DNA of 64,000 nt from a virus, in IMG/VR virus record IMGVR_UViG_3300022602_004075, positions 4,750-68,749 of that record; one strand, given 5' to 3'. Below are positions 1-64,000 of this stretch, one piece after another. The position numbers and the translations under genes are program-made. The first letter of the stretch is position 1. Each line of letters begins with the position of its first letter. Below the pieces are notes generated by a model. The model did not search any database. It had not been told where the DNA came from and was given only the letters and a program-made list of their open reading frames with translations.

Positions 1-198
1 GCCATAGAAAATATCAACAAGCAAGTACAGCTTCCGTCCAATTATAAAAAATTGGCCAAACTGTTGGATTTTGAAATCAAAATGAATGTGTTGAATTTGT
101 ATAGATCTTTTGACTACAGCAGTTTTATAAATTCAGATGATCCCGACAGTTTCTTAAAATTAAGCAACTACTCTAAAAACAAGTTTATATCAGAATAA
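1..198 (+). CDS. 3' end of an unknown protein, truncated by the window edge
   Basis: Frame 1 is open from base 1 (AIENINKQVQLP...NKFISE) to TAA at 196-198, 1 nt before the next ATG. Confidence 0.6.
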   Translation, partial: AIENINKQVQLPSNYKKLAKLLDFEIKMNVLNLYRSFDYSSFINSDDPDSFLKLSNYSKNKFISE

Positions 199-199
199 C

Positions 200-1159
200 A
201 TGAAAATATTAGTAACCGGCGGCGCAGGATTTATTGGACACGGTATTGTGGCCAAGCTGGAACGTCAAGGACATGATGTTTGTGTGCTGGATAATTTTAC
301 CAACTACAACGGTATTGTTCCTGAACGAGAAATGTCAAAATTACATCAAGAACGTCTTGAACTGATCACAACAAAAAAGATACATCGTGTGGACATTAGA
401 AATCACGCTGAATTGACAGAAGTGTTTGCTGAATGTCGCCCTGATGTGGTTATACATTGTGCAGCCTATCCTCGAGCCAAAGCAGTGGATCAAGATCCTA
501 TCGAAGGGTCGGCTGTGTTGATTGCCGGGTTAATTAATCTGTTGCGACTCAGTGAGTATTATGCAGTACGTAGATTTGTCTACGTGAGCTCCAGCATGAT
601 CTACGGTGATTTCCATCCCATTGGCTACGAAGATATGCGATGCAATCCCACTGGCATTTATGGAATACTCAAATTGACCGGAGAGCAATTGACTCGAGAT
701 CATTGTGAGCGTACCGGCATAGATCATGTGATACTACGTCCGTCGGCAGTATATGGACCGCGTGATGTGCGAGATCGTGTGGTAACTAAATTTTTACTGG
801 CGGCCATGCGAGGCCAAGAACTGGTGGTGAACGGTGCCAACGAAGTGCTGGACTTTACCTATGTGGACGATTGTGTGCGCGGTATTGTTCGTGCTGCCAA
901 CAGTTTCAACAGCAGTGGACGTACTTACAATATCACAAGAGGATCTGGGCGTACCTTGTTGGAAGCCGCAGAATTGGCTATCAAAATTGTTGGGTCAGGT
1001 ACCATACGCATAGCCGAATCCAATCCGTTGTTTCCCAGCCGAGGCACATTGAGTACCATACGTGCCGGTATGGATTTTGGCTATCGAGGTCGTGTGGACA
1101 TAGAACAAGGTTTTCAATTATATTATGAGTGGCTCAAAGATTCCGTTCTTTGGCGTTAA
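200..1159 (+). CDS. NAD-dependent NDP-sugar epimerase/dehydratase (extended SDR)
   Basis: N-terminal TGGAGFIG Rossmann motif, SSS and YxxxK (YGILK) catalytic motifs, VYGP and DFTYVDD. Confidence 0.92.
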   Translation: MKILVTGGAGFIGHGIVAKLERQGHDVCVLDNFTNYNGIVPEREMSKLHQERLELITTKKIHRVDIRNHAELTEVFAECRPDVVIHCAAYPRAKAVDQDPIEGSAVLIAGLINLLRLSEYYAVRRFVYVSSSMIYGDFHPIGYEDMRCNPTGIYGILKLTGEQLTRDHCERTGIDHVILRPSAVYGPRDVRDRVVTKFLLAAMRGQELVVNGANEVLDFTYVDDCVRGIVRAANSFNSSGRTYNITRGSGRTLLEAAELAIKIVGSGTIRIAESNPLFPSRGTLSTIRAGMDFGYRGRVDIEQGFQLYYEWLKDSVLWR

Positions 1160-2231
1160 TCGCCAATACAAAACCCTGCGTGAAGAAATCATTGACGCCA
1201 TGGATGAAGTGTATCAGACTGGGCAAGTTTTAGACGGCCCGTGTACTCGTGCATTTGAAGAAGCTGTGGCTCGACGTTGCGGACGGCAGTGGGCTGTGGC
1301 AGTGGGCAGTTGTACACAGGGTTTGGTATTTGCACAGCAGGCCTGTATTCCGGCCGAAAGTCGAGTGCTGATTCCCACCTTGAGTTTTGCTGCCACAATC
1401 AATAGTGTATTGTATGCTGGACATACTCCGGTGTTTTGCGATACCGATCATCGTGCCCTGTTAGATTTGGAAAGCATGGATACTGCGCTTGACGGTGCCG
1501 GGGTAGATTGCATCATGTATGCCAACCTGTTTGGCCATACCATAGATTGGGATCGCTTTAGATTACAAACTGAGTTTTTCAACGACGACATGTTGGTAAT
1601 TGAAGATGCTGCACAAAGTTTTGGTGCCGCATACAAGGGTATACCATCAGGTAGCCTGGGTCACATCAGTGTGTTGAGTTTTGATCCTACCAAGAACTTG
1701 AACAACTACGGATCTGGTGGCATGGTCCTAACCGACAGCTATAGTGTGTATGAAGATCTGTTGGATCTTCGCGACAACGGTAAAAAGATGGGACACCAAG
1801 CGCATGGAACCAACAGCAAAATGTCGGAAGCTGATTGTGCTGCCATGTTGGTCAAACTAGATCACTTCGATTCCTGGCAAGCACGTAGAACCGACATTGC
1901 CGACTACTATACCGAACAGTTGGATGGATATGTTGATATAGCAGGACCCGGACCTGATGTTGAATCGGCTTGGTCAAAGTTTGTTATACGTTTAACAGAA
2001 CGCCATGGCCTGAAAGATTACTTACGATCAGAAGGCATCGAAACTCGACTCAACTACGACAAACCGTTGTTTGAACTCAGTGTGGGCTACAATTATATTG
2101 ATTATGCTCGTGAATTATTTAGAGAAAGTACAGCATTCAGCAGAGAGTGTTTGAGCTTGCCAATCTATCCTGAAATGACCGACAACGAAGTTGAAATCGT
2201 TGCCGAATCCATAATCAATTACCTGCGTTAA
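1125..2231 (+). CDS. DegT/DnrJ/EryC1/StrS PLP-dependent sugar aminotransferase
   Basis: IEDAAQSFGA, SFDPTKNL (PLP lysine) and C-terminal LSLPIYPEM; overlaps the epimerase gene. Confidence 0.92.
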   Translation: MSGSKIPFFGVNRQYKTLREEIIDAMDEVYQTGQVLDGPCTRAFEEAVARRCGRQWAVAVGSCTQGLVFAQQACIPAESRVLIPTLSFAATINSVLYAGHTPVFCDTDHRALLDLESMDTALDGAGVDCIMYANLFGHTIDWDRFRLQTEFFNDDMLVIEDAAQSFGAAYKGIPSGSLGHISVLSFDPTKNLNNYGSGGMVLTDSYSVYEDLLDLRDNGKKMGHQAHGTNSKMSEADCAAMLVKLDHFDSWQARRTDIADYYTEQLDGYVDIAGPGPDVESAWSKFVIRLTERHGLKDYLRSEGIETRLNYDKPLFELSVGYNYIDYARELFRESTAFSRECLSLPIYPEMTDNEVEIVAESIINYLR

Positions 2232-4047
2232 AACGTTCCTGTAACCAGGCCCATTCAAAGCTCAACATGAGCTGGTTGTAATCCCCGCCCACTTCGGTAT
2301 AATAATCCACAGCATCACGAGCACCTTTCAAACACCAGTCAGCATGGTCACCTTTGGCAACTGTTAACCATGTGTTGAGCCTGTGCTCAGTTTCTAAAGT
2401 GGGTTCGGTAGCCATAAAATGCTTTAGCTTGACCACTTCGCGGAATGCAGTACGCCAGGTCATCCACGGATTTTGATTGAAGTGTGCTGTACCCGACAAC
2501 ATCGGAACTGATTCGTGCGGTTGACTCAGAGTAAAGTCAATGCCAGGCGTGTTGTTTTCCAATACCAATCGCTTGTTGTAAGCAATCATGCCTTGGTGTC
2601 CGTATTCTAATCCGTTTACTGGATTGCGGCTGTTGAAGATATAGTGCTTGGGCTCCTGATAATAGTCCGGAACCCAGGCCCAATCAAATTGATTGCCTAA
2701 TACTTCCAATTTAGCAAACACAGCCAGAAACCATGGTGTTGCACTTTGACGTGCGGCTTCCTGATAAGCGGCCGTTCTTCCATTTACCCCACGTACCCAT
2801 TTGGCTGTAGTGTTGCTCATATAGCACAAATGATCGTACCATTTCTCTTCGTCGGGTTCGCCGTTGCTGATGTATATGATGTCCAGTCCTGGAAATACTT
2901 TCTCTCCGTAGTACTCGTTAACACGGTAAACCGAGTCCTCAAGGTAGGGATAATCGTAGATTTGTGTCTTCAAATCAGCCTTGATATCTCTGGGTACTAT
3001 GCAGGTAGCTCCGGACTCACTACAACGCAAAACAACACGGTCTTTTTGTGTCCACAAGCAAGGCGTATCATTTAAGGTTATATCTTTTTGGTTGGTAAAG
3101 AACACGTATGGAGTTTTGAACTCATGCTGTTTGATTTCCTCTACCAGGTTGTCTGATTCGTAGTAGTGTTTGGGCATGCTGAATCGTTCTACCGATTGAT
3201 CATCGGTGTAGTTGATCACATTGAACCAATCCAGCAATTCTAAATCTACCATTTGTTGTGTAAAACTGGGCACGTGTATGTAGAATGTATCTCCACGTCG
3301 CTGAGTACCCGACGGAAAGCAATGTATCATTTCGCGCTGTGCATCTGATGGATGCCAAGTAAAATCAAATTGTGTATAGTCGCATACACTACTGATAATC
3401 CATACATATTCGGTAGTGGCCAAATTCATGATACGTTTGAATACTGTAAGGTGATTGTCTACGTAGCGTGTGAGTTTGATGTCAGGATGATGTTCCTTCA
3501 GCACATCAAACTGGTGACGTGCTATTGGGCCATTCATAAAGTCCATGTAGAATATTTGTGTAGCACCAGCTCGTATGCGTTGATCGGTCATGTACTTTTT
3601 GCCCGCAGTACCTGGATATACCGGTCCACCTTCTCTTTGCCACTGTGTAGGAAAATGATATTCGTATGGCTCTTCGGTGGTGTCCGGGTGCCAGCTGTAG
3701 TCAAACTCTGAGTCGTCGATGTTGTCAGGTACCAACCATATGCTACGGTCAGGTCGACGTTGCACTGATTGTTCTGTGCGGAAATTGTATTCTCTATTGG
3801 CCACAGTGAGTCTGTTGGCAAAGAATACTCCGCCGGTACGTTGCCACTGGCTGGGCCAGGTGTGTAGTTGATGTTGTTCCCATGGCGCTGGACGCCAATC
3901 AAAATCAAATCCAGTGTAGTCGTTGCCCCCATAAATATACCAGTAGTAGCCAGTGCAGCACAACTCAGCCGCATGTTCTAAACTATCAGCCGGGCGTTCA
4001 AATTCAAAGAGATTGGGTTTTGGTCCCCAGTAAAAAACATCAAACAT
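2215..4047 (-). CDS. Multi-domain glycosyltransferase-like protein with internal repeats
   Basis: The C-terminal ~220 aa align by eye with 23143..24039 (VNGLxYG, WRxxFRExVK). An FDxxWxP motif occurs four times. Confidence 0.6.
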   Translation of the reverse strand: MFDVFYWGPKPNLFEFERPADSLEHAAELCCTGYYWYIYGGNDYTGFDFDWRPAPWEQHQLHTWPSQWQRTGGVFFANRLTVANREYNFRTEQSVQRRPDRSIWLVPDNIDDSEFDYSWHPDTTEEPYEYHFPTQWQREGGPVYPGTAGKKYMTDQRIRAGATQIFYMDFMNGPIARHQFDVLKEHHPDIKLTRYVDNHLTVFKRIMNLATTEYVWIISSVCDYTQFDFTWHPSDAQREMIHCFPSGTQRRGDTFYIHVPSFTQQMVDLELLDWFNVINYTDDQSVERFSMPKHYYESDNLVEEIKQHEFKTPYVFFTNQKDITLNDTPCLWTQKDRVVLRCSESGATCIVPRDIKADLKTQIYDYPYLEDSVYRVNEYYGEKVFPGLDIIYISNGEPDEEKWYDHLCYMSNTTAKWVRGVNGRTAAYQEAARQSATPWFLAVFAKLEVLGNQFDWAWVPDYYQEPKHYIFNSRNPVNGLEYGHQGMIAYNKRLVLENNTPGIDFTLSQPHESVPMLSGTAHFNQNPWMTWRTAFREVVKLKHFMATEPTLETEHRLNTWLTVAKGDHADWCLKGARDAVDYYTEVGGDYNQLMLSFEWAWLQERFNAGN

Positions 4048-5227
4048 GTATAATATCGACAGTCATTATTCAAATATATTTCGTTATCTTGAAACTATTA
4101 TAACAGATCCCAGGGTCATATATCTACATCCTTTTGGGTCAACTCAGCCAGAAAACGTAGAAATCCTTCGGGATGATTACTATGCGGATCGTCCCAGACG
4201 CGGTCCATTGTTCATATTTTACGATCAAGAGCCATTGAACTTTGTTTATAATCTTCCGTTGTTCGAGCACATCAAGAACAAATTTGTGGGTCCGTTCATA
4301 TTAGTTAGCACCGAACGCGACAGCGATGAAAAAATAAAGATCTGTGACCACTTTGGTTTTGCCCATCTGGATTATTTTTTCCATATATTTGCTGCAGCCG
4401 ATTGGTATCGCGGACACGAATTTTTACCCGACTATGTGAAACCGTTCAATCGTGCGCTGAAAAAATCTTTTATAACATTCAACAGACTGACCAGTAATGA
4501 ACGAGTATATCGCAGTTTGTTTGTAAATGAACTTTACAAAAACGATCTACTGGACCATGGCTATGTCAGTTTCAGCAAGGATTGTCCCGATGGCGGAAAC
4601 TACGCTGAAAATCTAAGATTGAGTATTGCCAACCAACGTGTTGATCCTGCTGTTATTGAAGAAACTATACAAAATCTTGATTTGTTGCCTGAACTGCGTA
4701 TTGACTTTGATCAGGATCAGCACATACCCAATCAGAGCATGCTGTTGACTCCAATGACACAGTTGATGGAAAGTTTTGTATTTGTGGTCACCGAGACCTG
4801 CTACTGGCAAAACAAAACCCACCTGACCGAAAAGATATTCAAACCCATTGTTCTTCGTATGCCTTTTATCTTGGTAGGATGTCCACACAACTTGGAATAT
4901 CTGCGCAGTTACGGATTTCGTACTTTTGGTAATTTCTGGGATGAAAGCTATGACGAAATCGAAGATCCCATTGAGCGACTTCGGGCTGTGGTCAAAATTC
5001 TCAAACAATTGAGCGACATGACTGCCGAAGAACAGCACAACATGTTGGCGGCCATGCACCCAATATTAGAACACAATTATCAACTGTTCAACACGCCGGC
5101 ATTTGTAAATGGCGAGTGGCAAAATCTCAAAAACAGTTTAAAAAATATCACACAGTTTTATCAATTCAATCCGCCCTACACCATTGATGCCAAAACAGGA
5201 CAGGCTATTCCACTCGATTCCAAATAG
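4046..5227 (+). CDS. Putative glycosyltransferase (GT-B; TEK motif reminiscent of GT10)
   Basis: 393-aa ORF with VVTET...LTEKIFKPI...PFILVG...LRSYGFRTF, resembling the donor-binding TEK segment of GT10-type enzymes. The family call is tentative. Confidence 0.5.
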   Translation: MYNIDSHYSNIFRYLETIITDPRVIYLHPFGSTQPENVEILRDDYYADRPRRGPLFIFYDQEPLNFVYNLPLFEHIKNKFVGPFILVSTERDSDEKIKICDHFGFAHLDYFFHIFAAADWYRGHEFLPDYVKPFNRALKKSFITFNRLTSNERVYRSLFVNELYKNDLLDHGYVSFSKDCPDGGNYAENLRLSIANQRVDPAVIEETIQNLDLLPELRIDFDQDQHIPNQSMLLTPMTQLMESFVFVVTETCYWQNKTHLTEKIFKPIVLRMPFILVGCPHNLEYLRSYGFRTFGNFWDESYDEIEDPIERLRAVVKILKQLSDMTAEEQHNMLAAMHPILEHNYQLFNTPAFVNGEWQNLKNSLKNITQFYQFNPPYTIDAKTGQAIPLDSK

Positions 5228-5384
5228 TTTCGTGCAGATAGTACAGTACGGTATTTGCCACAACCTGTGTCACAGCAATGGTACTTGATACTGCTACCTG
5301 TCCGGTGATCAAGTAACTGATCAAAAATGTACTGGTTGACCCAACCACTCGCCAGGTCACAGTTTTCAACAAAGTCCTACTCAA
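5205..5384 (-). CDS. Small membrane protein, DUF2061-like (not in ORF track)
   Basis: Hand translation from TTG at 5384 gives MSRTLLKTVTWRVVGSTSTFLISYLITGQVAVSSTIAVTQVVANTVLYYLHETIWNRVE* (59 aa). It has the KTxTWR and YYLHExxW motifs and overlaps the upstream stop. Confidence 0.8.
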   Translation of the reverse strand: MSRTLLKTVTWRVVGSTSTFLISYLITGQVAVSSTIAVTQVVANTVLYYLHETIWNRVE

Positions 5385-6213
5385 GTCCCAAGGTCTTTCT
5401 AATCTTGGTAGCAGAGATATCAGTTACTGCTTCATCAAATGTTTCTTCGCCAGCGGTATAACCCACGCCACGACCCCAGCCAATGTGTACAATGTTGGGT
5501 ACCACTTGTACTTCGTACTGCCCTTGATACAAGGGATCCAAGTCTCTGCGTATAAAACTTTTGACCTGTTCTATAGCAAACGGATTTGATCCTTGCCAAC
5601 CCTGCACATCACGCACTTGAATAACTACTTGTCCTGTACGTTGAATTAGGCGTTCAAATAAAGCTCTGTGCCCATCATGCCATGGTTGCCAACGTCCCAA
5701 CATCTGTACTGTTTCTTTCTTCCAATCAAAAGTGGGTCTGCGACGATTGTCAACAATATGGCTACCGATAAACTCAGCCCACTTGTCTGCTGATTGTTCT
5801 GTTACACGAAAATCATAGTGTTCAGGTTCAACAAATGCTTTGTTAGTATCAGCATAACGTCCTTCACGGATAGTGTCTACCCATATGGTCCAATCGGCTT
5901 TGAAATTGTTACGCTGTTCAACCAACGGTGCAACAAAGTCACAGATCACATAGTCTCCACCGGACTCCATACTGAATTGGAACATGCGTAGGCTTTGACG
6001 TATACGGCCTTCATTTGAAAAATCCCAATCGTTGTACTTGCGACGCACATCATCGGCATTGAACCACGTGACTTTTACTGCGTTGTCCATCGGTTCCATC
6101 AATGCACGTGCATAGGTAATCTCGCCGTGCAATTCCAAGTATTTCTTTAATGCCTCGGCCAAGGTTGTTTTTCCTGCGCCAGGCAATCCCATGATTAAAA
6201 TACGCTGTGACAT
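5377..6213 (-). CDS. cysC: Adenylylsulfate-kinase-like domain fused to an HxGH nucleotidyltransferase domain
   Basis: P-loop GLPGAGKTT and NADDVR...DFSNEGR as in CysC. The C-terminus has GRWQPWHDGH and ISATKIR of the cytidylyltransferase-like superfamily. Confidence 0.72.
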   Translation of the reverse strand: MSQRILIMGLPGAGKTTLAEALKKYLELHGEITYARALMEPMDNAVKVTWFNADDVRRKYNDWDFSNEGRIRQSLRMFQFSMESGGDYVICDFVAPLVEQRNNFKADWTIWVDTIREGRYADTNKAFVEPEHYDFRVTEQSADKWAEFIGSHIVDNRRRPTFDWKKETVQMLGRWQPWHDGHRALFERLIQRTGQVVIQVRDVQGWQGSNPFAIEQVKSFIRRDLDPLYQGQYEVQVVPNIVHIGWGRGVGYTAGEETFDEAVTDISATKIRKTLGLE

Positions 6214-6872
6214 TATATTGCTCCTTTAAAATTGAATTTGGTCAAATCAAATTGATACTTTCCATCTGCTTGCTCAACTATATTGTAAATCTGTTCTGCT
6301 AATATTTGGTTGTTGTCTTCGGTAAAATGATTCACACGATTGTAATCGGCTTGTAAGATCCAAATATCTTTGGTTCCTGCTTCAAGCAAACTCAGACTGG
6401 TCAAGTCAGGTACCATGTGCTTTCCCGTCAATTGATCACAAAAATTCAAACTTTGATCAAATCCGTGCAAATGAATTGTGACCGGCCTGGTCCACTGTTG
6501 ATTTATTTCTGCAAACCAAGCCTGTTGTGCCCAGGTTAAAAATTCATCATTGTGTATATACTTGTAGTACAGTCCCACGGCATTATCTATCTCTTTGTCA
6601 GGATTCAATTTGCTAAAGTTGACCTGAGCCAACTTGGGATCCAGATTGGGAATACGATTTACAAAAGTGTGTACAAACACAATTACTTGTGTTGCGTTCC
6701 ATTGCTCTTGGTTGATTGTTTTTAAAAAATTTCTGGTAGCCCACCAGTGTTGTCCGCTGGCACCATTACAGATCAAATTCAAATTCAATCGTTGTGCCAG
6801 CATTGCAGGCCACCCTCCAGAGTATGTGCCCGACGAACAAAAGCTATCGCCCACTATCACTATGTTGGACAT
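6213..6872 (-). CDS. SGNH/GDSL-like hydrolase or acyltransferase
   Basis: N-terminal VGDSF and a C-terminal His (NHF). Confidence 0.55.
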   Translation of the reverse strand: MSNIVIVGDSFCSSGTYSGGWPAMLAQRLNLNLICNGASGQHWWATRNFLKTINQEQWNATQVIVFVHTFVNRIPNLDPKLAQVNFSKLNPDKEIDNAVGLYYKYIHNDEFLTWAQQAWFAEINQQWTRPVTIHLHGFDQSLNFCDQLTGKHMVPDLTSLSLLEAGTKDIWILQADYNRVNHFTEDNNQILAEQIYNIVEQADGKYQFDLTKFNFKGAI

Positions 6873-8356
6873 CAGCTACAAACTCGTACATTGTACATCT
6901 GTTCAAATCTATCAGCGTCAGAGCGATCGTTGACCATGGGTTCGCCACGTATGTTGAGACTGGTATTCAACAACATAGGGCAATCAGTTACCACATACCA
7001 CTTTTCTAATAATTCTCTGATTCCAGAACCGTCAGCTGGTACTGTCTGTATACGACTTGTGCCGTCATGATGAACGATAGCAGGAAATAGGTCAGGACGC
7101 CGGCAACGACCGACGATCTGCATATACCTACTGTCAACCCAGCCGCGAGGCATATCAAAATAGTCATTGACATGCTCCTCCAAAATGACCGGCGCAAATG
7201 GCCTAAATCGTTGTCTACGTTTGATTTCATTTACTCGATCCTTTATATCTGGTCCACGCGGGTCGGCGAGGAGACTTCTGTTTCCAAGGGCTCGGGGCCC
7301 AAATTCTGCTCTTCCGGAGGCCACCCCCACGATCTTATCACGGAGTAAGCAATCAAGGACGGCATTGACAGGGTACGCACCGCCAATATCTGTACCAAGG
7401 TAGGCATTCTGGAAGTTGATTGGGCCGCCGTAGACCAAGGCCGCAGATCCAAGACTACTACCAGCATCGCCAGGATTAGGCATAATCCAAATTTTTTCAA
7501 AATAATCACCGAGGTTTCTATTAGCAAGACAATTTAGGGCAACACCGCCCATGTAACACAAATTTGTGCTCCAGCCAAAATCTTTGGCTCGACGCATAAC
7601 ATTATATATCAAATTTTCACATAAACTCTGTGCAGAACTGGCAATATCTTGTACATCGTAATGTACGTTCCAGTTCCAGCTAAGTCCGGCGTGTAAGTTT
7701 TCCTTAAAACGTATATCCCACTCATCTTCAATTAACTGCATCTTCATTAAGGCGCCGGCCTGCTTGCTACCGTAGGCAGCCATACCCATAGTGATATATT
7801 CATCTTCCATGGGCTTTAGGCCAATTTCTTGGGTCATTGCTGTATAGAACAATCCTATTGAGTGTGGATACTTTTGGCTCCATAGTCGATGATACTCGGC
7901 TCGCCCATCGACGTAGTGAGCACCCCAGATACTGATAGTGTCCCATTCTCCAATGGCATCAATTACTACTACAGTAGCTCGCTTAAATGAGCTGGTCTGG
8001 AATCCGGCTGCTGCATGACTAAGGTGATGACTGTGTGTGCTTATTGGTACTCCACTAAAATAACCACGCAACTGTTGTTTGAGTACTTGCCGAGTGGTCA
8101 GCTTGTTCCACTCAATACCTTGCCCCGAATACAGTTGACGCAGTTGTTTTTTCCACGGAGTTTCATAGTATGCGATATGATCAATGTGTCTGCCATCGGT
8201 CAATTCCCAAAACATTGCTTCATGCAGGTTGGCATCATTTTTGATTTTGCTGTAACGCTCGGCATGGCCAGCATAGACTATTTCGCCATGCTGATCAATC
8301 ACTGTGGCAGCGGCGTCATGAAACCCGGCGCTAATTCCTAATATATTTTTTGACAT
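6872..8356 (-). CDS. O-carbamoyltransferase (NodU/CmcH/TobZ family)
   Basis: HDAAA, HHLSHAA, DAIGE, GGVALNC, GDAG, EFGPRALGNRSLLADPR, FRPFAP and LLNTSLN. Confidence 0.95.
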   Translation of the reverse strand: MSKNILGISAGFHDAAATVIDQHGEIVYAGHAERYSKIKNDANLHEAMFWELTDGRHIDHIAYYETPWKKQLRQLYSGQGIEWNKLTTRQVLKQQLRGYFSGVPISTHSHHLSHAAAGFQTSSFKRATVVVIDAIGEWDTISIWGAHYVDGRAEYHRLWSQKYPHSIGLFYTAMTQEIGLKPMEDEYITMGMAAYGSKQAGALMKMQLIEDEWDIRFKENLHAGLSWNWNVHYDVQDIASSAQSLCENLIYNVMRRAKDFGWSTNLCYMGGVALNCLANRNLGDYFEKIWIMPNPGDAGSSLGSAALVYGGPINFQNAYLGTDIGGAYPVNAVLDCLLRDKIVGVASGRAEFGPRALGNRSLLADPRGPDIKDRVNEIKRRQRFRPFAPVILEEHVNDYFDMPRGWVDSRYMQIVGRCRRPDLFPAIVHHDGTSRIQTVPADGSGIRELLEKWYVVTDCPMLLNTSLNIRGEPMVNDRSDADRFEQMYNVRVCS

Positions 8357-8975
8357 GTTCTGTTATTAACTGGTGTCCAAGTTCAAGTGGATGTCCGGCT
8401 GGTCCTTTGGGGCAATCGCCCATGTATTCTGTTAATCCACCATGTGGCCATCCAATGTAAAATTCTGGATCCACTGCTTGGGCCATGTGGCGGAATCGAT
8501 CTTTGATATTTTTAAATCCTTGCATACTGACAAACAAATAAGATTGACCTTGTTGTTTAAAATGGTTTTGCAATGTGACTACCTGTGCCAACCAAGTTTG
8601 CATGGCATGATCGTCATTGTAATGATTTTTATAATATTGATCAACCGCAGGTACTTGTTTATGCAACCAATGACTGTTGGCTGTTACAGGAAAGTCACGT
8701 TGGTTGAGTTGCCAATCTATTCTGGAAATTTCGGTCCACTGACATATGATCAAATCATATGAGTTTTTCAGTGATTTGTCCAAGGCCAATCTAAAAATTC
8801 TGCTGTTGCTTCCGCCTGGAATACTTAGATTGGTCAGCTCATACCCCAAGTCACTGGCCAACTTGGACGCCCAACTCAGCTGACTTGGTGCAGACGTGGC
8901 ACTACCTTCGTGTATTGGACAATCAGGTAATTCTAATCCGTGGGTAAAGCTGTCACCAATGGCCAGTAGTTTCAT
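8331..8975 (-). CDS. SGNH/GDSL-like protein
   Basis: IGDSFTHG, NLSIPGGSN and C-terminal GHPLELGH. Confidence 0.65.
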   Translation of the reverse strand: MKLLAIGDSFTHGLELPDCPIHEGSATSAPSQLSWASKLASDLGYELTNLSIPGGSNSRIFRLALDKSLKNSYDLIICQWTEISRIDWQLNQRDFPVTANSHWLHKQVPAVDQYYKNHYNDDHAMQTWLAQVVTLQNHFKQQGQSYLFVSMQGFKNIKDRFRHMAQAVDPEFYIGWPHGGLTEYMGDCPKGPAGHPLELGHQLITEHVKKYIRN

Positions 8976-9073
8976 TTATAAATAAACGGATCTCTTTTGC
9001 GTAGTTCTTTTAATTTTTTACGATAACGATATTCGAGTACAATTCTATTGTACAGATTTTTTAACCAATTCAT
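8972..9073 (-). CDS. 33-aa basic peptide (not in ORF track)
   Basis: MNWLKNLYNRIVLEYRYRKKLKELRKRDPFIYK*. Its TGA overlaps the next ATG (ATGA), and it spans the gap between two operon genes. Confidence 0.72.
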   Translation of the reverse strand: MNWLKNLYNRIVLEYRYRKKLKELRKRDPFIYK

Positions 9074-9851
9074 TGAATTTTCCTTGCATTAATTGTGTAG
9101 CCGCTTGATGTGCTGATTCTAATGGATGTGTGGCACCTACTGGGTATTTATTCTCTACTGCCCATTGGTAAAAACCTCTTGGCTGACAAGTATCTTGTGG
9201 GTCAACTCCGGCTGGAAACCAAAACCAATGGTCATGATCAATTTGATTGTGTAGTGCTTGCACATTGGCATCGCTCATGCTGTGATTGTAAAACAGCAGG
9301 TTATCTGCGCAGGTAAACATGTAAGGTATATTGTTTAATTTTAGGTAATTTTGCAAGTATACTATTTCTTTGATACTGGAATATATTTCCCATAATTCGC
9401 TACTGCCCACATGCCGATAAAATACATTGGCAAATTCAGACATGCCAGTTTCATTTGACACTCGGGTGGCTCGTCTATGATCTTCAATCACAGAATCAAT
9501 GGGATTTATAAACTCTTTGGTAACAGCATTGACGTCACCAATTCCGGTCCAGGGAGTTATAGTATACCACGGACTGTTGCGTTGACGGGTGTTGTAATCA
9601 AATCTAAATTCATAGCGTCCAGGAAAGGTCCAACTTACCAAGACTGCTAACTGTTGTTTGTCTGATTGTTCGCATCGGTTTATAACTGTACGAGCTATCG
9701 AATCGTTGCCGTATCCGGGCCAAGCTACACAATCGTATGTGTGCTCCTGTGACAGCAGGGCCGCAAAGGTACAGCGACTAGAACTGTCGTTGGTACAGTC
9801 CTGCAACTCGCTACCATAAACAAAACTGTCACCGCCGGCTACTATAATCAT
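9045..9851 (-). CDS. SGNH/GDSL-like protein
   Basis: GGDSFVYG, PGYGN, VSWT...R and C-terminal THPLESAH; similar to 8331..8975. Confidence 0.65.
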   Translation of the reverse strand: MIIVAGGDSFVYGSELQDCTNDSSSRCTFAALLSQEHTYDCVAWPGYGNDSIARTVINRCEQSDKQQLAVLVSWTFPGRYEFRFDYNTRQRNSPWYTITPWTGIGDVNAVTKEFINPIDSVIEDHRRATRVSNETGMSEFANVFYRHVGSSELWEIYSSIKEIVYLQNYLKLNNIPYMFTCADNLLFYNHSMSDANVQALHNQIDHDHWFWFPAGVDPQDTCQPRGFYQWAVENKYPVGATHPLESAHQAATQLMQGKFNELVKKSVQ

Positions 9852-10914
9852 ATCCAGGTTTCATCATATCTATTTGCATTTGTTTGTAATTGGGATCACT
9901 CCAACAATAGTCAAATTGACCTGCAACCCCATCCACTTCAATGCTGTGTATGTCCAAATGGTTGCCAAGTATGTTCCAAATTTGTTGATAATCTGTTGTG
10001 CCAAAGCTGGACTGTAGATCTATCTGACCCAAGGGCAGGTAACCCAGGCTCAACGTGGTATCACTGGGATCTCTATTGTTTTTGATCAACCACGCTTCAA
10101 ATTCTGTTTGTTCTTGATCGTGCCACGGATGCCCACCATTGCGAACAACATCATTGCCCCACTCAACATCAAACTCGCCCGAGTAATATTGCAGTTCAGT
10201 AATGGCTTCGCATACTGTGTCAGTGAGTTCGGGTGCGTGTTCATCACGGAACACTTCATATAAGGTTTTGCCTATCTGTGTCCAATGCATATAAACACCA
10301 CCCATGACACGATCGTATCCGTTGGTAAGAAATCCTTGTCTATGCGAATCTTTTAAATCATAGCGTTGTGCTTGTAGGAATGTGGTGATTTGGCTGGGTC
10401 GTACCCAGTAAGGATCTGTGGACAATTTGCGTTGACTCAAGATCAAGTTTTCCATTTCGTGGCAAATATTGTTTAGTTGACGAATAGCATACTTGGTGTT
10501 GTAGTCGGCACGTCGATACCAATCACTGAGCTCGCCCACAGTACCTTGTAGTCGTTCAAAGTGGTTGTGTAACCGGTTCATCATGTCATGATTGATGCCG
10601 TTTTCAGCATAGTCAAAGCCGACCACATTGTCAGGTGTGAACAATTCCCAAATAAAGTATTCGCTATTGAAGAAAAGATTAATGGTGCGTGTGTGATTAT
10701 TGAGCTCGTTGCAGAGATATTCCAATGTACGAGCAGTCCGCGGAAAGCCCATGAAGCAAAAGTTCTTTTCCAACAGGCGACCACTTTGTAATTCGCCTTT
10801 TAGTGCGGTGATCCAATCCCGTGCCAATTCTGTATCCGTGGCCGTAATGCTGTAGTCAACTGTGTCTGTGACATCCAACGGATTGCGTAAGATTACCTTA
10901 ACTGATTGAGTCAT
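9829..10914 (-). CDS. Hypothetical protein with His motifs (paralogue of 13190..13978)
   Basis: Likely start MTQSV at 10914. Motifs LHNHFERL, LNNICHEME, GGVYMHWTQIGK and LGYLPLGQI. Confidence 0.7.
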   Translation of the reverse strand: MTQSVKVILRNPLDVTDTVDYSITATDTELARDWITALKGELQSGRLLEKNFCFMGFPRTARTLEYLCNELNNHTRTINLFFNSEYFIWELFTPDNVVGFDYAENGINHDMMNRLHNHFERLQGTVGELSDWYRRADYNTKYAIRQLNNICHEMENLILSQRKLSTDPYWVRPSQITTFLQAQRYDLKDSHRQGFLTNGYDRVMGGVYMHWTQIGKTLYEVFRDEHAPELTDTVCEAITELQYYSGEFDVEWGNDVVRNGGHPWHDQEQTEFEAWLIKNNRDPSDTTLSLGYLPLGQIDLQSSFGTTDYQQIWNILGNHLDIHSIEVDGVAGQFDYCWSDPNYKQMQIDMMKPGYDYSSRR

Positions 10915-12190
10915 ACCATTCCAGAGCCGCAGGTCTTGCACTCATTATGTCTCTAAAAGTATACTGATCTTTTCGAATTTTTTCAAGAGTTAATATACGT
11001 TGTTTGCCACGCAGTAAACCTGCTTGATAGGTATCAGGCCATTGTTCAGCAAATGTTGGGCGAGTTTTGAGTTGGATCATGATGTCTCGCAAGGCACCTG
11101 GATCCAACTCAGCTACAATTTCGTCTACCCAAGGATGCAATATGTCTCTGGGCAATGCCAAAGGCGACATAACAATGTCTGGACTAAACGAAAATACCAC
11201 CTTTGCTAAAACGTCTACTCCGAGTTCTTTCGCGAGCGATTGTATCGCTTGTACTTCAAAGAGTCCTGGTGTAGTAAGAGTGAAGTCCATACGGACTTGG
11301 CGGCGGTGGTTGCTGTACGCAAGTCCTTCAGTGAAGTTTTTAAGCCATTCATCAAAATCAAGACCTGATCTAATATACTCTCCAATTCGGCCCGTGCCGT
11401 CGATGCTTGCGCAGATTTGCCAGTCACGTAGCCCAGAAAGAATATCCCTAAACAAGTTGATACCGCGATAATTGATGCGACTAAGATTTGTATTATACCG
11501 AGCGTAAACATTTTTTCCATCTCCAAGTTCTATGATGCGCTTCATGTACCGCCAGTGTTGCTCGTACATTAAAGGCTCACCTCCCACCCAATACACCTCT
11601 TCCACACGGTGTTCCTCAACAGCAGTAGCAAACTCTTGCTCTACCTGGGTGTCTTGAAACTTTTCTATTTCTACCTTGACTTCAGGACGCATCCAATTGT
11701 TTTTTGGATTTGTAAAGTCGATCATCTCGTGTTGTCGTTGCTCACTCTCCCAAGCACTACTCAACATGTCACCGCACATGCGGCACTTAAAATTACAAAG
11801 ATTGCTAAATCTGTAATCCCACGAAACTGGCTTCATTGTCGTGTGGCCTGTCGCATCAGTATGTTCCATGGCTTGTAAGTACTTATGCCCAAACAAACTG
11901 TTAAAATAACTCCTGTAAACGTCGGTATTTAATATACGATCGTTACATACCTCACACTCTGGTAGTGTTTCTCCTGCCATCATCCGCCGACGTACACTCT
12001 TCATGTGCTCGCCGTTCCAGTGTTCGTCCAAAGTGATTGGTATGTAACGTCCAGTACCTGCGGCTGTGTCTATGTACTGAGTAAAACTCTGCGCAGGTTC
12101 TCTGCTGGCACAGCACATGCGTCGTTCAGTTTGTGGACTTAGGTAAGTGTGTGTCCACGGTGCCATGCACAAGGTATCGGGTCGGTTCAT
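10898..12190 (-). CDS. Radical SAM protein with N-terminal Twitch-like domain (#1)
   Basis: CMAPW...MCC...CEVC, then CNFKCRMC, GGEP and YNTN. Confidence 0.9.
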   Translation of the reverse strand: MNRPDTLCMAPWTHTYLSPQTERRMCCASREPAQSFTQYIDTAAGTGRYIPITLDEHWNGEHMKSVRRRMMAGETLPECEVCNDRILNTDVYRSYFNSLFGHKYLQAMEHTDATGHTTMKPVSWDYRFSNLCNFKCRMCGDMLSSAWESEQRQHEMIDFTNPKNNWMRPEVKVEIEKFQDTQVEQEFATAVEEHRVEEVYWVGGEPLMYEQHWRYMKRIIELGDGKNVYARYNTNLSRINYRGINLFRDILSGLRDWQICASIDGTGRIGEYIRSGLDFDEWLKNFTEGLAYSNHRRQVRMDFTLTTPGLFEVQAIQSLAKELGVDVLAKVVFSFSPDIVMSPLALPRDILHPWVDEIVAELDPGALRDIMIQLKTRPTFAEQWPDTYQAGLLRGKQRILTLEKIRKDQYTFRDIMSARPAALEWYDSIS

Positions 12191-13206
12191 AGTGAAATAT
12201 TTAATTGTTTGATCATGTCAGTAAATGTTTTATAGTCCGGACTGGTGGGCAAATGCACACATTGCGATTCAAAATCATGCCAAGTTCCCCAATCCTCCAG
12301 TACCACATAATTTGGAATCATATTATAGGTTTTGCACAGTTGGGCAAAATTTGGCATGTCCAACAGATTGTTTTTTTGTATTACAAAGTTGGCAGTGACT
12401 GGAAATTGATCAAGATCTTTGAGATATTGCAAGTTCTTTATCAGTGCTTCCCAACGACCACCACGTCGGACCTGTTCGTATACAGTCTTGGATCCAGCAT
12501 CAATACTGATAAAAATATTCTTCAATTTGCTGTGCAATTGACCAAATTTCAAGGTACCATTGGTGCGTATAGTCAAACTCACATTGGTCAACGGATCAAT
12601 TTGTTCCAGCAAATACAAATAAACCGGGCTGGCAAATGGTTCCCCGTTGCTGCCCAAGGTGATATCAAACTGTTTGCTGGATTTTGAAATCCACTGCACA
12701 ATACGATCAACCCACAGTTGTTTTTCTTTGACATAGTCCGCGGATGCATCAAATATAACACGTTCACGGCAACTTGGGCAACTGAGATTACACCCATTAT
12801 CTATTCCTATGTGCAGATATATGCAATTGGTACCAGGCTGACCTTGAGCTTGTTTTTGTATACCGCAATAACGAATATCACAAAAATCAAAAGTACGATT
12901 TGTTATGGTTGATTGTATTTGTTGCAGTTGAGTAGATGCCAACACCCGATCAATCGAGTCAAAATCCAATATGTGGCCTGAAGGAAATGGCAACCAGCCA
13001 TCGCAATCACAATGAAACACACGTCCTTTGTAGTCCATGTTAATGGTGTTGAAAGGTTTATGGCAGTGATGAACTACGCCAGACTTGACTCGCGGTAGTT
13101 GATCCAGCTGTTGTTTGTATTTGATATCATGGTCCACATCGTCCCAGTTGTCAGGACGAGTTTTGATATTCCACGATCCGTGTGTGGGCTTAGTCACTGA
13201 ATTCAA
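12187..13206 (-). CDS. Radical SAM protein with variant N-terminal Cys domain (#2)
   Basis: CHKPF...CDC...CDIRYC, then CNLSCPSC, NGEPF, RTNG and ISIDA. Confidence 0.85.
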   Translation of the reverse strand: MNSVTKPTHGSWNIKTRPDNWDDVDHDIKYKQQLDQLPRVKSGVVHHCHKPFNTINMDYKGRVFHCDCDGWLPFPSGHILDFDSIDRVLASTQLQQIQSTITNRTFDFCDIRYCGIQKQAQGQPGTNCIYLHIGIDNGCNLSCPSCRERVIFDASADYVKEKQLWVDRIVQWISKSSKQFDITLGSNGEPFASPVYLYLLEQIDPLTNVSLTIRTNGTLKFGQLHSKLKNIFISIDAGSKTVYEQVRRGGRWEALIKNLQYLKDLDQFPVTANFVIQKNNLLDMPNFAQLCKTYNMIPNYVVLEDWGTWHDFESQCVHLPTSPDYKTFTDMIKQLNISL

Positions 13207-13978
13207 TCCGATCCAACTCCAGTACTGGTGCCTGGGCCACTGTTGCCAAATCGTCCAAGTTGGTCACATGACCAACCACTGGATAGCCTATATAACTGGC
13301 AATTTTTTCTTCAGTATGTTGCTGAACAAATGCCGGTGCGTGGATTTTGAATTTGTTTAGGATCTCGTCAACATTGACCTGATAAGTAAAATTGTGTATT
13401 GCAATGTTGATACCGGGCCTAACAAAATTGTGAAACTTACAGGTTTGTGGAATGTTTGTAAAATCTTGTTCCAAGTAGACCTGTAACGGTCCATGCCCGA
13501 CCCAGGGATTTTGCAATTTTACTTGACCAAATTTGAGATTGTGTTGGAATATGTCGGTGGTTGCTAATTCAAAGCCAGCATCATTGAACCATTCAATCTG
13601 TAGCCAAGCATCTCTCAATGAGTTTTGCGGACTCTGTATGATATGTAAACAGTAGTGTAACTCGTGCAACAGGTGATCCAGTTCAGCTGGCACAGAATCA
13701 AATCCATTGGCCAACAACTGTTCTATATCTTTGTGTAATAGTGCCGTAACACCAACATCGTACTGATCAAAAGTCCACTCCCACCCTAAGCATTGTTTGG
13801 CCTGCTGTGCCAACGATAACATGTAATCAACCGTGTATTTGGGCCTGTCTCTAAATATGGGAGTTTGTTGTTGATAATTTTCTTTGACCAATTGGTAATA
13901 GCTTCTGCCAAGATCGCTGGTGTCAATTGACAAATGTACCGCAGGCAAATTTTTAAATACAATATCAATCACTGACAT
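13190..13978 (-). CDS. Hypothetical protein with His motifs (paralogue of 9829..10914)
   Basis: LLHKDIEQL, LHELHYCLH, GQVKLQNPWVGH and IGYPVVGHV. Confidence 0.7.
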   Translation of the reverse strand: MSVIDIVFKNLPAVHLSIDTSDLGRSYYQLVKENYQQQTPIFRDRPKYTVDYMLSLAQQAKQCLGWEWTFDQYDVGVTALLHKDIEQLLANGFDSVPAELDHLLHELHYCLHIIQSPQNSLRDAWLQIEWFNDAGFELATTDIFQHNLKFGQVKLQNPWVGHGPLQVYLEQDFTNIPQTCKFHNFVRPGINIAIHNFTYQVNVDEILNKFKIHAPAFVQQHTEEKIASYIGYPVVGHVTNLDDLATVAQAPVLELDRIEFSD

Positions 13979-15612
13979 AACATTGCTATTTCCGGTATAA
14001 CATCAAATATATTTTCGTTGCGAATTTTGTCTAGTTTGGCAGTCCTGTCCCAGAATTCTCGTTGTACAACTTGATTGTCTTGTCCCATCATAAAATCTAT
14101 AGCCGAGGTCCACAAATCAATTTGTCGTTTTGTACCTGTGTGTGTGGTTAGCCAATCAATATGATTTAAATATTTTTGTCTGACTTGTTCTTTTGAGTAC
14201 TTGTGTGCTATATCAATTCGCAGATGTGTCGGTTGTAACAACAGATGAAATTTGATATTTTTTGCCTCTACCAGACCTTGCTCTATCCAGGACCTGTGAA
14301 AATCTGGCAAGTGCCACATGTTTAATACACTCAAGGTTGACGAAATCCCAAAACGTGCATCTGGACACACTGACATCATTTCTCGACGGTTTTGTTCTAT
14401 AGTTGACCAATCAGTACCTTTTCTCATATACTCGGCATGAGGGCCCATTGCATCTAAACTGGCATCAATGATCACAGTCTTGAACCGTTTCCATCGTTCA
14501 AATACCGGGGTTCCTTTGTATTTCAAATTGGTAAAATTGGTATTGTAATACAGTATTACATCAAATCTGTTTCGTTTTTCCAGTTCATCCAAGATCCAAT
14601 AGTGCTCGTCCATGATCAAGGGTTCTCCGCCAGCAAAATAAATGTGTTCAACAAAATCCAAATGCGGTATCAACTGTTCTTGAATATCCAATTTATGTCG
14701 ACCTGCTTTGATAACAGCAACCGGGTGTTTACTAACAAAGTTGGGTTCTAATTGAAGTTGATCTTTGTACCAGTTGCTTGATAAAGTAGGGCCACAACTG
14801 CGACAACTCAAATTACAGATATTGCTGAATCTGACATCCCATCTTATCAATTCAAATTTGTCCAAATGGCCGGTCTCTGTGGTGTTGTGTATTTTATGCA
14901 CATGATGTTTAAATTTGCCATTGGCCATTAGCCGTCCAGATTCAAGTCCGTATATTTCGCTTTCGTAACACTTGACACAGGTTGCGGACAAGTTTTCGGT
15001 CAACATGGATACACGTAATGTTTTCATTGCATCTGAATTCCATATGGTCTCCAAGGAATCTGCGTTGGAATCGCCGAGTGGTTCTGATGCTTCACAACAT
15101 GGCATGACAGAACCGTCTGGATTTATATTAAGATGCATCCACGGGTACATACAAAAAGTTTTTGATTTTGTTAAGTAATGGTGTTCTTTTTCTTCGGTAT
15201 CAGCAAATTCAACATTGACTGGTTCAATTGGCGTTTCAGTTGATGTGTAATATTCAATCAATATTGGCATGTCGTGATTGTGTTTGTCAAGCGTGTGTCT
15301 TAGCTCTTTATTGTGCTCAGTCCGATTCAACAGTAACACAACAAAAAACGTTGGTATGTCAACAGTATTGAGTACTGTCTGCAACACTTTAACACATTCA
15401 AGAGTGGTTCTGGTATTACAAATGGTTGAATCAAAAGTAAAAATTAATCTATCATTATCATCAAATTGATCGTACCGTTGCGTTAATAATTTTAATTGTT
15501 GGGTTAACACCAGCTCCATTTTAAAAAAATTGTCAGCATGTTGGTTCATATCAATGTATTCTAACACATTGTATTGTTCTGTGTATGACAGCATCAATTG
15601 ATCTTTGGTCAT
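13969..15612 (-). CDS. Radical SAM protein with Twitch-like domain and extra N-terminal domain (#3)
   Basis: CMYPW...PCC...CVKC, then CNLSCRSC, GGEP and YNTN; ~150-aa N-terminal extension. Confidence 0.9.
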   Translation of the reverse strand: MTKDQLMLSYTEQYNVLEYIDMNQHADNFFKMELVLTQQLKLLTQRYDQFDDNDRLIFTFDSTICNTRTTLECVKVLQTVLNTVDIPTFFVVLLLNRTEHNKELRHTLDKHNHDMPILIEYYTSTETPIEPVNVEFADTEEKEHHYLTKSKTFCMYPWMHLNINPDGSVMPCCEASEPLGDSNADSLETIWNSDAMKTLRVSMLTENLSATCVKCYESEIYGLESGRLMANGKFKHHVHKIHNTTETGHLDKFELIRWDVRFSNICNLSCRSCGPTLSSNWYKDQLQLEPNFVSKHPVAVIKAGRHKLDIQEQLIPHLDFVEHIYFAGGEPLIMDEHYWILDELEKRNRFDVILYYNTNFTNLKYKGTPVFERWKRFKTVIIDASLDAMGPHAEYMRKGTDWSTIEQNRREMMSVCPDARFGISSTLSVLNMWHLPDFHRSWIEQGLVEAKNIKFHLLLQPTHLRIDIAHKYSKEQVRQKYLNHIDWLTTHTGTKRQIDLWTSAIDFMMGQDNQVVQREFWDRTAKLDKIRNENIFDVIPEIAMLCQ

Positions 15613-16824
15613 TTAATATCCCATTGCTGTTGCTATTTCTGTGTGTGTATCTGCAAAGTTTTGTTTTCTGTAAGCATCAGTTTGTTGCATCTGTCGCAAA
15701 AATTCTGCGCCGTCACTGCCTGATCCCAATTCAATAAATTTGATCACATTGTCTATTTCTTGTTGATAGCGGCTGGTGGACCAGAATGTTGTTTTTAGTT
15801 TGTTCAACACCAGTTGTTTGGCCTTGGGTGTCATGTGCTGTACGTTCATGTGTTCAGGACTGTGCAACATGTTGAAATACACGCTGCCCCATGGTTTGGT
15901 ATCAGCCCAGGCCAACAGCTCGTCCAAGTAGTACACATTCTGTATATTGATAGTAAAGCATAATTGCGTTGTGATGTTGGGGCACATGTCTTTTTTGGCA
16001 AAGTGAGTGCGATCAATATTGTCATTGACTTCGGCCCACTTGGCGCCAAAACGCTCGTATTCAAAACGTTCGCCCACATTGTCAATACTGAAAGCAATGT
16101 CTACTCGACCAAATTGATTCCATAATGGCACATGTGGCAACGGACTTTGAGTACCATTGGTGTTGTAGTGTATGTCAATGTTCTGACTGTAACCTTGATC
16201 CACTGCGTATTGTAGCAGATCAAAATGTTCCTGGATCATCCAAGGTTCGCCGCCGGTGAATTCAAAATATTTGATATTGGGAATCAACTCTCGCATGTTG
16301 TCCCAAAAGGTTTTGGTTTTGCGTGGCCAAGCACCTTGCTTGAGCCAGGTATAGGCTATGTGCGACTTTTTAGGAACGTCAGCGGGCAAATAAGCCATTT
16401 CTTCCTCGGCCCATTTGCTACTGCTCCATGACCCACAAATACGACATTTGAGATTACAAATATTGCCCAGTTTCAAATCCACAAACCACAGTTGGTCAGG
16501 ATTATCGTTGGCCCAGTCAACTTGATTGTACAGGTGTTTTAGTCTCACTTGACTGTGTATACGTTTACTGTCACGACCAGCTGCCTCTTCATCCCAACAA
16601 CGTCTACAAGTTTCTGGCTTTTCACCTTGACGAAATTCTTTGCGTAACTGTTGCATATATTCGCTGTGATAAACGGTTTCCAAGTCAGTGTGATTTAAAT
16701 CATACTTGGCTCCGTACTCGTCACGTATTTCGTCGTGTGCCAAACAGCAAGGTCGTGTAGTACCCATTGGACTGGTTTCAATTGAAATCCAAGGCAACAT
16801 ACAGATAGTTGATGGTAGTGTCAT
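15613..16824 (-). CDS. Radical SAM protein with N-terminal Twitch-like domain (#4)
   Basis: CMLPW...PCC...CRRC, then CNLKCRIC, GGEP and YNTN. Confidence 0.9.
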   Translation of the reverse strand: MTLPSTICMLPWISIETSPMGTTRPCCLAHDEIRDEYGAKYDLNHTDLETVYHSEYMQQLRKEFRQGEKPETCRRCWDEEAAGRDSKRIHSQVRLKHLYNQVDWANDNPDQLWFVDLKLGNICNLKCRICGSWSSSKWAEEEMAYLPADVPKKSHIAYTWLKQGAWPRKTKTFWDNMRELIPNIKYFEFTGGEPWMIQEHFDLLQYAVDQGYSQNIDIHYNTNGTQSPLPHVPLWNQFGRVDIAFSIDNVGERFEYERFGAKWAEVNDNIDRTHFAKKDMCPNITTQLCFTINIQNVYYLDELLAWADTKPWGSVYFNMLHSPEHMNVQHMTPKAKQLVLNKLKTTFWSTSRYQQEIDNVIKFIELGSGSDGAEFLRQMQQTDAYRKQNFADTHTEIATAMGY

Positions 16825-17816
16825 ACTCGTACTCCGCAGGTGGCGTTGCAGGCAAACAGTTTGCCCTCAGGCACACTGGCACAGTTCCAGGATTGTTCTA
16901 CACGAGTAAACCACTCAATTGCAGTTTCAAGTCCGTGTTCAAGTGCGTTGTTGTGTTCCATTATTTGTTTCAGTTGAGGATTGGTTGGTTGACGATCACT
17001 GTGTCCAGGATAAAAGCCCAACCAACAGCAAGGGTACACTTCGCCATTGGCTGCCACATATACATCTGCATTTCGTTTGGCATAGCAATCGATTGAGTAG
17101 TTGCGTGTTTCATTTTGTACTGTACCCCATGGTTCAATTTTGTAATGCTCGGTATGTAGGTGTACTGTTTCAAAATCTGTAGGACCTTTGTATTTGCCAA
17201 TGGTGTGACTGAACTTGCGGTCTGGTGTAAACACCGGCATGGTGTCACGACCAGCATCTACCAAATCAAAACGATCAAAGCCCATGCTTTTGCTGAGTTC
17301 GCGAGCTGTTTCAATTTGATGTGCGTTATGATCAAACTTTATCATGGCCCACACCGCACGACCACCAGCGGCAATAAATTTCTTGGCATTGTCCAGTATG
17401 AAATTGTAGTCGGTATTTTGTCTATACAGATGATGTGTATCTGCCAGGCCATCCAGTCTAAAATACACGGTGCATCCGAGTTCGCCCAGTCTGGACCAAA
17501 TTTTAGGTTGTCCACTGGCATTGGTACTGATCTGTATCAACAGACCAGGATTGATCTCACGCAGATATTCAACTATGACCAAGCCGTCTCGGGCCGTAAC
17601 AAAGTCTCCGTAGTTGCCATTGATCAAAAAAACTGTGAGTTGACGTATAAAATCTGGCTGGAATATTTTTTTAAATTGTTCCAGTTTCATGTCTAATACC
17701 GGATAAGTATCAACAATATCCACACCACGGAAATTGCGAGGGCAGTCAGGACAAGCAGCATTACAACGTGTGCTGATTTCTAAATGAACTCCGCGTATAT
17801 CTCGATAGTTATACAT
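16821..17816 (-). CDS. Radical SAM protein with C-terminal SPASM/Twitch-like domain (#5)
   Basis: N-terminal CNAACPDC, GNYGD in place of GGEP, STNA, and C-terminal C...YPCC...CNATC. Confidence 0.88.
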   Translation of the reverse strand: MYNYRDIRGVHLEISTRCNAACPDCPRNFRGVDIVDTYPVLDMKLEQFKKIFQPDFIRQLTVFLINGNYGDFVTARDGLVIVEYLREINPGLLIQISTNASGQPKIWSRLGELGCTVYFRLDGLADTHHLYRQNTDYNFILDNAKKFIAAGGRAVWAMIKFDHNAHQIETARELSKSMGFDRFDLVDAGRDTMPVFTPDRKFSHTIGKYKGPTDFETVHLHTEHYKIEPWGTVQNETRNYSIDCYAKRNADVYVAANGEVYPCCWLGFYPGHSDRQPTNPQLKQIMEHNNALEHGLETAIEWFTRVEQSWNCASVPEGKLFACNATCGVRV

Positions 17817-19116
17817 TCTTGATATCTGTCAACTCAGGAAATACTGCAAAGAAGTCTTCTTTGCGTACTTGGTCTATTAGGTCGTTGGTCCTAAAAAAGT
17901 TAGGTAACTCGTGTGTGCTGTCGTTGGCCATCATAAAGTTGATAACTCCTTCGTAGCCAGATGTGGCACGAGTAAGTGTATCTAATGGACGTAACCATTC
18001 CAAGTGTTGCTCAATTTTGTCACGTGCTTGTTCTTTCAAGTGTTGAGGCAACACATCAACCCGATAGCGGAACGGATGCTGTAGTATATTGATGTTCCAA
18101 TCCATCGGACGTAACAGTCCCAGATCTACCCATTCACGATGGAAATCGGTGATATGCAACACATTCATCATGCTGACTGTGCTGGACACATAAAAGTCCA
18201 CGTTGGGACATATTTCAATCATGCGTTCGCGATTTTCAACTGTTTGCTTCCAGTCCTGTCCCTTGCGTATATATTCGCCGCGCTCGTAACTACCATCAAG
18301 GCTGGCTCCAACACTGACGCAATCAAACAGTTTCCACATTTCAAATACATCACGACCTTTGAACTTCATTTCACTAAAGTTGGTGTTGTAGATCAAACGC
18401 ACATGGAACATTTCACGCTTGACCAATTCGTCCAGCACTTTCCAGTGCTCTTTCATGATTAGTGGTTCTCCACCAGCCCAGTAGATCTGTTCAAGATGTG
18501 GAATATGCTCTTGCATCTGTTCCCACATGTCGTCTTCGTCTTTGCCGGCATACATGATCATTGGATGTTTTGGGTCCCATCCTGCAGCCTTTTCATCCTT
18601 GTACCAATTGCTACTAAAGATACCACCGCACGTACGGCAAGCAAAATTGCAAAGGTTACTAAAGCGGATATCATAGTAACGTAGTTTAAAATCATCATAT
18701 TGTCCATCCGGTTTGGTGTCGTCCACAATGTTGATCAAGTGTCCAAAGTTCTTGTTGGCACTTTCTCTCATGCTGAACAGCTTGGCTTTTTCTTGTTCAT
18801 AGCACTTGGTACATTCGCGACTGGGTTGTTCAGTGAGCATGTTGTGACGCATGTCTTTGAGCGGTTGTTGATTCCAAATTTCACGCATGGTGTGTGTTTT
18901 GAGATTGCCAATGGGATAGTCGGGCTCGCTTAGACAACAAGGAAAAGCACGACCATCTGGAAAGGCATGCATATGAATCCACGGAATCATACAGAACGAG
19001 TCGCTCTTGATCAAGCGATCAAGTTGATCGGGTCTTAGATCTTTTTCGTCAATGTATACTGGCTTGCGAGCGCCGTAGTTGTAATTTTTGTAATAATCGT
19101 TGATATCTTCTGCCAT
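17809..19116 (-). CDS. Radical SAM protein with N-terminal Twitch-like domain (#6)
   Basis: CMIPW...PCC...CTKC, then CNFACRTC, GGEP and YNTN. Confidence 0.9.
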   Translation of the reverse strand: MAEDINDYYKNYNYGARKPVYIDEKDLRPDQLDRLIKSDSFCMIPWIHMHAFPDGRAFPCCLSEPDYPIGNLKTHTMREIWNQQPLKDMRHNMLTEQPSRECTKCYEQEKAKLFSMRESANKNFGHLINIVDDTKPDGQYDDFKLRYYDIRFSNLCNFACRTCGGIFSSNWYKDEKAAGWDPKHPMIMYAGKDEDDMWEQMQEHIPHLEQIYWAGGEPLIMKEHWKVLDELVKREMFHVRLIYNTNFSEMKFKGRDVFEMWKLFDCVSVGASLDGSYERGEYIRKGQDWKQTVENRERMIEICPNVDFYVSSTVSMMNVLHITDFHREWVDLGLLRPMDWNINILQHPFRYRVDVLPQHLKEQARDKIEQHLEWLRPLDTLTRATSGYEGVINFMMANDSTHELPNFFRTNDLIDQVRKEDFFAVFPELTDIKNV

Positions 19117-20465
19117 TATAATGTCCTATACCATTCTGCCAATGCAGGGAATGTTTGTTCAAAGTTCTTGTTGCGACGTTGGTCGTATTGTTGATAAAAC
19201 AGTTTGAAATCTCTTTGTAAAACAGTTTGTTCCATTGCACCCGAATGTGGTGTTATGACCACATCAAGGTAATCAATTAATCGCTTCAATTGATCAATTT
19301 CAAAGCCATGCAACGCACCGGTGTCTTGGTGTGTTTTGTAAAATGTACTTAATCGTGTTCTATACTGGGTTCGAATATGATCTGGCAATACCAGCGGACT
19401 TTGAAAACTTGGAAAGCGTAATATATTTAGCGAGAAATTGATCGAGTCACGACCGTATTCCAATTTCCAGTTGTATACCATTTCTAAGAAACTGTCCAGG
19501 CTGTCCAAACATAGTGCATTGATGGTTGCCATCACATGCAGGCCGCGGAACTTGCCACTGTTTAACAGGCGTTCTACATTGTTGGCCCAGTCATCAAATA
19601 CCAAACCGTCTCGGACATATTCAGCCTGCAGATTCATAGCTTCGTTACTGGTATATAAATCAACTTCGACGCCATCTATGGCTGTCAGCAATCGATCAAT
19701 GTCTACATCGGTGCCCAGGTTGCTGTTGATTGCAAGACGTGTTGTTGATTTGCCCTTGTTGGTTTTGAACCATTCTATCAGCTTCCAGGTTTCTGCACTC
19801 ATCAGAGGTTCGCCCCCGGTGATGCGCAATTCTTTTAGTGTTCTGTGCAGGTCTGATTCCCACCACTTGTGGAACGCTTCCACATAAGGATTTGGTTCGC
19901 CAAAACGATACAATTGACTTGAATCATGAGTGTGAGTAAAGTGATTGCGTCCGTCGCTGACAAGATTGACATAGGGACCATTTTGTTTGATATCTTTGAC
20001 CCAGGTGCTGCTGAATGCCGGATTACAATAACTGCAAGCAAACTGGCAAGTACGGTCAAACGCAATTTCCAGTGTTTGTAAATCCACGTCTTGATCTGCA
20101 GGAGTATTGTAAGCGAGATCCAAATCTGCGTCATTGTATATAACTGTTTTGTAAACACGGTCGCTGATGTTGTCGCGGCCAATGTCTTCAATCTTCCAGC
20201 AGTATTCACAACCTGTAGGACGTTCGCCCGCTTGCATTTGAGCACGTTCGGATTTTTTCTTTGGCGTATTGTGTAGGGCTTTGGGGTTTGCTTCGACTTC
20301 GGCCACACTGACTTGATGCGGTAGCGGATGATGACACGAAGTGGTCTGTCCTGACCCCAACCAGATGGTAGCATTGTACCACTTGGCTCCACAGAAGCTG
20401 TCCGACTTGATGTCGATCACTCGGCGGCGATATTCTAAATCTGTTTCGTTATTAATTCTCGGCAT
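19116..20465 (-). CDS. Radical SAM protein, AKW/SCxHP subtype (#7)
   Basis: CGAKW...SCHHP...CEYC, then CQFACSYC and GGEP. Confidence 0.9.
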   Translation of the reverse strand: MPRINNETDLEYRRRVIDIKSDSFCGAKWYNATIWLGSGQTTSCHHPLPHQVSVAEVEANPKALHNTPKKKSERAQMQAGERPTGCEYCWKIEDIGRDNISDRVYKTVIYNDADLDLAYNTPADQDVDLQTLEIAFDRTCQFACSYCNPAFSSTWVKDIKQNGPYVNLVSDGRNHFTHTHDSSQLYRFGEPNPYVEAFHKWWESDLHRTLKELRITGGEPLMSAETWKLIEWFKTNKGKSTTRLAINSNLGTDVDIDRLLTAIDGVEVDLYTSNEAMNLQAEYVRDGLVFDDWANNVERLLNSGKFRGLHVMATINALCLDSLDSFLEMVYNWKLEYGRDSINFSLNILRFPSFQSPLVLPDHIRTQYRTRLSTFYKTHQDTGALHGFEIDQLKRLIDYLDVVITPHSGAMEQTVLQRDFKLFYQQYDQRRNKNFEQTFPALAEWYRTL

Positions 20466-21730
20466 TGTTCCAGTTCCGGTATGTAATCTGCAAGTTTAAC
20501 TCCCCTGCTGTGGTCAAGTGTGTCGTTGTAATCAAAAAATGCAGTCAATTGATGTTTATCAAATTCGGTTTGTTTGATCATGTTAATGAAATAATCTACT
20601 TTGTTGGCAAAGTATGATTCGGTACAATAACTTTTTGTTTGCTTCAACTGCTCCAGGCGCTCAATAGCAAGTTCTTTATTGGGAAAATTAAATGGCCAAT
20701 ACACGCCTTTGGAGGACTGGTTTAATAAAATTGTGGGTGGATGCGGTAATACATCATCCAAGAACACCACCAACTCATACAGTCTTGTGATGTTGTACAA
20801 ACTGACAGTGACGTTGACCGAAATATCTTCAGTGATTGTTTTGAGTGTTTCAATATTTTTTGTGATTGTTTCCCAATCAGCTGGCCAACGAATGTATTTA
20901 TTCACCGAGCCATACCCATCCAAACTCAAAGTAAAAGATATATTTTTAAAACGTTTCAACAAAGCCAAAATATTTTTATTTACATTTGTGGTATTTGTAA
21001 TAATGGTCAACGCAATATCAGTGCGTCCTTTACTGATTGCAGTTTCTAAAAATTTAGTGAACTCTGGCATGATAGTGGGTTCGCCACCGGCAATATATAC
21101 CTGTTCTACTGTATCATAATCTACTATTTCTGACAGTTTGGTTTGATTGCTGTTTGGTTTAAATTTCCAATGCAATTTTTTATATTCTTTTTCAAGTTGA
21201 GTGCTGGAAGCCGGGCGGCAAGTACGACAAGCAAGATTGCATAGGTTATCATTGCGTATGTCGTAGTATTTTAATTTTGGTTCTACGTTGTTGATGTCGG
21301 TACTGCCCAATTTGGATAACCACATTTTGGTATAACGCATCCGAGAACTTACACCACCGCTGTCTTCCATTGAATAACAATAGTTGCAAGATTTTACACG
21401 TTCCCCCGATTTCATTGCAGATCTAACTTTTTCAAAATCTGCATCTTTATAAAAATCAAATGAGCTGTTGTTTTCTTTCAAGCTGTCGCTGTAGCAACAC
21501 AATGCAATTTGGTTAGTTTCATTTATGTACATCTGTACAAATGGCAGTATGCAAAACGCCTTGTTGTCAAGCAACTGTTGATCGATCAAAAAACTGCCAG
21601 GAACATAACCAAATTTGCCAACACACTCGTCTTTGATGTTGTCGGGTAACAAATAGAACTGTTCTTCTGATGGGCAATCTGGCCAGGAATCGGCACGTAT
21701 TGTATTATAAAATGATTGCCAGTCGTTCAT
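20435..21730 (-). CDS. Radical SAM protein with Twitch-like domain and short N-terminal module (#8)
   Basis: Likely start MNDW at 21730 (ATGA overlap). CILPF...LCC...CNYC, then CNLACRTC and GGEP. Confidence 0.88.
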   Translation of the reverse strand: MNDWQSFYNTIRADSWPDCPSEEQFYLLPDNIKDECVGKFGYVPGSFLIDQQLLDNKAFCILPFVQMYINETNQIALCCYSDSLKENNSSFDFYKDADFEKVRSAMKSGERVKSCNYCYSMEDSGGVSSRMRYTKMWLSKLGSTDINNVEPKLKYYDIRNDNLCNLACRTCRPASSTQLEKEYKKLHWKFKPNSNQTKLSEIVDYDTVEQVYIAGGEPTIMPEFTKFLETAISKGRTDIALTIITNTTNVNKNILALLKRFKNISFTLSLDGYGSVNKYIRWPADWETITKNIETLKTITEDISVNVTVSLYNITRLYELVVFLDDVLPHPPTILLNQSSKGVYWPFNFPNKELAIERLEQLKQTKSYCTESYFANKVDYFINMIKQTEFDKHQLTAFFDYNDTLDHSRGVKLADYIPELEQCRELITKQI

Positions 21731-23112
21731 TGTTGTCCGTAGTACTTGCACTCGTTCCAAAACTCCCGCATCTCCGGGAAAGTCTCTAAAAAATTGGTTT
21801 GTCGACGCTGATCGTGTTCATTAAAGAAACGATAAAAGTCTGCACGTTGTAGTTTAACATAGCCAGGATCCAAATTGCGACCTTCCTTCATCCAGTCGAT
21901 GTCACGGCGCATACGTTGTACTTCGTAGTCCTTGAATCCGTGAAATGGATCCTCGGCTGTTTCTAAATTCAGCTCCATCCAGTCGGCCACACGTTCCAAT
22001 ACCCCCACATACACTTCAGGCAATATTTGTAAACTTTGCCAAGTGGGTGTGCGTAGTAATGGAGTATCAAACCAAACACGTTGGTAGGTTGTGCTGTGGG
22101 CTCTACGTAGACTCAATATCCAATCCAGCTGGCTTTGTAAGCCCAGTACACTGAGATTGTTCATGGTGATAATAAATGTCAGGCTGTTGCGATATGGAAC
22201 TTCGGTAAGGTATCTTTCAACATAGTGCGACAGTCTACGTGGATCCAACCCGTGTCTAATGTAAGCAGCATGTTTCCAGTTGCCTGAATCCAAGCTGACA
22301 TATTGCATAAAATGTTCAATGTTGGTATTGCATAGATTTTTAACATAGCCCAGGTACCGTTCAAACAGGGCCGGCTCTACAGAGAAGTTACTGGTCACAT
22401 TTAAGTGTAGTTCAGGATTGGGCATGGCCAACACATAGTCAAACACTTTGTAGGTGTTTCGATCCATCAATGGCTCACCGCCGGTCATACGGAAATGTTT
22501 TAGCTGGGGGTACAGTTCAGGCCACCACTCCCAAAATGCGTCAACGTAGGGATTGGCGTCACGAGCAGGAATAGGGCGATTGCGACCAGTAAAGTGACTG
22601 GGATCATTGTGTATAGTGCTAGTAGGATATCCGCCCCAACGATCGGCTTCTGCTTGCCAACTTGAACTAAATTGTGGACTGCAATAACTACAAGCCAAAT
22701 TACAGGCGTGATTAAAATTAACTTCAACATAACTAGGAACCACATCATTTTCTTCTCCGGTTGAATTTTTGATTGTATCGTATGCTTCTGCTGCCCAAGG
22801 TTCGCCTGATCTATAATGACGATCACTCAATTGATCGTGCGCTTCAATATTCCAGCAATAAGAGCACTCGCTGGGTTTTTCGTTTTTAAGCATGATAACA
22901 CGTTGCTGTTTCTTATGCTCGGTGTTGTGTAGTGCACCAGGATTTGTTTTGATTGCTTCTGCGTCAATGGCATGCAAGGGTGGGTGATAGCAACTGTTGT
23001 TGAGCCCGGTGGGCAAATGTAGACTCACCTGCTTCCATTTGGCCAAGCAGAGTGCAGGACCAAGATCCTGTTTCATTTGTTCGGCTGCTGATAAAAACTT
23101 ACTTTTGCTCAT
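21727..23112 (-). CDS. Radical SAM protein, AKW/SCxHP subtype (#9)
   Basis: CLAKW...SCYHP...CSYC, then CNLACSYC and GGEP. Confidence 0.9.
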   Translation of the reverse strand: MSKSKFLSAAEQMKQDLGPALCLAKWKQVSLHLPTGLNNSCYHPPLHAIDAEAIKTNPGALHNTEHKKQQRVIMLKNEKPSECSYCWNIEAHDQLSDRHYRSGEPWAAEAYDTIKNSTGEENDVVPSYVEVNFNHACNLACSYCSPQFSSSWQAEADRWGGYPTSTIHNDPSHFTGRNRPIPARDANPYVDAFWEWWPELYPQLKHFRMTGGEPLMDRNTYKVFDYVLAMPNPELHLNVTSNFSVEPALFERYLGYVKNLCNTNIEHFMQYVSLDSGNWKHAAYIRHGLDPRRLSHYVERYLTEVPYRNSLTFIITMNNLSVLGLQSQLDWILSLRRAHSTTYQRVWFDTPLLRTPTWQSLQILPEVYVGVLERVADWMELNLETAEDPFHGFKDYEVQRMRRDIDWMKEGRNLDPGYVKLQRADFYRFFNEHDQRRQTNFLETFPEMREFWNECKYYGQQ

Positions 23113-23142
23113 TTATATATTTTCTAAGATTTGATGAATTGG

Positions 23143-24039
23143 TCATTCTCTTATCATGGGTCCACGATTGCGAAATTGACTCTTGTAGTGTTGCTTGAAA
23201 AATGCACTGGCATCAGGATCCATATCCACTATAGGCAAACTCAGTTTGGTACGTAAAATATCGCCTATGTTGGCACATTGGTCTGCTCCATCATGTTCAA
23301 AACTTTTCCATAGTGCAGACAACACATCAAAGTTCTGCACATCTCGATAGTTCCACCCTTCCAGCATCATCATATATGTGCCAAGACGTGCTCCATATAT
23401 GGCCCAAAATCCGTTGTCGGCATCGGCTCCCACTGATTGCCAAATACACAGGTTGTCATAGTTGCGACTGTTTACCCGACTTTCAAATTCTTGTAGCGTG
23501 GGCTTGGCACCACGATCTAAACACATCTTGACACCTTCTCTAAAGCCGGCACGCCAGGCTTGGAATGGTGTGGCATTGGGATATGTGGTGCTATAGCAAT
23601 CGGCCATGGCCCAGTAGTTGGGATAAAAGCAAAACTCCACATCGTTGGCCGCGGTTCCATCTGAAGCTTCGTGTGTACGCATTGCGTAAACAAATTCTTT
23701 GGTCCAGCAACTCATACCACCGTTGCCGTACATCAATCCGTTAACAGCGTTACGAGCCCGCCAACGAAAAACGCAAGAGTCATTAGTATTGTTAAGGGCC
23801 AGTTGCAGGTTGAAAAAATCAGGATCTGGAATATTATCTCCGTCAATAAGAATAAAACGGTCTGTATCGCTTGCATCTGCAGCCGCTTTGTGAGCGGCAT
23901 CACTGCCTTTAACTCCGTCCACTCGCTTGGCCCACGGTACCATGTTTTGGATTCTGATCCAGTTGGTTTCTTTGTTTGGTTCGTCATAGGTTAAAAATAT
24001 ACAATCCAAGTCTGCTACATCAATAATTTGGTCGCTCAT
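23143..24039 (-). CDS. Glycosyltransferase-like protein (GT-A, DxD)
   Basis: AHKAAADASDTDRFILIDGDN gives a GT2-like strand followed by DxD. Paralogous to the C-terminus of 2215..4047. Confidence 0.65.
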   Translation of the reverse strand: MSDQIIDVADLDCIFLTYDEPNKETNWIRIQNMVPWAKRVDGVKGSDAAHKAAADASDTDRFILIDGDNIPDPDFFNLQLALNNTNDSCVFRWRARNAVNGLMYGNGGMSCWTKEFVYAMRTHEASDGTAANDVEFCFYPNYWAMADCYSTTYPNATPFQAWRAGFREGVKMCLDRGAKPTLQEFESRVNSRNYDNLCIWQSVGADADNGFWAIYGARLGTYMMMLEGWNYRDVQNFDVLSALWKSFEHDGADQCANIGDILRTKLSLPIVDMDPDASAFFKQHYKSQFRNRGPMIRE

Positions 24040-24385
24040 AAAATTCTGTCTCTGTGTATGTTTCTCCGGATTCTACAATCAATCCAGCGTGTGCTTTTAC
24101 TACTTGAAATCCAGTGCTACCGGGTTCCAATTGTCTTCGATATGCCAGATCAGTTTCTATTTTTATCAATTGGCCTTTGGTCACTCGATAAAGATAATGT
24201 TGCTGATAGGTCTCTTGATCAACCACAACATAATCGCCCGACGCCGGGTGATCGTTGGGTGAATTGGTGCAAAGATAAATGCGCCCTTTGGTATCGTAAT
24301 ACAGTCTGTATTCTGGTTCTATTGTCGGCCATACCACAAGTGCGGCCTTGACTTCATCCCAAAATGCTTGTTCTTCTGGACTCAT
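24020..24385 (-). CDS. Hypothetical protein
   Basis: 121-aa ORF overlapping both neighbours in the operon. Confidence 0.7.
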   Translation of the reverse strand: MSPEEQAFWDEVKAALVVWPTIEPEYRLYYDTKGRIYLCTNSPNDHPASGDYVVVDQETYQQHYLYRVTKGQLIKIETDLAYRRQLEPGSTGFQVVKAHAGLIVESGETYTETEFYERPNY

Positions 24386-25217
24386 AATATTTAATTAATT
24401 CCTGGGTGGCGTATGTTTTATCGTGATAGTGTACTGGATCATATTGATTGAGATTGTTGATCCTGATCATATCTCCATCGCGTTCTGGCATCACAGTTTC
24501 CAACCAGCTGTGTGTATCTGACCAGCCCTGGAAACCAGACTTCATGTGTACAAAATTAACAAAGTCCATGGTAGGCATGGTTACAGATTCTGTGCCCACT
24601 ATCAAACTGGCAATGGCATACAATACATCGGTGCTGGGTGTATCTTCTCTGCAATTTTTTAATTCGTCCCGATACAGATCCCAGTGTTCAAATACCATTT
24701 TGGCCACATTGAAAAAATCTGCGGCCTCGCGACTGTATCTAAAATACATCAATCCATTATAAACATCAGGCAATTGATTGCTGTCAAACAGTTCTCTGTA
24801 CTTTCTCACGCCTGAACGAATACCACGATATGTTTTGGCACCGGTACTTAAACAAACATTTCGTAGTCTAAATGCAGTCCACCAGTGATCAATATTGCGT
24901 GTAAACAACAAATCACTTTCCAGTTTTATTGTTTCTTTAAAAGGCGTAAGACCAAACACTTGCCATTCGTTAGCAAATTTTCTATCATTGGCAGGGTCAT
25001 TATAATCCCGGGGCAAATCAATAATGTAATCAAAAGTACGATGATGACGTTCATCAAGTTTCTCCTTTGTGGCAGCATCTACAATCACTGCATAACTGTT
25101 GTTCTTCTGTGTTGCTTTGACATTGAGTGCTTGCAGATAGGCCAGCTCCAAATAATCCACTGTGTCTGTATTTTGTGCAAATGTAACAAATCCCAACTGT
25201 TCTTTATGTTGGCTCAC
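24354..25217 (-). CDS. Glycosyltransferase-like protein (GT-A, degenerate ESD)
   Basis: TPFKETIKLESDLL and YNGLMYF; paralogue of 25204..26025. Confidence 0.6.
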   Translation of the reverse strand: MSQHKEQLGFVTFAQNTDTVDYLELAYLQALNVKATQKNNSYAVIVDAATKEKLDERHHRTFDYIIDLPRDYNDPANDRKFANEWQVFGLTPFKETIKLESDLLFTRNIDHWWTAFRLRNVCLSTGAKTYRGIRSGVRKYRELFDSNQLPDVYNGLMYFRYSREAADFFNVAKMVFEHWDLYRDELKNCREDTPSTDVLYAIASLIVGTESVTMPTMDFVNFVHMKSGFQGWSDTHSWLETVMPERDGDMIRINNLNQYDPVHYHDKTYATQELIKYYESRRTSILG

Positions 25218-26025
25218 AGACTGCCTCCACTATTTGTTCAAAATCTCTGCTTTGTAAATACTCTTTGTCCATCACATGTATGTTTTGATACGGAACCACT
25301 ATGGCTTTTTCCTTGTGGTAAACTTGTACAAAATTATCAGTCAACATTATGCGTTCAATCTTTTTTTCTATGGTCAGCATGGGCCAAGGAATTCCTTGCG
25401 ATTCATTCAGTGTATAACCATTGACAATGTTGTTGGCCATAGCAAACGCATAGTCATTGCGATAGTTGCCTTCTCTCACGTGATACAACAAAGAATAATA
25501 ATCGTAATTTCTTTGTATGCGACCCACCAAGTTAAAAAACAACCGACTGCGTTCAGTTTTTCTAAAAACTACCACTGTGGCCCAAACAAAAGGCAACCCA
25601 ACAGCACCCATTTCCTCGGCCATTGGGCCAGCTGGTGTTACGCTATGATGCATGAGTCTATAATCAAACGGTGTGTCAAACAATTTTAACAAGCTGTTAT
25701 CCAACACCAGATAGTCAGTGTCTATCAAAACAGTTTCGTGGTACGGACTCAATTCATATGCAAGATAACGATCAAAGTTACGCCATTGCAGTACCTGATT
25801 GTTGGTGTTTCTATATGTACTACCTGATGTATCGATCTTTATTACCTGATCGTAGGCAAATCCAGGTGTGGCATCTGTATCGGTTATCAAGGTTACGGGT
25901 AATTGTAGATGTCGATCAATCAATCGGCTGGTCAAATCAGCTATGCGAACATAGTCAACTGTGCCGGTGTTGAAAGCGAATACTACAACTCCTCTAGATT
26001 TTTCTGAGTCGTTTGAGTTCTGCAT
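25204..26025 (-). CDS. Glycosyltransferase-like protein (GT-A, DTD)
   Basis: SPYHETVLIDTDYL resembles the DxD segment of GT8/GT71-type enzymes; RND motif downstream. Confidence 0.65.
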   Translation of the reverse strand: MQNSNDSEKSRGVVVFAFNTGTVDYVRIADLTSRLIDRHLQLPVTLITDTDATPGFAYDQVIKIDTSGSTYRNTNNQVLQWRNFDRYLAYELSPYHETVLIDTDYLVLDNSLLKLFDTPFDYRLMHHSVTPAGPMAEEMGAVGLPFVWATVVVFRKTERSRLFFNLVGRIQRNYDYYSLLYHVREGNYRNDYAFAMANNIVNGYTLNESQGIPWPMLTIEKKIERIMLTDNFVQVYHKEKAIVVPYQNIHVMDKEYLQSRDFEQIVEAVCEPT

Positions 26026-26308
26026 GTTGTTGATGCCAGGTATTCATCACTTGTTGATAGTGCTCACGTGCCAATTGTAACAATTCTGATCTATTGACCG
26101 CTATGGGATTTTGGTAGGTATCTTCCAGATACAGTTGATCCTCGGGCCAGGTAGTTAAAAAACTGATCAGGTCCATTGATATCAAAAATAAACCTCCGTT
26201 GTAAGGCACGTGCAGATCTGTTTGGATCTTTTCGCGTAGAATACGTTTATTGACCTGGTAATCAGTGGCCAGACGTATTTCGGCTGTGAGTTTTTCGAGT
26301 TCAGTCAT
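25994..26308 (-). CDS. Hypothetical protein, first gene of the modification operon
   Basis: 104-aa ORF just downstream of the sigma70-like promoter. Confidence 0.7.
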   Translation of the reverse strand: MTELEKLTAEIRLATDYQVNKRILREKIQTDLHVPYNGGLFLISMDLISFLTTWPEDQLYLEDTYQNPIAVNRSELLQLAREHYQQVMNTWHQQHAELKRLRKI

Positions 26309-26311
26309 ATA

Positions 26312-26353
26312 GAATAAAAGGTGTAGATAGCTATTATACTACTCTACACCTTT
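26312..26353 (-). terminator. Intrinsic terminator for the minus-strand virion transcript
   Basis: Inverted repeat AAAGGTGTAGA (26317-26327) / TCTACACCTTT (26343-26353). On the minus strand the stem runs into TTTTATTCT. Confidence 0.6.
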
Positions 26354-26361
26354 AAGGTCAA
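26333..26361 (-). promoter_or_regulatory. sigma70-like promoter for the modification operon
   Basis: Minus strand TTGACC (26361-26356), 17-nt spacer, TATAAT (26338-26333). Confidence 0.7.
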
Positions 26362-26377
26362 CCTAATTAATCAGGTA

Positions 26378-27346
26378 TTAAGATACTACGATTGTGCTTC
26401 CTACTGTGCCCCAACTGTTGTTTGTCAAGTAAGTGGATTCTGGGTAAATGATATTGACCTGGTGTGTCCAAGTGGTATTGATAGTTTGGTTAAACAGGTT
26501 GTTGGAGTTGTGTGCCGCTGCATACAAGTACATGTCAATGTAAAATACAGTTCCAACGTCTCCATTGGATCCTTGTGTGCCGTTGGTACGTATAGCAACC
26601 TGAGCATAGTCACCGGTGTAGGTATAAGCAGTACTGGTAATTTGTGATATGCTGGTACCACCCAAGAATGAACCACTTGCGCCACAGTTGAAATAACCGT
26701 AACCGGTGTTGTTGGTGGTTTGACTGTTGCCCGAACCACTGCGTCCTGAATTTGAAAGTGCACCAAAAGTAATGGTACCAATACTGGTAATACAACCAGC
26801 CAAGTCAGTTGAACGAGTACTGCCCGAACCTGATCCACTCATGACAATTTGGATTTGTCCGCCAGCGTTGAAGAAATAACGCATGGCATCTGTACTGGCA
26901 CTGAATGTTATGGCACGAGTAATTGACAATGACTGAGCTGCATAGGTGTTACCAACTGACAAGTTAGGAGTGTATGATGATCCGGCAACGTTACTGCCTT
27001 GACCTGCACCGTAAAGAAGGTGGTTGTTGTAAAGTGTGTTGATAGCGCCTTGCAAACCACTTTGAGCAATGTTCAAAGTAGCACTGGTTGGAACAGTAAG
27101 AGCTGTTGCGGCATTGCTTTGATGACGGTTTGCGGCATTGATAGTGTTGATCAAACTGGCCCATTGTGTTGCAGTTACCAAACCGGCACTGGTAGCTGAC
27201 TGACTCACCGCAGTTTGTCCGTAACCATATTGTCCATTTCCGGTGGCCCAAACTGTGTTTAAAGCATTGTTGGAGGTACCGACAGAAGGGCCAACAAAAT
27301 TGTTGTATTCTGCTGTTGTTATTAACTGGCCGCTTGCGTATGTCAT
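26378..27346 (-). CDS. Virion structural or tail-associated protein
   Basis: S/T/G/N-rich, RYFFNAGG motif, AAGGAA RBS; last gene of the tail module. Confidence 0.65.
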   Translation of the reverse strand: MTYASGQLITTAEYNNFVGPSVGTSNNALNTVWATGNGQYGYGQTAVSQSATSAGLVTATQWASLINTINAANRHQSNAATALTVPTSATLNIAQSGLQGAINTLYNNHLLYGAGQGSNVAGSSYTPNLSVGNTYAAQSLSITRAITFSASTDAMRYFFNAGGQIQIVMSGSGSGSTRSTDLAGCITSIGTITFGALSNSGRSGSGNSQTTNNTGYGYFNCGASGSFLGGTSISQITSTAYTYTGDYAQVAIRTNGTQGSNGDVGTVFYIDMYLYAAAHNSNNLFNQTINTTWTHQVNIIYPESTYLTNNSWGTVGSTIVVS

Positions 27347-27366
27347 TTACTGTTGTTCCTTTATTC

Positions 27367-29181
27367 TTACGAATTAATCTTCACTATTGCTTCAATTATA
27401 CTTTCGCCTGGATCTGTTTTGTCAACCAAACTGCGTCCAATCACATTCCACGGCGTTAATTCTTCTGGTTTTCCTGCACGAGCACGACCATTACCAGCAC
27501 TAACAAGTCGATCACCTTTGGCAATTGATCCTACTACTCTTACAGGAACACGCCCACTCATAGCAATTGGTGGATGCGTAGTATCTGTTCCAGCTTTAGA
27601 ATTCATTAGATAAGCTGCATTAGTACTTATGACGCCAAACACTTTATCGCTTAATTCTGCTACTACTTTGGTGATTTCTGCGGCGCCGCCCAGTTCAACC
27701 ACTGTGCCTGCAGGGTATTCCGCATCAGATTCAAAACGTTCAGCCAAGTCAGCATATAAAGAATGTATTGCTGTACCATAGATGTTGTTGAACCATTTTG
27801 TAGTGGATCCAATGTTTACACCGTTTGCAGTTGATGGCACAAGGCCGCCTGATACTGTTACATAGGCTACCGAAAGGTTGCCAGAACTGGAACCACCACC
27901 GCCCACGCTGATACTGTTAAAAATACCAATGTTGCCGCTGATGTTGCCGGTTACCGAAACGCTGGTACCAGTGTGGTTAGTAATATTAGCGGTGGTTATG
28001 TTGGCTGTGGTGAATACTGCTGTGCCTGGTGCTACATTACCAATGGCCTGCGCTTGTAGTCCAGCTGTTGTTATTGTGGTAAAATTGCCGGTACTGGGCA
28101 CGTTACCGCCAATTGGCTGTCCGTCGATATAAGTCGAATTGCTGGCTCCGCCCACTGTGGCAATTTGTGCACCGTTATAATAAGCTGATCCATATAAATT
28201 TGTTGTGCCAGCCACTGACAACGCTGTCAAATTACCAAGCGAAGTAACATAGGGCTGAGCAGCTGTATTCAGTGTTCCTACCAGGCTTGTACCAGAGTTA
28301 AATCCAATGGTACTGGCATTGACTGTGGTTGCTGTCACGGTGGTAGCAACCACGTTACCAGTTATGGTTGGAGCAACAACCGATGCTGTTGCTGTCACTG
28401 TTGGTGCAGTGACACTGGTGGTACCAACAATGGAACTGGCGGTTACTGTTTGGCTGGCTGTCAATACAGTTACGTTGGCACTACCGTCGCTGCCGCGTTG
28501 TACCAAGGTACTTGGTGTTGCTGAAACGTCTTGGGTATTTAATCCCAATGCCTGAGAACCACCGGGATAAAAATTAAGTCCAGCACGTATACCCGATGCA
28601 TATCCAGGCACGCTGGATACGAATGGAGCTAAATTGGCTTGCAAACCAGTGGTAGCTGGAGTAAAACCAGTTGTGGATAAAATAGCGTAAGGCACACCGG
28701 ACACTTGTAGTTCCAATACCAAGCGCGGTGTTCCATCTGTTCCGTTTACAAATACCGGAAACGCACCTGTTTGTCCAGCACCCGGTACATTGGGTGGTCC
28801 AATCACAGCCCAGTTAGTGCCGTTCCATACATTCAATTGCTGATACGAAGTGTTGTTAAACCATAAATCGCCCGACGCCGGAGTTGAAGGTGCAGTAGGG
28901 CTGACCACTGACCCACCAACTGGTTTCCATGCACCGGTAGTGGTGTTGTAGACTTTTATAACCTGATTGGTAGAATCATACCAAAGCTGTCCTGTTAAGG
29001 GATTTGCTGGGGATCCAGAATTGGAAAAATTTTCTAATAGGTAAACAAAGTTTTCATTGATAGCAGTACCATATCCAGCATAGTTTCTACCAATCAGTGT
29101 TAGGCTGGAAGTATTGTCTATGCTTCCGTCAGAAATAGTAGTAAGAGTAGCACTATTTGACAGTTTAATTGTATATGACAC
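27367..29181 (-). CDS. Tail fibre with C-terminal intramolecular-chaperone-like domain
   Basis: Shared N-terminal NYAGYG...LLENF...GQLWYD domain, T/A/V-rich shaft, and C-terminal YADLAE...GVIS...GRVPVRVVG...GD.LVS. Confidence 0.75.
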   Translation of the reverse strand: MSYTIKLSNSATLTTISDGSIDNTSSLTLIGRNYAGYGTAINENFVYLLENFSNSGSPANPLTGQLWYDSTNQVIKVYNTTTGAWKPVGGSVVSPTAPSTPASGDLWFNNTSYQQLNVWNGTNWAVIGPPNVPGAGQTGAFPVFVNGTDGTPRLVLELQVSGVPYAILSTTGFTPATTGLQANLAPFVSSVPGYASGIRAGLNFYPGGSQALGLNTQDVSATPSTLVQRGSDGSANVTVLTASQTVTASSIVGTTSVTAPTVTATASVVAPTITGNVVATTVTATTVNASTIGFNSGTSLVGTLNTAAQPYVTSLGNLTALSVAGTTNLYGSAYYNGAQIATVGGASNSTYIDGQPIGGNVPSTGNFTTITTAGLQAQAIGNVAPGTAVFTTANITTANITNHTGTSVSVTGNISGNIGIFNSISVGGGGSSSGNLSVAYVTVSGGLVPSTANGVNIGSTTKWFNNIYGTAIHSLYADLAERFESDAEYPAGTVVELGGAAEITKVVAELSDKVFGVISTNAAYLMNSKAGTDTTHPPIAMSGRVPVRVVGSIAKGDRLVSAGNGRARAGKPEELTPWNVIGRSLVDKTDPGESIIEAIVKINS

Positions 29182-29205
29182 CGTTGATCCTTTATTCTCT
29201 TAGTA

Positions 29206-29213
29206 TATTTATC
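29206..29213 (-). promoter_or_regulatory. T4-type late promoter (GATAAATA)
   Basis: Motif 24 nt upstream of the GTG start at 29181, followed by an AAGGA RBS. Confidence 0.6.
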
Positions 29214-29221
29214 GCTTGTAA

Positions 29222-31183
29222 TTAGAACATTTTTTGTATGTAACACAATGCATAATAAGGCGGAATTATGTTAAATGGCTGATTATTTCCGTAAAGGCCG
29301 GTGGTACTTGAAATATTCACGGCGTGTTGATGGTCAGTAGCTTGACTCAACGATGTTGATACCGCAATACCTGTTGTTGCCATGCCGGTATAATATCTGG
29401 TTTGATCACCGTCGGTTGCTGCGGATCCAGCAGCGCCCCAGGTATTTGGTACTTGTGGGAACGGTACTCCGCCTTCGGCATAGGGATCTTCGTGATGATG
29501 TCCAGGATCACTAACTGATGAACTGGCGGTATGTGTGTGACCACCAGCTGATCCGGTGGTTCCAATAATAGAAACTGTATGATTGTGTGAAGGTATATTT
29601 ACGTTGGCCAGTGTTACTGAACTTGCACCACCACTGGCACCAGGATTATAACTGCTACCAGCACCGACAATAAATTGATTGCGTAGATCTGGAGTTCCGT
29701 TGCTGCCGTCGCACAGTTGCCACCCAGCTGGAATATTCAAAGTTGTACCACCCCACATCACTATAACTCCAAGCGGCAATACATTTTGCACAAATGCTGT
29801 GGTTGCCACATTGGTACTGTTGTCACTGTATGATTCGGTAGTTGCTGTGGAATTTGTCAGCTGAGCCGACGTGAAAGTGTTGTTAACGCCAACCACTCCA
29901 GAAACATTGCCGCCGGTAATCAATGCATTGGCAGTTGAAAAATTATTAAATGTACCTTGTGTGCCCACTACAAAAGATACACCAGCTATTTGACCACCTG
30001 TAATCACTGCGTTGCCAGTTGATATATTGGCAAATTGAGCTGTGGTTGCAGAAGTGCGAACAATACCAGTGACATTGCCCCCGGTGATTTGAGCATTGGC
30101 TGAACTAAAATTGGTTGCTACTTCAGTTGTTATTGTGGAATTGGTTGCAGTTGATGTGGTAACAGATACTGCTGTTAGTCCAGTAGCGGATCCTCCAGTA
30201 ATTTGCGCATTGCCTGAGCTGAAGTTTGTGGCTTGTAATGTGGTAAATGTGCCACTGGTATCTCCAGTGATTGAACCACCAGTGATCACTGCGTTGCCTG
30301 AGCTGAAGTTTGTGGCTTGTAATGTGGTAAATGTGCCACTGGTATCTCCAGTGATTGAACCACCAGTGATCACTGCGTTGCCTGAGCTGAAGTTTGTGGC
30401 CACAATGCAATAACTGGTTGCATTGCCGGTCAGGTTACCATACACGTTTGTGGCTGTTACCACGGCACCAGTCAGGTTGCCAGTGACGTTGCCAGTTAGG
30501 TTGCCATACACGTTTGTGGCTGTTACCACAGCACCAGTCAGGTTGCCAACGACATTTCCTGTGACATTTCCCACAAGATTGGAATTAATAGTTGCAGGTA
30601 TACCACTGTTAAAAGTGATGCCAGGATTGATTTGTGCGAACCCAGAAATACCAACGCTGGGAGTAAAAGCAGGATCTCCGCTTACAATAGCATAAGTTTG
30701 TGTACCGTACTTTAATTCTAATATGTTGTGTTGGTTGGTACCGTCGCTGACCTGTACAGGAATAGCACCACTGATACCTTGTGTTTTTGTGTATATTGGG
30801 CCTACCAATTGATATGCTGTACCATCATACACTGAAAGCTGATTGGTTGTGGTATTGAACCAGCTGTCCCCAGTTCTTGTAAGAGTTGGAGTAACAGCAG
30901 CCACTGCGGTAGTTCCGCCCACAGTGACATATCCATCTGTGGTATAGACTTTCAAGGTTTGATTGCCTTTGTCAAACCACAATTGACCGTACAAACTGGG
31001 CTGTGTAGGCGGTGTAGTTTTGGCAAAATTTTCCAGTAACGCTACCAGATTTATATCAAGGAATTCGCCGTAGCCAGCATAATTTGGGCCAGGAAGGCTC
31101 AATGCAGTAGAACTTTGATTCAACGCACCATCAATAATGTTGAATGTAACTGTTCCATCGGTATTTGTAAAATTATATGGCAT
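29222..31183 (-). CDS. Tail fibre with tail-collar domain
   Basis: Shared LLENF N-terminal domain, repeat shaft, collar motif IPAGWQLCDGSNGTPDLR, HxH motifs and PPYYALCYIQK end. Confidence 0.8.
   Translation of the reverse strand: MPYNFTNTDGTVTFNIIDGALNQSSTALSLPGPNYAGYGEFLDINLVALLENFAKTTPPTQPSLYGQLWFDKGNQTLKVYTTDGYVTVGGTTAVAAVTPTLTRTGDSWFNTTTNQLSVYDGTAYQLVGPIYTKTQGISGAIPVQVSDGTNQHNILELKYGTQTYAIVSGDPAFTPSVGISGFAQINPGITFNSGIPATINSNLVGNVTGNVVGNLTGAVVTATNVYGNLTGNVTGNLTGAVVTATNVYGNLTGNATSYCIVATNFSSGNAVITGGSITGDTSGTFTTLQATNFSSGNAVITGGSITGDTSGTFTTLQATNFSSGNAQITGGSATGLTAVSVTTSTATNSTITTEVATNFSSANAQITGGNVTGIVRTSATTAQFANISTGNAVITGGQIAGVSFVVGTQGTFNNFSTANALITGGNVSGVVGVNNTFTSAQLTNSTATTESYSDNSTNVATTAFVQNVLPLGVIVMWGGTTLNIPAGWQLCDGSNGTPDLRNQFIVGAGSSYNPGASGGASSVTLANVNIPSHNHTVSIIGTTGSAGGHTHTASSSVSDPGHHHEDPYAEGGVPFPQVPNTWGAAGSAATDGDQTRYYTGMATTGIAVSTSLSQATDHQHAVNISSTTGLYGNNQPFNIIPPYYALCYIQKMF
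30210..30400. repeat. Perfect 84-bp tandem repeat (2 copies + 23 bp) in the tail fibre
   Basis: Units start at 30210, 30294 and 30378 and encode ATNFSSGNAVITGGSITGDTSGTFTTLQ. Confidence 0.92.
30423..30548. repeat. Imperfect 66-bp tandem repeat in the tail fibre
   Basis: CCATACACGTTTGTGGCTGTTACCAC at 30438 and 30504; encodes GNLTGAVVTATNVYGNLTGN twice. Confidence 0.85.
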
Positions 31184-31200
31184 ATTTTGTCTCTTTTACT

Positions 31201-31208
31201 TATTTATC
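31201..31208 (-). promoter_or_regulatory. T4-type late promoter (GATAAATA)
   Basis: AGCGATAAATA, the same 11-mer as at 29206-29216, upstream of the ATG at 31183. Confidence 0.6.
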
Positions 31209-31222
31209 GCTTTATTGCTGTA

Positions 31223-34150
31223 TTACAAGTGTGACAATGCATGGTCGCCTGGAACACTAAAGGTATGTACCACATATACTGTTCCTTCTGTTCCGGCGCT
31301 GTAAACCTGTATTGTTCCTCCAGCAAATAGTGGAAATCCTGACAGACTGGTATATCCCACAATCACTGCTCCAGATCCGCCAGTACCAGCACCAGTTGCT
31401 CCGCCATGCAAACAGCCGCCGCCACCTCCACCAGTTCCATCTACACCATTGCCGCCATTTCCGTCTCCGCCACCACCTACACCACCTGCTCCACCGGGAC
31501 CGCTACCGCCGTAGCCCTGTGCGCCATAACCGCCACCACCTCCACCACCCACAGTAACAGGTTGGCCACCAATGATAAATGTTGCTCCAGGTCCACCCTG
31601 GCCGCCTTGATTTCCGTTTGAGCCTCCGCCTGCACCGGCATAACCACCACCACCGCCGCCACCGGCTGCTCCGTATCCTTGCCAATTACCAGTTCCGCCA
31701 GCATTGCCTTGTCCTGATACTGCACCGCCACCACCTTGTGGGTAATCGAAACCGGTGCCACCACCACCAGATCCACCTGATTTTCCGTTGCCGCCCGAGG
31801 GTAAACCGCTACCGCCACCACCAGCACCGCCGCCAATGGCTATGCTGCCAATGCGTTCTTGTTGTCCATTCAACGGACTTCTTGTGTTCCAGACCACGCT
31901 ACCAGCTGAATCAATCAGTGCTGCAGCCACTGATCCTGGACTGCCACTGTCAGCGTTGTATGCCGTAACAGATATAGTGGTTACTCCAGATGGTATACTA
32001 ACAGTGGTTTGGGCAGTTTCCCACCATTGGTATTCTGACAATAAATTACCACTGCCATTGATGGTTATGCTGTTGACATAGTTGTCGGCACTGGCTATCA
32101 AAGTATATTCGCCACCGGTAATCAAATAGGTAGTATAGTTCAGTGTGATAGTGTCGTTTGGTGCGTAAGGTGCGTTCCATACTCCGTAATTGTTTAAAAA
32201 ATTGTTGTAGACTCCATTGCTTTGTGCATATAGAGGTTGATCGCAGGTGTCAGTAAAGAGTGTAACTGCACCCCAACTTGAATTGCCACCATTGTTATCT
32301 GCGGTACCACCTGCACCAACTGTTAGATTGTATGTTCCGTAGGCACAATCCAGTGATTGATTTTTTAATAAGATAACTCCGCCGGCTCCACCACCACCGC
32401 CACCTTCCCATCCACTTGGGTATCCACCACCGCCACCGCCACCTACTATCAATACATCCGCTGTGACCCGATCAGGTGGCCAAAATTGTTTCCATGCGCC
32501 GTTGACGTTGGTATAACCAGCTTTGATTTTGTCCCATGGACCATAATTTTGTGGTATAGAAGTCAGTGTGTCCGAACTGGTAAATGTATGAGTATATGTT
32601 GTTCCCGATGTTGTTACAGTACCACCAAAAAAATACGGAGATCCACTGGTGCTGGTATAGACAATTTGTACCACCCCATCCGCACCAGGTGCGCCACGGC
32701 CGCCATAGTTTTTACCACCACCGCCACCACCGCCATATGCATAGCCAGCGGTATTATTACCAGCGTTCCACCCAGCACCGTACCCGCCATGTCCAGCTAA
32801 TCCGCCACCTTGGCCGTTTCCACCAGGTTCAGCTGATCCGTTGTTGCCATCTATTTCTCCACCACCACCGCCAGCGCCTGCAATTGGTCCATCAATTGCA
32901 CCATCGCCACCATGGTTATTACCGCCGCGAGCACCTGCTCCGCCGTAGCCACCATTGGCATTGTAGTCACCGCCTGATGCAACACCGCCGGGTGCAGGAC
33001 CGCCAAACACATTAGATCCAGCTGCGCCGCCACCGGCTGTTATTGATCGTGTATCTCCAGTAAATTTACTTGCGGATCCGGGTGCGTATGCACCGCCACC
33101 AGTGCCAACCACCACTGACCACGAACCTGGAAAATTTAACAACATGTTGGCCTGAGCAGTTGCTCCGCCACCGCCACCTCCGCCAGCATCAGACCCACCA
33201 CCGCCACCTCCACCCACAGCAGTCACAGTCACAGGAACGCTGAAATTGCGTACTGGATCTAATGTACCTGATGCAGTAAATGCGTGTGTGTATACGGTGC
33301 CAGATGCGTCAACTGTGGCTTGACCACCGGTAAAAATTATACCTTGATAGCTAACATAGCGTACTAATATTACACCTGAACCGCCAGCACCCACTGGGGT
33401 TCCACCAGCAAATTCACCTGATGCTGTACCGGCACCACCGCCGCCGGTATTGGGTAATCCGTTGGGACTGGCCGGACTTCCGCCGCCACCTACGCCGCCT
33501 TGATTTCCATAGCCAATTTGAGTGTGCGATAAACTTTGATATCCGCCACCAGCACCACCACCAGCAAAATATCCATTTTGTCCATAGGCCGCAAAATCAG
33601 CAAAATATAGTCCAGCTCCGCCTGGCCCTGTGTCACCTGCAGCACCTGCTCCGCCTCCGCCTGCACCAATGGTATAGTTGGATCCGCCACGACTGCCAGA
33701 AGTTCCACCAGCATGACCGTAACTGGCTGTACCACCTGATCCAGGTATGGCTGCACCGCCCACGCCCGACCAATTTCCGCCACCGCCACCAGATCCGCCA
33801 GCAGATCCTGTGCTTCCGGCGTTTACTCCAGCACCAGCAGTACCACCACCAACGGCTGTGATATTTACTGCACCACCAGAAAAATTGGAATTGGCACCAT
33901 TTTGGCCAGGACTTCCGCCACCACCGACTGTTGCTGTAAATGATTGTCCTACCGGAACTGCGATTCCGCTGTGATATTCGATACCACCGGCTCCACCGCC
34001 ACCATCATTTTGGCCGCCACCGCCTCCGGCTACAACCAGAATTTCTAAATTGATGGTGGTGGCACCCAGACTGTATGATCCGGTGTTGACAGCAGGTAAT
34101 TTTGTAGGAACCCACGTGCCGTTGTTGTTATACCAAATATTTCTTGACAT
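31223..34150 (-). CDS. Glycine-rich virion protein (three Gly-rich domains, putative adhesin)
   Basis: Three units, each running from VxGGGGGG to G.V.V.Y...HxF(T/S); located between tail-fibre genes. Confidence 0.75.
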   Translation of the reverse strand: MSRNIWYNNNGTWVPTKLPAVNTGSYSLGATTINLEILVVAGGGGGQNDGGGGAGGIEYHSGIAVPVGQSFTATVGGGGSPGQNGANSNFSGGAVNITAVGGGTAGAGVNAGSTGSAGGSGGGGGNWSGVGGAAIPGSGGTASYGHAGGTSGSRGGSNYTIGAGGGGAGAAGDTGPGGAGLYFADFAAYGQNGYFAGGGAGGGYQSLSHTQIGYGNQGGVGGGGSPASPNGLPNTGGGGAGTASGEFAGGTPVGAGGSGVILVRYVSYQGIIFTGGQATVDASGTVYTHAFTASGTLDPVRNFSVPVTVTAVGGGGGGGSDAGGGGGGGATAQANMLLNFPGSWSVVVGTGGGAYAPGSASKFTGDTRSITAGGGAAGSNVFGGPAPGGVASGGDYNANGGYGGAGARGGNNHGGDGAIDGPIAGAGGGGGEIDGNNGSAEPGGNGQGGGLAGHGGYGAGWNAGNNTAGYAYGGGGGGGKNYGGRGAPGADGVVQIVYTSTSGSPYFFGGTVTTSGTTYTHTFTSSDTLTSIPQNYGPWDKIKAGYTNVNGAWKQFWPPDRVTADVLIVGGGGGGGYPSGWEGGGGGGAGGVILLKNQSLDCAYGTYNLTVGAGGTADNNGGNSSWGAVTLFTDTCDQPLYAQSNGVYNNFLNNYGVWNAPYAPNDTITLNYTTYLITGGEYTLIASADNYVNSITINGSGNLLSEYQWWETAQTTVSIPSGVTTISVTAYNADSGSPGSVAAALIDSAGSVVWNTRSPLNGQQERIGSIAIGGGAGGGGSGLPSGGNGKSGGSGGGGTGFDYPQGGGGAVSGQGNAGGTGNWQGYGAAGGGGGGGYAGAGGGSNGNQGGQGGPGATFIIGGQPVTVGGGGGGGYGAQGYGGSGPGGAGGVGGGGDGNGGNGVDGTGGGGGGCLHGGATGAGTGGSGAVIVGYTSLSGFPLFAGGTIQVYSAGTEGTVYVVHTFSVPGDHALSHL

Positions 34151-34153
34151 TGT

Positions 34154-35857
34154 TTAGCCTATTTGGAACCAGAAATCTCCTGGATTTCCACCGCTCGGGG
34201 GGTTGGTTGATACAGTATATCTAAATTGTTGTTGTGCTATCTTACCGGTAACGTAAGCTGTTGTGGCAACTGTTTGACTGTTATCTCCCAATGCCACTGT
34301 AGGAGCTGTTACCGTTCCTGTAAAGGCCGGACTGGCCAGGTTGGCCTTGATCAACAAGGCATTGGCAATGGCTGCTGTTCTTGCTGCCACTTCGTTGGTA
34401 ATTTTGCTGTTGTAATCTCCGTACAGTAAATTTGCTGTGCTGTCTACATAGTTGGTATCAGCAATGGTTTGACTACTGTCACCAATGCCGCTGAATGCCA
34501 AACTACCGCCAATACTGTTCAAATAGTTGGTCAATGCTGTGACATCTGGCACAGTTGGAGTACCAGTAAATGCTGGACTGGCAATGTTTGATTTATACTG
34601 TATTAGATTTTCCAACGACTGTACACGATTGGTTTTGTCGCCTATGTTGGCATTGGTAGCCAATTCGTATGCACCAACGTTGGCTGTCAGTACAGCTATG
34701 TTGGCATTGATTGTTGTGGTAGCTGTGGTTAGATTTGAATTGGTTGATGTGATTGACGTAGCCAAATTGGAAGTGTAGTCAGCACGTAACTGATTTATTT
34801 CACCATTGAGATCATTGAACTGATTGGTCAACGCTGTGTTGATATTCAAATTGGAATTGTCGACATAATTCTTTGTGGCCACGCCATTGGAATAGATTGG
34901 ATCCGAACTCACTGTCAATTGACCAGTATTGCCATTGATATGCAAAGCACGGACGTTTCCGGCAGAACCATTTACATACACATCAACGTTGCCTTGATAG
35001 GCTGTGTTCAATAGTACCAAGTTTGTACCATCATATGCAACATTGGCAAAACCAAAACTTAAATTTCTGGTCAAATAAATGTCACGCATACGTGCAGTGG
35101 CAGATCCAATGTCATAGGTATTGGTCACAGAAGGCAACAATGCTGGACCTGGCTCAGCTACACCATTGTTGGCCCAAGCCAAATATAATTGGCCCAATAC
35201 TGTGGTATCATCACCTAATTCAGTAGTTCCGCCCACAGCAAAAGTTTCGCTGATCACCGCAGCATTGGCTGAATTGATTCCAGACGCTATTTGTGTAAAA
35301 CCATAGTATGGAGCAGATAAATCAAATGAATCTGCGCTGACTATACTGACCAACTGTCCATTGGTGTATTCGCTAACCACTGAGTGTGCTTGTGAGCTGG
35401 TGTCTGTCAATGTTTCGGCAAATGCACCAGTCTTTCCCTGTGCAGATGAATAGGCCGGACCAACCACGTCCCAATTGCTACCATTCCAAGTACTTAATTG
35501 TTGAGTAATTGGATTGTACCATTGGTCTCCGGTGCTGACACTCAGCGTTGGAGCGGCATTGGCCACTGTGCGTCCACTGACTGGAACAAAATTTGTACCA
35601 TTGTACACTTGCAAAGTACGATTACTGGTATTGTACCATAGTGTACCTGTTAATGCTGTTCCGTTGCCCGAACTGCTTTGTGTTGGTGGAATAGAGTCAG
35701 CAAAGTTTTCTAACAGTTTGATAAAATTTTCATTTTGTGCATCGCCGTAGCCAATATAGTTGCGACCAATCAAATTCAGTCCGGTGGTAATGTCAACTGT
35801 ACCGTCCAATACTGTTGTATAAAGTGTGCCGTTGGTTAAGTTAATAGGATATGCCAT
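34154..35857 (-). CDS. Tail fibre protein
   Basis: Shared LLENF N-terminal domain, coiled-coil segment, two ASPAFTGT repeats and ATTAYV. Confidence 0.78.
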   Translation of the reverse strand: MAYPINLTNGTLYTTVLDGTVDITTGLNLIGRNYIGYGDAQNENFIKLLENFADSIPPTQSSSGNGTALTGTLWYNTSNRTLQVYNGTNFVPVSGRTVANAAPTLSVSTGDQWYNPITQQLSTWNGSNWDVVGPAYSSAQGKTGAFAETLTDTSSQAHSVVSEYTNGQLVSIVSADSFDLSAPYYGFTQIASGINSANAAVISETFAVGGTTELGDDTTVLGQLYLAWANNGVAEPGPALLPSVTNTYDIGSATARMRDIYLTRNLSFGFANVAYDGTNLVLLNTAYQGNVDVYVNGSAGNVRALHINGNTGQLTVSSDPIYSNGVATKNYVDNSNLNINTALTNQFNDLNGEINQLRADYTSNLATSITSTNSNLTTATTTINANIAVLTANVGAYELATNANIGDKTNRVQSLENLIQYKSNIASPAFTGTPTVPDVTALTNYLNSIGGSLAFSGIGDSSQTIADTNYVDSTANLLYGDYNSKITNEVAARTAAIANALLIKANLASPAFTGTVTAPTVALGDNSQTVATTAYVTGKIAQQQFRYTVSTNPPSGGNPGDFWFQIG

Positions 35858-35863
35858 GGTCCG

Positions 35864-36550
35864 TTATCCTTGTGTGCTTAAATTTGTCAATGTTTGAATT
35901 CGCACAGTATAGTCAATTTGAATCAATCGGTTCAGTGATTTTTGTACCGGCATAAACACCACGTGTGTCAATAATAATCCAGTGCTGGTCAATCCACTGG
36001 TTCCATCGGTACTACGACCACGCAGTCCCAGTTCGTCAAACACATACAGTCCATTGATATTTTGACTGTTGTCAAAGTTTGCTTGTCCGTTGGGCTCACC
36101 GTAGTCCAACAAACAGCTGACCAGGATATCTGTGTATACTGTGCCAGGAATGTGGCTCACTGTCATTTTGTTGTTTAGCGGAGACAAGTTTGCGGCGCTG
36201 GTGTTGTCTACAATTTTGCTGTAGGTTGGATTGTACAAATTGGCATTTTGTCCAGTTGTATTGGTGGGCAAATAAGTGATAATACCGGTTGGGTCTACAC
36301 TGGTTCCACCGTTACCAAAATCCATTTCGTAAATAAAATTTTCACCTTTGTTGGCTATACTCCAGGCCAGGGCTTGACTAAAATTTTCATAGTGGATGGC
36401 ATTGGGCTTGTCAATAAAGACTTCCTGTGTGTCAGGGTCAAATATCTTGATATGCCCTCTTAGATAAATTCCAGATGATTCATCTGGGCGTTTTGGTGTA
36501 TTTTCCACTTGTTTTTCCTCTAAATTTTTTGTATTTTCAGTATTTATCAT
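35864..36550 (-). CDS. Conserved-looking virion/baseplate protein
   Basis: FGNGG...FDELGL...THV..PVQKSLNR.IQIDYT. Alternative GTG start at 36508 behind an AGAGGA RBS. Confidence 0.65.
   Translation of the reverse strand: MINTENTKNLEEKQVENTPKRPDESSGIYLRGHIKIFDPDTQEVFIDKPNAIHYENFSQALAWSIANKGENFIYEMDFGNGGTSVDPTGIITYLPTNTTGQNANLYNPTYSKIVDNTSAANLSPLNNKMTVSHIPGTVYTDILVSCLLDYGEPNGQANFDNSQNINGLYVFDELGLRGRSTDGTSGLTSTGLLLTHVVFMPVQKSLNRLIQIDYTVRIQTLTNLSTQG
36541..36548 (-). promoter_or_regulatory. T4-type late promoter (GATAAATA)
   Basis: Overlaps the stop of the giant gene and fits a GTG start at 36508. Confidence 0.5.
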
Positions 36551-39500
36551 GGTGTAGTTCCTGGGGTTGCTAAGAATCCTGGGCGAGCTGTCAAGAAGTT
36601 GGCTTGTGTAGTAGTACTGGCGTCTAAACTACTGTTGGGTGATGTCCAAATGTTGCTGGTCACTATTACAGTATTGGCAGGTAATGTTACGTTACCGGCC
36701 AAATTGACTTGACCAACTATGGCTGAAGTCACGATGCCAACAGTATAAGCTGTGCCATTTACTGTGATGGTATTTGCTGCCAATGCGGTAATATTACCCG
36801 ATGTTATGATTATTGGTGCCACGGTAGAATTGATCACATTGCCAAGCACACGCAAGTTGGCTGCTACCGCAGTATTGGCAAATCGTTGCTGTATCACATC
36901 GCCAATGTTTGCTGTTATTGCACCAGACAAAGTCACAGCAATGGTCACATTTGATGTGACATTGTATGTGTGGCTCGTTGGTCCAACATTGGAACTGACC
37001 ACGTAACTACCAGGAACATGTTGTTGCTGACTGCCGTCGACCACACGCAAATTGGCCAAATGAACTGCTGGGGTGTATGTGCCGTCAACACCTCTGCGTA
37101 TTTGTGTCAGTGTGTTGGTACCGACTGGATAAACATTGGCAGAAACATTGGCAAATGTTCCACCGGCATCAAACACATTGCCAGTGATTACATAAAGATT
37201 GCTGTTGTATGTGAGCAATGTATCAATTCCAGCAGTGGTCAAAGTCAGCCCGGCTGTCCATGCAGTTTTGTTTTCGGTTGCATAGTTTCTCCAATACACA
37301 ATTTTTTCACCATTGATGTACACTATGCCAGGAATATTGTACTCCACGTTTGGAGTTGCCAGTGCGCTGGCATTGGCTACAAAAATGTTTCCATCTGTCA
37401 TTGACAAATTGGCTGTCAATGTGGTTACATTGGCATTGGCAATGGCATAAAATTGTATGTTACCAGCCATGTTTTGGAATTGTCTAAACGACACATCGGC
37501 GCCACTGTCAGAAGCATTGTTGCTGTACACCGTCAAGTTTAAACTTTCACGCATGTAACCAGGTACCAACTCTTCTGGTGCATGACTGGTAAAAGTATTC
37601 ACATAGGAGCTGCCATCAATAACGATGTCGCTGGGGTTTACTCCCAGTACATTGCTGTAAAAACTTTGTATAGCGGTATCGTATACATTGCCCACAAAAG
37701 TGTTGCCATCTATAGTAACACCAGGGTATTCAATTCCAGATTGTGTAAGAGCCAAATCAACGTTTCCGTTATAGGCCACAATGCGATCATTGGCATTGTC
37801 AAATGAGTCTGCGGAAATTGTAGTCACATTGGCAATTGGAAAATCAACATTGGTATCAATGGTATAAGCATTGGCCAACAGATACAGAGTATTGTTGTTG
37901 ACAATAATGGTATTTGCTGGAATCGTTGTGCCAACGTTGGCAGAAGTAATGTTGCTCCAGAATACAAATGTATTGGCTGCAGTATATCCAACTCGGTCAA
38001 ATTTGATAGTGGTTGCAATACTACGCACAACGTTGTGTCCAGTATTGTTGCCGTCATACACATTGTCCAACACCGGATAGGCCAATCCGCCAAATCCAGG
38101 TGGATTGATAACCACAGTTGGAGTACTGGTATAGCCCGACCCCGGATTGGTTATCACAATGGAAGATATACTGCCATTGCCGTCAATGGTTGAATATGCA
38201 GTGGCTCCGGAGCCACCTCCTCCAGCAATGGTGATTTGCGGCGCTAAAACATAACCTGATCCAGGATTTTCTATCACAATATCAACCACTTTGTATTGAT
38301 AATTGTTGGTCCACTGACTGTAAGCTCCACTGGATAACTTGGCAGCATCGTAGGATTGAGAACCGTCTGGACTGCGATACACTTGCAAATTGGCATCCCA
38401 ATACGATGGCAAGTCAAAGTCTGTGGTGTCTCCACTGTAGCTGTCGTTGCCTTGATAGTCCAGTACAAACTCTCGCAGGAATGTTCTGTATGGTTTGACT
38501 TCGTTGATGTAATCCAGATAGTAGTTTTGGTTATCTGCCACATAAGCAACATATTGTTGCAGTTGACGAATGTATTGTGTTGCACTCAAGAAACTGGTTT
38601 TGAATACCCATTCAAGATTTTTTTGTTCTGTTAGAACATATTTGATCATTGTAAAGAACAATGTGTTATACTCAGCGGCCAAATCATCAACCAAGATATC
38701 TTTTTGTATAGCTATTGCAATCTGTCGTAATTCCAACGGCGGAATACTGCCAGTGCTGATTTGCAAGGTACCGTTTTGAATACCATAGAGATTTTGATTC
38801 ATCTGACTATCAATGTAGTAAACAACAAACTGATTGTTACCGTTGTTCAATACCTTGATATAGGTGTTGGGTTGCAGAGTCAATTTACCAAATTCAATAT
38901 GATCCGTCACTGTCACGTCTGGAGTTACTGTATAATCGTAACCGGCCTGATACCAGTCAGCATGGCTCCAGTAAAGATTTGTTTTGTAACTTTGTACTCG
39001 TGTCAAGTTCCAAATACCGGCAGTGGGCGTGTTCCAGGTGTAGATTGACCATTTACCTGATTGATTGCTGTCGTTTTCAACCAATACTGTATATCCAGTT
39101 GATAACAAGCCAGTGTCAATATAGGTTAAATCACTTGATGTGGCTACTGCTTGACTGTAGGCCCCAGATCCAGCCAATGGAACAGATTCACTGCTGTTCA
39201 AAGTGGTCATTAGTTTACGCTCAACCACTGGATAAGCAATAAGATAATTGTTGATCAATGTCACATAGTTGGACAAAGCCAATTCACGATTGATAAACAT
39301 GGTCTGTCTTGGACGTATGCTTATACCATAGGCCTGTGCCGGTGTCAATGCTGGATCTGGTACTGTATTTCCAACCAAGTCTTGACCGGCCAAACTGTCA
39401 ATTAATTTGTTTTCAATAGCAACTGGTATCTGACTGGCAGGGTTGCCTTCCTGTACCAAAGCATATTCGCTGTGTATTAATCCAGCACCAACAGAATAGT

Positions 39501-42500
39501 TGCCCAAGTGCAATATGCTGTTTTGTCCTTGCAAGTCTCTATTGACATTGTACAATGCAATAGTATCATCGCGCAATACTGTTGCATAGGCAATGCCTTG
39601 AGATTGCGGATTTTCAATTGCGGCTGCAATACTGTAGGCACTATTTGATTTTCCAGCCACAGTATTGACCGAAGTCTTGTTGGCTACCCAGAAATAATAG
39701 TTGACATTGACACTTCCACTCTGAGTCACATATCCGCTGGTAGAGTACTTGCCGGTATTCAATGGCGTGCCGTTACCACCAGCGGCCACATATTGATTGG
39801 GCGGTACTGTGCTTTGTACCCATTCATATACCAAAATTTCACTGCCAGGGAATGTGGCACCCCAGTTGTTCATACGATAGATCAATGCATCTTGTTCGTA
39901 GTCAATATAGCGTACTGCATCGGTATTCCACCAAATTTTACCAACTTGGTTTGAGCCCCAGTGGAAGTCAGTATGTATGGTACCTGTGCCGGCATTGTAA
40001 ATTGCTGGGTCAGCTGATTGTTGATAGTCAATATCAACAGCCACTGAGTTTAACACTTTGCCTTTGGCTGGATCTATGTAATCCAGTGCTGCCAATATAA
40101 CATTGTTGGATTTGTTGTAGATAAAAGTACGATTGATAGTGGTGATATCAACGGTAGGGCCTTGTTGTCGGGTCAATGTCCACGCAGTTGATGCAACATT
40201 GCTTGAAAATACATGGGCATTGCCAGCACCACTGTCGGATCCAGGTGCACCAACCAAAATTACACCACTGTTGATATCGACAGCAGCACCAAATTGATCG
40301 CCAGCATTGACTTGTGCAATCAATTCTTGTACAAAAGAAAAATGTCCAACGTCTGGATCGGTCAAATCTGTCAATGGCTCAAACACATATACTCCACCGC
40401 TGCCACTGACATATTCTGCAAAGTATGTGGTTCCACCGTCAATGGTCAATTGGGCGTTGTCAAAAGTTGTTACTGCTTCTGTTTTGTCACCGGCGCTGCC
40501 TACAGCCACAGCACGAGCCAATGGGTCAACACGTAAGCTGGTACCAAATGAGCCAGGATTTCCCAATGGGTGTGTAAATGACTGATCAAATGTGTATGCT
40601 GTGCCAGAGTAAACATAACGCTCAACCACTCCCAAGCCAGCGTCGCTGATTACCGCAGTAGGAGCACCCACAAACAAATTACCACCAAAACTGTCGGTAT
40701 CTAAACTGGCACCAAAGTTTGCTGATCCTTTGGTTACATTGCTGGTAAGTGTTTGACTCAAGGTAAACACATTGGCCGACTGAGTGTAAACATAAACATT
40801 ACCTGAATTAAATGCAGTACCAAAAGCAGCAGGTGCACCAACTATGACCACATTGCCGGTGGTGTTGGTTTTGATTTGTGTGCCAAACGCTGTGGCCGCT
40901 GAACCTGTAACTTTGCCGACCCAACGATATGGAGTAGAAGCAACATTGGCACTATAGTAGGCCTCAAACAGGTTGTTTGTTTTATCGCCAATGTACAAAC
41001 GAGTTTGGTCCTGACTGATTGCAATACTGGAAACCTGTGCAATGTTGGCGCTGACAATAGTTTGTAATTTTGTAGGTGTGATACTGTTGTGGTGTTGATA
41101 AATGTGTACATTGGACTGTGAGCCAATGGCTACCAAATTTCCCTGACTGTCAATTACATTTCCAAAATAAGCATTGGTGTTGGACAACGTAATATTTGCT
41201 GTGTGCGTGTTGATGTCAAATATTTCAACCGTGCTGTTTCCTGGACTACCAACATACAAGTACTGTGCATTGTCACCAATGCGTACTGTGGTACCAAATT
41301 TGTTGCCGGCAGTGATGGTATTTGATGTTATCTTAACATCGGCATTGGACTGCCATGGTTGTGTAAATGTATACACTCCCCAGCCATCATTGGTAGCTGA
41401 ATTGACCCATACACGATCGTTGTTGATCCAGTTATTGATTGGAGTTATGGTATCAATGTCTAACACTGAATTGACAATCATTGAATCCAGTCGATAGATA
41501 GTACCTGTGCCAGTGGCCACAGAATTGGTCTTGATCAAGGCCGCTGGATTGGTTATACTAATTGTAACATTGAGTTGATTTGGCACATTGACCACTTGAT
41601 ATAGTCCGTCAAATGCCGAATTAAAATGTTGCAACACAAAATAATCACCAACCGCAAGACTGTGTGGATTGCTAAAGGTCAATTTTGCAAAATTATCTAA
41701 GGTATAAGTCAAGGTGGTTGCAGTTGTTGGGGCCACTGCGTCGACTCTATACACATTCCAATTGGTGTTGGTATCTTTGGCTACCCAAATCTTTTTACCA
41801 ACCGACAACGTTGGTAATTGATTAATTTTGGAAATATCAAAAATTTGATAATCTATATCGGCGGTGTTTACATATCCTGCTGTGATCAAATCATTTTGAT
41901 AAACCACGTTGGCAGATCTGTTATTGTACAGCGAAGTACTCACGCTTGATAAATTACTGGCATTGTAGATATTGGCCAATGACAAATCAACTATGATATT
42001 TGCAGTACTGTAGGTGTTGGCAGTCAATGTAAATGACACTGGATTGTTTAAGAACACACTCTGATCCAGTACAAACTCTCTGTAAGGATTGTTGTCAAGA
42101 TCGCCGTAGGTACCAACACGGAACGCCCATTCTTCATAGGTTGTTACCGGGCTGGTCACATTGTCAAAGGTGGCCTTGGTCAATGCGCCAATTGCATTGG
42201 GTGTACCTTTTTGCGTTATGTAGCCTTGATAGAATTTGGTCTGTGTAGGTATAGTGATACCCAAATTACTCAGGAATGGTCTTTCGCGGAATCCGATCAG
42301 GCCAGCACTGAATTTCTGATATACTTCGTCCAACGGAGGATTATCTACATCGTAGATATTGTTGAATATCTGTGCATTGTGTCCAAAGCTGGGCAATAGG
42401 CCTGTTTGGATAGCTGACTGATTGATCAAAGTCCAGTTGCCAATGGTAAAAGTTTGACTGGCCGGAGAATCAATAATGGCTGTGTAGTAGTTGTTGTTGT

Positions 42501-45500
42501 ATACCACAATATCACCCTGGCGATAATCTACCCCAGGTTGCCAGTTCTTGATTGTTGGATTGCTGTAAATGTATCCGGCAGCGCTCAATGCTCCGTCCCA
42601 GGCACCAGTCTTGCTACCATGTAACTTTAATCTATACTGTCTGGTTCCTTGACTTGGCACATACAGTATGTCTCCAAAACTGTCAACATTGTCAAATATC
42701 AACACACTTTCAAATTGAATCAAATTCAATCTTGCAAATGCAATAGGTGTACGACCGTCCACAGTATTGATTCTAAATTGATTGCCGGTTATGGGGTTGT
42801 CAACTCGTAATATATTGAAGCTGCTGTTTTTTATTGGTTCAAAGTTGGTATCAAGCAGTTGACTGTTACCCAACAGGTTGGTTATTTCGTCAACGGTTGA
42901 GCCAACATAGTTGAATTTCAACAAATCAAATACTGGATTCAACACAATAATTGTACCAGGTGCCCAGTTTTGCTGAGCCCAAAATACAAATTCTTGAATA
43001 CTCAATATCCAATCTTTGGTAGTTTGTAATTCAGTATCGGTTTGATCAAATACAAATCCCTCAGCGGTCAAATATCGTTGATAGCTGATTAAAAAATCTG
43101 CCACCTGTTGCACTGAAGCAAATGTAGTGCCATAAGATATTGGAGTTATTTTTCCAGTGCTGTTTTGATAAATCTTAACTGCCGCCGTACCCACAGTGAG
43201 TGTAGAAGCATTGTTGTTGGCAATGCTGGGTATGATATTGAAGAAAGGATTTGCTGTATCGTAACCAGACACGCTGTATCCGTTGGCAGTACGTGTGACT
43301 ATGACTCCGCTGTAGGTTACAATATTGTTGGGTACCGGTTTTCCAAAGTACACACTATAATTTTGATCAGGTATAATAACACTGGCATTGGTGCTGTTTG
43401 GACTGGTTTGTTCTGCAGAAACTGTGATTAATTTTTGATCAGTAAACCCGGCCACTTTGTAAGTGAGCTGTACAGAAAAATTTGTAAAATAATCATTTAA
43501 TGTTTTGACTGGATCTATTCCCAGATTTTTTATGCTGTCGGCAATCCAGTTTAGATAACCGCTGGAACGCAAAATGGTACCGGGCTTGGTAACTGAGTCT
43601 CCGTTGACCACAATCAACTTGGGACTGATACGCTGATTGTCCACCGTGGTAAATTGTTTGGTTATTGGATTTGTATAAAAGCGACTGGTATCAACCTGTG
43701 TGGCAAAGTATTCAGCCGGTTTGGTCAATGCCACTGCCACTTGTATAGAGAATGGATAATCGCTTGATCGACGCCAAGCAGTTTCTACTGGACCTTGTTC
43801 TCCAACTTGGAAAACATTGCCAGCATTGTTGATATTGTATGTTTTGACTATGCCAATATCAGCTGGGCTACGTAAATTTCCAGCTGAATCAACTGGAATA
43901 AATTTGCTCAGACCAGGACGAGCAAATCGTGTATCAGTATAGGCTGTAGAATCACTGCCGTTCCAGATATAGCCACGTTCTAAATCTTCCCATAGTGTTC
44001 CATTGCCGCCGGTATAAGGTGCTGGACCGTAGCGTGTTTTCCACCAGGCTGGCTCTGCGCCAATGCCCAACATTACCCAAGGCGTTATGTGCGGAGTATC
44101 AGTGTCGTACCAGTAGTTGTAAACTGCTCGCCAAGATCCCTGCAAGAAACTGCCATCAACCGAATCAACAAACTGATCATAGTTCCATGTCCAGGAGTTG
44201 TTGGCATCATACCAACTGTTGGTTGTGTAATCAAGATTGTGTGATCCAACCCATTGTAAAAAGTTCTGTGTCAGTACCTGATTCCATTCTGTCAATGAAT
44301 AGTCAGTGGTTCTGAATCGGCCAGGAATGATATTGTAAAAATCAATCTGATTTTGATTGTAATCAGTTTTGATATTGTTGTAAATTCTGCGTTCTAACTC
44401 CAGCAAATAGTTGTCGCGGAAGTCACCAAATGCTGGAGTGATTGATCCGTCATGCCCTTGTATGACATTGACCGGAGTTCTATAGGTGTTGTCTAAATAC
44501 AGTTTTGGTTCAAATTTTGGATACAGTCCCAACTTGGTTGGAGTCTCTGGAATATAGTTTCCGTCGGTGCTGGTATAATCTCGTATCAGTACCGTATCGT
44601 TTACAGCAAGTGATCGTGAAAACACAATGGACGGAGTGGATGTGCTGAAAGTGTAATCCACTCCCAGAGTCAATTGCACTCCATTTAGATATACCAATAC
44701 TGCACGATTACTCAATTTTGTGTTGTCAAAAATTGATTTAATTTCATATGCTGTCTGACGAGCATTTAAAACTGTGTAGGTAATTTCGTTATAGTTGCTG
44801 CCTTGTGGTACCATGTCTGAATAGTACCAAGGGAAGCTGATATTTTTGACACCGTTGATACTTTTCAATATTGCATCAACGCCAGAAATTGGATCGTTAT
44901 AATTTAGTCCTGGCTGTGTGGCACACAAAGTTAAAAATTTATTTTTAAATTTTGTATATTCTTTACGTGCCAATGTTATACCATTGATAAAATTGACCGA
45001 AGGGTTGGTCAACATGCTCATGGCATAAACCACCGGATTGGTCTGTTGTAGTAGTGTGCCGCCTTGTGCTTTTAGGTATCGATCCTGATGTGGTATTGCA
45101 GCGCCAGTACTTTGACTGGTATTTTCAATCAATTTGTTGTAGTGATTGCGTAATTGTCCCAGTGTAATGGTTGAAAACTTTTCGTTCAGTGGATTGAAAT
45201 CAAGGTTGTCAGGAACTTGATAGTAAGCTGTGGCACTTACATCATTACTAAAAATCAATACGTCAATTTTGTCTCCAATCACCGGAGTCACATTCAGGGT
45301 GACCGCAGTATAAATGCCATACGTGGATACTTGATAATCAGTCAATGAATTCAACAGTTTGTTGTTTAAAAACACTTTTAGATTGGGTACTGTACCAGTG
45401 TTGCTTGGAGCAATGTCTATCTGCACAAAAGGATAATTTTTTCCATCAACAGGCAACACATAGCCATCATAAAATTTTGTGAATATTTGATACTGTCCTG

Positions 45501-47853
45501 GTGCAGGTACATTTGCTACCCAATCGGTCAGTTTGACCGATTCTGTTAGGCTTAGATTTTTTTGTAAGTATCCGGTACTGTAATCTTTTGTTACGGTGAT
45601 ACCATTTTCAACATAGTTAAAGGTATCGGTTTCGTAGTTGTTTTGGAACAGTATGTCGCCAATGTTGTTAAAATTTGAGTAGGCAAATTTTACGTTGGTC
45701 AATACAGAATCGTAGTTTCCGGTGCCGGCAGCATAGCCAAAGAATCTTGTTCCTGCAAATGTTGATCCAGGATATACTGTGGTATTGCTAAAACTGTATC
45801 CGTCAGCATCAACCAAATCAAACAACGGATACTGGTTGAAAGTGGTTTTTTCCTGGCACTCGGACCAGGTTGATCCGTTGAATTTAAAAGTTTTGTCTGC
45901 GTTATTACCTTGGGTAGCCAATACAGTTTGCCCAGCAATAACTGGATCATCACCAGTTGGCAATAGGCGTATGAAGTTTTGCGAATTGATAATTTCAAAA
46001 TCAACAGTATAAATCTCCCCAAGAACATTAGGGTCATAATCGTTGGCAAATACAATACGTAGGCCTGGAGTAAGATTGATACCATCAAGAATGTAACTAA
46101 CCTGTCCTTCAATGTTGACAAACGCATTGGTTGAGTCAAAAGTAATGATATCAATGTTTTGTTTGGCCTGTATGCCACTGTTGAACAACTGTAAGTTGGG
46201 TTCAAATTCAATAATAGCTCGGCGGCCAGGAATGTTAGGACCATAGTCTACCACTGTTTGATTGTATTTGGCCGTGGCCAACAGCACGTCTTTATGGAAC
46301 CAGCGATTTGTGCGACTCCATGGATTACGATCTTGGCTACCACGATTGACAGTGAAATAATCAGCAGTAGTTTGGATAGTGTCAGCAAATACCAGCGGAA
46401 CAGTCAATTGATCAACCGGTACCAACGTGATAGCAGTTCCAACACCTTCCACATAGTATTGATTACTGGCATAGGTATTGGGTGTTACCAACGTATCAAA
46501 TTCTACCTTTAGCCCATTGGTAAAAATTATTCCATTGGGGCTGGTGTAACTTGATTGACCAATGATGTCCTTGTTGATGTCAATAGGGGAACTGACGTTG
46601 TCAACCAGTTTGATTACTCCGGTAAAATTGGGATTGCTGTCGTCTTGGTAATACAAGTAATCGGCATTGGCAGTGATTGGCGGCACTTCGTTATAGCGAT
46701 AGTTTCCATCAAGCCAAAACTGTCTGGATGCATAGGTGTTGCCAGAACCAACAAAAACCTTTTGATTGGGGGCCAATGCAGAAATATTGTTTATCTGAAT
46801 CAGATAGTCACTGCCGGATGGTACCAAATTGATTTGCCATACGCTGGCACGGGTCGCACCAGAAATAATTGATCCTGGTAAAATTGCACTGGTACTGACG
46901 CCAGAGAATCCGCCAGGCAATGCTGGAGTGGTCCATTGTGTAGCATCAATTTGATTGCCTACAAAAATAAAAGTTTTATTTTGTAGCGAACTGGTCAGTC
47001 CATCTAACCCAGTTGGGTGATTGGCCAGGAATGTGCTCAGCAGTTGGTTTTGTATTTCGGTATAGTCAAAGCTAACAGCTGCATTAACTGATGCAGAAAT
47101 AGGAAGTCCGGTATAAAATTGTTGTGCATTGGCCAACGGTACGTTGAATCTTATCACTCCTGATTCAGTGCCGTTGTTTGATACTCCCAGTACCTGTCGG
47201 GTACTCAATGATGGAATATTGGGATCAATACCACTGGTACCCGGTTTGGTTTGTATCCAGAATTTGTGCCCTGGTTGATTCACAGTGAAGGTATAACTGC
47301 CTCCACGTACCAAGGTGATCTGTGTGTCAGGATGTCCGCCCAGCCCACTGAATGTGTATCCACCAACGGCGGTGTCTCTAACAACAGTATAATCGCCCAC
47401 AGTTGGTGTTGCACCAGAACTAACAAAAACTGGATCGGGTCCATTGGGCAACCAATAGTAATTGTTGTAGTTTACAAATTTGTCGTAATCAAAGTGCCCG
47501 TCATAGTTGTAGCTGTCGGCTGTAAACAGTCTTGATTGATTGCGGTTGAATGCACCATTGTTTTCTATGCTTTGCAATAGATCCAAATAGTCGGCAGTAA
47601 ATGTTACCTCGGCATTGGCATTTTTTACTACCACGCTGGGTTCAAGTTGATAGTTTGCTCTGTTTGCAGTTGGTTCAACCACATAATTGTCGCCTACTTT
47701 ATAGGTAGGAGCAAACTTGCGACCAATGTAACCTGACAACGGAACGTTGATAGCATCGGTGGCCAATTGATCCATGGTAGCACCCAGGAATCGTTGGTTA
47801 GTTACTGATCTAAATGCCTCAGGTAAAAAGTTGATTGTGTTTCTTAAGGCCAT
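36547..47853 (-). CDS. Giant 3768-aa virion/baseplate protein (gp7-like position)
   Basis: Uninterrupted 11.3-kb ORF directly downstream of gp6. Contains FG...VGAP propeller-like repeats (~40200-41310) and PGSGY repeats (~38090-38290). Confidence 0.8.
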   Translation of the reverse strand: MALRNTINFLPEAFRSVTNQRFLGATMDQLATDAINVPLSGYIGRKFAPTYKVGDNYVVEPTANRANYQLEPSVVVKNANAEVTFTADYLDLLQSIENNGAFNRNQSRLFTADSYNYDGHFDYDKFVNYNNYYWLPNGPDPVFVSSGATPTVGDYTVVRDTAVGGYTFSGLGGHPDTQITLVRGGSYTFTVNQPGHKFWIQTKPGTSGIDPNIPSLSTRQVLGVSNNGTESGVIRFNVPLANAQQFYTGLPISASVNAAVSFDYTEIQNQLLSTFLANHPTGLDGLTSSLQNKTFIFVGNQIDATQWTTPALPGGFSGVSTSAILPGSIISGATRASVWQINLVPSGSDYLIQINNISALAPNQKVFVGSGNTYASRQFWLDGNYRYNEVPPITANADYLYYQDDSNPNFTGVIKLVDNVSSPIDINKDIIGQSSYTSPNGIIFTNGLKVEFDTLVTPNTYASNQYYVEGVGTAITLVPVDQLTVPLVFADTIQTTADYFTVNRGSQDRNPWSRTNRWFHKDVLLATAKYNQTVVDYGPNIPGRRAIIEFEPNLQLFNSGIQAKQNIDIITFDSTNAFVNIEGQVSYILDGINLTPGLRIVFANDYDPNVLGEIYTVDFEIINSQNFIRLLPTGDDPVIAGQTVLATQGNNADKTFKFNGSTWSECQEKTTFNQYPLFDLVDADGYSFSNTTVYPGSTFAGTRFFGYAAGTGNYDSVLTNVKFAYSNFNNIGDILFQNNYETDTFNYVENGITVTKDYSTGYLQKNLSLTESVKLTDWVANVPAPGQYQIFTKFYDGYVLPVDGKNYPFVQIDIAPSNTGTVPNLKVFLNNKLLNSLTDYQVSTYGIYTAVTLNVTPVIGDKIDVLIFSNDVSATAYYQVPDNLDFNPLNEKFSTITLGQLRNHYNKLIENTSQSTGAAIPHQDRYLKAQGGTLLQQTNPVVYAMSMLTNPSVNFINGITLARKEYTKFKNKFLTLCATQPGLNYNDPISGVDAILKSINGVKNISFPWYYSDMVPQGSNYNEITYTVLNARQTAYEIKSIFDNTKLSNRAVLVYLNGVQLTLGVDYTFSTSTPSIVFSRSLAVNDTVLIRDYTSTDGNYIPETPTKLGLYPKFEPKLYLDNTYRTPVNVIQGHDGSITPAFGDFRDNYLLELERRIYNNIKTDYNQNQIDFYNIIPGRFRTTDYSLTEWNQVLTQNFLQWVGSHNLDYTTNSWYDANNSWTWNYDQFVDSVDGSFLQGSWRAVYNYWYDTDTPHITPWVMLGIGAEPAWWKTRYGPAPYTGGNGTLWEDLERGYIWNGSDSTAYTDTRFARPGLSKFIPVDSAGNLRSPADIGIVKTYNINNAGNVFQVGEQGPVETAWRRSSDYPFSIQVAVALTKPAEYFATQVDTSRFYTNPITKQFTTVDNQRISPKLIVVNGDSVTKPGTILRSSGYLNWIADSIKNLGIDPVKTLNDYFTNFSVQLTYKVAGFTDQKLITVSAEQTSPNSTNASVIIPDQNYSVYFGKPVPNNIVTYSGVIVTRTANGYSVSGYDTANPFFNIIPSIANNNASTLTVGTAAVKIYQNSTGKITPISYGTTFASVQQVADFLISYQRYLTAEGFVFDQTDTELQTTKDWILSIQEFVFWAQQNWAPGTIIVLNPVFDLLKFNYVGSTVDEITNLLGNSQLLDTNFEPIKNSSFNILRVDNPITGNQFRINTVDGRTPIAFARLNLIQFESVLIFDNVDSFGDILYVPSQGTRQYRLKLHGSKTGAWDGALSAAGYIYSNPTIKNWQPGVDYRQGDIVVYNNNYYTAIIDSPASQTFTIGNWTLINQSAIQTGLLPSFGHNAQIFNNIYDVDNPPLDEVYQKFSAGLIGFRERPFLSNLGITIPTQTKFYQGYITQKGTPNAIGALTKATFDNVTSPVTTYEEWAFRVGTYGDLDNNPYREFVLDQSVFLNNPVSFTLTANTYSTANIIVDLSLANIYNASNLSSVSTSLYNNRSANVVYQNDLITAGYVNTADIDYQIFDISKINQLPTLSVGKKIWVAKDTNTNWNVYRVDAVAPTTATTLTYTLDNFAKLTFSNPHSLAVGDYFVLQHFNSAFDGLYQVVNVPNQLNVTISITNPAALIKTNSVATGTGTIYRLDSMIVNSVLDIDTITPINNWINNDRVWVNSATNDGWGVYTFTQPWQSNADVKITSNTITAGNKFGTTVRIGDNAQYLYVGSPGNSTVEIFDINTHTANITLSNTNAYFGNVIDSQGNLVAIGSQSNVHIYQHHNSITPTKLQTIVSANIAQVSSIAISQDQTRLYIGDKTNNLFEAYYSANVASTPYRWVGKVTGSAATAFGTQIKTNTTGNVVIVGAPAAFGTAFNSGNVYVYTQSANVFTLSQTLTSNVTKGSANFGASLDTDSFGGNLFVGAPTAVISDAGLGVVERYVYSGTAYTFDQSFTHPLGNPGSFGTSLRVDPLARAVAVGSAGDKTEAVTTFDNAQLTIDGGTTYFAEYVSGSGGVYVFEPLTDLTDPDVGHFSFVQELIAQVNAGDQFGAAVDINSGVILVGAPGSDSGAGNAHVFSSNVASTAWTLTRQQGPTVDITTINRTFIYNKSNNVILAALDYIDPAKGKVLNSVAVDIDYQQSADPAIYNAGTGTIHTDFHWGSNQVGKIWWNTDAVRYIDYEQDALIYRMNNWGATFPGSEILVYEWVQSTVPPNQYVAAGGNGTPLNTGKYSTSGYVTQSGSVNVNYYFWVANKTSVNTVAGKSNSAYSIAAAIENPQSQGIAYATVLRDDTIALYNVNRDLQGQNSILHLGNYSVGAGLIHSEYALVQEGNPASQIPVAIENKLIDSLAGQDLVGNTVPDPALTPAQAYGISIRPRQTMFINRELALSNYVTLINNYLIAYPVVERKLMTTLNSSESVPLAGSGAYSQAVATSSDLTYIDTGLLSTGYTVLVENDSNQSGKWSIYTWNTPTAGIWNLTRVQSYKTNLYWSHADWYQAGYDYTVTPDVTVTDHIEFGKLTLQPNTYIKVLNNGNNQFVVYYIDSQMNQNLYGIQNGTLQISTGSIPPLELRQIAIAIQKDILVDDLAAEYNTLFFTMIKYVLTEQKNLEWVFKTSFLSATQYIRQLQQYVAYVADNQNYYLDYINEVKPYRTFLREFVLDYQGNDSYSGDTTDFDLPSYWDANLQVYRSPDGSQSYDAAKLSSGAYSQWTNNYQYKVVDIVIENPGSGYVLAPQITIAGGGGSGATAYSTIDGNGSISSIVITNPGSGYTSTPTVVINPPGFGGLAYPVLDNVYDGNNTGHNVVRSIATTIKFDRVGYTAANTFVFWSNITSANVGTTIPANTIIVNNNTLYLLANAYTIDTNVDFPIANVTTISADSFDNANDRIVAYNGNVDLALTQSGIEYPGVTIDGNTFVGNVYDTAIQSFYSNVLGVNPSDIVIDGSSYVNTFTSHAPEELVPGYMRESLNLTVYSNNASDSGADVSFRQFQNMAGNIQFYAIANANVTTLTANLSMTDGNIFVANASALATPNVEYNIPGIVYINGEKIVYWRNYATENKTAWTAGLTLTTAGIDTLLTYNSNLYVITGNVFDAGGTFANVSANVYPVGTNTLTQIRRGVDGTYTPAVHLANLRVVDGSQQQHVPGSYVVSSNVGPTSHTYNVTSNVTIAVTLSGAITANIGDVIQQRFANTAVAANLRVLGNVINSTVAPIIITSGNITALAANTITVNGTAYTVGIVTSAIVGQVNLAGNVTLPANTVIVTSNIWTSPNSSLDASTTTQANFLTARPGFLATPGTTP

Positions 47854-50846
47854 TAATACGTTCCTATTAGGGTGTTGCCAAGATTAAGTTTTGCGGCTGT
47901 TACTGCACTGATAATATCAACGTTGTCTACCGTTGCTGCACTGGTGATAATTTCCCATGGTTCTGAATTGATCTGGAAATAGTTACCAAATACCAATGTG
48001 TCATCGGCTGGTACTATCAGCACACTGGCAATGTTGGGTACCAAGGTTGTATGTAGATATGCGGCCAATTCTGAGAAATAAAATGTGTCACCAAAGTCCC
48101 AATTGGCAAGATTAAAGTATGTGTTGATAGCAGCAATCACACGAGTTTTGATTTCGTTGTCGGTGATACTGACTGCAGGGTTTTTGACCACTTGGAATCG
48201 AGCCTGCAAACTGGGATCAGCTTTGGCACCAAACAGAGGTTTGAATTTGGCTGAATTGTAAATCAATGTGTCACTGACAGTTTTGTAATTGTCCAAGGTG
48301 CTGTAGGCTATTTCCAAACTGCTGGTAGTTGGAGCAACAGGCTCTTTTAATGTGCCGGTCAAATCTCTCAACCAATTGGTATAGCTGGTAGCATAATCGG
48401 CTGTCAATATATAAAGGTCAATCAGATTGACCGGAACTGGGTCAATTCGATTTCGACTTGGACTGTTGTGTTTGTACTGGAAATATAATCCTGCACGTGA
48501 AGTAGCTGTTCCTGCAACCTCTGTAAAGAAGTCAGGATTGTCAGGAACTCCGGTCAACTGTTGAGTAGGACTGCTCACATAAACTTTTGTTTGATCCACA
48601 TATCCGTCGGCTTCTACCAGCACATTGTAAATCTGGCAAGTCACATCAGTGGCCAATGGGTTGTTGTTGGTAGCTTGGCTGTTGATCTTTAAAACTTTAA
48701 CAGTATCGCTGACAGTTGCTCCAATCAAGCTGTCATATACCTTGACTGTTGGATCAAAGTAAAATTTGGTTTGCGTGGCGCTACCAAACGTGTAGTTGAG
48801 TGTGCGATACTGTACATTGTATAAACCGTTGTTGTAGGTAAACTTGATCAACCAGGTTGAATTGCTCCCTATGCTGCTTGGAGGAATGTTGACCCAGATT
48901 TGATTGGCCTGATCATAGGTCAATCCAAAGTTGGTTTGAGCCACAATCTGATTGGCCACGGTGGTCACCAATGTATTGCTGATGTCATTCTTAAAGGTTG
49001 GTATGATTGAACTGATCACTTCAGCATTGGCCACAATACGACCAAAGGTCACTGCGGTATTACTGGTTGTTCCTGTAACTGTGGCAAAACTGTTGTCGGT
49101 AAACTGTACTATGGCACCAACGTCAACATATTTTAACGTGTCTGTGGCACCGCCAGCTACCGGTTGAGCGGCATTGGCATATACCAGGGTTCCAGTACTG
49201 CTGACTGTAGTGTTTGCAGTCTGATTGAAGTAAATGTTGGCATGCGGTGGTGTGTATCTGTTGTAGTTGGCATAATAGTAATTGCTCATACCAACTGAAT
49301 TGATAATAGGAATTATTTCGTTGTAGATGGCATTGTACACATCGGTAGTTGTCAAGAAACTAAAAGTACTTGAACCAATGGTACTGTTGGCAGTCAATAT
49401 GCCATCATCACCAAAAATGTTGGTACTTGAAAAGGTACCAGTTGGATCCAATGTGTCAAGATACAGGCTTACTCCACTGCTGACCCGATTGATAGCTTTG
49501 ATTTTTTGTATGCTGGTAAATGTGGTCTGTGGAAAGATTTGATAATCTTCCGCAGTGATCATGCGATTTTGTGTATAATACTGCTGTGGCGCATAGGTTT
49601 TGATACTGGCCAAACTCTGGGTTGCGCTGGCATTGGTCACTGTGTATTTCAAACTGGCAGTGACTGACAATGTTTCTGTTACGCCGCGTGTGTTGACATA
49701 ACTGAATGCGATCGTGACTGCCGAAATATCATCGGGTGTGATACTGTAGTTTGTTCCGTTACTGGTACGGAAATAGTATCTGAATGTGCCTTGCGGAATG
49801 TTACTGAAACTGCCGTCACCAAACACCAGATTGATTTGATCGTTGTTTCTTGTGGTCACTTGATATAGATTTTTGTTTGACTGCTGATTGTAAATCACGT
49901 TGATACCAGCAATCGCAGGTACCTGTGTCCACTTGGTTTGAATTCGGTTGTTGACATCCAAGCTGTACAGCCAACCATCGTTGTTGTTGATGTTGTTGGT
50001 GTTGACTGGAACATAATTGTTGGGAATAGCATTGGTAACATTGAAGTCTGTAGACTGCAAACTGCCTTGCTTAAAATACAAGAAGAAGCCGGTGTTGTCA
50101 CTGCCATTGCCGTTGTTGTCGTTGCGATACAGAACGTTGAACTTGCCAACATTAGTTGGATCAGCTTCGTACAGATATGTTTGTCCCAACGAAGTACCAC
50201 TGACTGCTTCAAAGTTCACACGTTGATTCTGAATGTTGACAGAAAATGGTGCCACTGGCAACAATGTGGTAATAAGATTGATAGCATACTCATCGGTCTG
50301 TACGCCGTTGATTGCTTGACTGTTGCCAGGTTTACCAACAGCCTGCCCGGATACCAATGCTGAGTTTAAAATTGTAGTAAACTGTTCTAACCAGTTGTCA
50401 TTGGTCAAGTCATTCCAATTGATTGTTCGGTTGGCCAGACTGATACCGTTGCTGTCCAGCAAGTTTTCTGTGGTGGAAATTTTGTCAATTTTGAGTAGAC
50501 CAGATGCACTGACAGTACGAGTAGGGTTGTAGCTCAACATGCGAGCCAGCTTTAAGATACTGTCACGACGTTGTGCGGTGTCAATGAAGTTTTCGCGAGC
50601 ATTTAGATCGGTACGAAAGGCCAAACTCTGCCCCAGGAACGCAATCATGTCAATCAGTGCCAGATATTCGCTTGACTCTAAGAAATCGTTGAATGTTTCT
50701 GGGTAGTATGTCTGCAAATAGTTGATCATACTATTGCGCAGGGTTTCAAAGTCGTAACTGGTGAAATCAGCGTTTGTAAAGCTCTGGTAAACTTTAGTCC
50801 AGTCCTGAGAAACTAATAAATTCGATTGACGTGTGGTTTGTGCCAT
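47853..50846 (-). CDS. gp6: Baseplate wedge subunit, T4 gp6-like
   Basis: DFETLR, ENFIDTAQRRDSILKLARMLSYNP, FGDG and QNRMITAEDY. Confidence 0.85.
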   Translation of the reverse strand: MAQTTRQSNLLVSQDWTKVYQSFTNADFTSYDFETLRNSMINYLQTYYPETFNDFLESSEYLALIDMIAFLGQSLAFRTDLNARENFIDTAQRRDSILKLARMLSYNPTRTVSASGLLKIDKISTTENLLDSNGISLANRTINWNDLTNDNWLEQFTTILNSALVSGQAVGKPGNSQAINGVQTDEYAINLITTLLPVAPFSVNIQNQRVNFEAVSGTSLGQTYLYEADPTNVGKFNVLYRNDNNGNGSDNTGFFLYFKQGSLQSTDFNVTNAIPNNYVPVNTNNINNNDGWLYSLDVNNRIQTKWTQVPAIAGINVIYNQQSNKNLYQVTTRNNDQINLVFGDGSFSNIPQGTFRYYFRTSNGTNYSITPDDISAVTIAFSYVNTRGVTETLSVTASLKYTVTNASATQSLASIKTYAPQQYYTQNRMITAEDYQIFPQTTFTSIQKIKAINRVSSGVSLYLDTLDPTGTFSSTNIFGDDGILTANSTIGSSTFSFLTTTDVYNAIYNEIIPIINSVGMSNYYYANYNRYTPPHANIYFNQTANTTVSSTGTLVYANAAQPVAGGATDTLKYVDVGAIVQFTDNSFATVTGTTSNTAVTFGRIVANAEVISSIIPTFKNDISNTLVTTVANQIVAQTNFGLTYDQANQIWVNIPPSSIGSNSTWLIKFTYNNGLYNVQYRTLNYTFGSATQTKFYFDPTVKVYDSLIGATVSDTVKVLKINSQATNNNPLATDVTCQIYNVLVEADGYVDQTKVYVSSPTQQLTGVPDNPDFFTEVAGTATSRAGLYFQYKHNSPSRNRIDPVPVNLIDLYILTADYATSYTNWLRDLTGTLKEPVAPTTSSLEIAYSTLDNYKTVSDTLIYNSAKFKPLFGAKADPSLQARFQVVKNPAVSITDNEIKTRVIAAINTYFNLANWDFGDTFYFSELAAYLHTTLVPNIASVLIVPADDTLVFGNYFQINSEPWEIITSAATVDNVDIISAVTAAKLNLGNTLIGTY

Positions 50847-50865
50847 ATTTTTTACCTATATTCAA

Positions 50866-50873
50866 TATTTATC
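50866..50873 (-). promoter_or_regulatory. T4-type late promoter (GATAAATA)
   Basis: Intergenic, 19 nt upstream of the gp6 ATG. Confidence 0.6.
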
Positions 50874-50897
50874 AGGTTAAATTATATGGTCAGTTAA

Positions 50898-51284
50898 TTA
50901 TTGTGTGGTGCCGGTAGTGAGTGTTTGATTGTTGCGATTGAAATTCATCAACATGGTATTTGTTTGATTTGTCGGCACATAAGTCAGTGCTATTGCAATT
51001 TGTAGCCCGGTGTCCTGTTGATTTACCGTGACATTGTCTACTCGTAGACGCGGATCGTACCCAATTATGCGTTTGATATCTTGTGTGATAATTTCTTGCG
51101 TGGTTTCATTCAGTGGCTCAAACAACTGATCCCAAATTATAGTGCCAAAAGTGGGTTGCATCAGCTTGGAACCTTTGCGAATATTAAAGTAGTTGGTTAA
51201 ATCTTGCTGAGCCAATGCAAAATCCGTAAGGGTATACTTTTTTAAACTTTGTAAGGTACTGAATCCGCGATAGGTTATGGTCAT
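50898..51284 (-). CDS. gp25: Baseplate wedge subunit, gp25-like
   Basis: RKGSKLMQPTFGT...LFEP...YDPR; 128 aa, next to gp6. Confidence 0.88.
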   Translation of the reverse strand: MTITYRGFSTLQSLKKYTLTDFALAQQDLTNYFNIRKGSKLMQPTFGTIIWDQLFEPLNETTQEIITQDIKRIIGYDPRLRVDNVTVNQQDTGLQIAIALTYVPTNQTNTMLMNFNRNNQTLTTGTTQ

Positions 51285-51290
51285 AATTAG

Positions 51291-51298
51291 TATTTATT
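51291..51298 (-). promoter_or_regulatory. T4-type late promoter (AATAAATA)
   Basis: Ends 6 nt upstream of the gp25 ATG and overlaps the upstream stop codon. Confidence 0.45.
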
Positions 51299-51959
51299 GG
51301 CTTAAAACCGTGATGGCGTAACGACCACTGTTGAATGCTTCTGCTCCAGATCCGACGTTGTTGTAGCGCCAGGCCCATGCTCCAGTGCCCTTGTCATTGT
51401 CAACTGTGGGCTTTGATCCTACTCCCAATGTCCAGCCCACATAGATCATTCCAGCAATGACATCAGCTGAATCATCACCGACTATGGCACCTATTTGCAC
51501 ACTGGTCAAATAGATATCAACTATGCGTTGATAGGCCAAGTGTTCCTGCGCCACCGCAGTGGTTAAAAAACTGTTCAAACTGGTTATGTTGTAGAAATAA
51601 TTTTGATATCCGTTGACTGTGCCGTTGTTGAAATAAATGGGTGTCCAACAGTTTCTATAGTTCACACAATCTGTTCCGTAATGCTTATTAGATCCTGGAG
51701 CCAACAAGCCGTAGGCTTCCAATATCACAGAAGAAAATTGATATCTGCCCAATTGGTTATTGGCACCAATTTTGCTGTAATCCCACGTGCTGAGATCATA
51801 TGCAATTTGACTTTGTAAATTGCGTATTTCTACGGTGGACAATGCACCTATGTTGGCCCAGGTCGGCGGACTCAGTGGAGCATCTGCTCGGCCCAGCCAA
51901 CTGATCGGCAAAGGATTTGCTATTGATACTCCCAAGGCGGATTTGATTCCACTATCCAT
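51294..51959 (-). CDS. Lysozyme-fold-like baseplate-associated protein
   Basis: LGRYQF and FL...AQE motifs; lies between the gp5-like and gp25 genes. Confidence 0.5.
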   Translation of the reverse strand: MDSGIKSALGVSIANPLPISWLGRADAPLSPPTWANIGALSTVEIRNLQSQIAYDLSTWDYSKIGANNQLGRYQFSSVILEAYGLLAPGSNKHYGTDCVNYRNCWTPIYFNNGTVNGYQNYFYNITSLNSFLTTAVAQEHLAYQRIVDIYLTSVQIGAIVGDDSADVIAGMIYVGWTLGVGSKPTVDNDKGTGAWAWRYNNVGSGAEAFNSGRYAITVLSQ

Positions 51960-51968
51960 ATTGTTCCG

Positions 51969-53462
51969 TTAGAAAAGTTTACTTGCTGCACCGGCTCCAA
52001 TGCTGGTTGCTGCTCCAACCAATGAAGCTCCAGCACCTGCTGTGACTGCTGCTGGCCGTTTGTTGGTGCCTGGGTCAAACCAAGGCTCATGTGCAGGAAC
52101 CTTGGAGCAGATACTTTGTACTGCACCTGGTTGTAATACCCAGCTGGTACCAGCCCAGGTAACATCTGGCAATGAACTTCCCAGTTTGGGCAGTACCGGG
52201 GTTGGTGGACTGGGCAATGCACCATTCAGCGTCAACAATCCTGCGCTGTCAATGGCCACCACACCAATTCCACTCAGTTTGAGTGCGCCACCGGCCGCCA
52301 CGGAGGCCGCGCCTATTGCCGACAGTTTTAACAGACCGTCGGATGCAACTGTGGTAGAAATTACACTCTGTATTGATACTGAAGTCAGTGCCGATATGCT
52401 GACTCCCATTTGACCGTTAATAGCAACTGATCCGCCACTGTCAATTACCACTGCACTATCGCTGTACAGGTTCATTGGACCTTTGCTACGCATGTTGATA
52501 CCGGCTGCACCAAACACATTGATACTGCCGTCGTCGCTGAATTCCATCCATTGATTACCGGTACTGCTGGCAATATACAAGACTTTTTCTGTGTCGTTCA
52601 TCAAGATCTGATGTCCGCCAGCGGTACGGAACCTCATTAATTGATCTGTACCGTTGGCGTCACCGTCGTCCATGACAAACTGGTGTCCACCTTTGCGGGC
52701 TATCACTGCTTGTGCAGGATTATCACCCAGTGCCTTGCCAGTTACCTGTGGGGTGGTAGTGGCACTACGACCCGGCGTACTGATACCGTACACATTGCTG
52801 GGACTTTCGCGTAGACTACTGGAACTGATGGCTCCTCTGATGGGATCTCGATCCAAACCTTGCGCTATCAATTGCATGGACTGGAATTCGTGTGGAAATC
52901 TTGACGTGTTGGGAATACCATCGGGTGCAAAATATTCACCATTTCCAGAATCTGCTTCCACGGCTGGCAAACTTTGGTCACTGGTCTGATACTGTGCAAT
53001 GTCAGGTCCCACCAATGAGTTTGATGCCCCGCCCACGTTGCGACCCAATCCAGGCACCATGTGATGGCTGGCTGTGTCGTAGATACAACCGATCCAGTAT
53101 CCGCGATCTCTGTCACCGGCAGCAAATATTACTAAAACTTTGTTTCCTACATCGGGTGGTACAAACCAAAAGCCATAGCTTTGACCAGTGGACATGGGAC
53201 TGTTGGGACTTTCCAATTGGCTGTCTGATCCAAATGTTTGTCCAAAGAACGGACTGCAATAACTGACTTTGACTTGATTGTCTGGATCATTTTGTAATCC
53301 TCCCCAATCTGGAATATAAACTTTAAGTTGCCCACTGCGAGTACCGTCCACGTGACTGATTACCACTGCTTCATACGGACCAACGTCAACGGTATAACCG
53401 CCTTTGCTGGAAGCTGTTGCGCTGGAAGAGGCTTTGCTGGATTGTATGCTACTGGTTGCCAT
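51969..53462 (-). CDS. Baseplate central spike, gp5/VgrG-like (OB fold plus beta-helix)
   Basis: GQLKVYIP...YGFWFVPPDVGNKVLVIF (OB fold), GHQFVMDD and GHQILMND, short beta repeats and HEPW. Confidence 0.8.
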   Translation of the reverse strand: MATSSIQSSKASSSATASSKGGYTVDVGPYEAVVISHVDGTRSGQLKVYIPDWGGLQNDPDNQVKVSYCSPFFGQTFGSDSQLESPNSPMSTGQSYGFWFVPPDVGNKVLVIFAAGDRDRGYWIGCIYDTASHHMVPGLGRNVGGASNSLVGPDIAQYQTSDQSLPAVEADSGNGEYFAPDGIPNTSRFPHEFQSMQLIAQGLDRDPIRGAISSSSLRESPSNVYGISTPGRSATTTPQVTGKALGDNPAQAVIARKGGHQFVMDDGDANGTDQLMRFRTAGGHQILMNDTEKVLYIASSTGNQWMEFSDDGSINVFGAAGINMRSKGPMNLYSDSAVVIDSGGSVAINGQMGVSISALTSVSIQSVISTTVASDGLLKLSAIGAASVAAGGALKLSGIGVVAIDSAGLLTLNGALPSPPTPVLPKLGSSLPDVTWAGTSWVLQPGAVQSICSKVPAHEPWFDPGTNKRPAAVTAGAGASLVGAATSIGAGAASKLF

Positions 53463-53477
53463 TGTTGATTTCCATTA

Positions 53478-55985
53478 TTAATCTCTGCTGTAATTCACTA
53501 TTGTTTCGCCAGCGCCAAGACCAGCTGCTGGAGCAACTTCTGACTTTGCTGTACTGTTTGAACTGTTGCTGTTGGGAACCACAGTGGCATTGGTGCCGTT
53601 TCCATTGCCCTGGCTGGTACTGACGCTGTCAGATCTACTGCTGTCGCTACTGCTTTTGCTGGCAGAAGTATATGCGTCGTGAATATGTCTGGTCATACTC
53701 AACACCTGTAAAAACTTTCCATTTTCAAAGGTATTTTTAATAGTGTTGATCAAGTATTGTCCGCTGAATAGGCTGGTAACTGAACCTGGATTGGGAAACA
53801 CCAAGCCAGTTCCGGTCCAATCGGTATCGTTGTCTATGGGAGTATTGATGGTGACTGTGGCCACCAATTGACCTTTGTCCATTCTAATCGAGCCCCATTT
53901 TTGATAAAAGTCAAATTGATTTAGATTGGTATTGTTGTAGTCAGATCCTGTGTTTACCGGGCTTGGTGTGTATAACCAATCGTCCTGTTTGATCAGGCTT
54001 GGATCACCAACAATCGTCAGTTCCAATTCCAACATGTCTCCGCCGGGTCTGCTGTACAAACTGCTGAGTACATCGGCTGCAACTTGACTACCAGGATTGT
54101 TGATAATTCCAAAGCCCACGTTGTTTTGTGCATTGTTCACTGTGGCTGCAATACGCAACGGCGTGGGATTAAGTATTGATCCAAACTGTGGTATAGCAGT
54201 GGCTGCCAAGAACTGCGGAGTCAACACTACCACTGGTGCACCGGCCAACGCAGTATCAACACCGGTACTGCTGCTGACATTGGTAGAAGGTTTTTGATTG
54301 GTGTACGTGGCCACCGGCAAATACCAAGTGGTATCAAAGTTTATTTTTAGATCTACTATGTCTATATTTTTTCCTGTATAGATATAGTTGTAAACTTTGA
54401 CTGTGTTGGGTCTGGTATCGTTTAAAAATGATGTGGCCGGATGAACATTGTTTTGTACAGTATACTGATGCACACCAAAATAATAACTCTTGGCATATTC
54501 ATGTTTGATGTTGTCGTATACACCATCTTGCAAATTGCCCGATGCATCTGCGCCAGAATATCTTGTACGTGCAACTGTTTTAAAAGTCTTAAACGGCCCA
54601 GTGAGATTTTGCTGAGCCTGTTGATTGGTTGCTGTTTGAGCTTCTGTTAATCCTTGCTGATTTACTCCCAGCTGATTTTGCAAATATCCTGACTGTGTCA
54701 TTACCTTGTTGATAACTTCGGTAATTTTTGTTCCGGCCGGAATAGAAAATCCAGATTTGGTCAAATCAATGCTGCCGTCGCTTTGCGGATTGGCCTGTAG
54801 TATGTTCAGCTGTTTACTGTAAACTATCTGAGTCTGTGCAATGGTTGGATCAAATTCAAATGTGTACACGCTGGCATATTGGCGATCGCCGTGATTTACA
54901 GAGTCTTGATAAAATTTATTCAGTTGCGAAGTGAAGCTGGTGGGTTTGTTGGGATCAAAGAATTCTGCCACTGTGCCGGCCGTGACCGTAAAGTTCTTGG
55001 GTGTGGTATCTTGATTGATACCTGGCAAGTGTGGTTGGCTAAATGTTGGAGAAAAGCTCAACACATATTCAGCTCCCTTGGTAGTGACATCAACTTTGAC
55101 TTCAGTTAGAATGATAGGAAAGCGTTTTCTATATATGGCTGTTTGTGATGTTGGGATCGGATTGCCAGCATCATCGTATCCGGTAAAATCCAGTTGCAAC
55201 ATAAACGGTTGCTGTGTCCAATTCACGTACTGATTGCTGTTGAAACTGTTTTTTATCAAGGTATCAATAAAAGTAACACCGTAGGGTTCCAGTATGGTCA
55301 CTTTACCGTCGGTCAGGTTGGTACTTTTATTGGTAGTCATGAGTCCAATCACTGTGTCAAATTCTACTTTTTGTATTTGATAGTTTAGTCCCAACGATCC
55401 TGCCAAACGACGATTGGGATATAAACCAGAATCTTCAGCTACCACATAGCTGGTTGGTCCCATGGGTGTACTGAGTCCGGGGCCCACATCTGTGGCATTG
55501 GCAAATATGTTGTTGTAGTCAGCAATGCCCACCAACCAAAGGCTCCATGCATAGGTGTAGGAGGCAAATTGATGCAGTGGGTTGGGTATTGGCTGTGTGG
55601 CTGGTTCTGCTTGTATAGTTGCAGCCGGTGGTGCAGTTACCGCATTGCCGGTGCCGCTCGAGTTGTTGTTATTGTTGGCGCCGGTACTGCCGCCGTCTCC
55701 GCCAGTGCCATTGCTGCCACCAGTGGATCCATTGCTGTCGTTTGAACTGCCACTGCTGGATCCTGTGGTATCTGTGGGTGACGTGTTGGACTCGCTGGCC
55801 GGTGTTTCTGTTGAAGAAACCAATTGTTCGCTGTCGGACCCAAAATTTGTATAAGTGTTGGTTGTACCGTCTGAATTTGTTACCGTGGTGGTTCCGTCGC
55901 CATTTCTGACTATGGTTGTAGAGGAAGTGTTGGTTGTGCTGACCACATCTGGGCCAGGACTAATTGTTACGGTAGCTTCTGTCAT
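53478..55985 (-). CDS. Baseplate hub protein (gp27/gpD-like) with low-complexity termini
   Basis: NPLHQFASYTY, ELTIVGDP and FSGQYLINTIKNTFENGKFLQVL; S/T/G/N-rich ends. Confidence 0.6.
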   Translation of the reverse strand: MTEATVTISPGPDVVSTTNTSSTTIVRNGDGTTTVTNSDGTTNTYTNFGSDSEQLVSSTETPASESNTSPTDTTGSSSGSSNDSNGSTGGSNGTGGDGGSTGANNNNNSSGTGNAVTAPPAATIQAEPATQPIPNPLHQFASYTYAWSLWLVGIADYNNIFANATDVGPGLSTPMGPTSYVVAEDSGLYPNRRLAGSLGLNYQIQKVEFDTVIGLMTTNKSTNLTDGKVTILEPYGVTFIDTLIKNSFNSNQYVNWTQQPFMLQLDFTGYDDAGNPIPTSQTAIYRKRFPIILTEVKVDVTTKGAEYVLSFSPTFSQPHLPGINQDTTPKNFTVTAGTVAEFFDPNKPTSFTSQLNKFYQDSVNHGDRQYASVYTFEFDPTIAQTQIVYSKQLNILQANPQSDGSIDLTKSGFSIPAGTKITEVINKVMTQSGYLQNQLGVNQQGLTEAQTATNQQAQQNLTGPFKTFKTVARTRYSGADASGNLQDGVYDNIKHEYAKSYYFGVHQYTVQNNVHPATSFLNDTRPNTVKVYNYIYTGKNIDIVDLKINFDTTWYLPVATYTNQKPSTNVSSSTGVDTALAGAPVVVLTPQFLAATAIPQFGSILNPTPLRIAATVNNAQNNVGFGIINNPGSQVAADVLSSLYSRPGGDMLELELTIVGDPSLIKQDDWLYTPSPVNTGSDYNNTNLNQFDFYQKWGSIRMDKGQLVATVTINTPIDNDTDWTGTGLVFPNPGSVTSLFSGQYLINTIKNTFENGKFLQVLSMTRHIHDAYTSASKSSSDSSRSDSVSTSQGNGNGTNATVVPNSNSSNSTAKSEVAPAAGLGAGETIVNYSRD

Positions 55986-55989
55986 TGTT

Positions 55990-56292
55990 TTATAAACCTA
56001 GTGCTGTACTTACCACTTGCAAAGTTGGCACATAGATGATTGTGGGTGCTACAAAATTATATACTGGATCCAACAGCACGTCTGGATTGCGTACAGCAAA
56101 TACCCACCACAGGTTGCTGTCTTTATACATGTCGTAGGCCAACAAATCGGGTCTTAGATTATAAGGCGGATCAATTTGATACAGAGCGTCGGTCACGTCG
56201 GCTGGAATGGTTTTGCCTATCCATACATCAAGGAACTGTCCCCAATTGGGAGTACCATAATACGGACTGGTGGTAGAGTATGTTGCTGACAT
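55990..56292 (-). CDS. Baseplate wedge protein, gp53-like (LysM-like)
   Basis: RPDLLAYDMYKDSNLWWVFAVRN. Confidence 0.78.
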   Translation of the reverse strand: MSATYSTTSPYYGTPNWGQFLDVWIGKTIPADVTDALYQIDPPYNLRPDLLAYDMYKDSNLWWVFAVRNPDVLLDPVYNFVAPTIIYVPTLQVVSTALGL

Positions 56293-57296
56293 TATAAGAA
56301 TCCTCCAGTGCCGGGTTTGCCACCATATGCCGGTTGTGTTGTTGCACCAAACGAGCTGGCTTTTCCGCCAGTGCCCTGTGCATTGATCAATGCGCCACGA
56401 GCAAAATCGTTGAGACTAAATCCTTGACTCTGTGCCAAGCGACTGTAAACAGGTTGTAAGGTCACCGATATGGTACTGTGTGTTGGCAAACGAGTACTGT
56501 TCAATACCGGATTGGTCAACGTTGGATTGTAGGCAATACCTGGTTCAGGAATGTTTATGTAGTCAACTGAGTCTGGCATGACATGACTAAAACTTGTTAC
56601 CACACAAGGCACATTGGGCAGGTAGTATTCGCCGTAGCCGTTTAAAAATACCATTGGTGGCGGATTGCCGGCAAAACTGTCGTTGCCAAAAAACATTTTG
56701 GTCACTGACCTAAAGAAGTAGATAGCGGCCAACAAGTATTGACCTTCGTTGATGTTCTGTACTGTGAATTCAGCATTGATGGTTATGGCCGACACTTCAC
56801 TGTTGTTGTAAAAGTAATTTGCATAGTTGTTGTGTGTCAACTTTTGTGGTTCGTAATTGGCCAAATGTTGCACAGTCACTGACGGAGTGTACGGGAAAAT
56901 CACACCAACACGTTGCTGACTGCCTGATCCGCCAAATCCGCCAAACAAGTTGTTGACTCCTTGAACCACGGCTGACGTCACATTGTTGGCCACTTCGGTT
57001 CTCAGTGGACTCAATAGATTGTTGCTGGGATCATTGTAAAAATAATTGCTGCCCGGAGCCAAAGTAACACGCACACGCCAATCATAGCTGGCCTGCGGGT
57101 AGTTCACCACCAAGCTGGGTCCTTGGGTGTTGTTGGAATAGGCAAACATACTGGAAACGTTTTGTCTATTCATGAAAGGATTAAACCCAACACCGCCACT
57201 GAGTGTTCCGCCAATGGCCGAGCCAATCTGAGCACCCAGACTCGAGTTTTGATTTGTTCCTGTTGTTTGCAACGGTTGGTTAGGCAATACTGGCAT
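56292..57296 (-). CDS. Tail-tube initiator / baseplate protein (gp48/gp54-like)
   Basis: FPYTPSV...PPPMVFLNGYG...PCVVTSFS. Likely start MPVLP at 57296, downstream of a late promoter. Confidence 0.55.
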   Translation of the reverse strand: MPVLPNQPLQTTGTNQNSSLGAQIGSAIGGTLSGGVGFNPFMNRQNVSSMFAYSNNTQGPSLVVNYPQASYDWRVRVTLAPGSNYFYNDPSNNLLSPLRTEVANNVTSAVVQGVNNLFGGFGGSGSQQRVGVIFPYTPSVTVQHLANYEPQKLTHNNYANYFYNNSEVSAITINAEFTVQNINEGQYLLAAIYFFRSVTKMFFGNDSFAGNPPPMVFLNGYGEYYLPNVPCVVTSFSHVMPDSVDYINIPEPGIAYNPTLTNPVLNSTRLPTHSTISVTLQPVYSRLAQSQGFSLNDFARGALINAQGTGGKASSFGATTQPAYGGKPGTGGFL

Positions 57297-57315
57297 AGTG
57301 TTTCCGGTTATACTG

Positions 57316-57323
57316 TATTTATT
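57316..57323 (-). promoter_or_regulatory. T4-type late promoter (AATAAATA) heading the virion module
   Basis: 19 nt upstream of the ATG at 57296. Confidence 0.55.
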
Positions 57324-57366
57324 AAAGTCATTAACGGCTAAGATAATGTTTGATTTCAAAAATAGG

Positions 57367-57396
57367 TTGACATAGAGATGATAATTATGTTAGTAT
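57367..57396 (+). promoter_or_regulatory. sigma70-like promoter for gp55
   Basis: TTGACA, 18-nt spacer, TAGTAT preceded by TGn. Shares TAGGTTGAC with the promoter at 26361. Confidence 0.55.
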
Positions 57397-57420
57397 GTGC
57401 TAACTTTAAAGGAACTAAGG

Positions 57421-58317
57421 ATGGCTCGCAACAATTATCTAAATAACAAAGATATACTCAAAGAAATTCACAAAAGCAAAAATACCTACTGTTGTTTTGT
57501 CACACCAGATGTAGCCGACTACGACATGATCTTGCCAGATGTCAGCAAAATAAACAAAAAGAACATACTACAGGCACGCAAAGATCGTGCTGTGCGCCTT
57601 ACCAAATTGGCACATGAAGCTGCTACTGCAGATGGTACCAAACGCAAAATGGACGAATTCGAAGTCAAGCTCAAAGACGTGGCCGATACTGATGTGGTAT
57701 TTAGAGTCATGACCTGGGACCATATTCCAGTTGATGATGTCAAAAGCCGCAAAGCTGCTGTCAAAGCATTGGAATTGGAAGACGAAGGACCTGCACGTTC
57801 AGAATACGACGACGATGAGTTGGATATTGCCGGCAATACCAAATATGTCAAAGTGAACTTTCCACCATTTGAACACTACCAAGTGGACGAAGCCGGCGAA
57901 CCTGTTTGTGTGGGCCGCAGTCACTGGGTAGGCACACTGAAAAAAGGTCATTTTTCAAAGGATCATGGTAAAATGACTCCCAAACTGGCTCACATGTTTA
58001 TCAAGCTGTGCGAACGCTATGCCACACGTAGCAACTGGCGTGGTTATACCTACAACGACGAAATGCGCAGCCAAGCATTACTACAACTATCACAGATTGG
58101 ACTACAATTCGATGAGTTTAAGAGTCAGAACCCTTTTGCTTATTATACTGCCGCTATCACTAATAGTTTTACTCGCGTTCTTAACATAGAAAAGCGTAAT
58201 CAAAACTTACGTGACGACATTTTAGAAATGAACAACTTGACCCCAAGTTACACACGCCAAGGCGCCAAAATCAGTTCTTCATCTGGTGGCAGCGACGGCG
58301 GCAGTTACGATGACTAA
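57421..58317 (+). CDS. gp55: Late-transcription sigma factor, T4 gp55-like
   Basis: NYLNNKDIL, YTYNDEM and FD..KSQNPFAYYT...NSF. AAGGA RBS before the ATG at 57421; syntenic with gp47/gp46. Confidence 0.85.
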   Translation: MARNNYLNNKDILKEIHKSKNTYCCFVTPDVADYDMILPDVSKINKKNILQARKDRAVRLTKLAHEAATADGTKRKMDEFEVKLKDVADTDVVFRVMTWDHIPVDDVKSRKAAVKALELEDEGPARSEYDDDELDIAGNTKYVKVNFPPFEHYQVDEAGEPVCVGRSHWVGTLKKGHFSKDHGKMTPKLAHMFIKLCERYATRSNWRGYTYNDEMRSQALLQLSQIGLQFDEFKSQNPFAYYTAAITNSFTRVLNIEKRNQNLRDDILEMNNLTPSYTRQGAKISSSSGGSDGGSYDD

Positions 58318-59458
58318 AGCGGTTTATTGTACCGCACCTTGGAACGGACTGACAATACGAGAAAATGGCATTGTCAGAACCTGTTGCAACGGCATATCAC
58401 CACTTGGCGATCTAAAACGAGAATCAATCGAAACTGTAGAAAAGTCTGCAGTTTTGACCGACATCAAACAGACGTTGTTGCAAAACAAACCGCACCCCAA
58501 TTGTCAAAGCTGTGTTGACGCTGAACGTACATCGGGATTTTCTTCCCTACGTCATCACTACAATACTTTTTATCCAACTATCAATGCCGATATTGAACTT
58601 AAATTTATTGATATCAGATGGAACAACACCTGTAACCTAAACTGTTTGTATTGTGGGCCGCAGTTCAGCAGCACGTGGGCAGATCGATTACAGATACGTT
58701 CAGACCGTCCGGTCAAGCCCTATCAGGATGAGTTGTTGGATTGGATACTGACCAAAATTGATACTGTTGAGGAAATCATGCTGGTTGGCGGCGAACCCAT
58801 GTTGATGAAACAAAATCATGTGTTGTTTTCAAAGTTGCCCCAAAACACCAAAATCAGTATCATAACCAACCTGTCCTATGACATTGAAAAATTGCCGTGT
58901 ATATCAGATTTGTTGGCAAGACCCAAAGACCGAATCATGTGGAACATCAGCGCAGAAAACACCCACGACAAATACGAATACATAAGGTCTGGTGCCGAGT
59001 GGTCTCAGGTTGAGCGTAATCTTAAATTTTTAGTACAGCATTGGCCCGATACTGTGTCAATGGACATGGTATATTGCCTGTTTAGTGCGTTTGACCTTCC
59101 GGATACCATTACAAAACTATCGGCTCTGGGAATCAAAAAAATCCTGTTGAGTCCAGTGCAAGGTCAAAAAGAAATCACATTGGGCAATATGCCACGTGAA
59201 ATCAAACAACAGGCCAAACAACTGTTGATAGCAGCAGAGACCCTACATAAAAAATCCATACGGCCAAGGCAGGACATTGAACTGTATCCATTGGTAGGTG
59301 TCAACGACATTATTGCCAATTTGGATACCGACACAGAATCTGTTGTGTCATTGGACGAATTTGACAGCAAAATTGCCTGGTATGATCAATGGGGTCCTAA
59401 GAAATTCAACAGCTTATGGCCCGAATTGGCTGATACCGTACGCAAACATTTGGTTTGA
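58310..59458 (+). CDS. Radical SAM protein with N-terminal Twitch-like domain (#10)
   Basis: Likely start MTKAVY at 58310. CTAPW...TCC...CQSC, then CNLNCLYC and GGEP. Confidence 0.88.
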   Translation: MTKAVYCTAPWNGLTIRENGIVRTCCNGISPLGDLKRESIETVEKSAVLTDIKQTLLQNKPHPNCQSCVDAERTSGFSSLRHHYNTFYPTINADIELKFIDIRWNNTCNLNCLYCGPQFSSTWADRLQIRSDRPVKPYQDELLDWILTKIDTVEEIMLVGGEPMLMKQNHVLFSKLPQNTKISIITNLSYDIEKLPCISDLLARPKDRIMWNISAENTHDKYEYIRSGAEWSQVERNLKFLVQHWPDTVSMDMVYCLFSAFDLPDTITKLSALGIKKILLSPVQGQKEITLGNMPREIKQQAKQLLIAAETLHKKSIRPRQDIELYPLVGVNDIIANLDTDTESVVSLDEFDSKIAWYDQWGPKKFNSLWPELADTVRKHLV

Positions 59459-59469
59459 ATAAATTAGAT

Positions 59470-59498
59470 TTGAGTTTTGTTAAACTTTCGTTTATAAT
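59470..59498 (+). promoter_or_regulatory. sigma70-like promoter for gp47
   Basis: TTGAGT, 17-nt spacer, TATAAT; ATG 8 nt downstream. Confidence 0.6.
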
Positions 59499-59506
59499 TG
59501 ATTGAT

Positions 59507-60526
59507 ATGACTAACCTTTTTAAAAAGGCGGCTATATTCACTGACATCCATTTTGGACTAAAGTCAAATAGTACGCTACACAACGAAGATTGTTTGAATT
59601 TTGTAAAGTGGGCTACTACCAAAGCTCTGGAGGAAGGGTGCGACACCGCGCTCTTTCTTGGTGACTGGCATAACAATCGTGCCAGCATTAACATCCTTAC
59701 CTTACAATACAGTCTACAAGCACTGGAGCACTTGAATGCCAACTTCGCGAACACATACTTTATTCCGGGCAACCATGACCTGTACTATCGTGATAAACGT
59801 GATGTACAATCTGTGGAGTGGGCCAAACACCTTACCAATATTCACATTTGCAACGATTGGGTTACTATGGGCGATGTTACTATTGCTCCTTGGCTTGTGG
59901 GCGATGACTTTAAGCGGCTTAAGAAACTAAAAGGCAAATACATGTTTGGGCACTTTGAACTGCCCGGATACTTGATGAATGCCATGGTGGCCATGCCGGA
60001 TCACGGCGAAGTGGATCCCAAGAATGATCTAAAAGGATTTGAACATGTGTATTCGGGCCACTTTCACAAGCGTCAAACTCGCGGCAATGTCACTTACTTG
60101 GGCAACTGCTTTCCGCACAACTATGCCGACGCTGGCGACGATGACAGAGGCTTAATGATCTTGGAATGGGACAAACCGCCGGTGTATCATGCCTGGCCTG
60201 ATCAACCCATGTATCGTGTATTCAATCTAAGTGACGTGCTCAAACATACCGAAGTCATGCTCAAACCCAACATGCATGTGCGTGTGAATTTGGATATCGA
60301 TATCAGCTACGAAGAAGCCACGTTTATCAAAGAAACATTTATTGATACTTACCAGCTGAGAGAGATCACATTGATTCCGGCCAAAGTGACCGACTTGACC
60401 GAATACGAAATACAGGGCAATATAGCATTCGAATCAGTGGATCAAATTGTGTTTGGCCAGCTGAACTCAATCGAAAGCGAACAATTTAACAAAAATCTAC
60501 TGTTAGATATCTACAGGAATCTTTGA
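59507..60526 (+). CDS. gp47: Recombination endonuclease subunit (Mre11/SbcD-like)
   Basis: Phosphoesterase motifs DIH, GDWH, GNHD, GHF and SGHFH. Confidence 0.92.
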   Translation: MTNLFKKAAIFTDIHFGLKSNSTLHNEDCLNFVKWATTKALEEGCDTALFLGDWHNNRASINILTLQYSLQALEHLNANFANTYFIPGNHDLYYRDKRDVQSVEWAKHLTNIHICNDWVTMGDVTIAPWLVGDDFKRLKKLKGKYMFGHFELPGYLMNAMVAMPDHGEVDPKNDLKGFEHVYSGHFHKRQTRGNVTYLGNCFPHNYADAGDDDRGLMILEWDKPPVYHAWPDQPMYRVFNLSDVLKHTEVMLKPNMHVRVNLDIDISYEEATFIKETFIDTYQLREITLIPAKVTDLTEYEIQGNIAFESVDQIVFGQLNSIESEQFNKNLLLDIYRNL

Positions 60527-61977
60527 TGCAGGTATCTGGTCACGAGCTACAGTATGATTATGAAATTTTGCTGTGCGAGGATCTGGCAACCATAACTCGC
60601 GATCCGTCCACTGTGTATCAACAGTTGCAGTCGGTATATCAACCAACGTTTGACAATCAACAACGCATAGTGTATTTTACAAAATACCAACCGTCAACAG
60701 AACTGTTGGATCATTTGCACCGTGCCATGGAAGTGATTGGTATCAGCGGATCTTTTGTTATATTGTGTTGCGATCATGCAGTCGATATCAACAAATACGC
60801 AGATCCGATTGTTATAAACCGTGTCACTGGTACCAGATCTGATCCACTGGAATCCAATTTTAATTTGCCAGACAAGTTTTGTCCGTTGCCGTGGATGCAC
60901 CTTGAACTGCGTCACAACAGCGATATAAGTCCATGCTGTGTCAGTACCGACATTGTTGGTAGTGCCAGTACCGACGATCTTCGTAGTGTTCTAAATAATA
61001 AAAAAATGTCTCAGTTGCGTGAAGATTTTTTGTCTGGGCAACAGCCTGCAGGTTGCCAGCATTGCTGGCGCATAGAAGACCAGGGGCAGATATCTAATCG
61101 ACAGTTCCATAAAAAATATCTCGCAAAGAAATTTCATTTGCAATATGCACACGATTTACAAATACGTAGCTTGGATGTCAAACCAGGCAATGTTTGCAAT
61201 TTCAAATGTCGAATTTGCAATCCTACCAGTAGCAGTTTGTATGCCGACGAAGCTCGCAAATTCAATCACAACAAAACCTTTGCTATCAGTCCGCAACAAG
61301 AGTACAACGATTATATATGGAATCAATTCACTGAGTTGTTGCCAACCATTGAGAATTTGGATTTCTACGGCGGGGAACCTTTTTTAGTAAAAAAGATTGC
61401 AACTTTGTTGAAAGAAGCTGTGGATAAAGATTATGCCAACCGTATAAGAGTCACGTTCAACAGCAACGGGTCCATATACCCAGAAGAAACGATTGACCTG
61501 TTGGAACAGTTTCGATCTGTGGACATTGCCCTCAGCATAGATAACATCGGCAAAAGATTTGAGCTGGAACGTGGTGGTGTATGGACCGAAGTCGAACAAA
61601 ATATACTACGCTTTCGTCAATTGGAAAGCGATAAAATGCACGTACATCTTTGGCCCACTGTGAACATACAAAACATATACTATCTTGATGAAATATTTGC
61701 ATGGGCAGAACAACACAGTATTGATGTCAATCTTAATTTTTTAGATGGACCAGACTGGGCCAATATTGAATCCTTGACCACAGCGGCTATCACCCTGATA
61801 GCGAACAAATACCAAGATTCCAAAATTCCACAGTTGCAAGAACTAAGCCGATGGGTTAAAACATTCAAAGGCAACACCGGCGAAGAATTTGTGCGGGCCA
61901 TGAAGAAATTTGATCAGATTAGATCTCAAGATTTTGCGGCCTCGCATCCAGAAATTGCTCATGCCATGGGCTATTGA
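60526..61977 (+). CDS. Radical SAM protein with Twitch-like domain and extra N-terminal domain (#11)
   Basis: TGATG coupling to gp47. CPLPW...PCC...CQHC, then CNFKCRIC and GGEP. Confidence 0.88.
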   Translation: MQVSGHELQYDYEILLCEDLATITRDPSTVYQQLQSVYQPTFDNQQRIVYFTKYQPSTELLDHLHRAMEVIGISGSFVILCCDHAVDINKYADPIVINRVTGTRSDPLESNFNLPDKFCPLPWMHLELRHNSDISPCCVSTDIVGSASTDDLRSVLNNKKMSQLREDFLSGQQPAGCQHCWRIEDQGQISNRQFHKKYLAKKFHLQYAHDLQIRSLDVKPGNVCNFKCRICNPTSSSLYADEARKFNHNKTFAISPQQEYNDYIWNQFTELLPTIENLDFYGGEPFLVKKIATLLKEAVDKDYANRIRVTFNSNGSIYPEETIDLLEQFRSVDIALSIDNIGKRFELERGGVWTEVEQNILRFRQLESDKMHVHLWPTVNIQNIYYLDEIFAWAEQHSIDVNLNFLDGPDWANIESLTTAAITLIANKYQDSKIPQLQELSRWVKTFKGNTGEEFVRAMKKFDQIRSQDFAASHPEIAHAMGY

Positions 61978-62002
61978 TTTTGTCCAAATATTACTGTATA
62001 CT
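61974..62002 (+). promoter_or_regulatory. sigma70-like promoter for gp46
   Basis: TTGATT, 17-nt spacer, TATACT; ATG 8 nt downstream. Confidence 0.55.
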
Positions 62003-62010
62003 ACTACTAT

Positions 62011-63780
62011 ATGTTTAAAATAAAAGACCTTACTGTTCGTAACTTTATGAGTGTGGGCAATACCACACAGGCTGTGAACTTTGATCGGCGAGACCTGACT
62101 TTGGTATTGGGTGAAAATTTGGACTTGGGCGGGGACGATACCGGAGCACGGAATGGCACAGGTAAAACTACCATTATCAATGCACTGAGTTATGCCCTGT
62201 ACGGCAATGCCTTGACCAATATCAAAAAAGACAACTTGATCAACAAGACCAATGCCAAAGGCATGATGGTCACCATTGATTTTGAAAAGGACGGCGAGGC
62301 ATATCGTATTGAGCGTGGGCGTAAACCCAATACCATGAAGTTTTTTGTAGGCGATACTGAAAAAGAGATTACCGACGATGCACAAGGCGATAGCCGCGAA
62401 ACACAGGCCGAAATAGAACGCATGTTGGGCATGAGTCACGAGATGTTCAAACACATTGTGGCCTTAAACACTTACACTGAACCATTTTTAGCACTCAAAG
62501 CCAACGATCAGCGTACCTTGATTGAACAGTTGTTGGGCATCACACTATTAAGCGAAAAGGCTGATCGACTAAAAGAAGCCGGCAAAGCCACACGAGATGC
62601 TATCACTGCCGAAGAAGCACGTATCAAGGCAGTGGGTGATGCCAACAAGCGGATCGAAGAACAAATTGAAAGCCTGAAGCGTAGGCAAGGCCTATGGACT
62701 ACCAAACATGAAGAAGAGATCGAGAAACTACAGACAGCAATCGAAGAACTACAGAAAATCGACATCCAGGCCGAGATTCAGGCACACCAAGCGTTCAAGA
62801 CATGGGATCAGACTCGAAAGGATCTCAATGAACTATCGTCGGCGATTACACGCACCAAAATGGACCTTTCCCGAGAGGAAAAAACGGTTAGCAAAATATC
62901 AGCAGAACTTGTTTCGCTTGAGAATCATACGTGTCACACCTGCGGTCAGGAGTTCCATGACACAAAGCACCAACAGGTCTTGGGATCAAAGCAGAGAGAT
63001 TTATCAACAGCAAAGCAGAATCAGGAACAGCATGCTGCCACCTTGGCTGAACTACAGTCGGCTCACGATGGGCTGGGCACTTTGGGTCCACGACCAGTGA
63101 CCTTTTATGACAAAGAGTCAGATGCTATTCATCATCAGGCATCAGTGGATAGTTTGGTCAAACAGTTGGAAACCAAATTGTTGGAACAAGATCCCTACAT
63201 AGAACAAATTGCAGAAATGCAAGAAAAAGGCATTGAGGAAATTGATTATGCTGTCATGAATGATCTGGCCAACTTGCGAGATCATCAAGAGTTCTTGCTA
63301 AAATTATTGACCAATAAAGATTCATTTATTCGCAAACGCATCATTGATCAAAATCTCAGTTATCTAAATGCCCGTCTGGGACAATACTTGGATCGTATTG
63401 GTTTGCCGCATCAGGTCCGGTTCAACAACGACTTGAGTGTAACTATCACAGAATTGGGTCGAGACTTGGACTTTGATAACTTGAGTCGCGGCGAGCGCAA
63501 CAGACTTATATTGAGTTTGTCCTGGGCATTCCGTGATGTGTGGGAAAGCCTATATCAACCTATTAACTTGTTGTTTATCGATGAGCTGGTGGATTCGGGC
63601 ATGGATAGCTCGGGTGTGGAAAATGCCTTGGCTATTCTTAAAAAGATGAGCAGAGAAAGCAACAAATCAATTTGGTTAGTGTCGCACAAGGATGAGCTGG
63701 CTGGACGTGTAAACAATACCTTGCACGTGGTCAAAGAAAATGGTTACACCAGCTACAATACCGACGTGGAAATGGTCTAA
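62011..63780 (+). CDS. gp46: Recombination ATPase subunit (Rad50/SbcC-like)
   Basis: Walker A NGTGKTT, coiled coil with CHTC zinc hook, LSRGE signature, FIDE Walker B and VSH. Confidence 0.94.
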   Translation: MFKIKDLTVRNFMSVGNTTQAVNFDRRDLTLVLGENLDLGGDDTGARNGTGKTTIINALSYALYGNALTNIKKDNLINKTNAKGMMVTIDFEKDGEAYRIERGRKPNTMKFFVGDTEKEITDDAQGDSRETQAEIERMLGMSHEMFKHIVALNTYTEPFLALKANDQRTLIEQLLGITLLSEKADRLKEAGKATRDAITAEEARIKAVGDANKRIEEQIESLKRRQGLWTTKHEEEIEKLQTAIEELQKIDIQAEIQAHQAFKTWDQTRKDLNELSSAITRTKMDLSREEKTVSKISAELVSLENHTCHTCGQEFHDTKHQQVLGSKQRDLSTAKQNQEQHAATLAELQSAHDGLGTLGPRPVTFYDKESDAIHHQASVDSLVKQLETKLLEQDPYIEQIAEMQEKGIEEIDYAVMNDLANLRDHQEFLLKLLTNKDSFIRKRIIDQNLSYLNARLGQYLDRIGLPHQVRFNNDLSVTITELGRDLDFDNLSRGERNRLILSLSWAFRDVWESLYQPINLLFIDELVDSGMDSSGVENALAILKKMSRESNKSIWLVSHKDELAGRVNNTLHVVKENGYTSYNTDVEMV

Positions 63781-64000
63781 TGACTGAAATACTGTTTTCG
63801 GGTTGTTTGTTTACCAAAGGTGTGGGTTTAGCATTGGAGGATAAAGATCCCAACAATGCCTGTAATGTGTTTGCTCAAGAATGTTTCGCAGACAATTATC
63901 ACTGTACCAATGTGTCTCGCGGCGGATATTCTAATCTCAGTATATATTTTGCTACCGCAACAGGCCTGTTGAAAAAACAATACGATTATGCATTTGTATC
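63780..64000 (+). CDS. 5' part of an SGNH-like protein, truncated by the window edge
   Basis: TAATG overlap with gp46. MTEILFSGCLFTKGVG...NVSRGGYSN resembles 8331..8975. Confidence 0.55.
   Translation, partial: MTEILFSGCLFTKGVGLALEDKDPNNACNVFAQECFADNYHCTNVSRGGYSNLSIYFATATGLLKKQYDYAFV

What the first reader, a model, noticed from the sequence alone, without database searches (positions are those of the whole stretch)
5205..26361. A 23-gene phage operon combining glycosyltransferases, nine radical SAM enzymes and carbamoyl/acyl/nucleotidyl tailoring genes, attached to the tail module
Seen: 23 minus-strand genes from 26308 to 5205 that overlap or abut, except for one 30-nt gap, behind a single TTGACC-17-TATAAT promoter. 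The order is GT-like genes, then the radical SAM array, then SGNH proteins and a carbamoyltransferase, then an APS-kinase/NTase fusion. An epimerase, a DegT aminotransferase and two more GT-like genes are adjacent (200-5227). Known: NodU/TobZ carbamoylate sugar hydroxyls, DegT enzymes make amino-sugars, and the Twitch rSAM BtrN oxidises an aminocyclitol. Inference: this is a biosynthetic-cluster-like assembly line that builds and radically tailors a glycan or hypermodification on virion proteins, phage DNA or the host surface. I know of no characterised phage pathway with this composition.
Basis: partly seen in the sequence, partly recalled or inferred. Interest (0 to 1): 0.92.

Follow-up and report, generated by a model that had tools for sequence, protein, structure and literature searches.

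The report
Jumbo-phage sugar-tailoring island, many radical-SAM genes
A lake-water jumbo phage carries, right behind its tail-fibre genes, a conserved block of sugar-building, sugar-transferring and nine radical-SAM genes that most likely makes an unusual, heavily tailored glycan whose target is still unknown.

Summary
I count 22 minus-strand ORFs, not 23, from 26308 to 5208. They overlap or abut except for two gaps, of 30 nt and 69 nt, and lie behind a TTGACC-17-TATAAT site.

All nine radical SAM genes are intact. Seven pass the cut-off of NCBIfam NF033640, a family with an N-terminal twitch domain and no characterised member that I could find.

The block is not an accident of this contig:
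- The window is part of a fragment (about 20% complete) of a T4-like jumbo phage.
- The carbamoyltransferase has relatives on 224 viral contigs.
- 47 of 61 loci with enough flank keep the exact order g08-g09-g11-g15-g16-carbamoyltransferase.
- 4 of 4 near-complete relatives (338-357 kb) place the block directly after the tail-fibre module.

Glycosyltransferase calls are supported to different degrees. f3 folds as tandem GT-A domains. g05 has a DxD motif. The g02/g03 profile finds only glycogenin, and weakly.

Bacterial chromosomes pair the same radical SAM family with carbamoyltransferase, DegT, SDR, GT, SGNH and sulfotransferase genes.

Sugar or glycan tailoring is therefore well supported. 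The acceptor is not shown. I favour virion or tail-fibre proteins. DNA modification through hydroxymethyl bases looks unlikely, and a RiPP pathway looks unlikely.

The parts
26333..26361 (-). sigma-70-like promoter TTGACC-17-TATAAT upstream of g01
   Evidence: Sigma-70-like hexamers sit at the same place in 4 of 4 near-complete relatives, and two of them have a hairpin with a T-run just before.
25994..26308 (-). g01, 104 aa, unknown
   Evidence: No Pfam or PHROG hit. Conserved in place in G001-G004.
25204..26025 (-). g02, 273 aa, GT8 (glycogenin)-like candidate with a DTD motif
   Evidence: Paralogue of g03. The g02/g03 profile finds only glycogenins in the PDB, best E 0.0035. Motif seen.
24354..25217 (-). 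g03, 287 aa, GT8-like candidate
24020..24385 (-). g04, 121 aa, unknown
   Evidence: Found at E <= 1e-5 in 2 of 4 near-complete relatives (L082, L083).
23143..24039 (-). g05, 298 aa, GT-A-type glycosyltransferase candidate (IDGDN DxD motif), homologous to the C-terminal domain of f3
   Evidence: Pfam Glyco_tranf_2_3 E 0.0059, below cut-off. BLASTP to f3 E 8.6e-12. Motif.
21727..23112 (-). g06, N-terminal-twitch radical SAM (NF033640), orthologue group 1
   Evidence: 283 bits against a cut-off of 170. CX3CX2C present. Own clade in the tree.
20435..21760 (-). g07, NF033640 radical SAM with an N-terminal extension, not a core member in relatives
   Evidence: 274.8 bits. 0 of 80 loci have a hit of 50% identity or more.
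19116..20465 (-). g08, NF033640 radical SAM, orthologue group 2 (also kept in Ralstonia phage RsoM2USA)
   Evidence: 290 bits..
17809..19116 (-). g09, NF033640 radical SAM, orthologue group 3
   Evidence: 409 bits..
16821..17816 (-). g10, generic radical SAM with C-terminal Cys residues, accessory
   Evidence: Pfam 30.4 bits. CX3CX2C at residue 18. Found in 12 of 80 loci.
15613..16824 (-). g11, NF033640 radical SAM, orthologue group 4
   Evidence: 339 bits..
13969..15612 (-). g12, NF033640 radical SAM, 40% paralogue of g09 with a 150-aa N-terminal extension
   Evidence: 375 bits. BLASTP. Groups with the g09 clade.
13190..13978 (-). g13, 262 aa, unknown, accessory
   Evidence: No family hit. 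Found in 3 of 80 loci.
12187..13206 (-). g14, divergent radical SAM (partial NF033640 match), accessory
   Evidence: 60.4 bits, below the cut-off of 170. Pfam 43.1 bits. CX3CX2C present.
10898..12190 (-). g15, NF033640 radical SAM, orthologue group 5, the most conserved of the five
   Evidence: 290 bits. 65 of 80 loci have a hit of 50% identity or more.
9829..10941 (-). g16, 370 aa, conserved unknown. Overlaps the end of g15 by 44 nt after its stop codon.
   Evidence: Found in 66 of 80 loci. AF2 pLDDT 82, pTM 0.82. No Foldseek hit at E <= 1e-3. VIA matches to cyclophilin-like barrels, Z 7.4-8.6, inconclusive.
9045..9851 (-). g17, 268 aa, SGNH-like (GDS block I)
   Evidence: Motifs. Weak BLASTP link to g18. 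No Pfam hit.
8331..8975 (-). g18, 214 aa, SGNH/GDSL-like, DUF6071
   Evidence: DUF6071 29.7 bits against a cut-off of 27. Lipase_GDSL_2 at 20 bits, below cut-off.
6872..8356 (-). g19, NodU/CmcH/TobZ-type carbamoyltransferase
   Evidence: Carbam_trans_C 160.4 bits and Carbam_trans_N 116.9 bits. Relatives on 224 viral contigs.
6213..6872 (-). g20, 219 aa, GDS-motif protein, accessory
   Evidence: Motif. Found in 6 of 80 loci. No family hit.
5377..6213 (-). g21, fusion of an APS-kinase-like P-loop kinase and an HxGH nucleotidyltransferase-like domain
   Evidence: APS_kinase 32.6 bits covering profile positions 4-94 of 152. NMNAT-like hits at E 3e-5. Occurs as two separate hits in some relatives.
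5205..5384 (-). g22, 59 aa, DUF2061 small membrane protein
   Evidence: 74.2 bits. The only full-length hydrophobic protein in the block.
4046..5227 (+). f4, 393 aa, conserved virus-only family. GT10-like is a lead only.
   Evidence: Found in 52 of 80 loci. Atlas: viral clusters at 0.97-0.98, and a GT10 cluster at 0.80, which is a lead only. No PDB hit with the profile.
2215..4047 (-). f3, 610 aa, tandem GT-A-like glycosyltransferase domains
   Evidence: AF2 pLDDT 84.8. Foldseek: K4CP chondroitin polymerase 2.4e-5, Mimivirus R699 5.7e-5, LH3/ColGalT1, PBCV-1 A64R prob 0.99.
1125..2231 (+). f2, DegT/DnrJ/EryC1 sugar aminotransferase
   Evidence: Pfam 240 bits. Nearest model PseC at 158 bits, below cut-off.
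200..1159 (+). f1, extended-SDR NDP-sugar epimerase/4,6-dehydratase
   Evidence: Pfam Epimerase 167.7 bits. dTDP-glucose 4,6-dehydratase model at 106 bits, below cut-off.
26378..35857 (-). tail-fibre-like genes directly upstream of the block
   Evidence: Peptidase_G2, Collar and Gly_rich_2 hits. Tail-fibre PHROGs. Same neighbours in 4 of 4 near-complete relatives.

Best explanation
The block is a conserved, virus-encoded, cytoplasmic pathway that builds and radically tailors a glycan. It belongs to a lineage of roughly 340-kb T4-like jumbo phages found in lake metagenomes.

Proposed logic (inferred from family membership, not shown):
1. f1 (SDR 4,6-dehydratase/epimerase) and f2 (DegT aminotransferase) make an NDP-amino-deoxy-sugar.
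2. g21 (kinase plus nucleotidyltransferase-like domain) activates a sugar or supplies an activated donor.
3. GT-A-type transferases (f3, g05, and perhaps the GT8-like g02/g03 and f4) attach sugars to an acceptor.
4. Five anciently diverged orthologue groups of N-terminal-twitch radical SAM enzymes (g06, g08, g09, g11, g15), plus this phage's extra copies, each abstract a hydrogen at a different position. The outcomes would be of the kind known for twitch radical SAM sugar enzymes: epimerisation, dehydrogenation, deoxygenation or C-C bond formation.
5. The SGNH proteins add or remove O-acyl groups.
6. g19 O-carbamoylates a hydroxyl.

I think the most likely acceptor is a virion protein of the adjacent tail-fibre module.

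Shown: the gene families, their intact motifs, their conservation and order, and their link to sugar genes in bacteria.
Inferred: every chemical step and the acceptor.

My odds: about 0.7 that it is sugar or glycan tailoring of some kind, and about 0.35 that virion proteins are the target.
For: Family calls:
- Nine radical SAM genes with intact CX3CX2C. Seven are over the NF033640 cut-off, with four conserved N-terminal Cys residues.
- Carbamoyltransferase, DegT and SDR all well over their Pfam cut-offs.
- f3 folds as tandem GT-A domains. g05 is homologous to it and has a DxD motif. The g02/g03 profile matches only glycogenin, 19 of 19 rows, best E 0.0035.

Conservation:
- 224 of 225 candidate viral stretches encode a carbamoyltransferase relative.
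- Of the 80 loci kept, 61 have at least 9.5 kb upstream. 47 of these show the exact order g08-g09-g11-g15-g16-g19, and 55 have 4 or more N-twitch radical SAM hits.
- 48 of the 54 loci with at least 9 kb downstream have f3 and f2 in the same orientation.
- 4 of 4 near-complete relatives have giant protein, tail fibres, then g01, g02, g03 and g05 immediately before g06; g04 was found in 2 of the 4.
- Each of the five radical SAM groups is a supported clade, SH-aLRT 98-100 in a quick tree. This fits distinct roles rather than redundancy.

Bacterial counterpart:
- Of 70 bacterial-type loci holding the family, 7 have a carbamoyltransferase within 10 kb, 13-16 a UbiA or UbiA-GT4-SGNH gene, 14 a PhyH dioxygenase, 11 an SDR and 4 a DegT.
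- One Crocinitomicaceae chromosome locus reads SDR, carbamoyltransferase, SxtJ-like, UbiA-GT4-SGNH, radical SAM x2, sulfotransferase, SGNH, radical SAM, unknown 363-aa ORF, PhyH.

For a cytoplasmic acceptor:
- No hydrophobic segment in 26 block proteins except the 59-aa g22 and the N-terminal extension of g12.
- No Wzx, Wzy, polyprenyl-phosphate GT or transporter family among the Pfam hits.

A cultured relative, Ralstonia phage RsoM2USA, keeps a g08-type radical SAM, an SGNH-like gene and the carbamoyltransferase side by side.
Against: - No member of NF033640 has a known substrate. The nearest solved radical SAM cores include peptide maturases (SkfB) as well as nucleotide and sugar enzymes (viperin, BlsE, MoaA), all at weak E-values.
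- Several GT calls are weak. g02/g03 reach only E 0.0035. g05 is below the Pfam cut-off. f4 has an atlas lead of only 0.80. Whole-chain TM-scores for f3 are low, 0.13-0.20.
- The C-terminal domain of f3 lacks the DxD motif seen in g05.
- The block has its own sigma-70-like promoter, and in two relatives a terminator-like hairpin separates it from the tail-fibre genes. It is therefore not simply part of the structural operon, and adjacency may be inherited synteny.
- The relatives carry 3-7 further NF033640 copies scattered elsewhere, and two sit between recombination genes in this window. The family's role may be broader than one pathway.
- The bacterial neighbourhoods are heterogeneous: 100 Pfam families among 118 neighbours. 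They include membrane UbiA proteins that the phage lacks.
- No RNA or protein data exist for this block.
Confidence: 0.45

Rival explanations
1. Host-envelope remodelling. The soluble phage enzymes act on the host's own lipid-linked or surface glycans during infection. They would re-tailor, carbamoylate or de-O-acylate them, for example to block superinfection or to free progeny from receptors.
For: - The bacterial counterparts of the radical SAM family sit in clusters with membrane UbiA and GT4 proteins, which suggests a lipid-anchored glycan as the native substrate.
- The block has its own sigma-70-like promoter, compatible with expression before virion assembly.
- SGNH proteins are typical O-acetyl esterases or transferases of surface polysaccharides (family knowledge, recalled).
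Against: - The phage block has no lipid-carrier GT, flippase, polymerase or exporter, and no membrane protein apart from the 59-aa DUF2061.
- The host is unknown, so I could not check whether it has a matching cluster.
- The fixed position next to the tail fibres in 4 of 4 relatives is not explained.
Confidence: 0.2
2. A soluble small molecule. The block makes an aminoglycoside-, aminocyclitol- or nucleoside-like compound, or a modified nucleotide-sugar, that acts in the infected cell or on competitors and is not attached to a macromolecule.
For: - The tailoring set resembles secondary-metabolite tailoring: twitch radical SAM, DegT, carbamoyltransferase, SGNH, APS-kinase-like kinase, and in bacteria PhyH, sulfotransferase, an SxtJ-like protein, ketosynthases and a WelO5-type halogenase.
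- A cyanomyovirus paper reports an rSAM maturase gene (ORF306), a DegT-family (AHBA_syn) gene (ORF305) and an inosamine amidinotransferase gene (ORF309) in one phage genome and calls them antibiotic-synthesis genes (PMC12801897, passages read).
Against: - Three to five GT-like genes, including a three-domain GT-A protein, fit oligosaccharide assembly on an acceptor better.
- There is no exporter.
- Conservation next to the tail fibres is unexplained.
Confidence: 0.12
3. Protein or peptide modification by the radical SAM enzymes. The N-twitch enzymes cross-link or epimerise residues in virion proteins or in a small precursor, in RiPP fashion, while the sugar genes are a separate neighbouring function.
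For: - SPASM/twitch radical SAM enzymes are mostly peptide maturases.
- Weak secondary NCBIfam hits go to such maturases. SkfB is among the nearest solved cores.
- Small unknown ORFs (g01, g04) and large structural proteins lie nearby.
Against: - No RRE/PqqD domain, leader peptidase or transporter among the Pfam hits.
- g01 has no Cys and g04 has one.
- In bacteria the family's recurrent neighbours are UbiA, GT, SDR, DegT, PhyH and carbamoyltransferase, not precursor peptides.
- The radical SAM genes and the sugar genes are interleaved and co-conserved.
Confidence: 0.08
4. DNA hypermodification. The glycan or a tailored group is attached to phage DNA bases to evade restriction.
For: - Phage GTs often glycosylate DNA, and radical SAM, PLP and P-loop kinase enzymes occur in thymidine hypermodification pathways (PMC8989533 and PMC5889632, search listing and abstract starts only).
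- DHFR and thymidylate synthase lie next to f1.
- The sigma-70-like promoter fits early expression.
Against: - In 4 near-complete relatives there is at most one PF00303 gene, scoring 352-365 bits like a canonical thymidylate synthase, and none in two of them. The window's own record has one at 351 bits. No candidate dCMP or dUMP hydroxymethylase was found, so the known glycosyl-hmC and hmU-based routes lack their entry step.
- I did not search for 5-HMUDK or aGPT-Pplase homologues.
Confidence: 0.07

Closest known systems
Virus-encoded glycosylation machineries of giant viruses (Mimivirus fibril glycans, chlorovirus PBCV-1 capsid glycans). Comparison partly recalled.
   Same: - A virus carries its own soluble NDP-sugar 4,6-dehydratase, DegT-type aminotransferase and GT-A transferases, and glycosylates its own particle without host membrane machinery.
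- The f3 model matches Mimivirus R699 (E 5.7e-5) and PBCV-1 A64R (prob 0.99).
   Different: - Those systems have no radical SAM array, no carbamoyltransferase and no SGNH set.
- Here the host is a bacterium, and virion glycosylation has not been shown.
Mycobacteriophage virion glycosylation (Freeman et al. 2023, seen only as a reference cited in other papers)
   Same: Phage-encoded glycosyltransferases sit next to structural genes and decorate capsid or tail proteins.
   Different: Those clusters are small, a few GTs. They do no sugar-nucleotide synthesis and no radical tailoring.
Twitch radical SAM sugar enzymes of aminoglycoside pathways, such as BtrN (other members recalled from memory, not tested here)
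   Same: - A radical SAM core plus one auxiliary 4Fe-4S twitch domain.
- They work beside DegT aminotransferases, GTs and, in tobramycin, the carbamoyltransferase TobZ.
- The BtrN twitch region (residues 184-258) aligns weakly to the N-terminal domain of the paralogue profile, E 0.011.
   Different: - The auxiliary domain is N-terminal here, a permuted order.
- There is no detectable full-length similarity to BtrN.
- There are five to nine paralogues per cluster rather than one or two.
- The substrate is unknown.
NCBIfam NF033640 'twitch domain-containing radical SAM protein'
   Same: Seven block genes and two more in the window score 206-409 bits against a cut-off of 170.
   Different: - The family is only a named sequence model.
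- I found no paper using 'N-terminal twitch', 'N_Twi_rSAM' or 'NF033640'. The expansion to 8-12 copies per phage genome therefore appears undescribed in the searched library.
Bacteroidota and Bdellovibrionota chromosomal clusters with the same radical SAM family (for example loci L101, L102, L138)
   Same: N-twitch radical SAM paralogues occur in tandem with carbamoyltransferase, SDR, DegT, GT and SGNH genes.
   Different: - The bacterial versions add a membrane UbiA-family protein (sometimes fused to GT4 and SGNH), PhyH dioxygenases and a sulfotransferase.
- They lack f3, f4 and g16 (one weak exception for the 363-aa unknown).
T4-like environmental viral genome with 12 radical SAM genes (Nishimura et al. 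2017, PMC5332604, passage read)
   Same: A T4-like uncultured phage with many radical SAM genes.
   Different: - That one is marine and 183 kb.
- The authors discuss the genes only as part of Fe-S metabolism.
- The passage describes no cluster structure or sugar link. Supplements are closed, so I could not compare genes.

Membership tests
Radical SAM superfamily (PF04055) | CX3CX2C motif that binds the SAM-cleaving 4Fe-4S cluster | tested here: met
   Present once in each of the 9 block proteins and in the 2 outside copies.
Radical SAM superfamily (PF04055) | Pfam score over the gathering cut-off of 29.5 bits | tested here: inconclusive
   4 of 9 are over (g07, g09, g10, g14). 5 of 9 are below, at E 2.4e-5 to 4.9e-4. 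The six-frame genome search put 8 of 11 over the cut-off.
NF033640 N-terminal-twitch radical SAM | Whole-protein score over the curated cut-off of 170 bits | tested here: met
   g06 283, g07 275, g08 290, g09 409, g11 339, g12 375, g15 290, the 58286-59455 gene 206, the 60523-61977 gene 300. g14 scores 60 and g10 has no hit, so those two are not members.
NF033640 N-terminal-twitch radical SAM | Cys-rich auxiliary-cluster domain placed N-terminal to the radical SAM core | tested here: met
   The Pfam SPASM hit lies before the Radical_SAM hit in g09, g11, g12 and g15. Four invariant Cys residues precede CX3CX2C in all 9 paralogues.
NF033640 N-terminal-twitch radical SAM | Known substrate or reaction | not testable with these tools
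   No characterised member was found. Literature search. PDB profile search.
NodU/CmcH/TobZ carbamoyltransferases | Both the Carbam_trans_N and Carbam_trans_C domains over cut-off | tested here: met
   116.9 and 160.4 bits.
NodU/CmcH/TobZ carbamoyltransferases | Equivalog-level identity with NodU | tested here: not met
   130.7 bits against a cut-off of 1000, and only the C-terminal half is matched. It is a member of the family, not NodU itself.
DegT/DnrJ/EryC1 sugar aminotransferases | Full-length Pfam match | tested here: met
   240 bits, profile positions 3-359 of 360. No equivalog is reached; PseC scores 158 against 423.5, so the sugar is not specified.
Extended SDR NDP-sugar epimerase/dehydratase | Full-length Epimerase or GDP_Man_Dehyd match | tested here: met
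   167.7 and 115.8 bits. All equivalog models are below cut-off.
GT-A glycosyltransferases (f3, g05) | GT-A Rossmann-like fold | tested here: met
   f3 model pLDDT 84.8. 14 PDB matches at E <= 1e-3, all of them GT-A enzymes. Whole-chain TM is low (0.13-0.20) because the protein has several domains.
GT-A glycosyltransferases (f3, g05) | DxD metal and nucleotide-sugar binding motif | tested here: inconclusive
   g05 has IDGDN. The homologous stretch of f3 reads FAVFAKLE in the consensus.
GT8 / glycogenin-like (g02, g03) | Significant sequence or fold match to GT8 | tested here: inconclusive
   Profile against the PDB: 19 of 19 rows are glycogenins, but the best E is 0.0035 and only residues 8-106 are matched. 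No Pfam hit.
SGNH/GDSL hydrolases (g17, g18, g20) | Block I GDS with the catalytic Ser near the N-terminus | tested here: met
   GDS at residues 7, 7 and 8.
SGNH/GDSL hydrolases (g17, g18, g20) | Block V DxxH and a Pfam score over cut-off | tested here: not met
   DxxH occurs only in g17 (DHDH at 205). g18 scores 20 bits for Lipase_GDSL_2 against a cut-off of 32.9. g17 and g20 have no hit.
Adenylyl-sulfate (APS) kinase (g21 N-terminus) | Full-length match over cut-off | tested here: inconclusive
   Pfam 32.6 bits against 21.1, but only profile positions 4-94 of 152 are matched. NCBIfam apsK scores 25 against 138.7. It is a P-loop kinase of that fold; APS as substrate is not shown.
RiPP biosynthetic clusters | Precursor peptide plus an RRE/PqqD-like recognition domain | tested here: not met
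   No such Pfam family in any of the 26 block proteins at E <= 0.01, or at E <= 5 for the ten unknowns. Precursor peptides under 59 aa were not searched for.
hmC/hmU-based DNA hypermodification systems | A thymidylate-synthase-like pyrimidine hydroxymethylase in addition to, or instead of, ThyA | tested here: not met
   0 or 1 PF00303 hit per near-complete relative, each scoring 352-365 bits. One at 351 bits sits beside DHFR in the window's own record.

The most novel reading that the evidence does not exclude
The N-terminal-twitch radical SAM family is a new class of glycan-tailoring radical enzymes. A cosmopolitan lineage of lake jumbo phages uses five or more specialised paralogues, together with a carbamoyltransferase, SGNH enzymes and its own amino-sugar supply, to build a heavily C-H-functionalised, carbamoylated (perhaps sulfated) glycan on its tail fibres. 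That would be a virion glycocalyx of a chemical complexity not known for any virus, probably tuning adsorption or shielding the fibres.
Probability: 0.25. Interest if true: 0.9.

Novelty: new variant of a known kind. Interest (0 to 1): 0.72.

Why it matters
If this reading is right, three things follow.

1. It gives a first functional context to a very large, uncharacterised radical SAM family. At least 6937 protein clusters match at E <= 1e-10. Near-complete phage genomes carry 8-12 copies each.
2. It points to new radical carbohydrate chemistry that can be tested with recombinant enzymes.
3. It suggests that abundant freshwater jumbo phages invest about 25 kb in decorating a macromolecule. 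That would bear on host recognition, on defence evasion, and on how virus-encoded glycosylation evolved outside the giant eukaryotic viruses.

The matching bacterial clusters offer a second, genetically tractable route to the product.

Tried and rejected
Searches that found little or nothing:
- Megablast of the whole block against GenBank phages: no match.
- A distant blastn of the baseplate region gave one 73-nt hit.
- Single-sequence and profile searches of the PDB found nothing for g16, g09, f3, f4 or g03. The g05 profile gave only chance-level rows.
- hhalign of the g02/g03 profile against the g05 profile: probability 1%, no relation.
- Pfam at E <= 5 for ten unknowns: nothing usable.
- PHROGs for ten unknowns: one weak hit to a family of unknown function.
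- ESM Atlas: nothing for g16. For f4, only viral hypothetical clusters plus a 0.80 lead to GT10.

g16 structure:
- Foldseek against the PDB gave no match at E <= 1e-3.
- The VIA wide search gave cyclophilin-like barrels at Z 7.4-8.6. By the tool's own note this may be only a common arrangement.

Other steps:
- Complex prediction of g15 with g16: no verdict (score 0.00, controls not run). It says nothing either way.
- The look-up of sequencing runs: no RNA holder is listed. Two lake-water DNA runs hold 0.83-0.88 of the words, and two freshwater runs hold small shares that I did not lay.
- The T4 late-promoter motif TATAAATA occurs once in the window against 2.6 expected. Expression timing could not be read from promoters.
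- The first genome-contig scan with g09 alone found no relative.
- The moraphage paper (PMC12619734) proved to describe a different lineage.
- The RsoM2USA paper contains neither 'radical' nor 'carbamoyl'.
- Sulfotransferase-like hits in relatives are all below cut-off.
- A search for a paper combining radical SAM, carbamoyltransferase, sulfotransferase, UbiA, glycosyltransferase and Bacteroidetes found none.

Rows dropped:
- Orthologue ORFs whose translation held a stop were left out of alignments: L022, L042 and L074 (after).
- Alignments used a spread of 13-16 of the 26-66 available orthologues.
- The tree used 78 rows: 9 window paralogues, 30 phage orthologues at 45% identity or more, and 39 bacterial ORFs from 16 of 70 loci. 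It is the quick tree, not the finished careful one.
- The Pfam tally used 118 of 161 non-radical-SAM neighbour ORFs, those of 700 aa or less lying within about 6 kb of the match.

Full report
WHAT THE WINDOW IS

The window is bases 4750-68749 of a 68.7-kb IMG/VR virus record that CheckV rates about 20% complete. It encodes T4-type baseplate wedge and hub proteins, tail-fibre-like proteins and a gp55-like late sigma factor. Relatives of its carbamoyltransferase lie on viral contigs of up to 357 kb, four of them rated 95-100% complete. The source is therefore a T4-like jumbo phage of roughly 340 kb. Two lake-water metagenome runs hold 83-88% of the sampled words of the block. The closest cultured phage I found is Ralstonia phage RsoM2USA (344 kb), at only 44% identity for the carbamoyltransferase.

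THE OBSERVATION

The ORF listing gives 22 co-directional minus-strand ORFs from 26308 to 5208. I label them g01-g22, and the four adjacent genes at 200-5227 f1-f4. Nineteen of the 21 junctions overlap or abut. There is a 30-nt gap (g05 to g06) and a 69-nt gap (g17 to g18).

TTGACC-17-TATAAT sits at 26361-26333, in the 69-nt spacer (26309-26377) between the last tail-fibre-like gene and g01. It is one of four matches of 11 or more out of 12 in the 64 kb. All four near-complete relatives have sigma-70-like hexamers at the same spot. Two of them have a GC-rich hairpin with a T-run just before it. The block therefore looks like its own transcription unit.

GENE FAMILIES

Nine proteins hit Pfam Radical_SAM, and all nine have one CX3CX2C. 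Seven (g06, g07, g08, g09, g11, g12, g15) score 275-409 bits on NCBIfam NF033640, 'twitch domain-containing radical SAM protein', against a cut-off of 170. Two more genes outside the block also pass, at 58286-59455 and 60523-61977.

In these proteins the auxiliary-cluster domain lies N-terminal to the radical SAM core. The Pfam SPASM hit precedes the Radical_SAM hit, and four Cys residues upstream of CX3CX2C are invariant in all nine paralogues. g14 is a divergent relative (60 bits). g10 is a generic radical SAM with C-terminal cysteines. The paralogues are 21-40% identical to each other.

The other families:
- g19 is a two-domain NodU/CmcH/TobZ-type carbamoyltransferase.
- f2 is a DegT aminotransferase and f1 an extended SDR. 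Both are well over their Pfam cut-offs, but neither reaches any equivalog model.
- g21 joins an APS-kinase-like P-loop to an HxGH nucleotidyltransferase-like domain. Both hits are weak.
- g22 is a 59-aa DUF2061 membrane protein.
- g17, g18 and g20 carry the N-terminal GDS block of SGNH enzymes. Only g18 has even weak Pfam support.

THE GT-LIKE CALLS

f3 (610 aa) gave an AlphaFold2 model of pLDDT 84.8. All 14 of its Foldseek matches at E <= 1e-3 are GT-A glycosyltransferases: chondroitin polymerase K4CP, Mimivirus R699, and LH3/ColGalT1. PBCV-1 A64R follows at probability 0.99. Whole-chain TM-scores are low, as expected for a three-domain protein.

g05 is homologous to the C-terminal domain of f3 (E 8.6e-12) and has an IDGDN motif. 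A profile of g02/g03 orthologues finds only glycogenins in the PDB, 19 of 19 rows, but at E 0.0035 and over the first 100 residues only. f4 has only a language-model lead to GT10 (score 0.80).

So the GT calls range from supported (f3, g05) to plausible (g02, g03) to untested (f4).

g16, the conserved partner of g15, folds confidently (pLDDT 82, pTM 0.82). It has no Foldseek match and only middling VIA matches to cyclophilin-like barrels. Its role is open.

CONSERVATION

A pattern scan found 224 viral stretches encoding a carbamoyltransferase relative, and I kept the best 80, at 64-85% identity. Many of these loci are cut short by contig ends or by the 10-kb flank limit, so the counts below are lower bounds.

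Loci with a hit covering more than half of the query, out of 80:

| Gene | Loci |
|---|---|
| g19 | 80 |
| g15 | 68 |
| g11 | 68 |
| g16 | 66 |
| g09 | 64 |
| g08 | 63 |
| g06 | 62 |
| f3 | 61 |
| f2 | 54 |
| f4 | 52 |
| f1 | 47 |

Gene order:
- Of the 61 loci with at least 9.5 kb upstream of the carbamoyltransferase, 47 show exactly g08-g09-g11-g15-g16-g19.
- 55 of those 61 have four or more N-twitch radical SAM hits.
- Of the 54 loci with at least 9 kb downstream, 48 have f3 and f2 in the same orientation.

g01-g05 lie beyond the 10-kb flanks. When I fetched 20 kb upstream in the four near-complete genomes, all four showed giant protein, 228-aa protein, tail-fibre-like genes, then g01, g02, g03 and g05 directly before g06, at 28-85% identity; g04 was detected in two of the four (L082, L083).

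These genomes hold 8-12 NF033640 matches at E <= 1e-10, of which 8-10 clear the family's cut-off: five tandem in the block and the rest scattered. RsoM2USA holds two. RsoM2USA keeps only a g08-type radical SAM, an SGNH-like gene and the carbamoyltransferase side by side.

In a quick maximum-likelihood tree each of the five phage orthologue groups is a clade with SH-aLRT 98-100. g12 falls with g09, and the 60523-61977 gene falls with g11 (long-branch warnings apply). Old, separately conserved paralogues fit a multi-step pathway better than redundancy.

BACTERIAL COUNTERPARTS

A pattern from the radical SAM motif found 441 relatives in one-genome-per-species contigs, of which 78 loci were kept. 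Eight of the 78 are MAG-binned contigs carrying the phage-type block. The other 70 look bacterial, mostly Bacteroidota and Bdellovibrionota, some on Mb-scale contigs. Many have 2-5 tandem copies of the family.

Using neighbours from two Bacteroidota loci as tblastn queries at E <= 1e-8, the counts among the 70 loci are:

| Neighbour within 10 kb | Loci of 70 |
|---|---|
| UbiA-family (alone or fused to GT4-SGNH) | 13-16 |
| PhyH dioxygenase | 14 |
| SDR | 11 |
| Carbamoyltransferase | 7 |
| DegT | 4 |
| SxtJ-like | 4 |
| Sulfotransferase | 2 |

One Crocinitomicaceae chromosome locus reads SDR, carbamoyltransferase, SxtJ-like, UbiA-GT4-SGNH fusion, radical SAM, radical SAM, sulfotransferase, SGNH, radical SAM, an unknown 363-aa ORF, PhyH.

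A Pfam tally of 118 neighbours from 16 loci is heterogeneous, with 100 families. PhyH is the commonest at 4 members. The association is therefore recurrent but not universal. Even so, the same partners recur in bacteria as in the phage: carbamoyltransferase, SGNH, SDR, DegT, GT, and sulfation-related genes set against the phage's APS-kinase-like g21. This is the strongest argument that the family works on sugars or glycoconjugates.

WHICH ACCEPTOR?

The 26 block proteins have no hydrophobic segments except g22 and one N-terminal extension. No lipid-carrier GT, flippase, polymerase or transporter appears. The phage lacks the UbiA component of the bacterial clusters. This favours a cytoplasmic acceptor.

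For DNA, the usual entry enzyme is missing. Near-complete relatives have zero or one PF00303 gene, scoring like canonical ThyA. The window's own record has ThyA next to DHFR just upstream of f1.

For peptides, no RRE or leader-processing genes were seen.

That leaves three candidates: virion proteins, host glycoconjugates and a soluble product. I rank virion proteins first. The block sits directly behind the tail-fibre module across a deep divergence, and virus-encoded soluble amino-sugar plus GT-A machineries are known to decorate particles in giant viruses and mycobacteriophages (recalled; the latter seen only as a citation). The separate promoter, and the terminator-like hairpin in two relatives, weaken this argument.

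LITERATURE

I found no paper naming this radical SAM family or its N-terminal twitch, and none linking jumbo phages, radical SAM and carbamoyltransferase in this way.

- Nishimura et al. 2017 mention a T4-like marine genome with 12 radical SAM genes, in a discussion of Fe-S metabolism (passage).
- A 2025 cyanomyovirus paper lists an rSAM maturase (ORF306), a DegT-family gene (ORF305) and an amidinotransferase (ORF309) in one phage genome as 'antibiotic synthesis genes' of unclear role (passages).
- The RsoM2USA paper does not mention these genes.
- Nol-like carbamoyltransferases are annotated in many cyanomyoviruses and pelagiphages.

VERDICT

The general interpretation, a biosynthetic-cluster-like sugar-tailoring pathway, is well supported. 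The specific chemistry and the target are not known. It is best filed as a new variant of virus-encoded glycosylation, built around an uncharacterised radical SAM family.

Noticed in passing
window 57397-63780 (+): A gp55-like late sigma factor is followed by an NF033640 radical SAM (58286-59455), a gp47/Mre11-like phosphoesterase, a second NF033640 radical SAM with an N-terminal extension (60523-61977), and a gp46/Rad50-like ATPase. Two more family members are thus interleaved with recombination genes, away from the sugar block.
   Followed up: partly
window 36547-47853 (-): A 3768-aa ORF with traces of FG-GAP and CBM5/12 domains. Homologues occupy the same position before the tail-fibre genes in four near-complete relatives.
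   Followed up: partly
window 31223-34150 (-): A 975-aa glycine-rich (Gly_rich_2) fibre-like protein. Local GC rises to 0.52 against about 0.43 elsewhere.
   Followed up: no
L086 (G000:C1) 2929-4309, just outside the window: Dihydrofolate reductase and a canonical thymidylate synthase lie immediately upstream of f1. A thymidylate synthase also lies next to the block in G001 and G002.
   Followed up: yes
L089-L096 (genome contigs): Eight contigs filed under bacterial MAGs (for example bins named Legionellales, Verrucomicrobia, Haliscomenobacter) carry the phage-type block at 50-71% identity. This is probably phage DNA binned with bacteria, and it is not reliable as a host clue.
   Followed up: partly
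L101, L102, L138 and 13 further bacterial loci: A recurrent Bacteroidota cluster type: a UbiA-family protein (sometimes fused to GT4 and SGNH), PhyH dioxygenases, an SDR and 2-3 N-twitch radical SAM genes, with or without a carbamoyltransferase, an SxtJ-like protein and a sulfotransferase. I found no description of it.
   Followed up: partly
G003:C1:62565-65133: In one near-complete relative the APS-kinase-like gene is not in the block. It lies about 2 kb from a weak (below cut-off) sulfotransferase-like hit, which hints at sulfation.
   Followed up: no
window 13969-15612 and 60523-61977: The N-terminal extensions of g12 and of the 60523-61977 radical SAM align with each other and contain a hydrophobic stretch. 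They may be a shared extra domain of unknown role.
   Followed up: no
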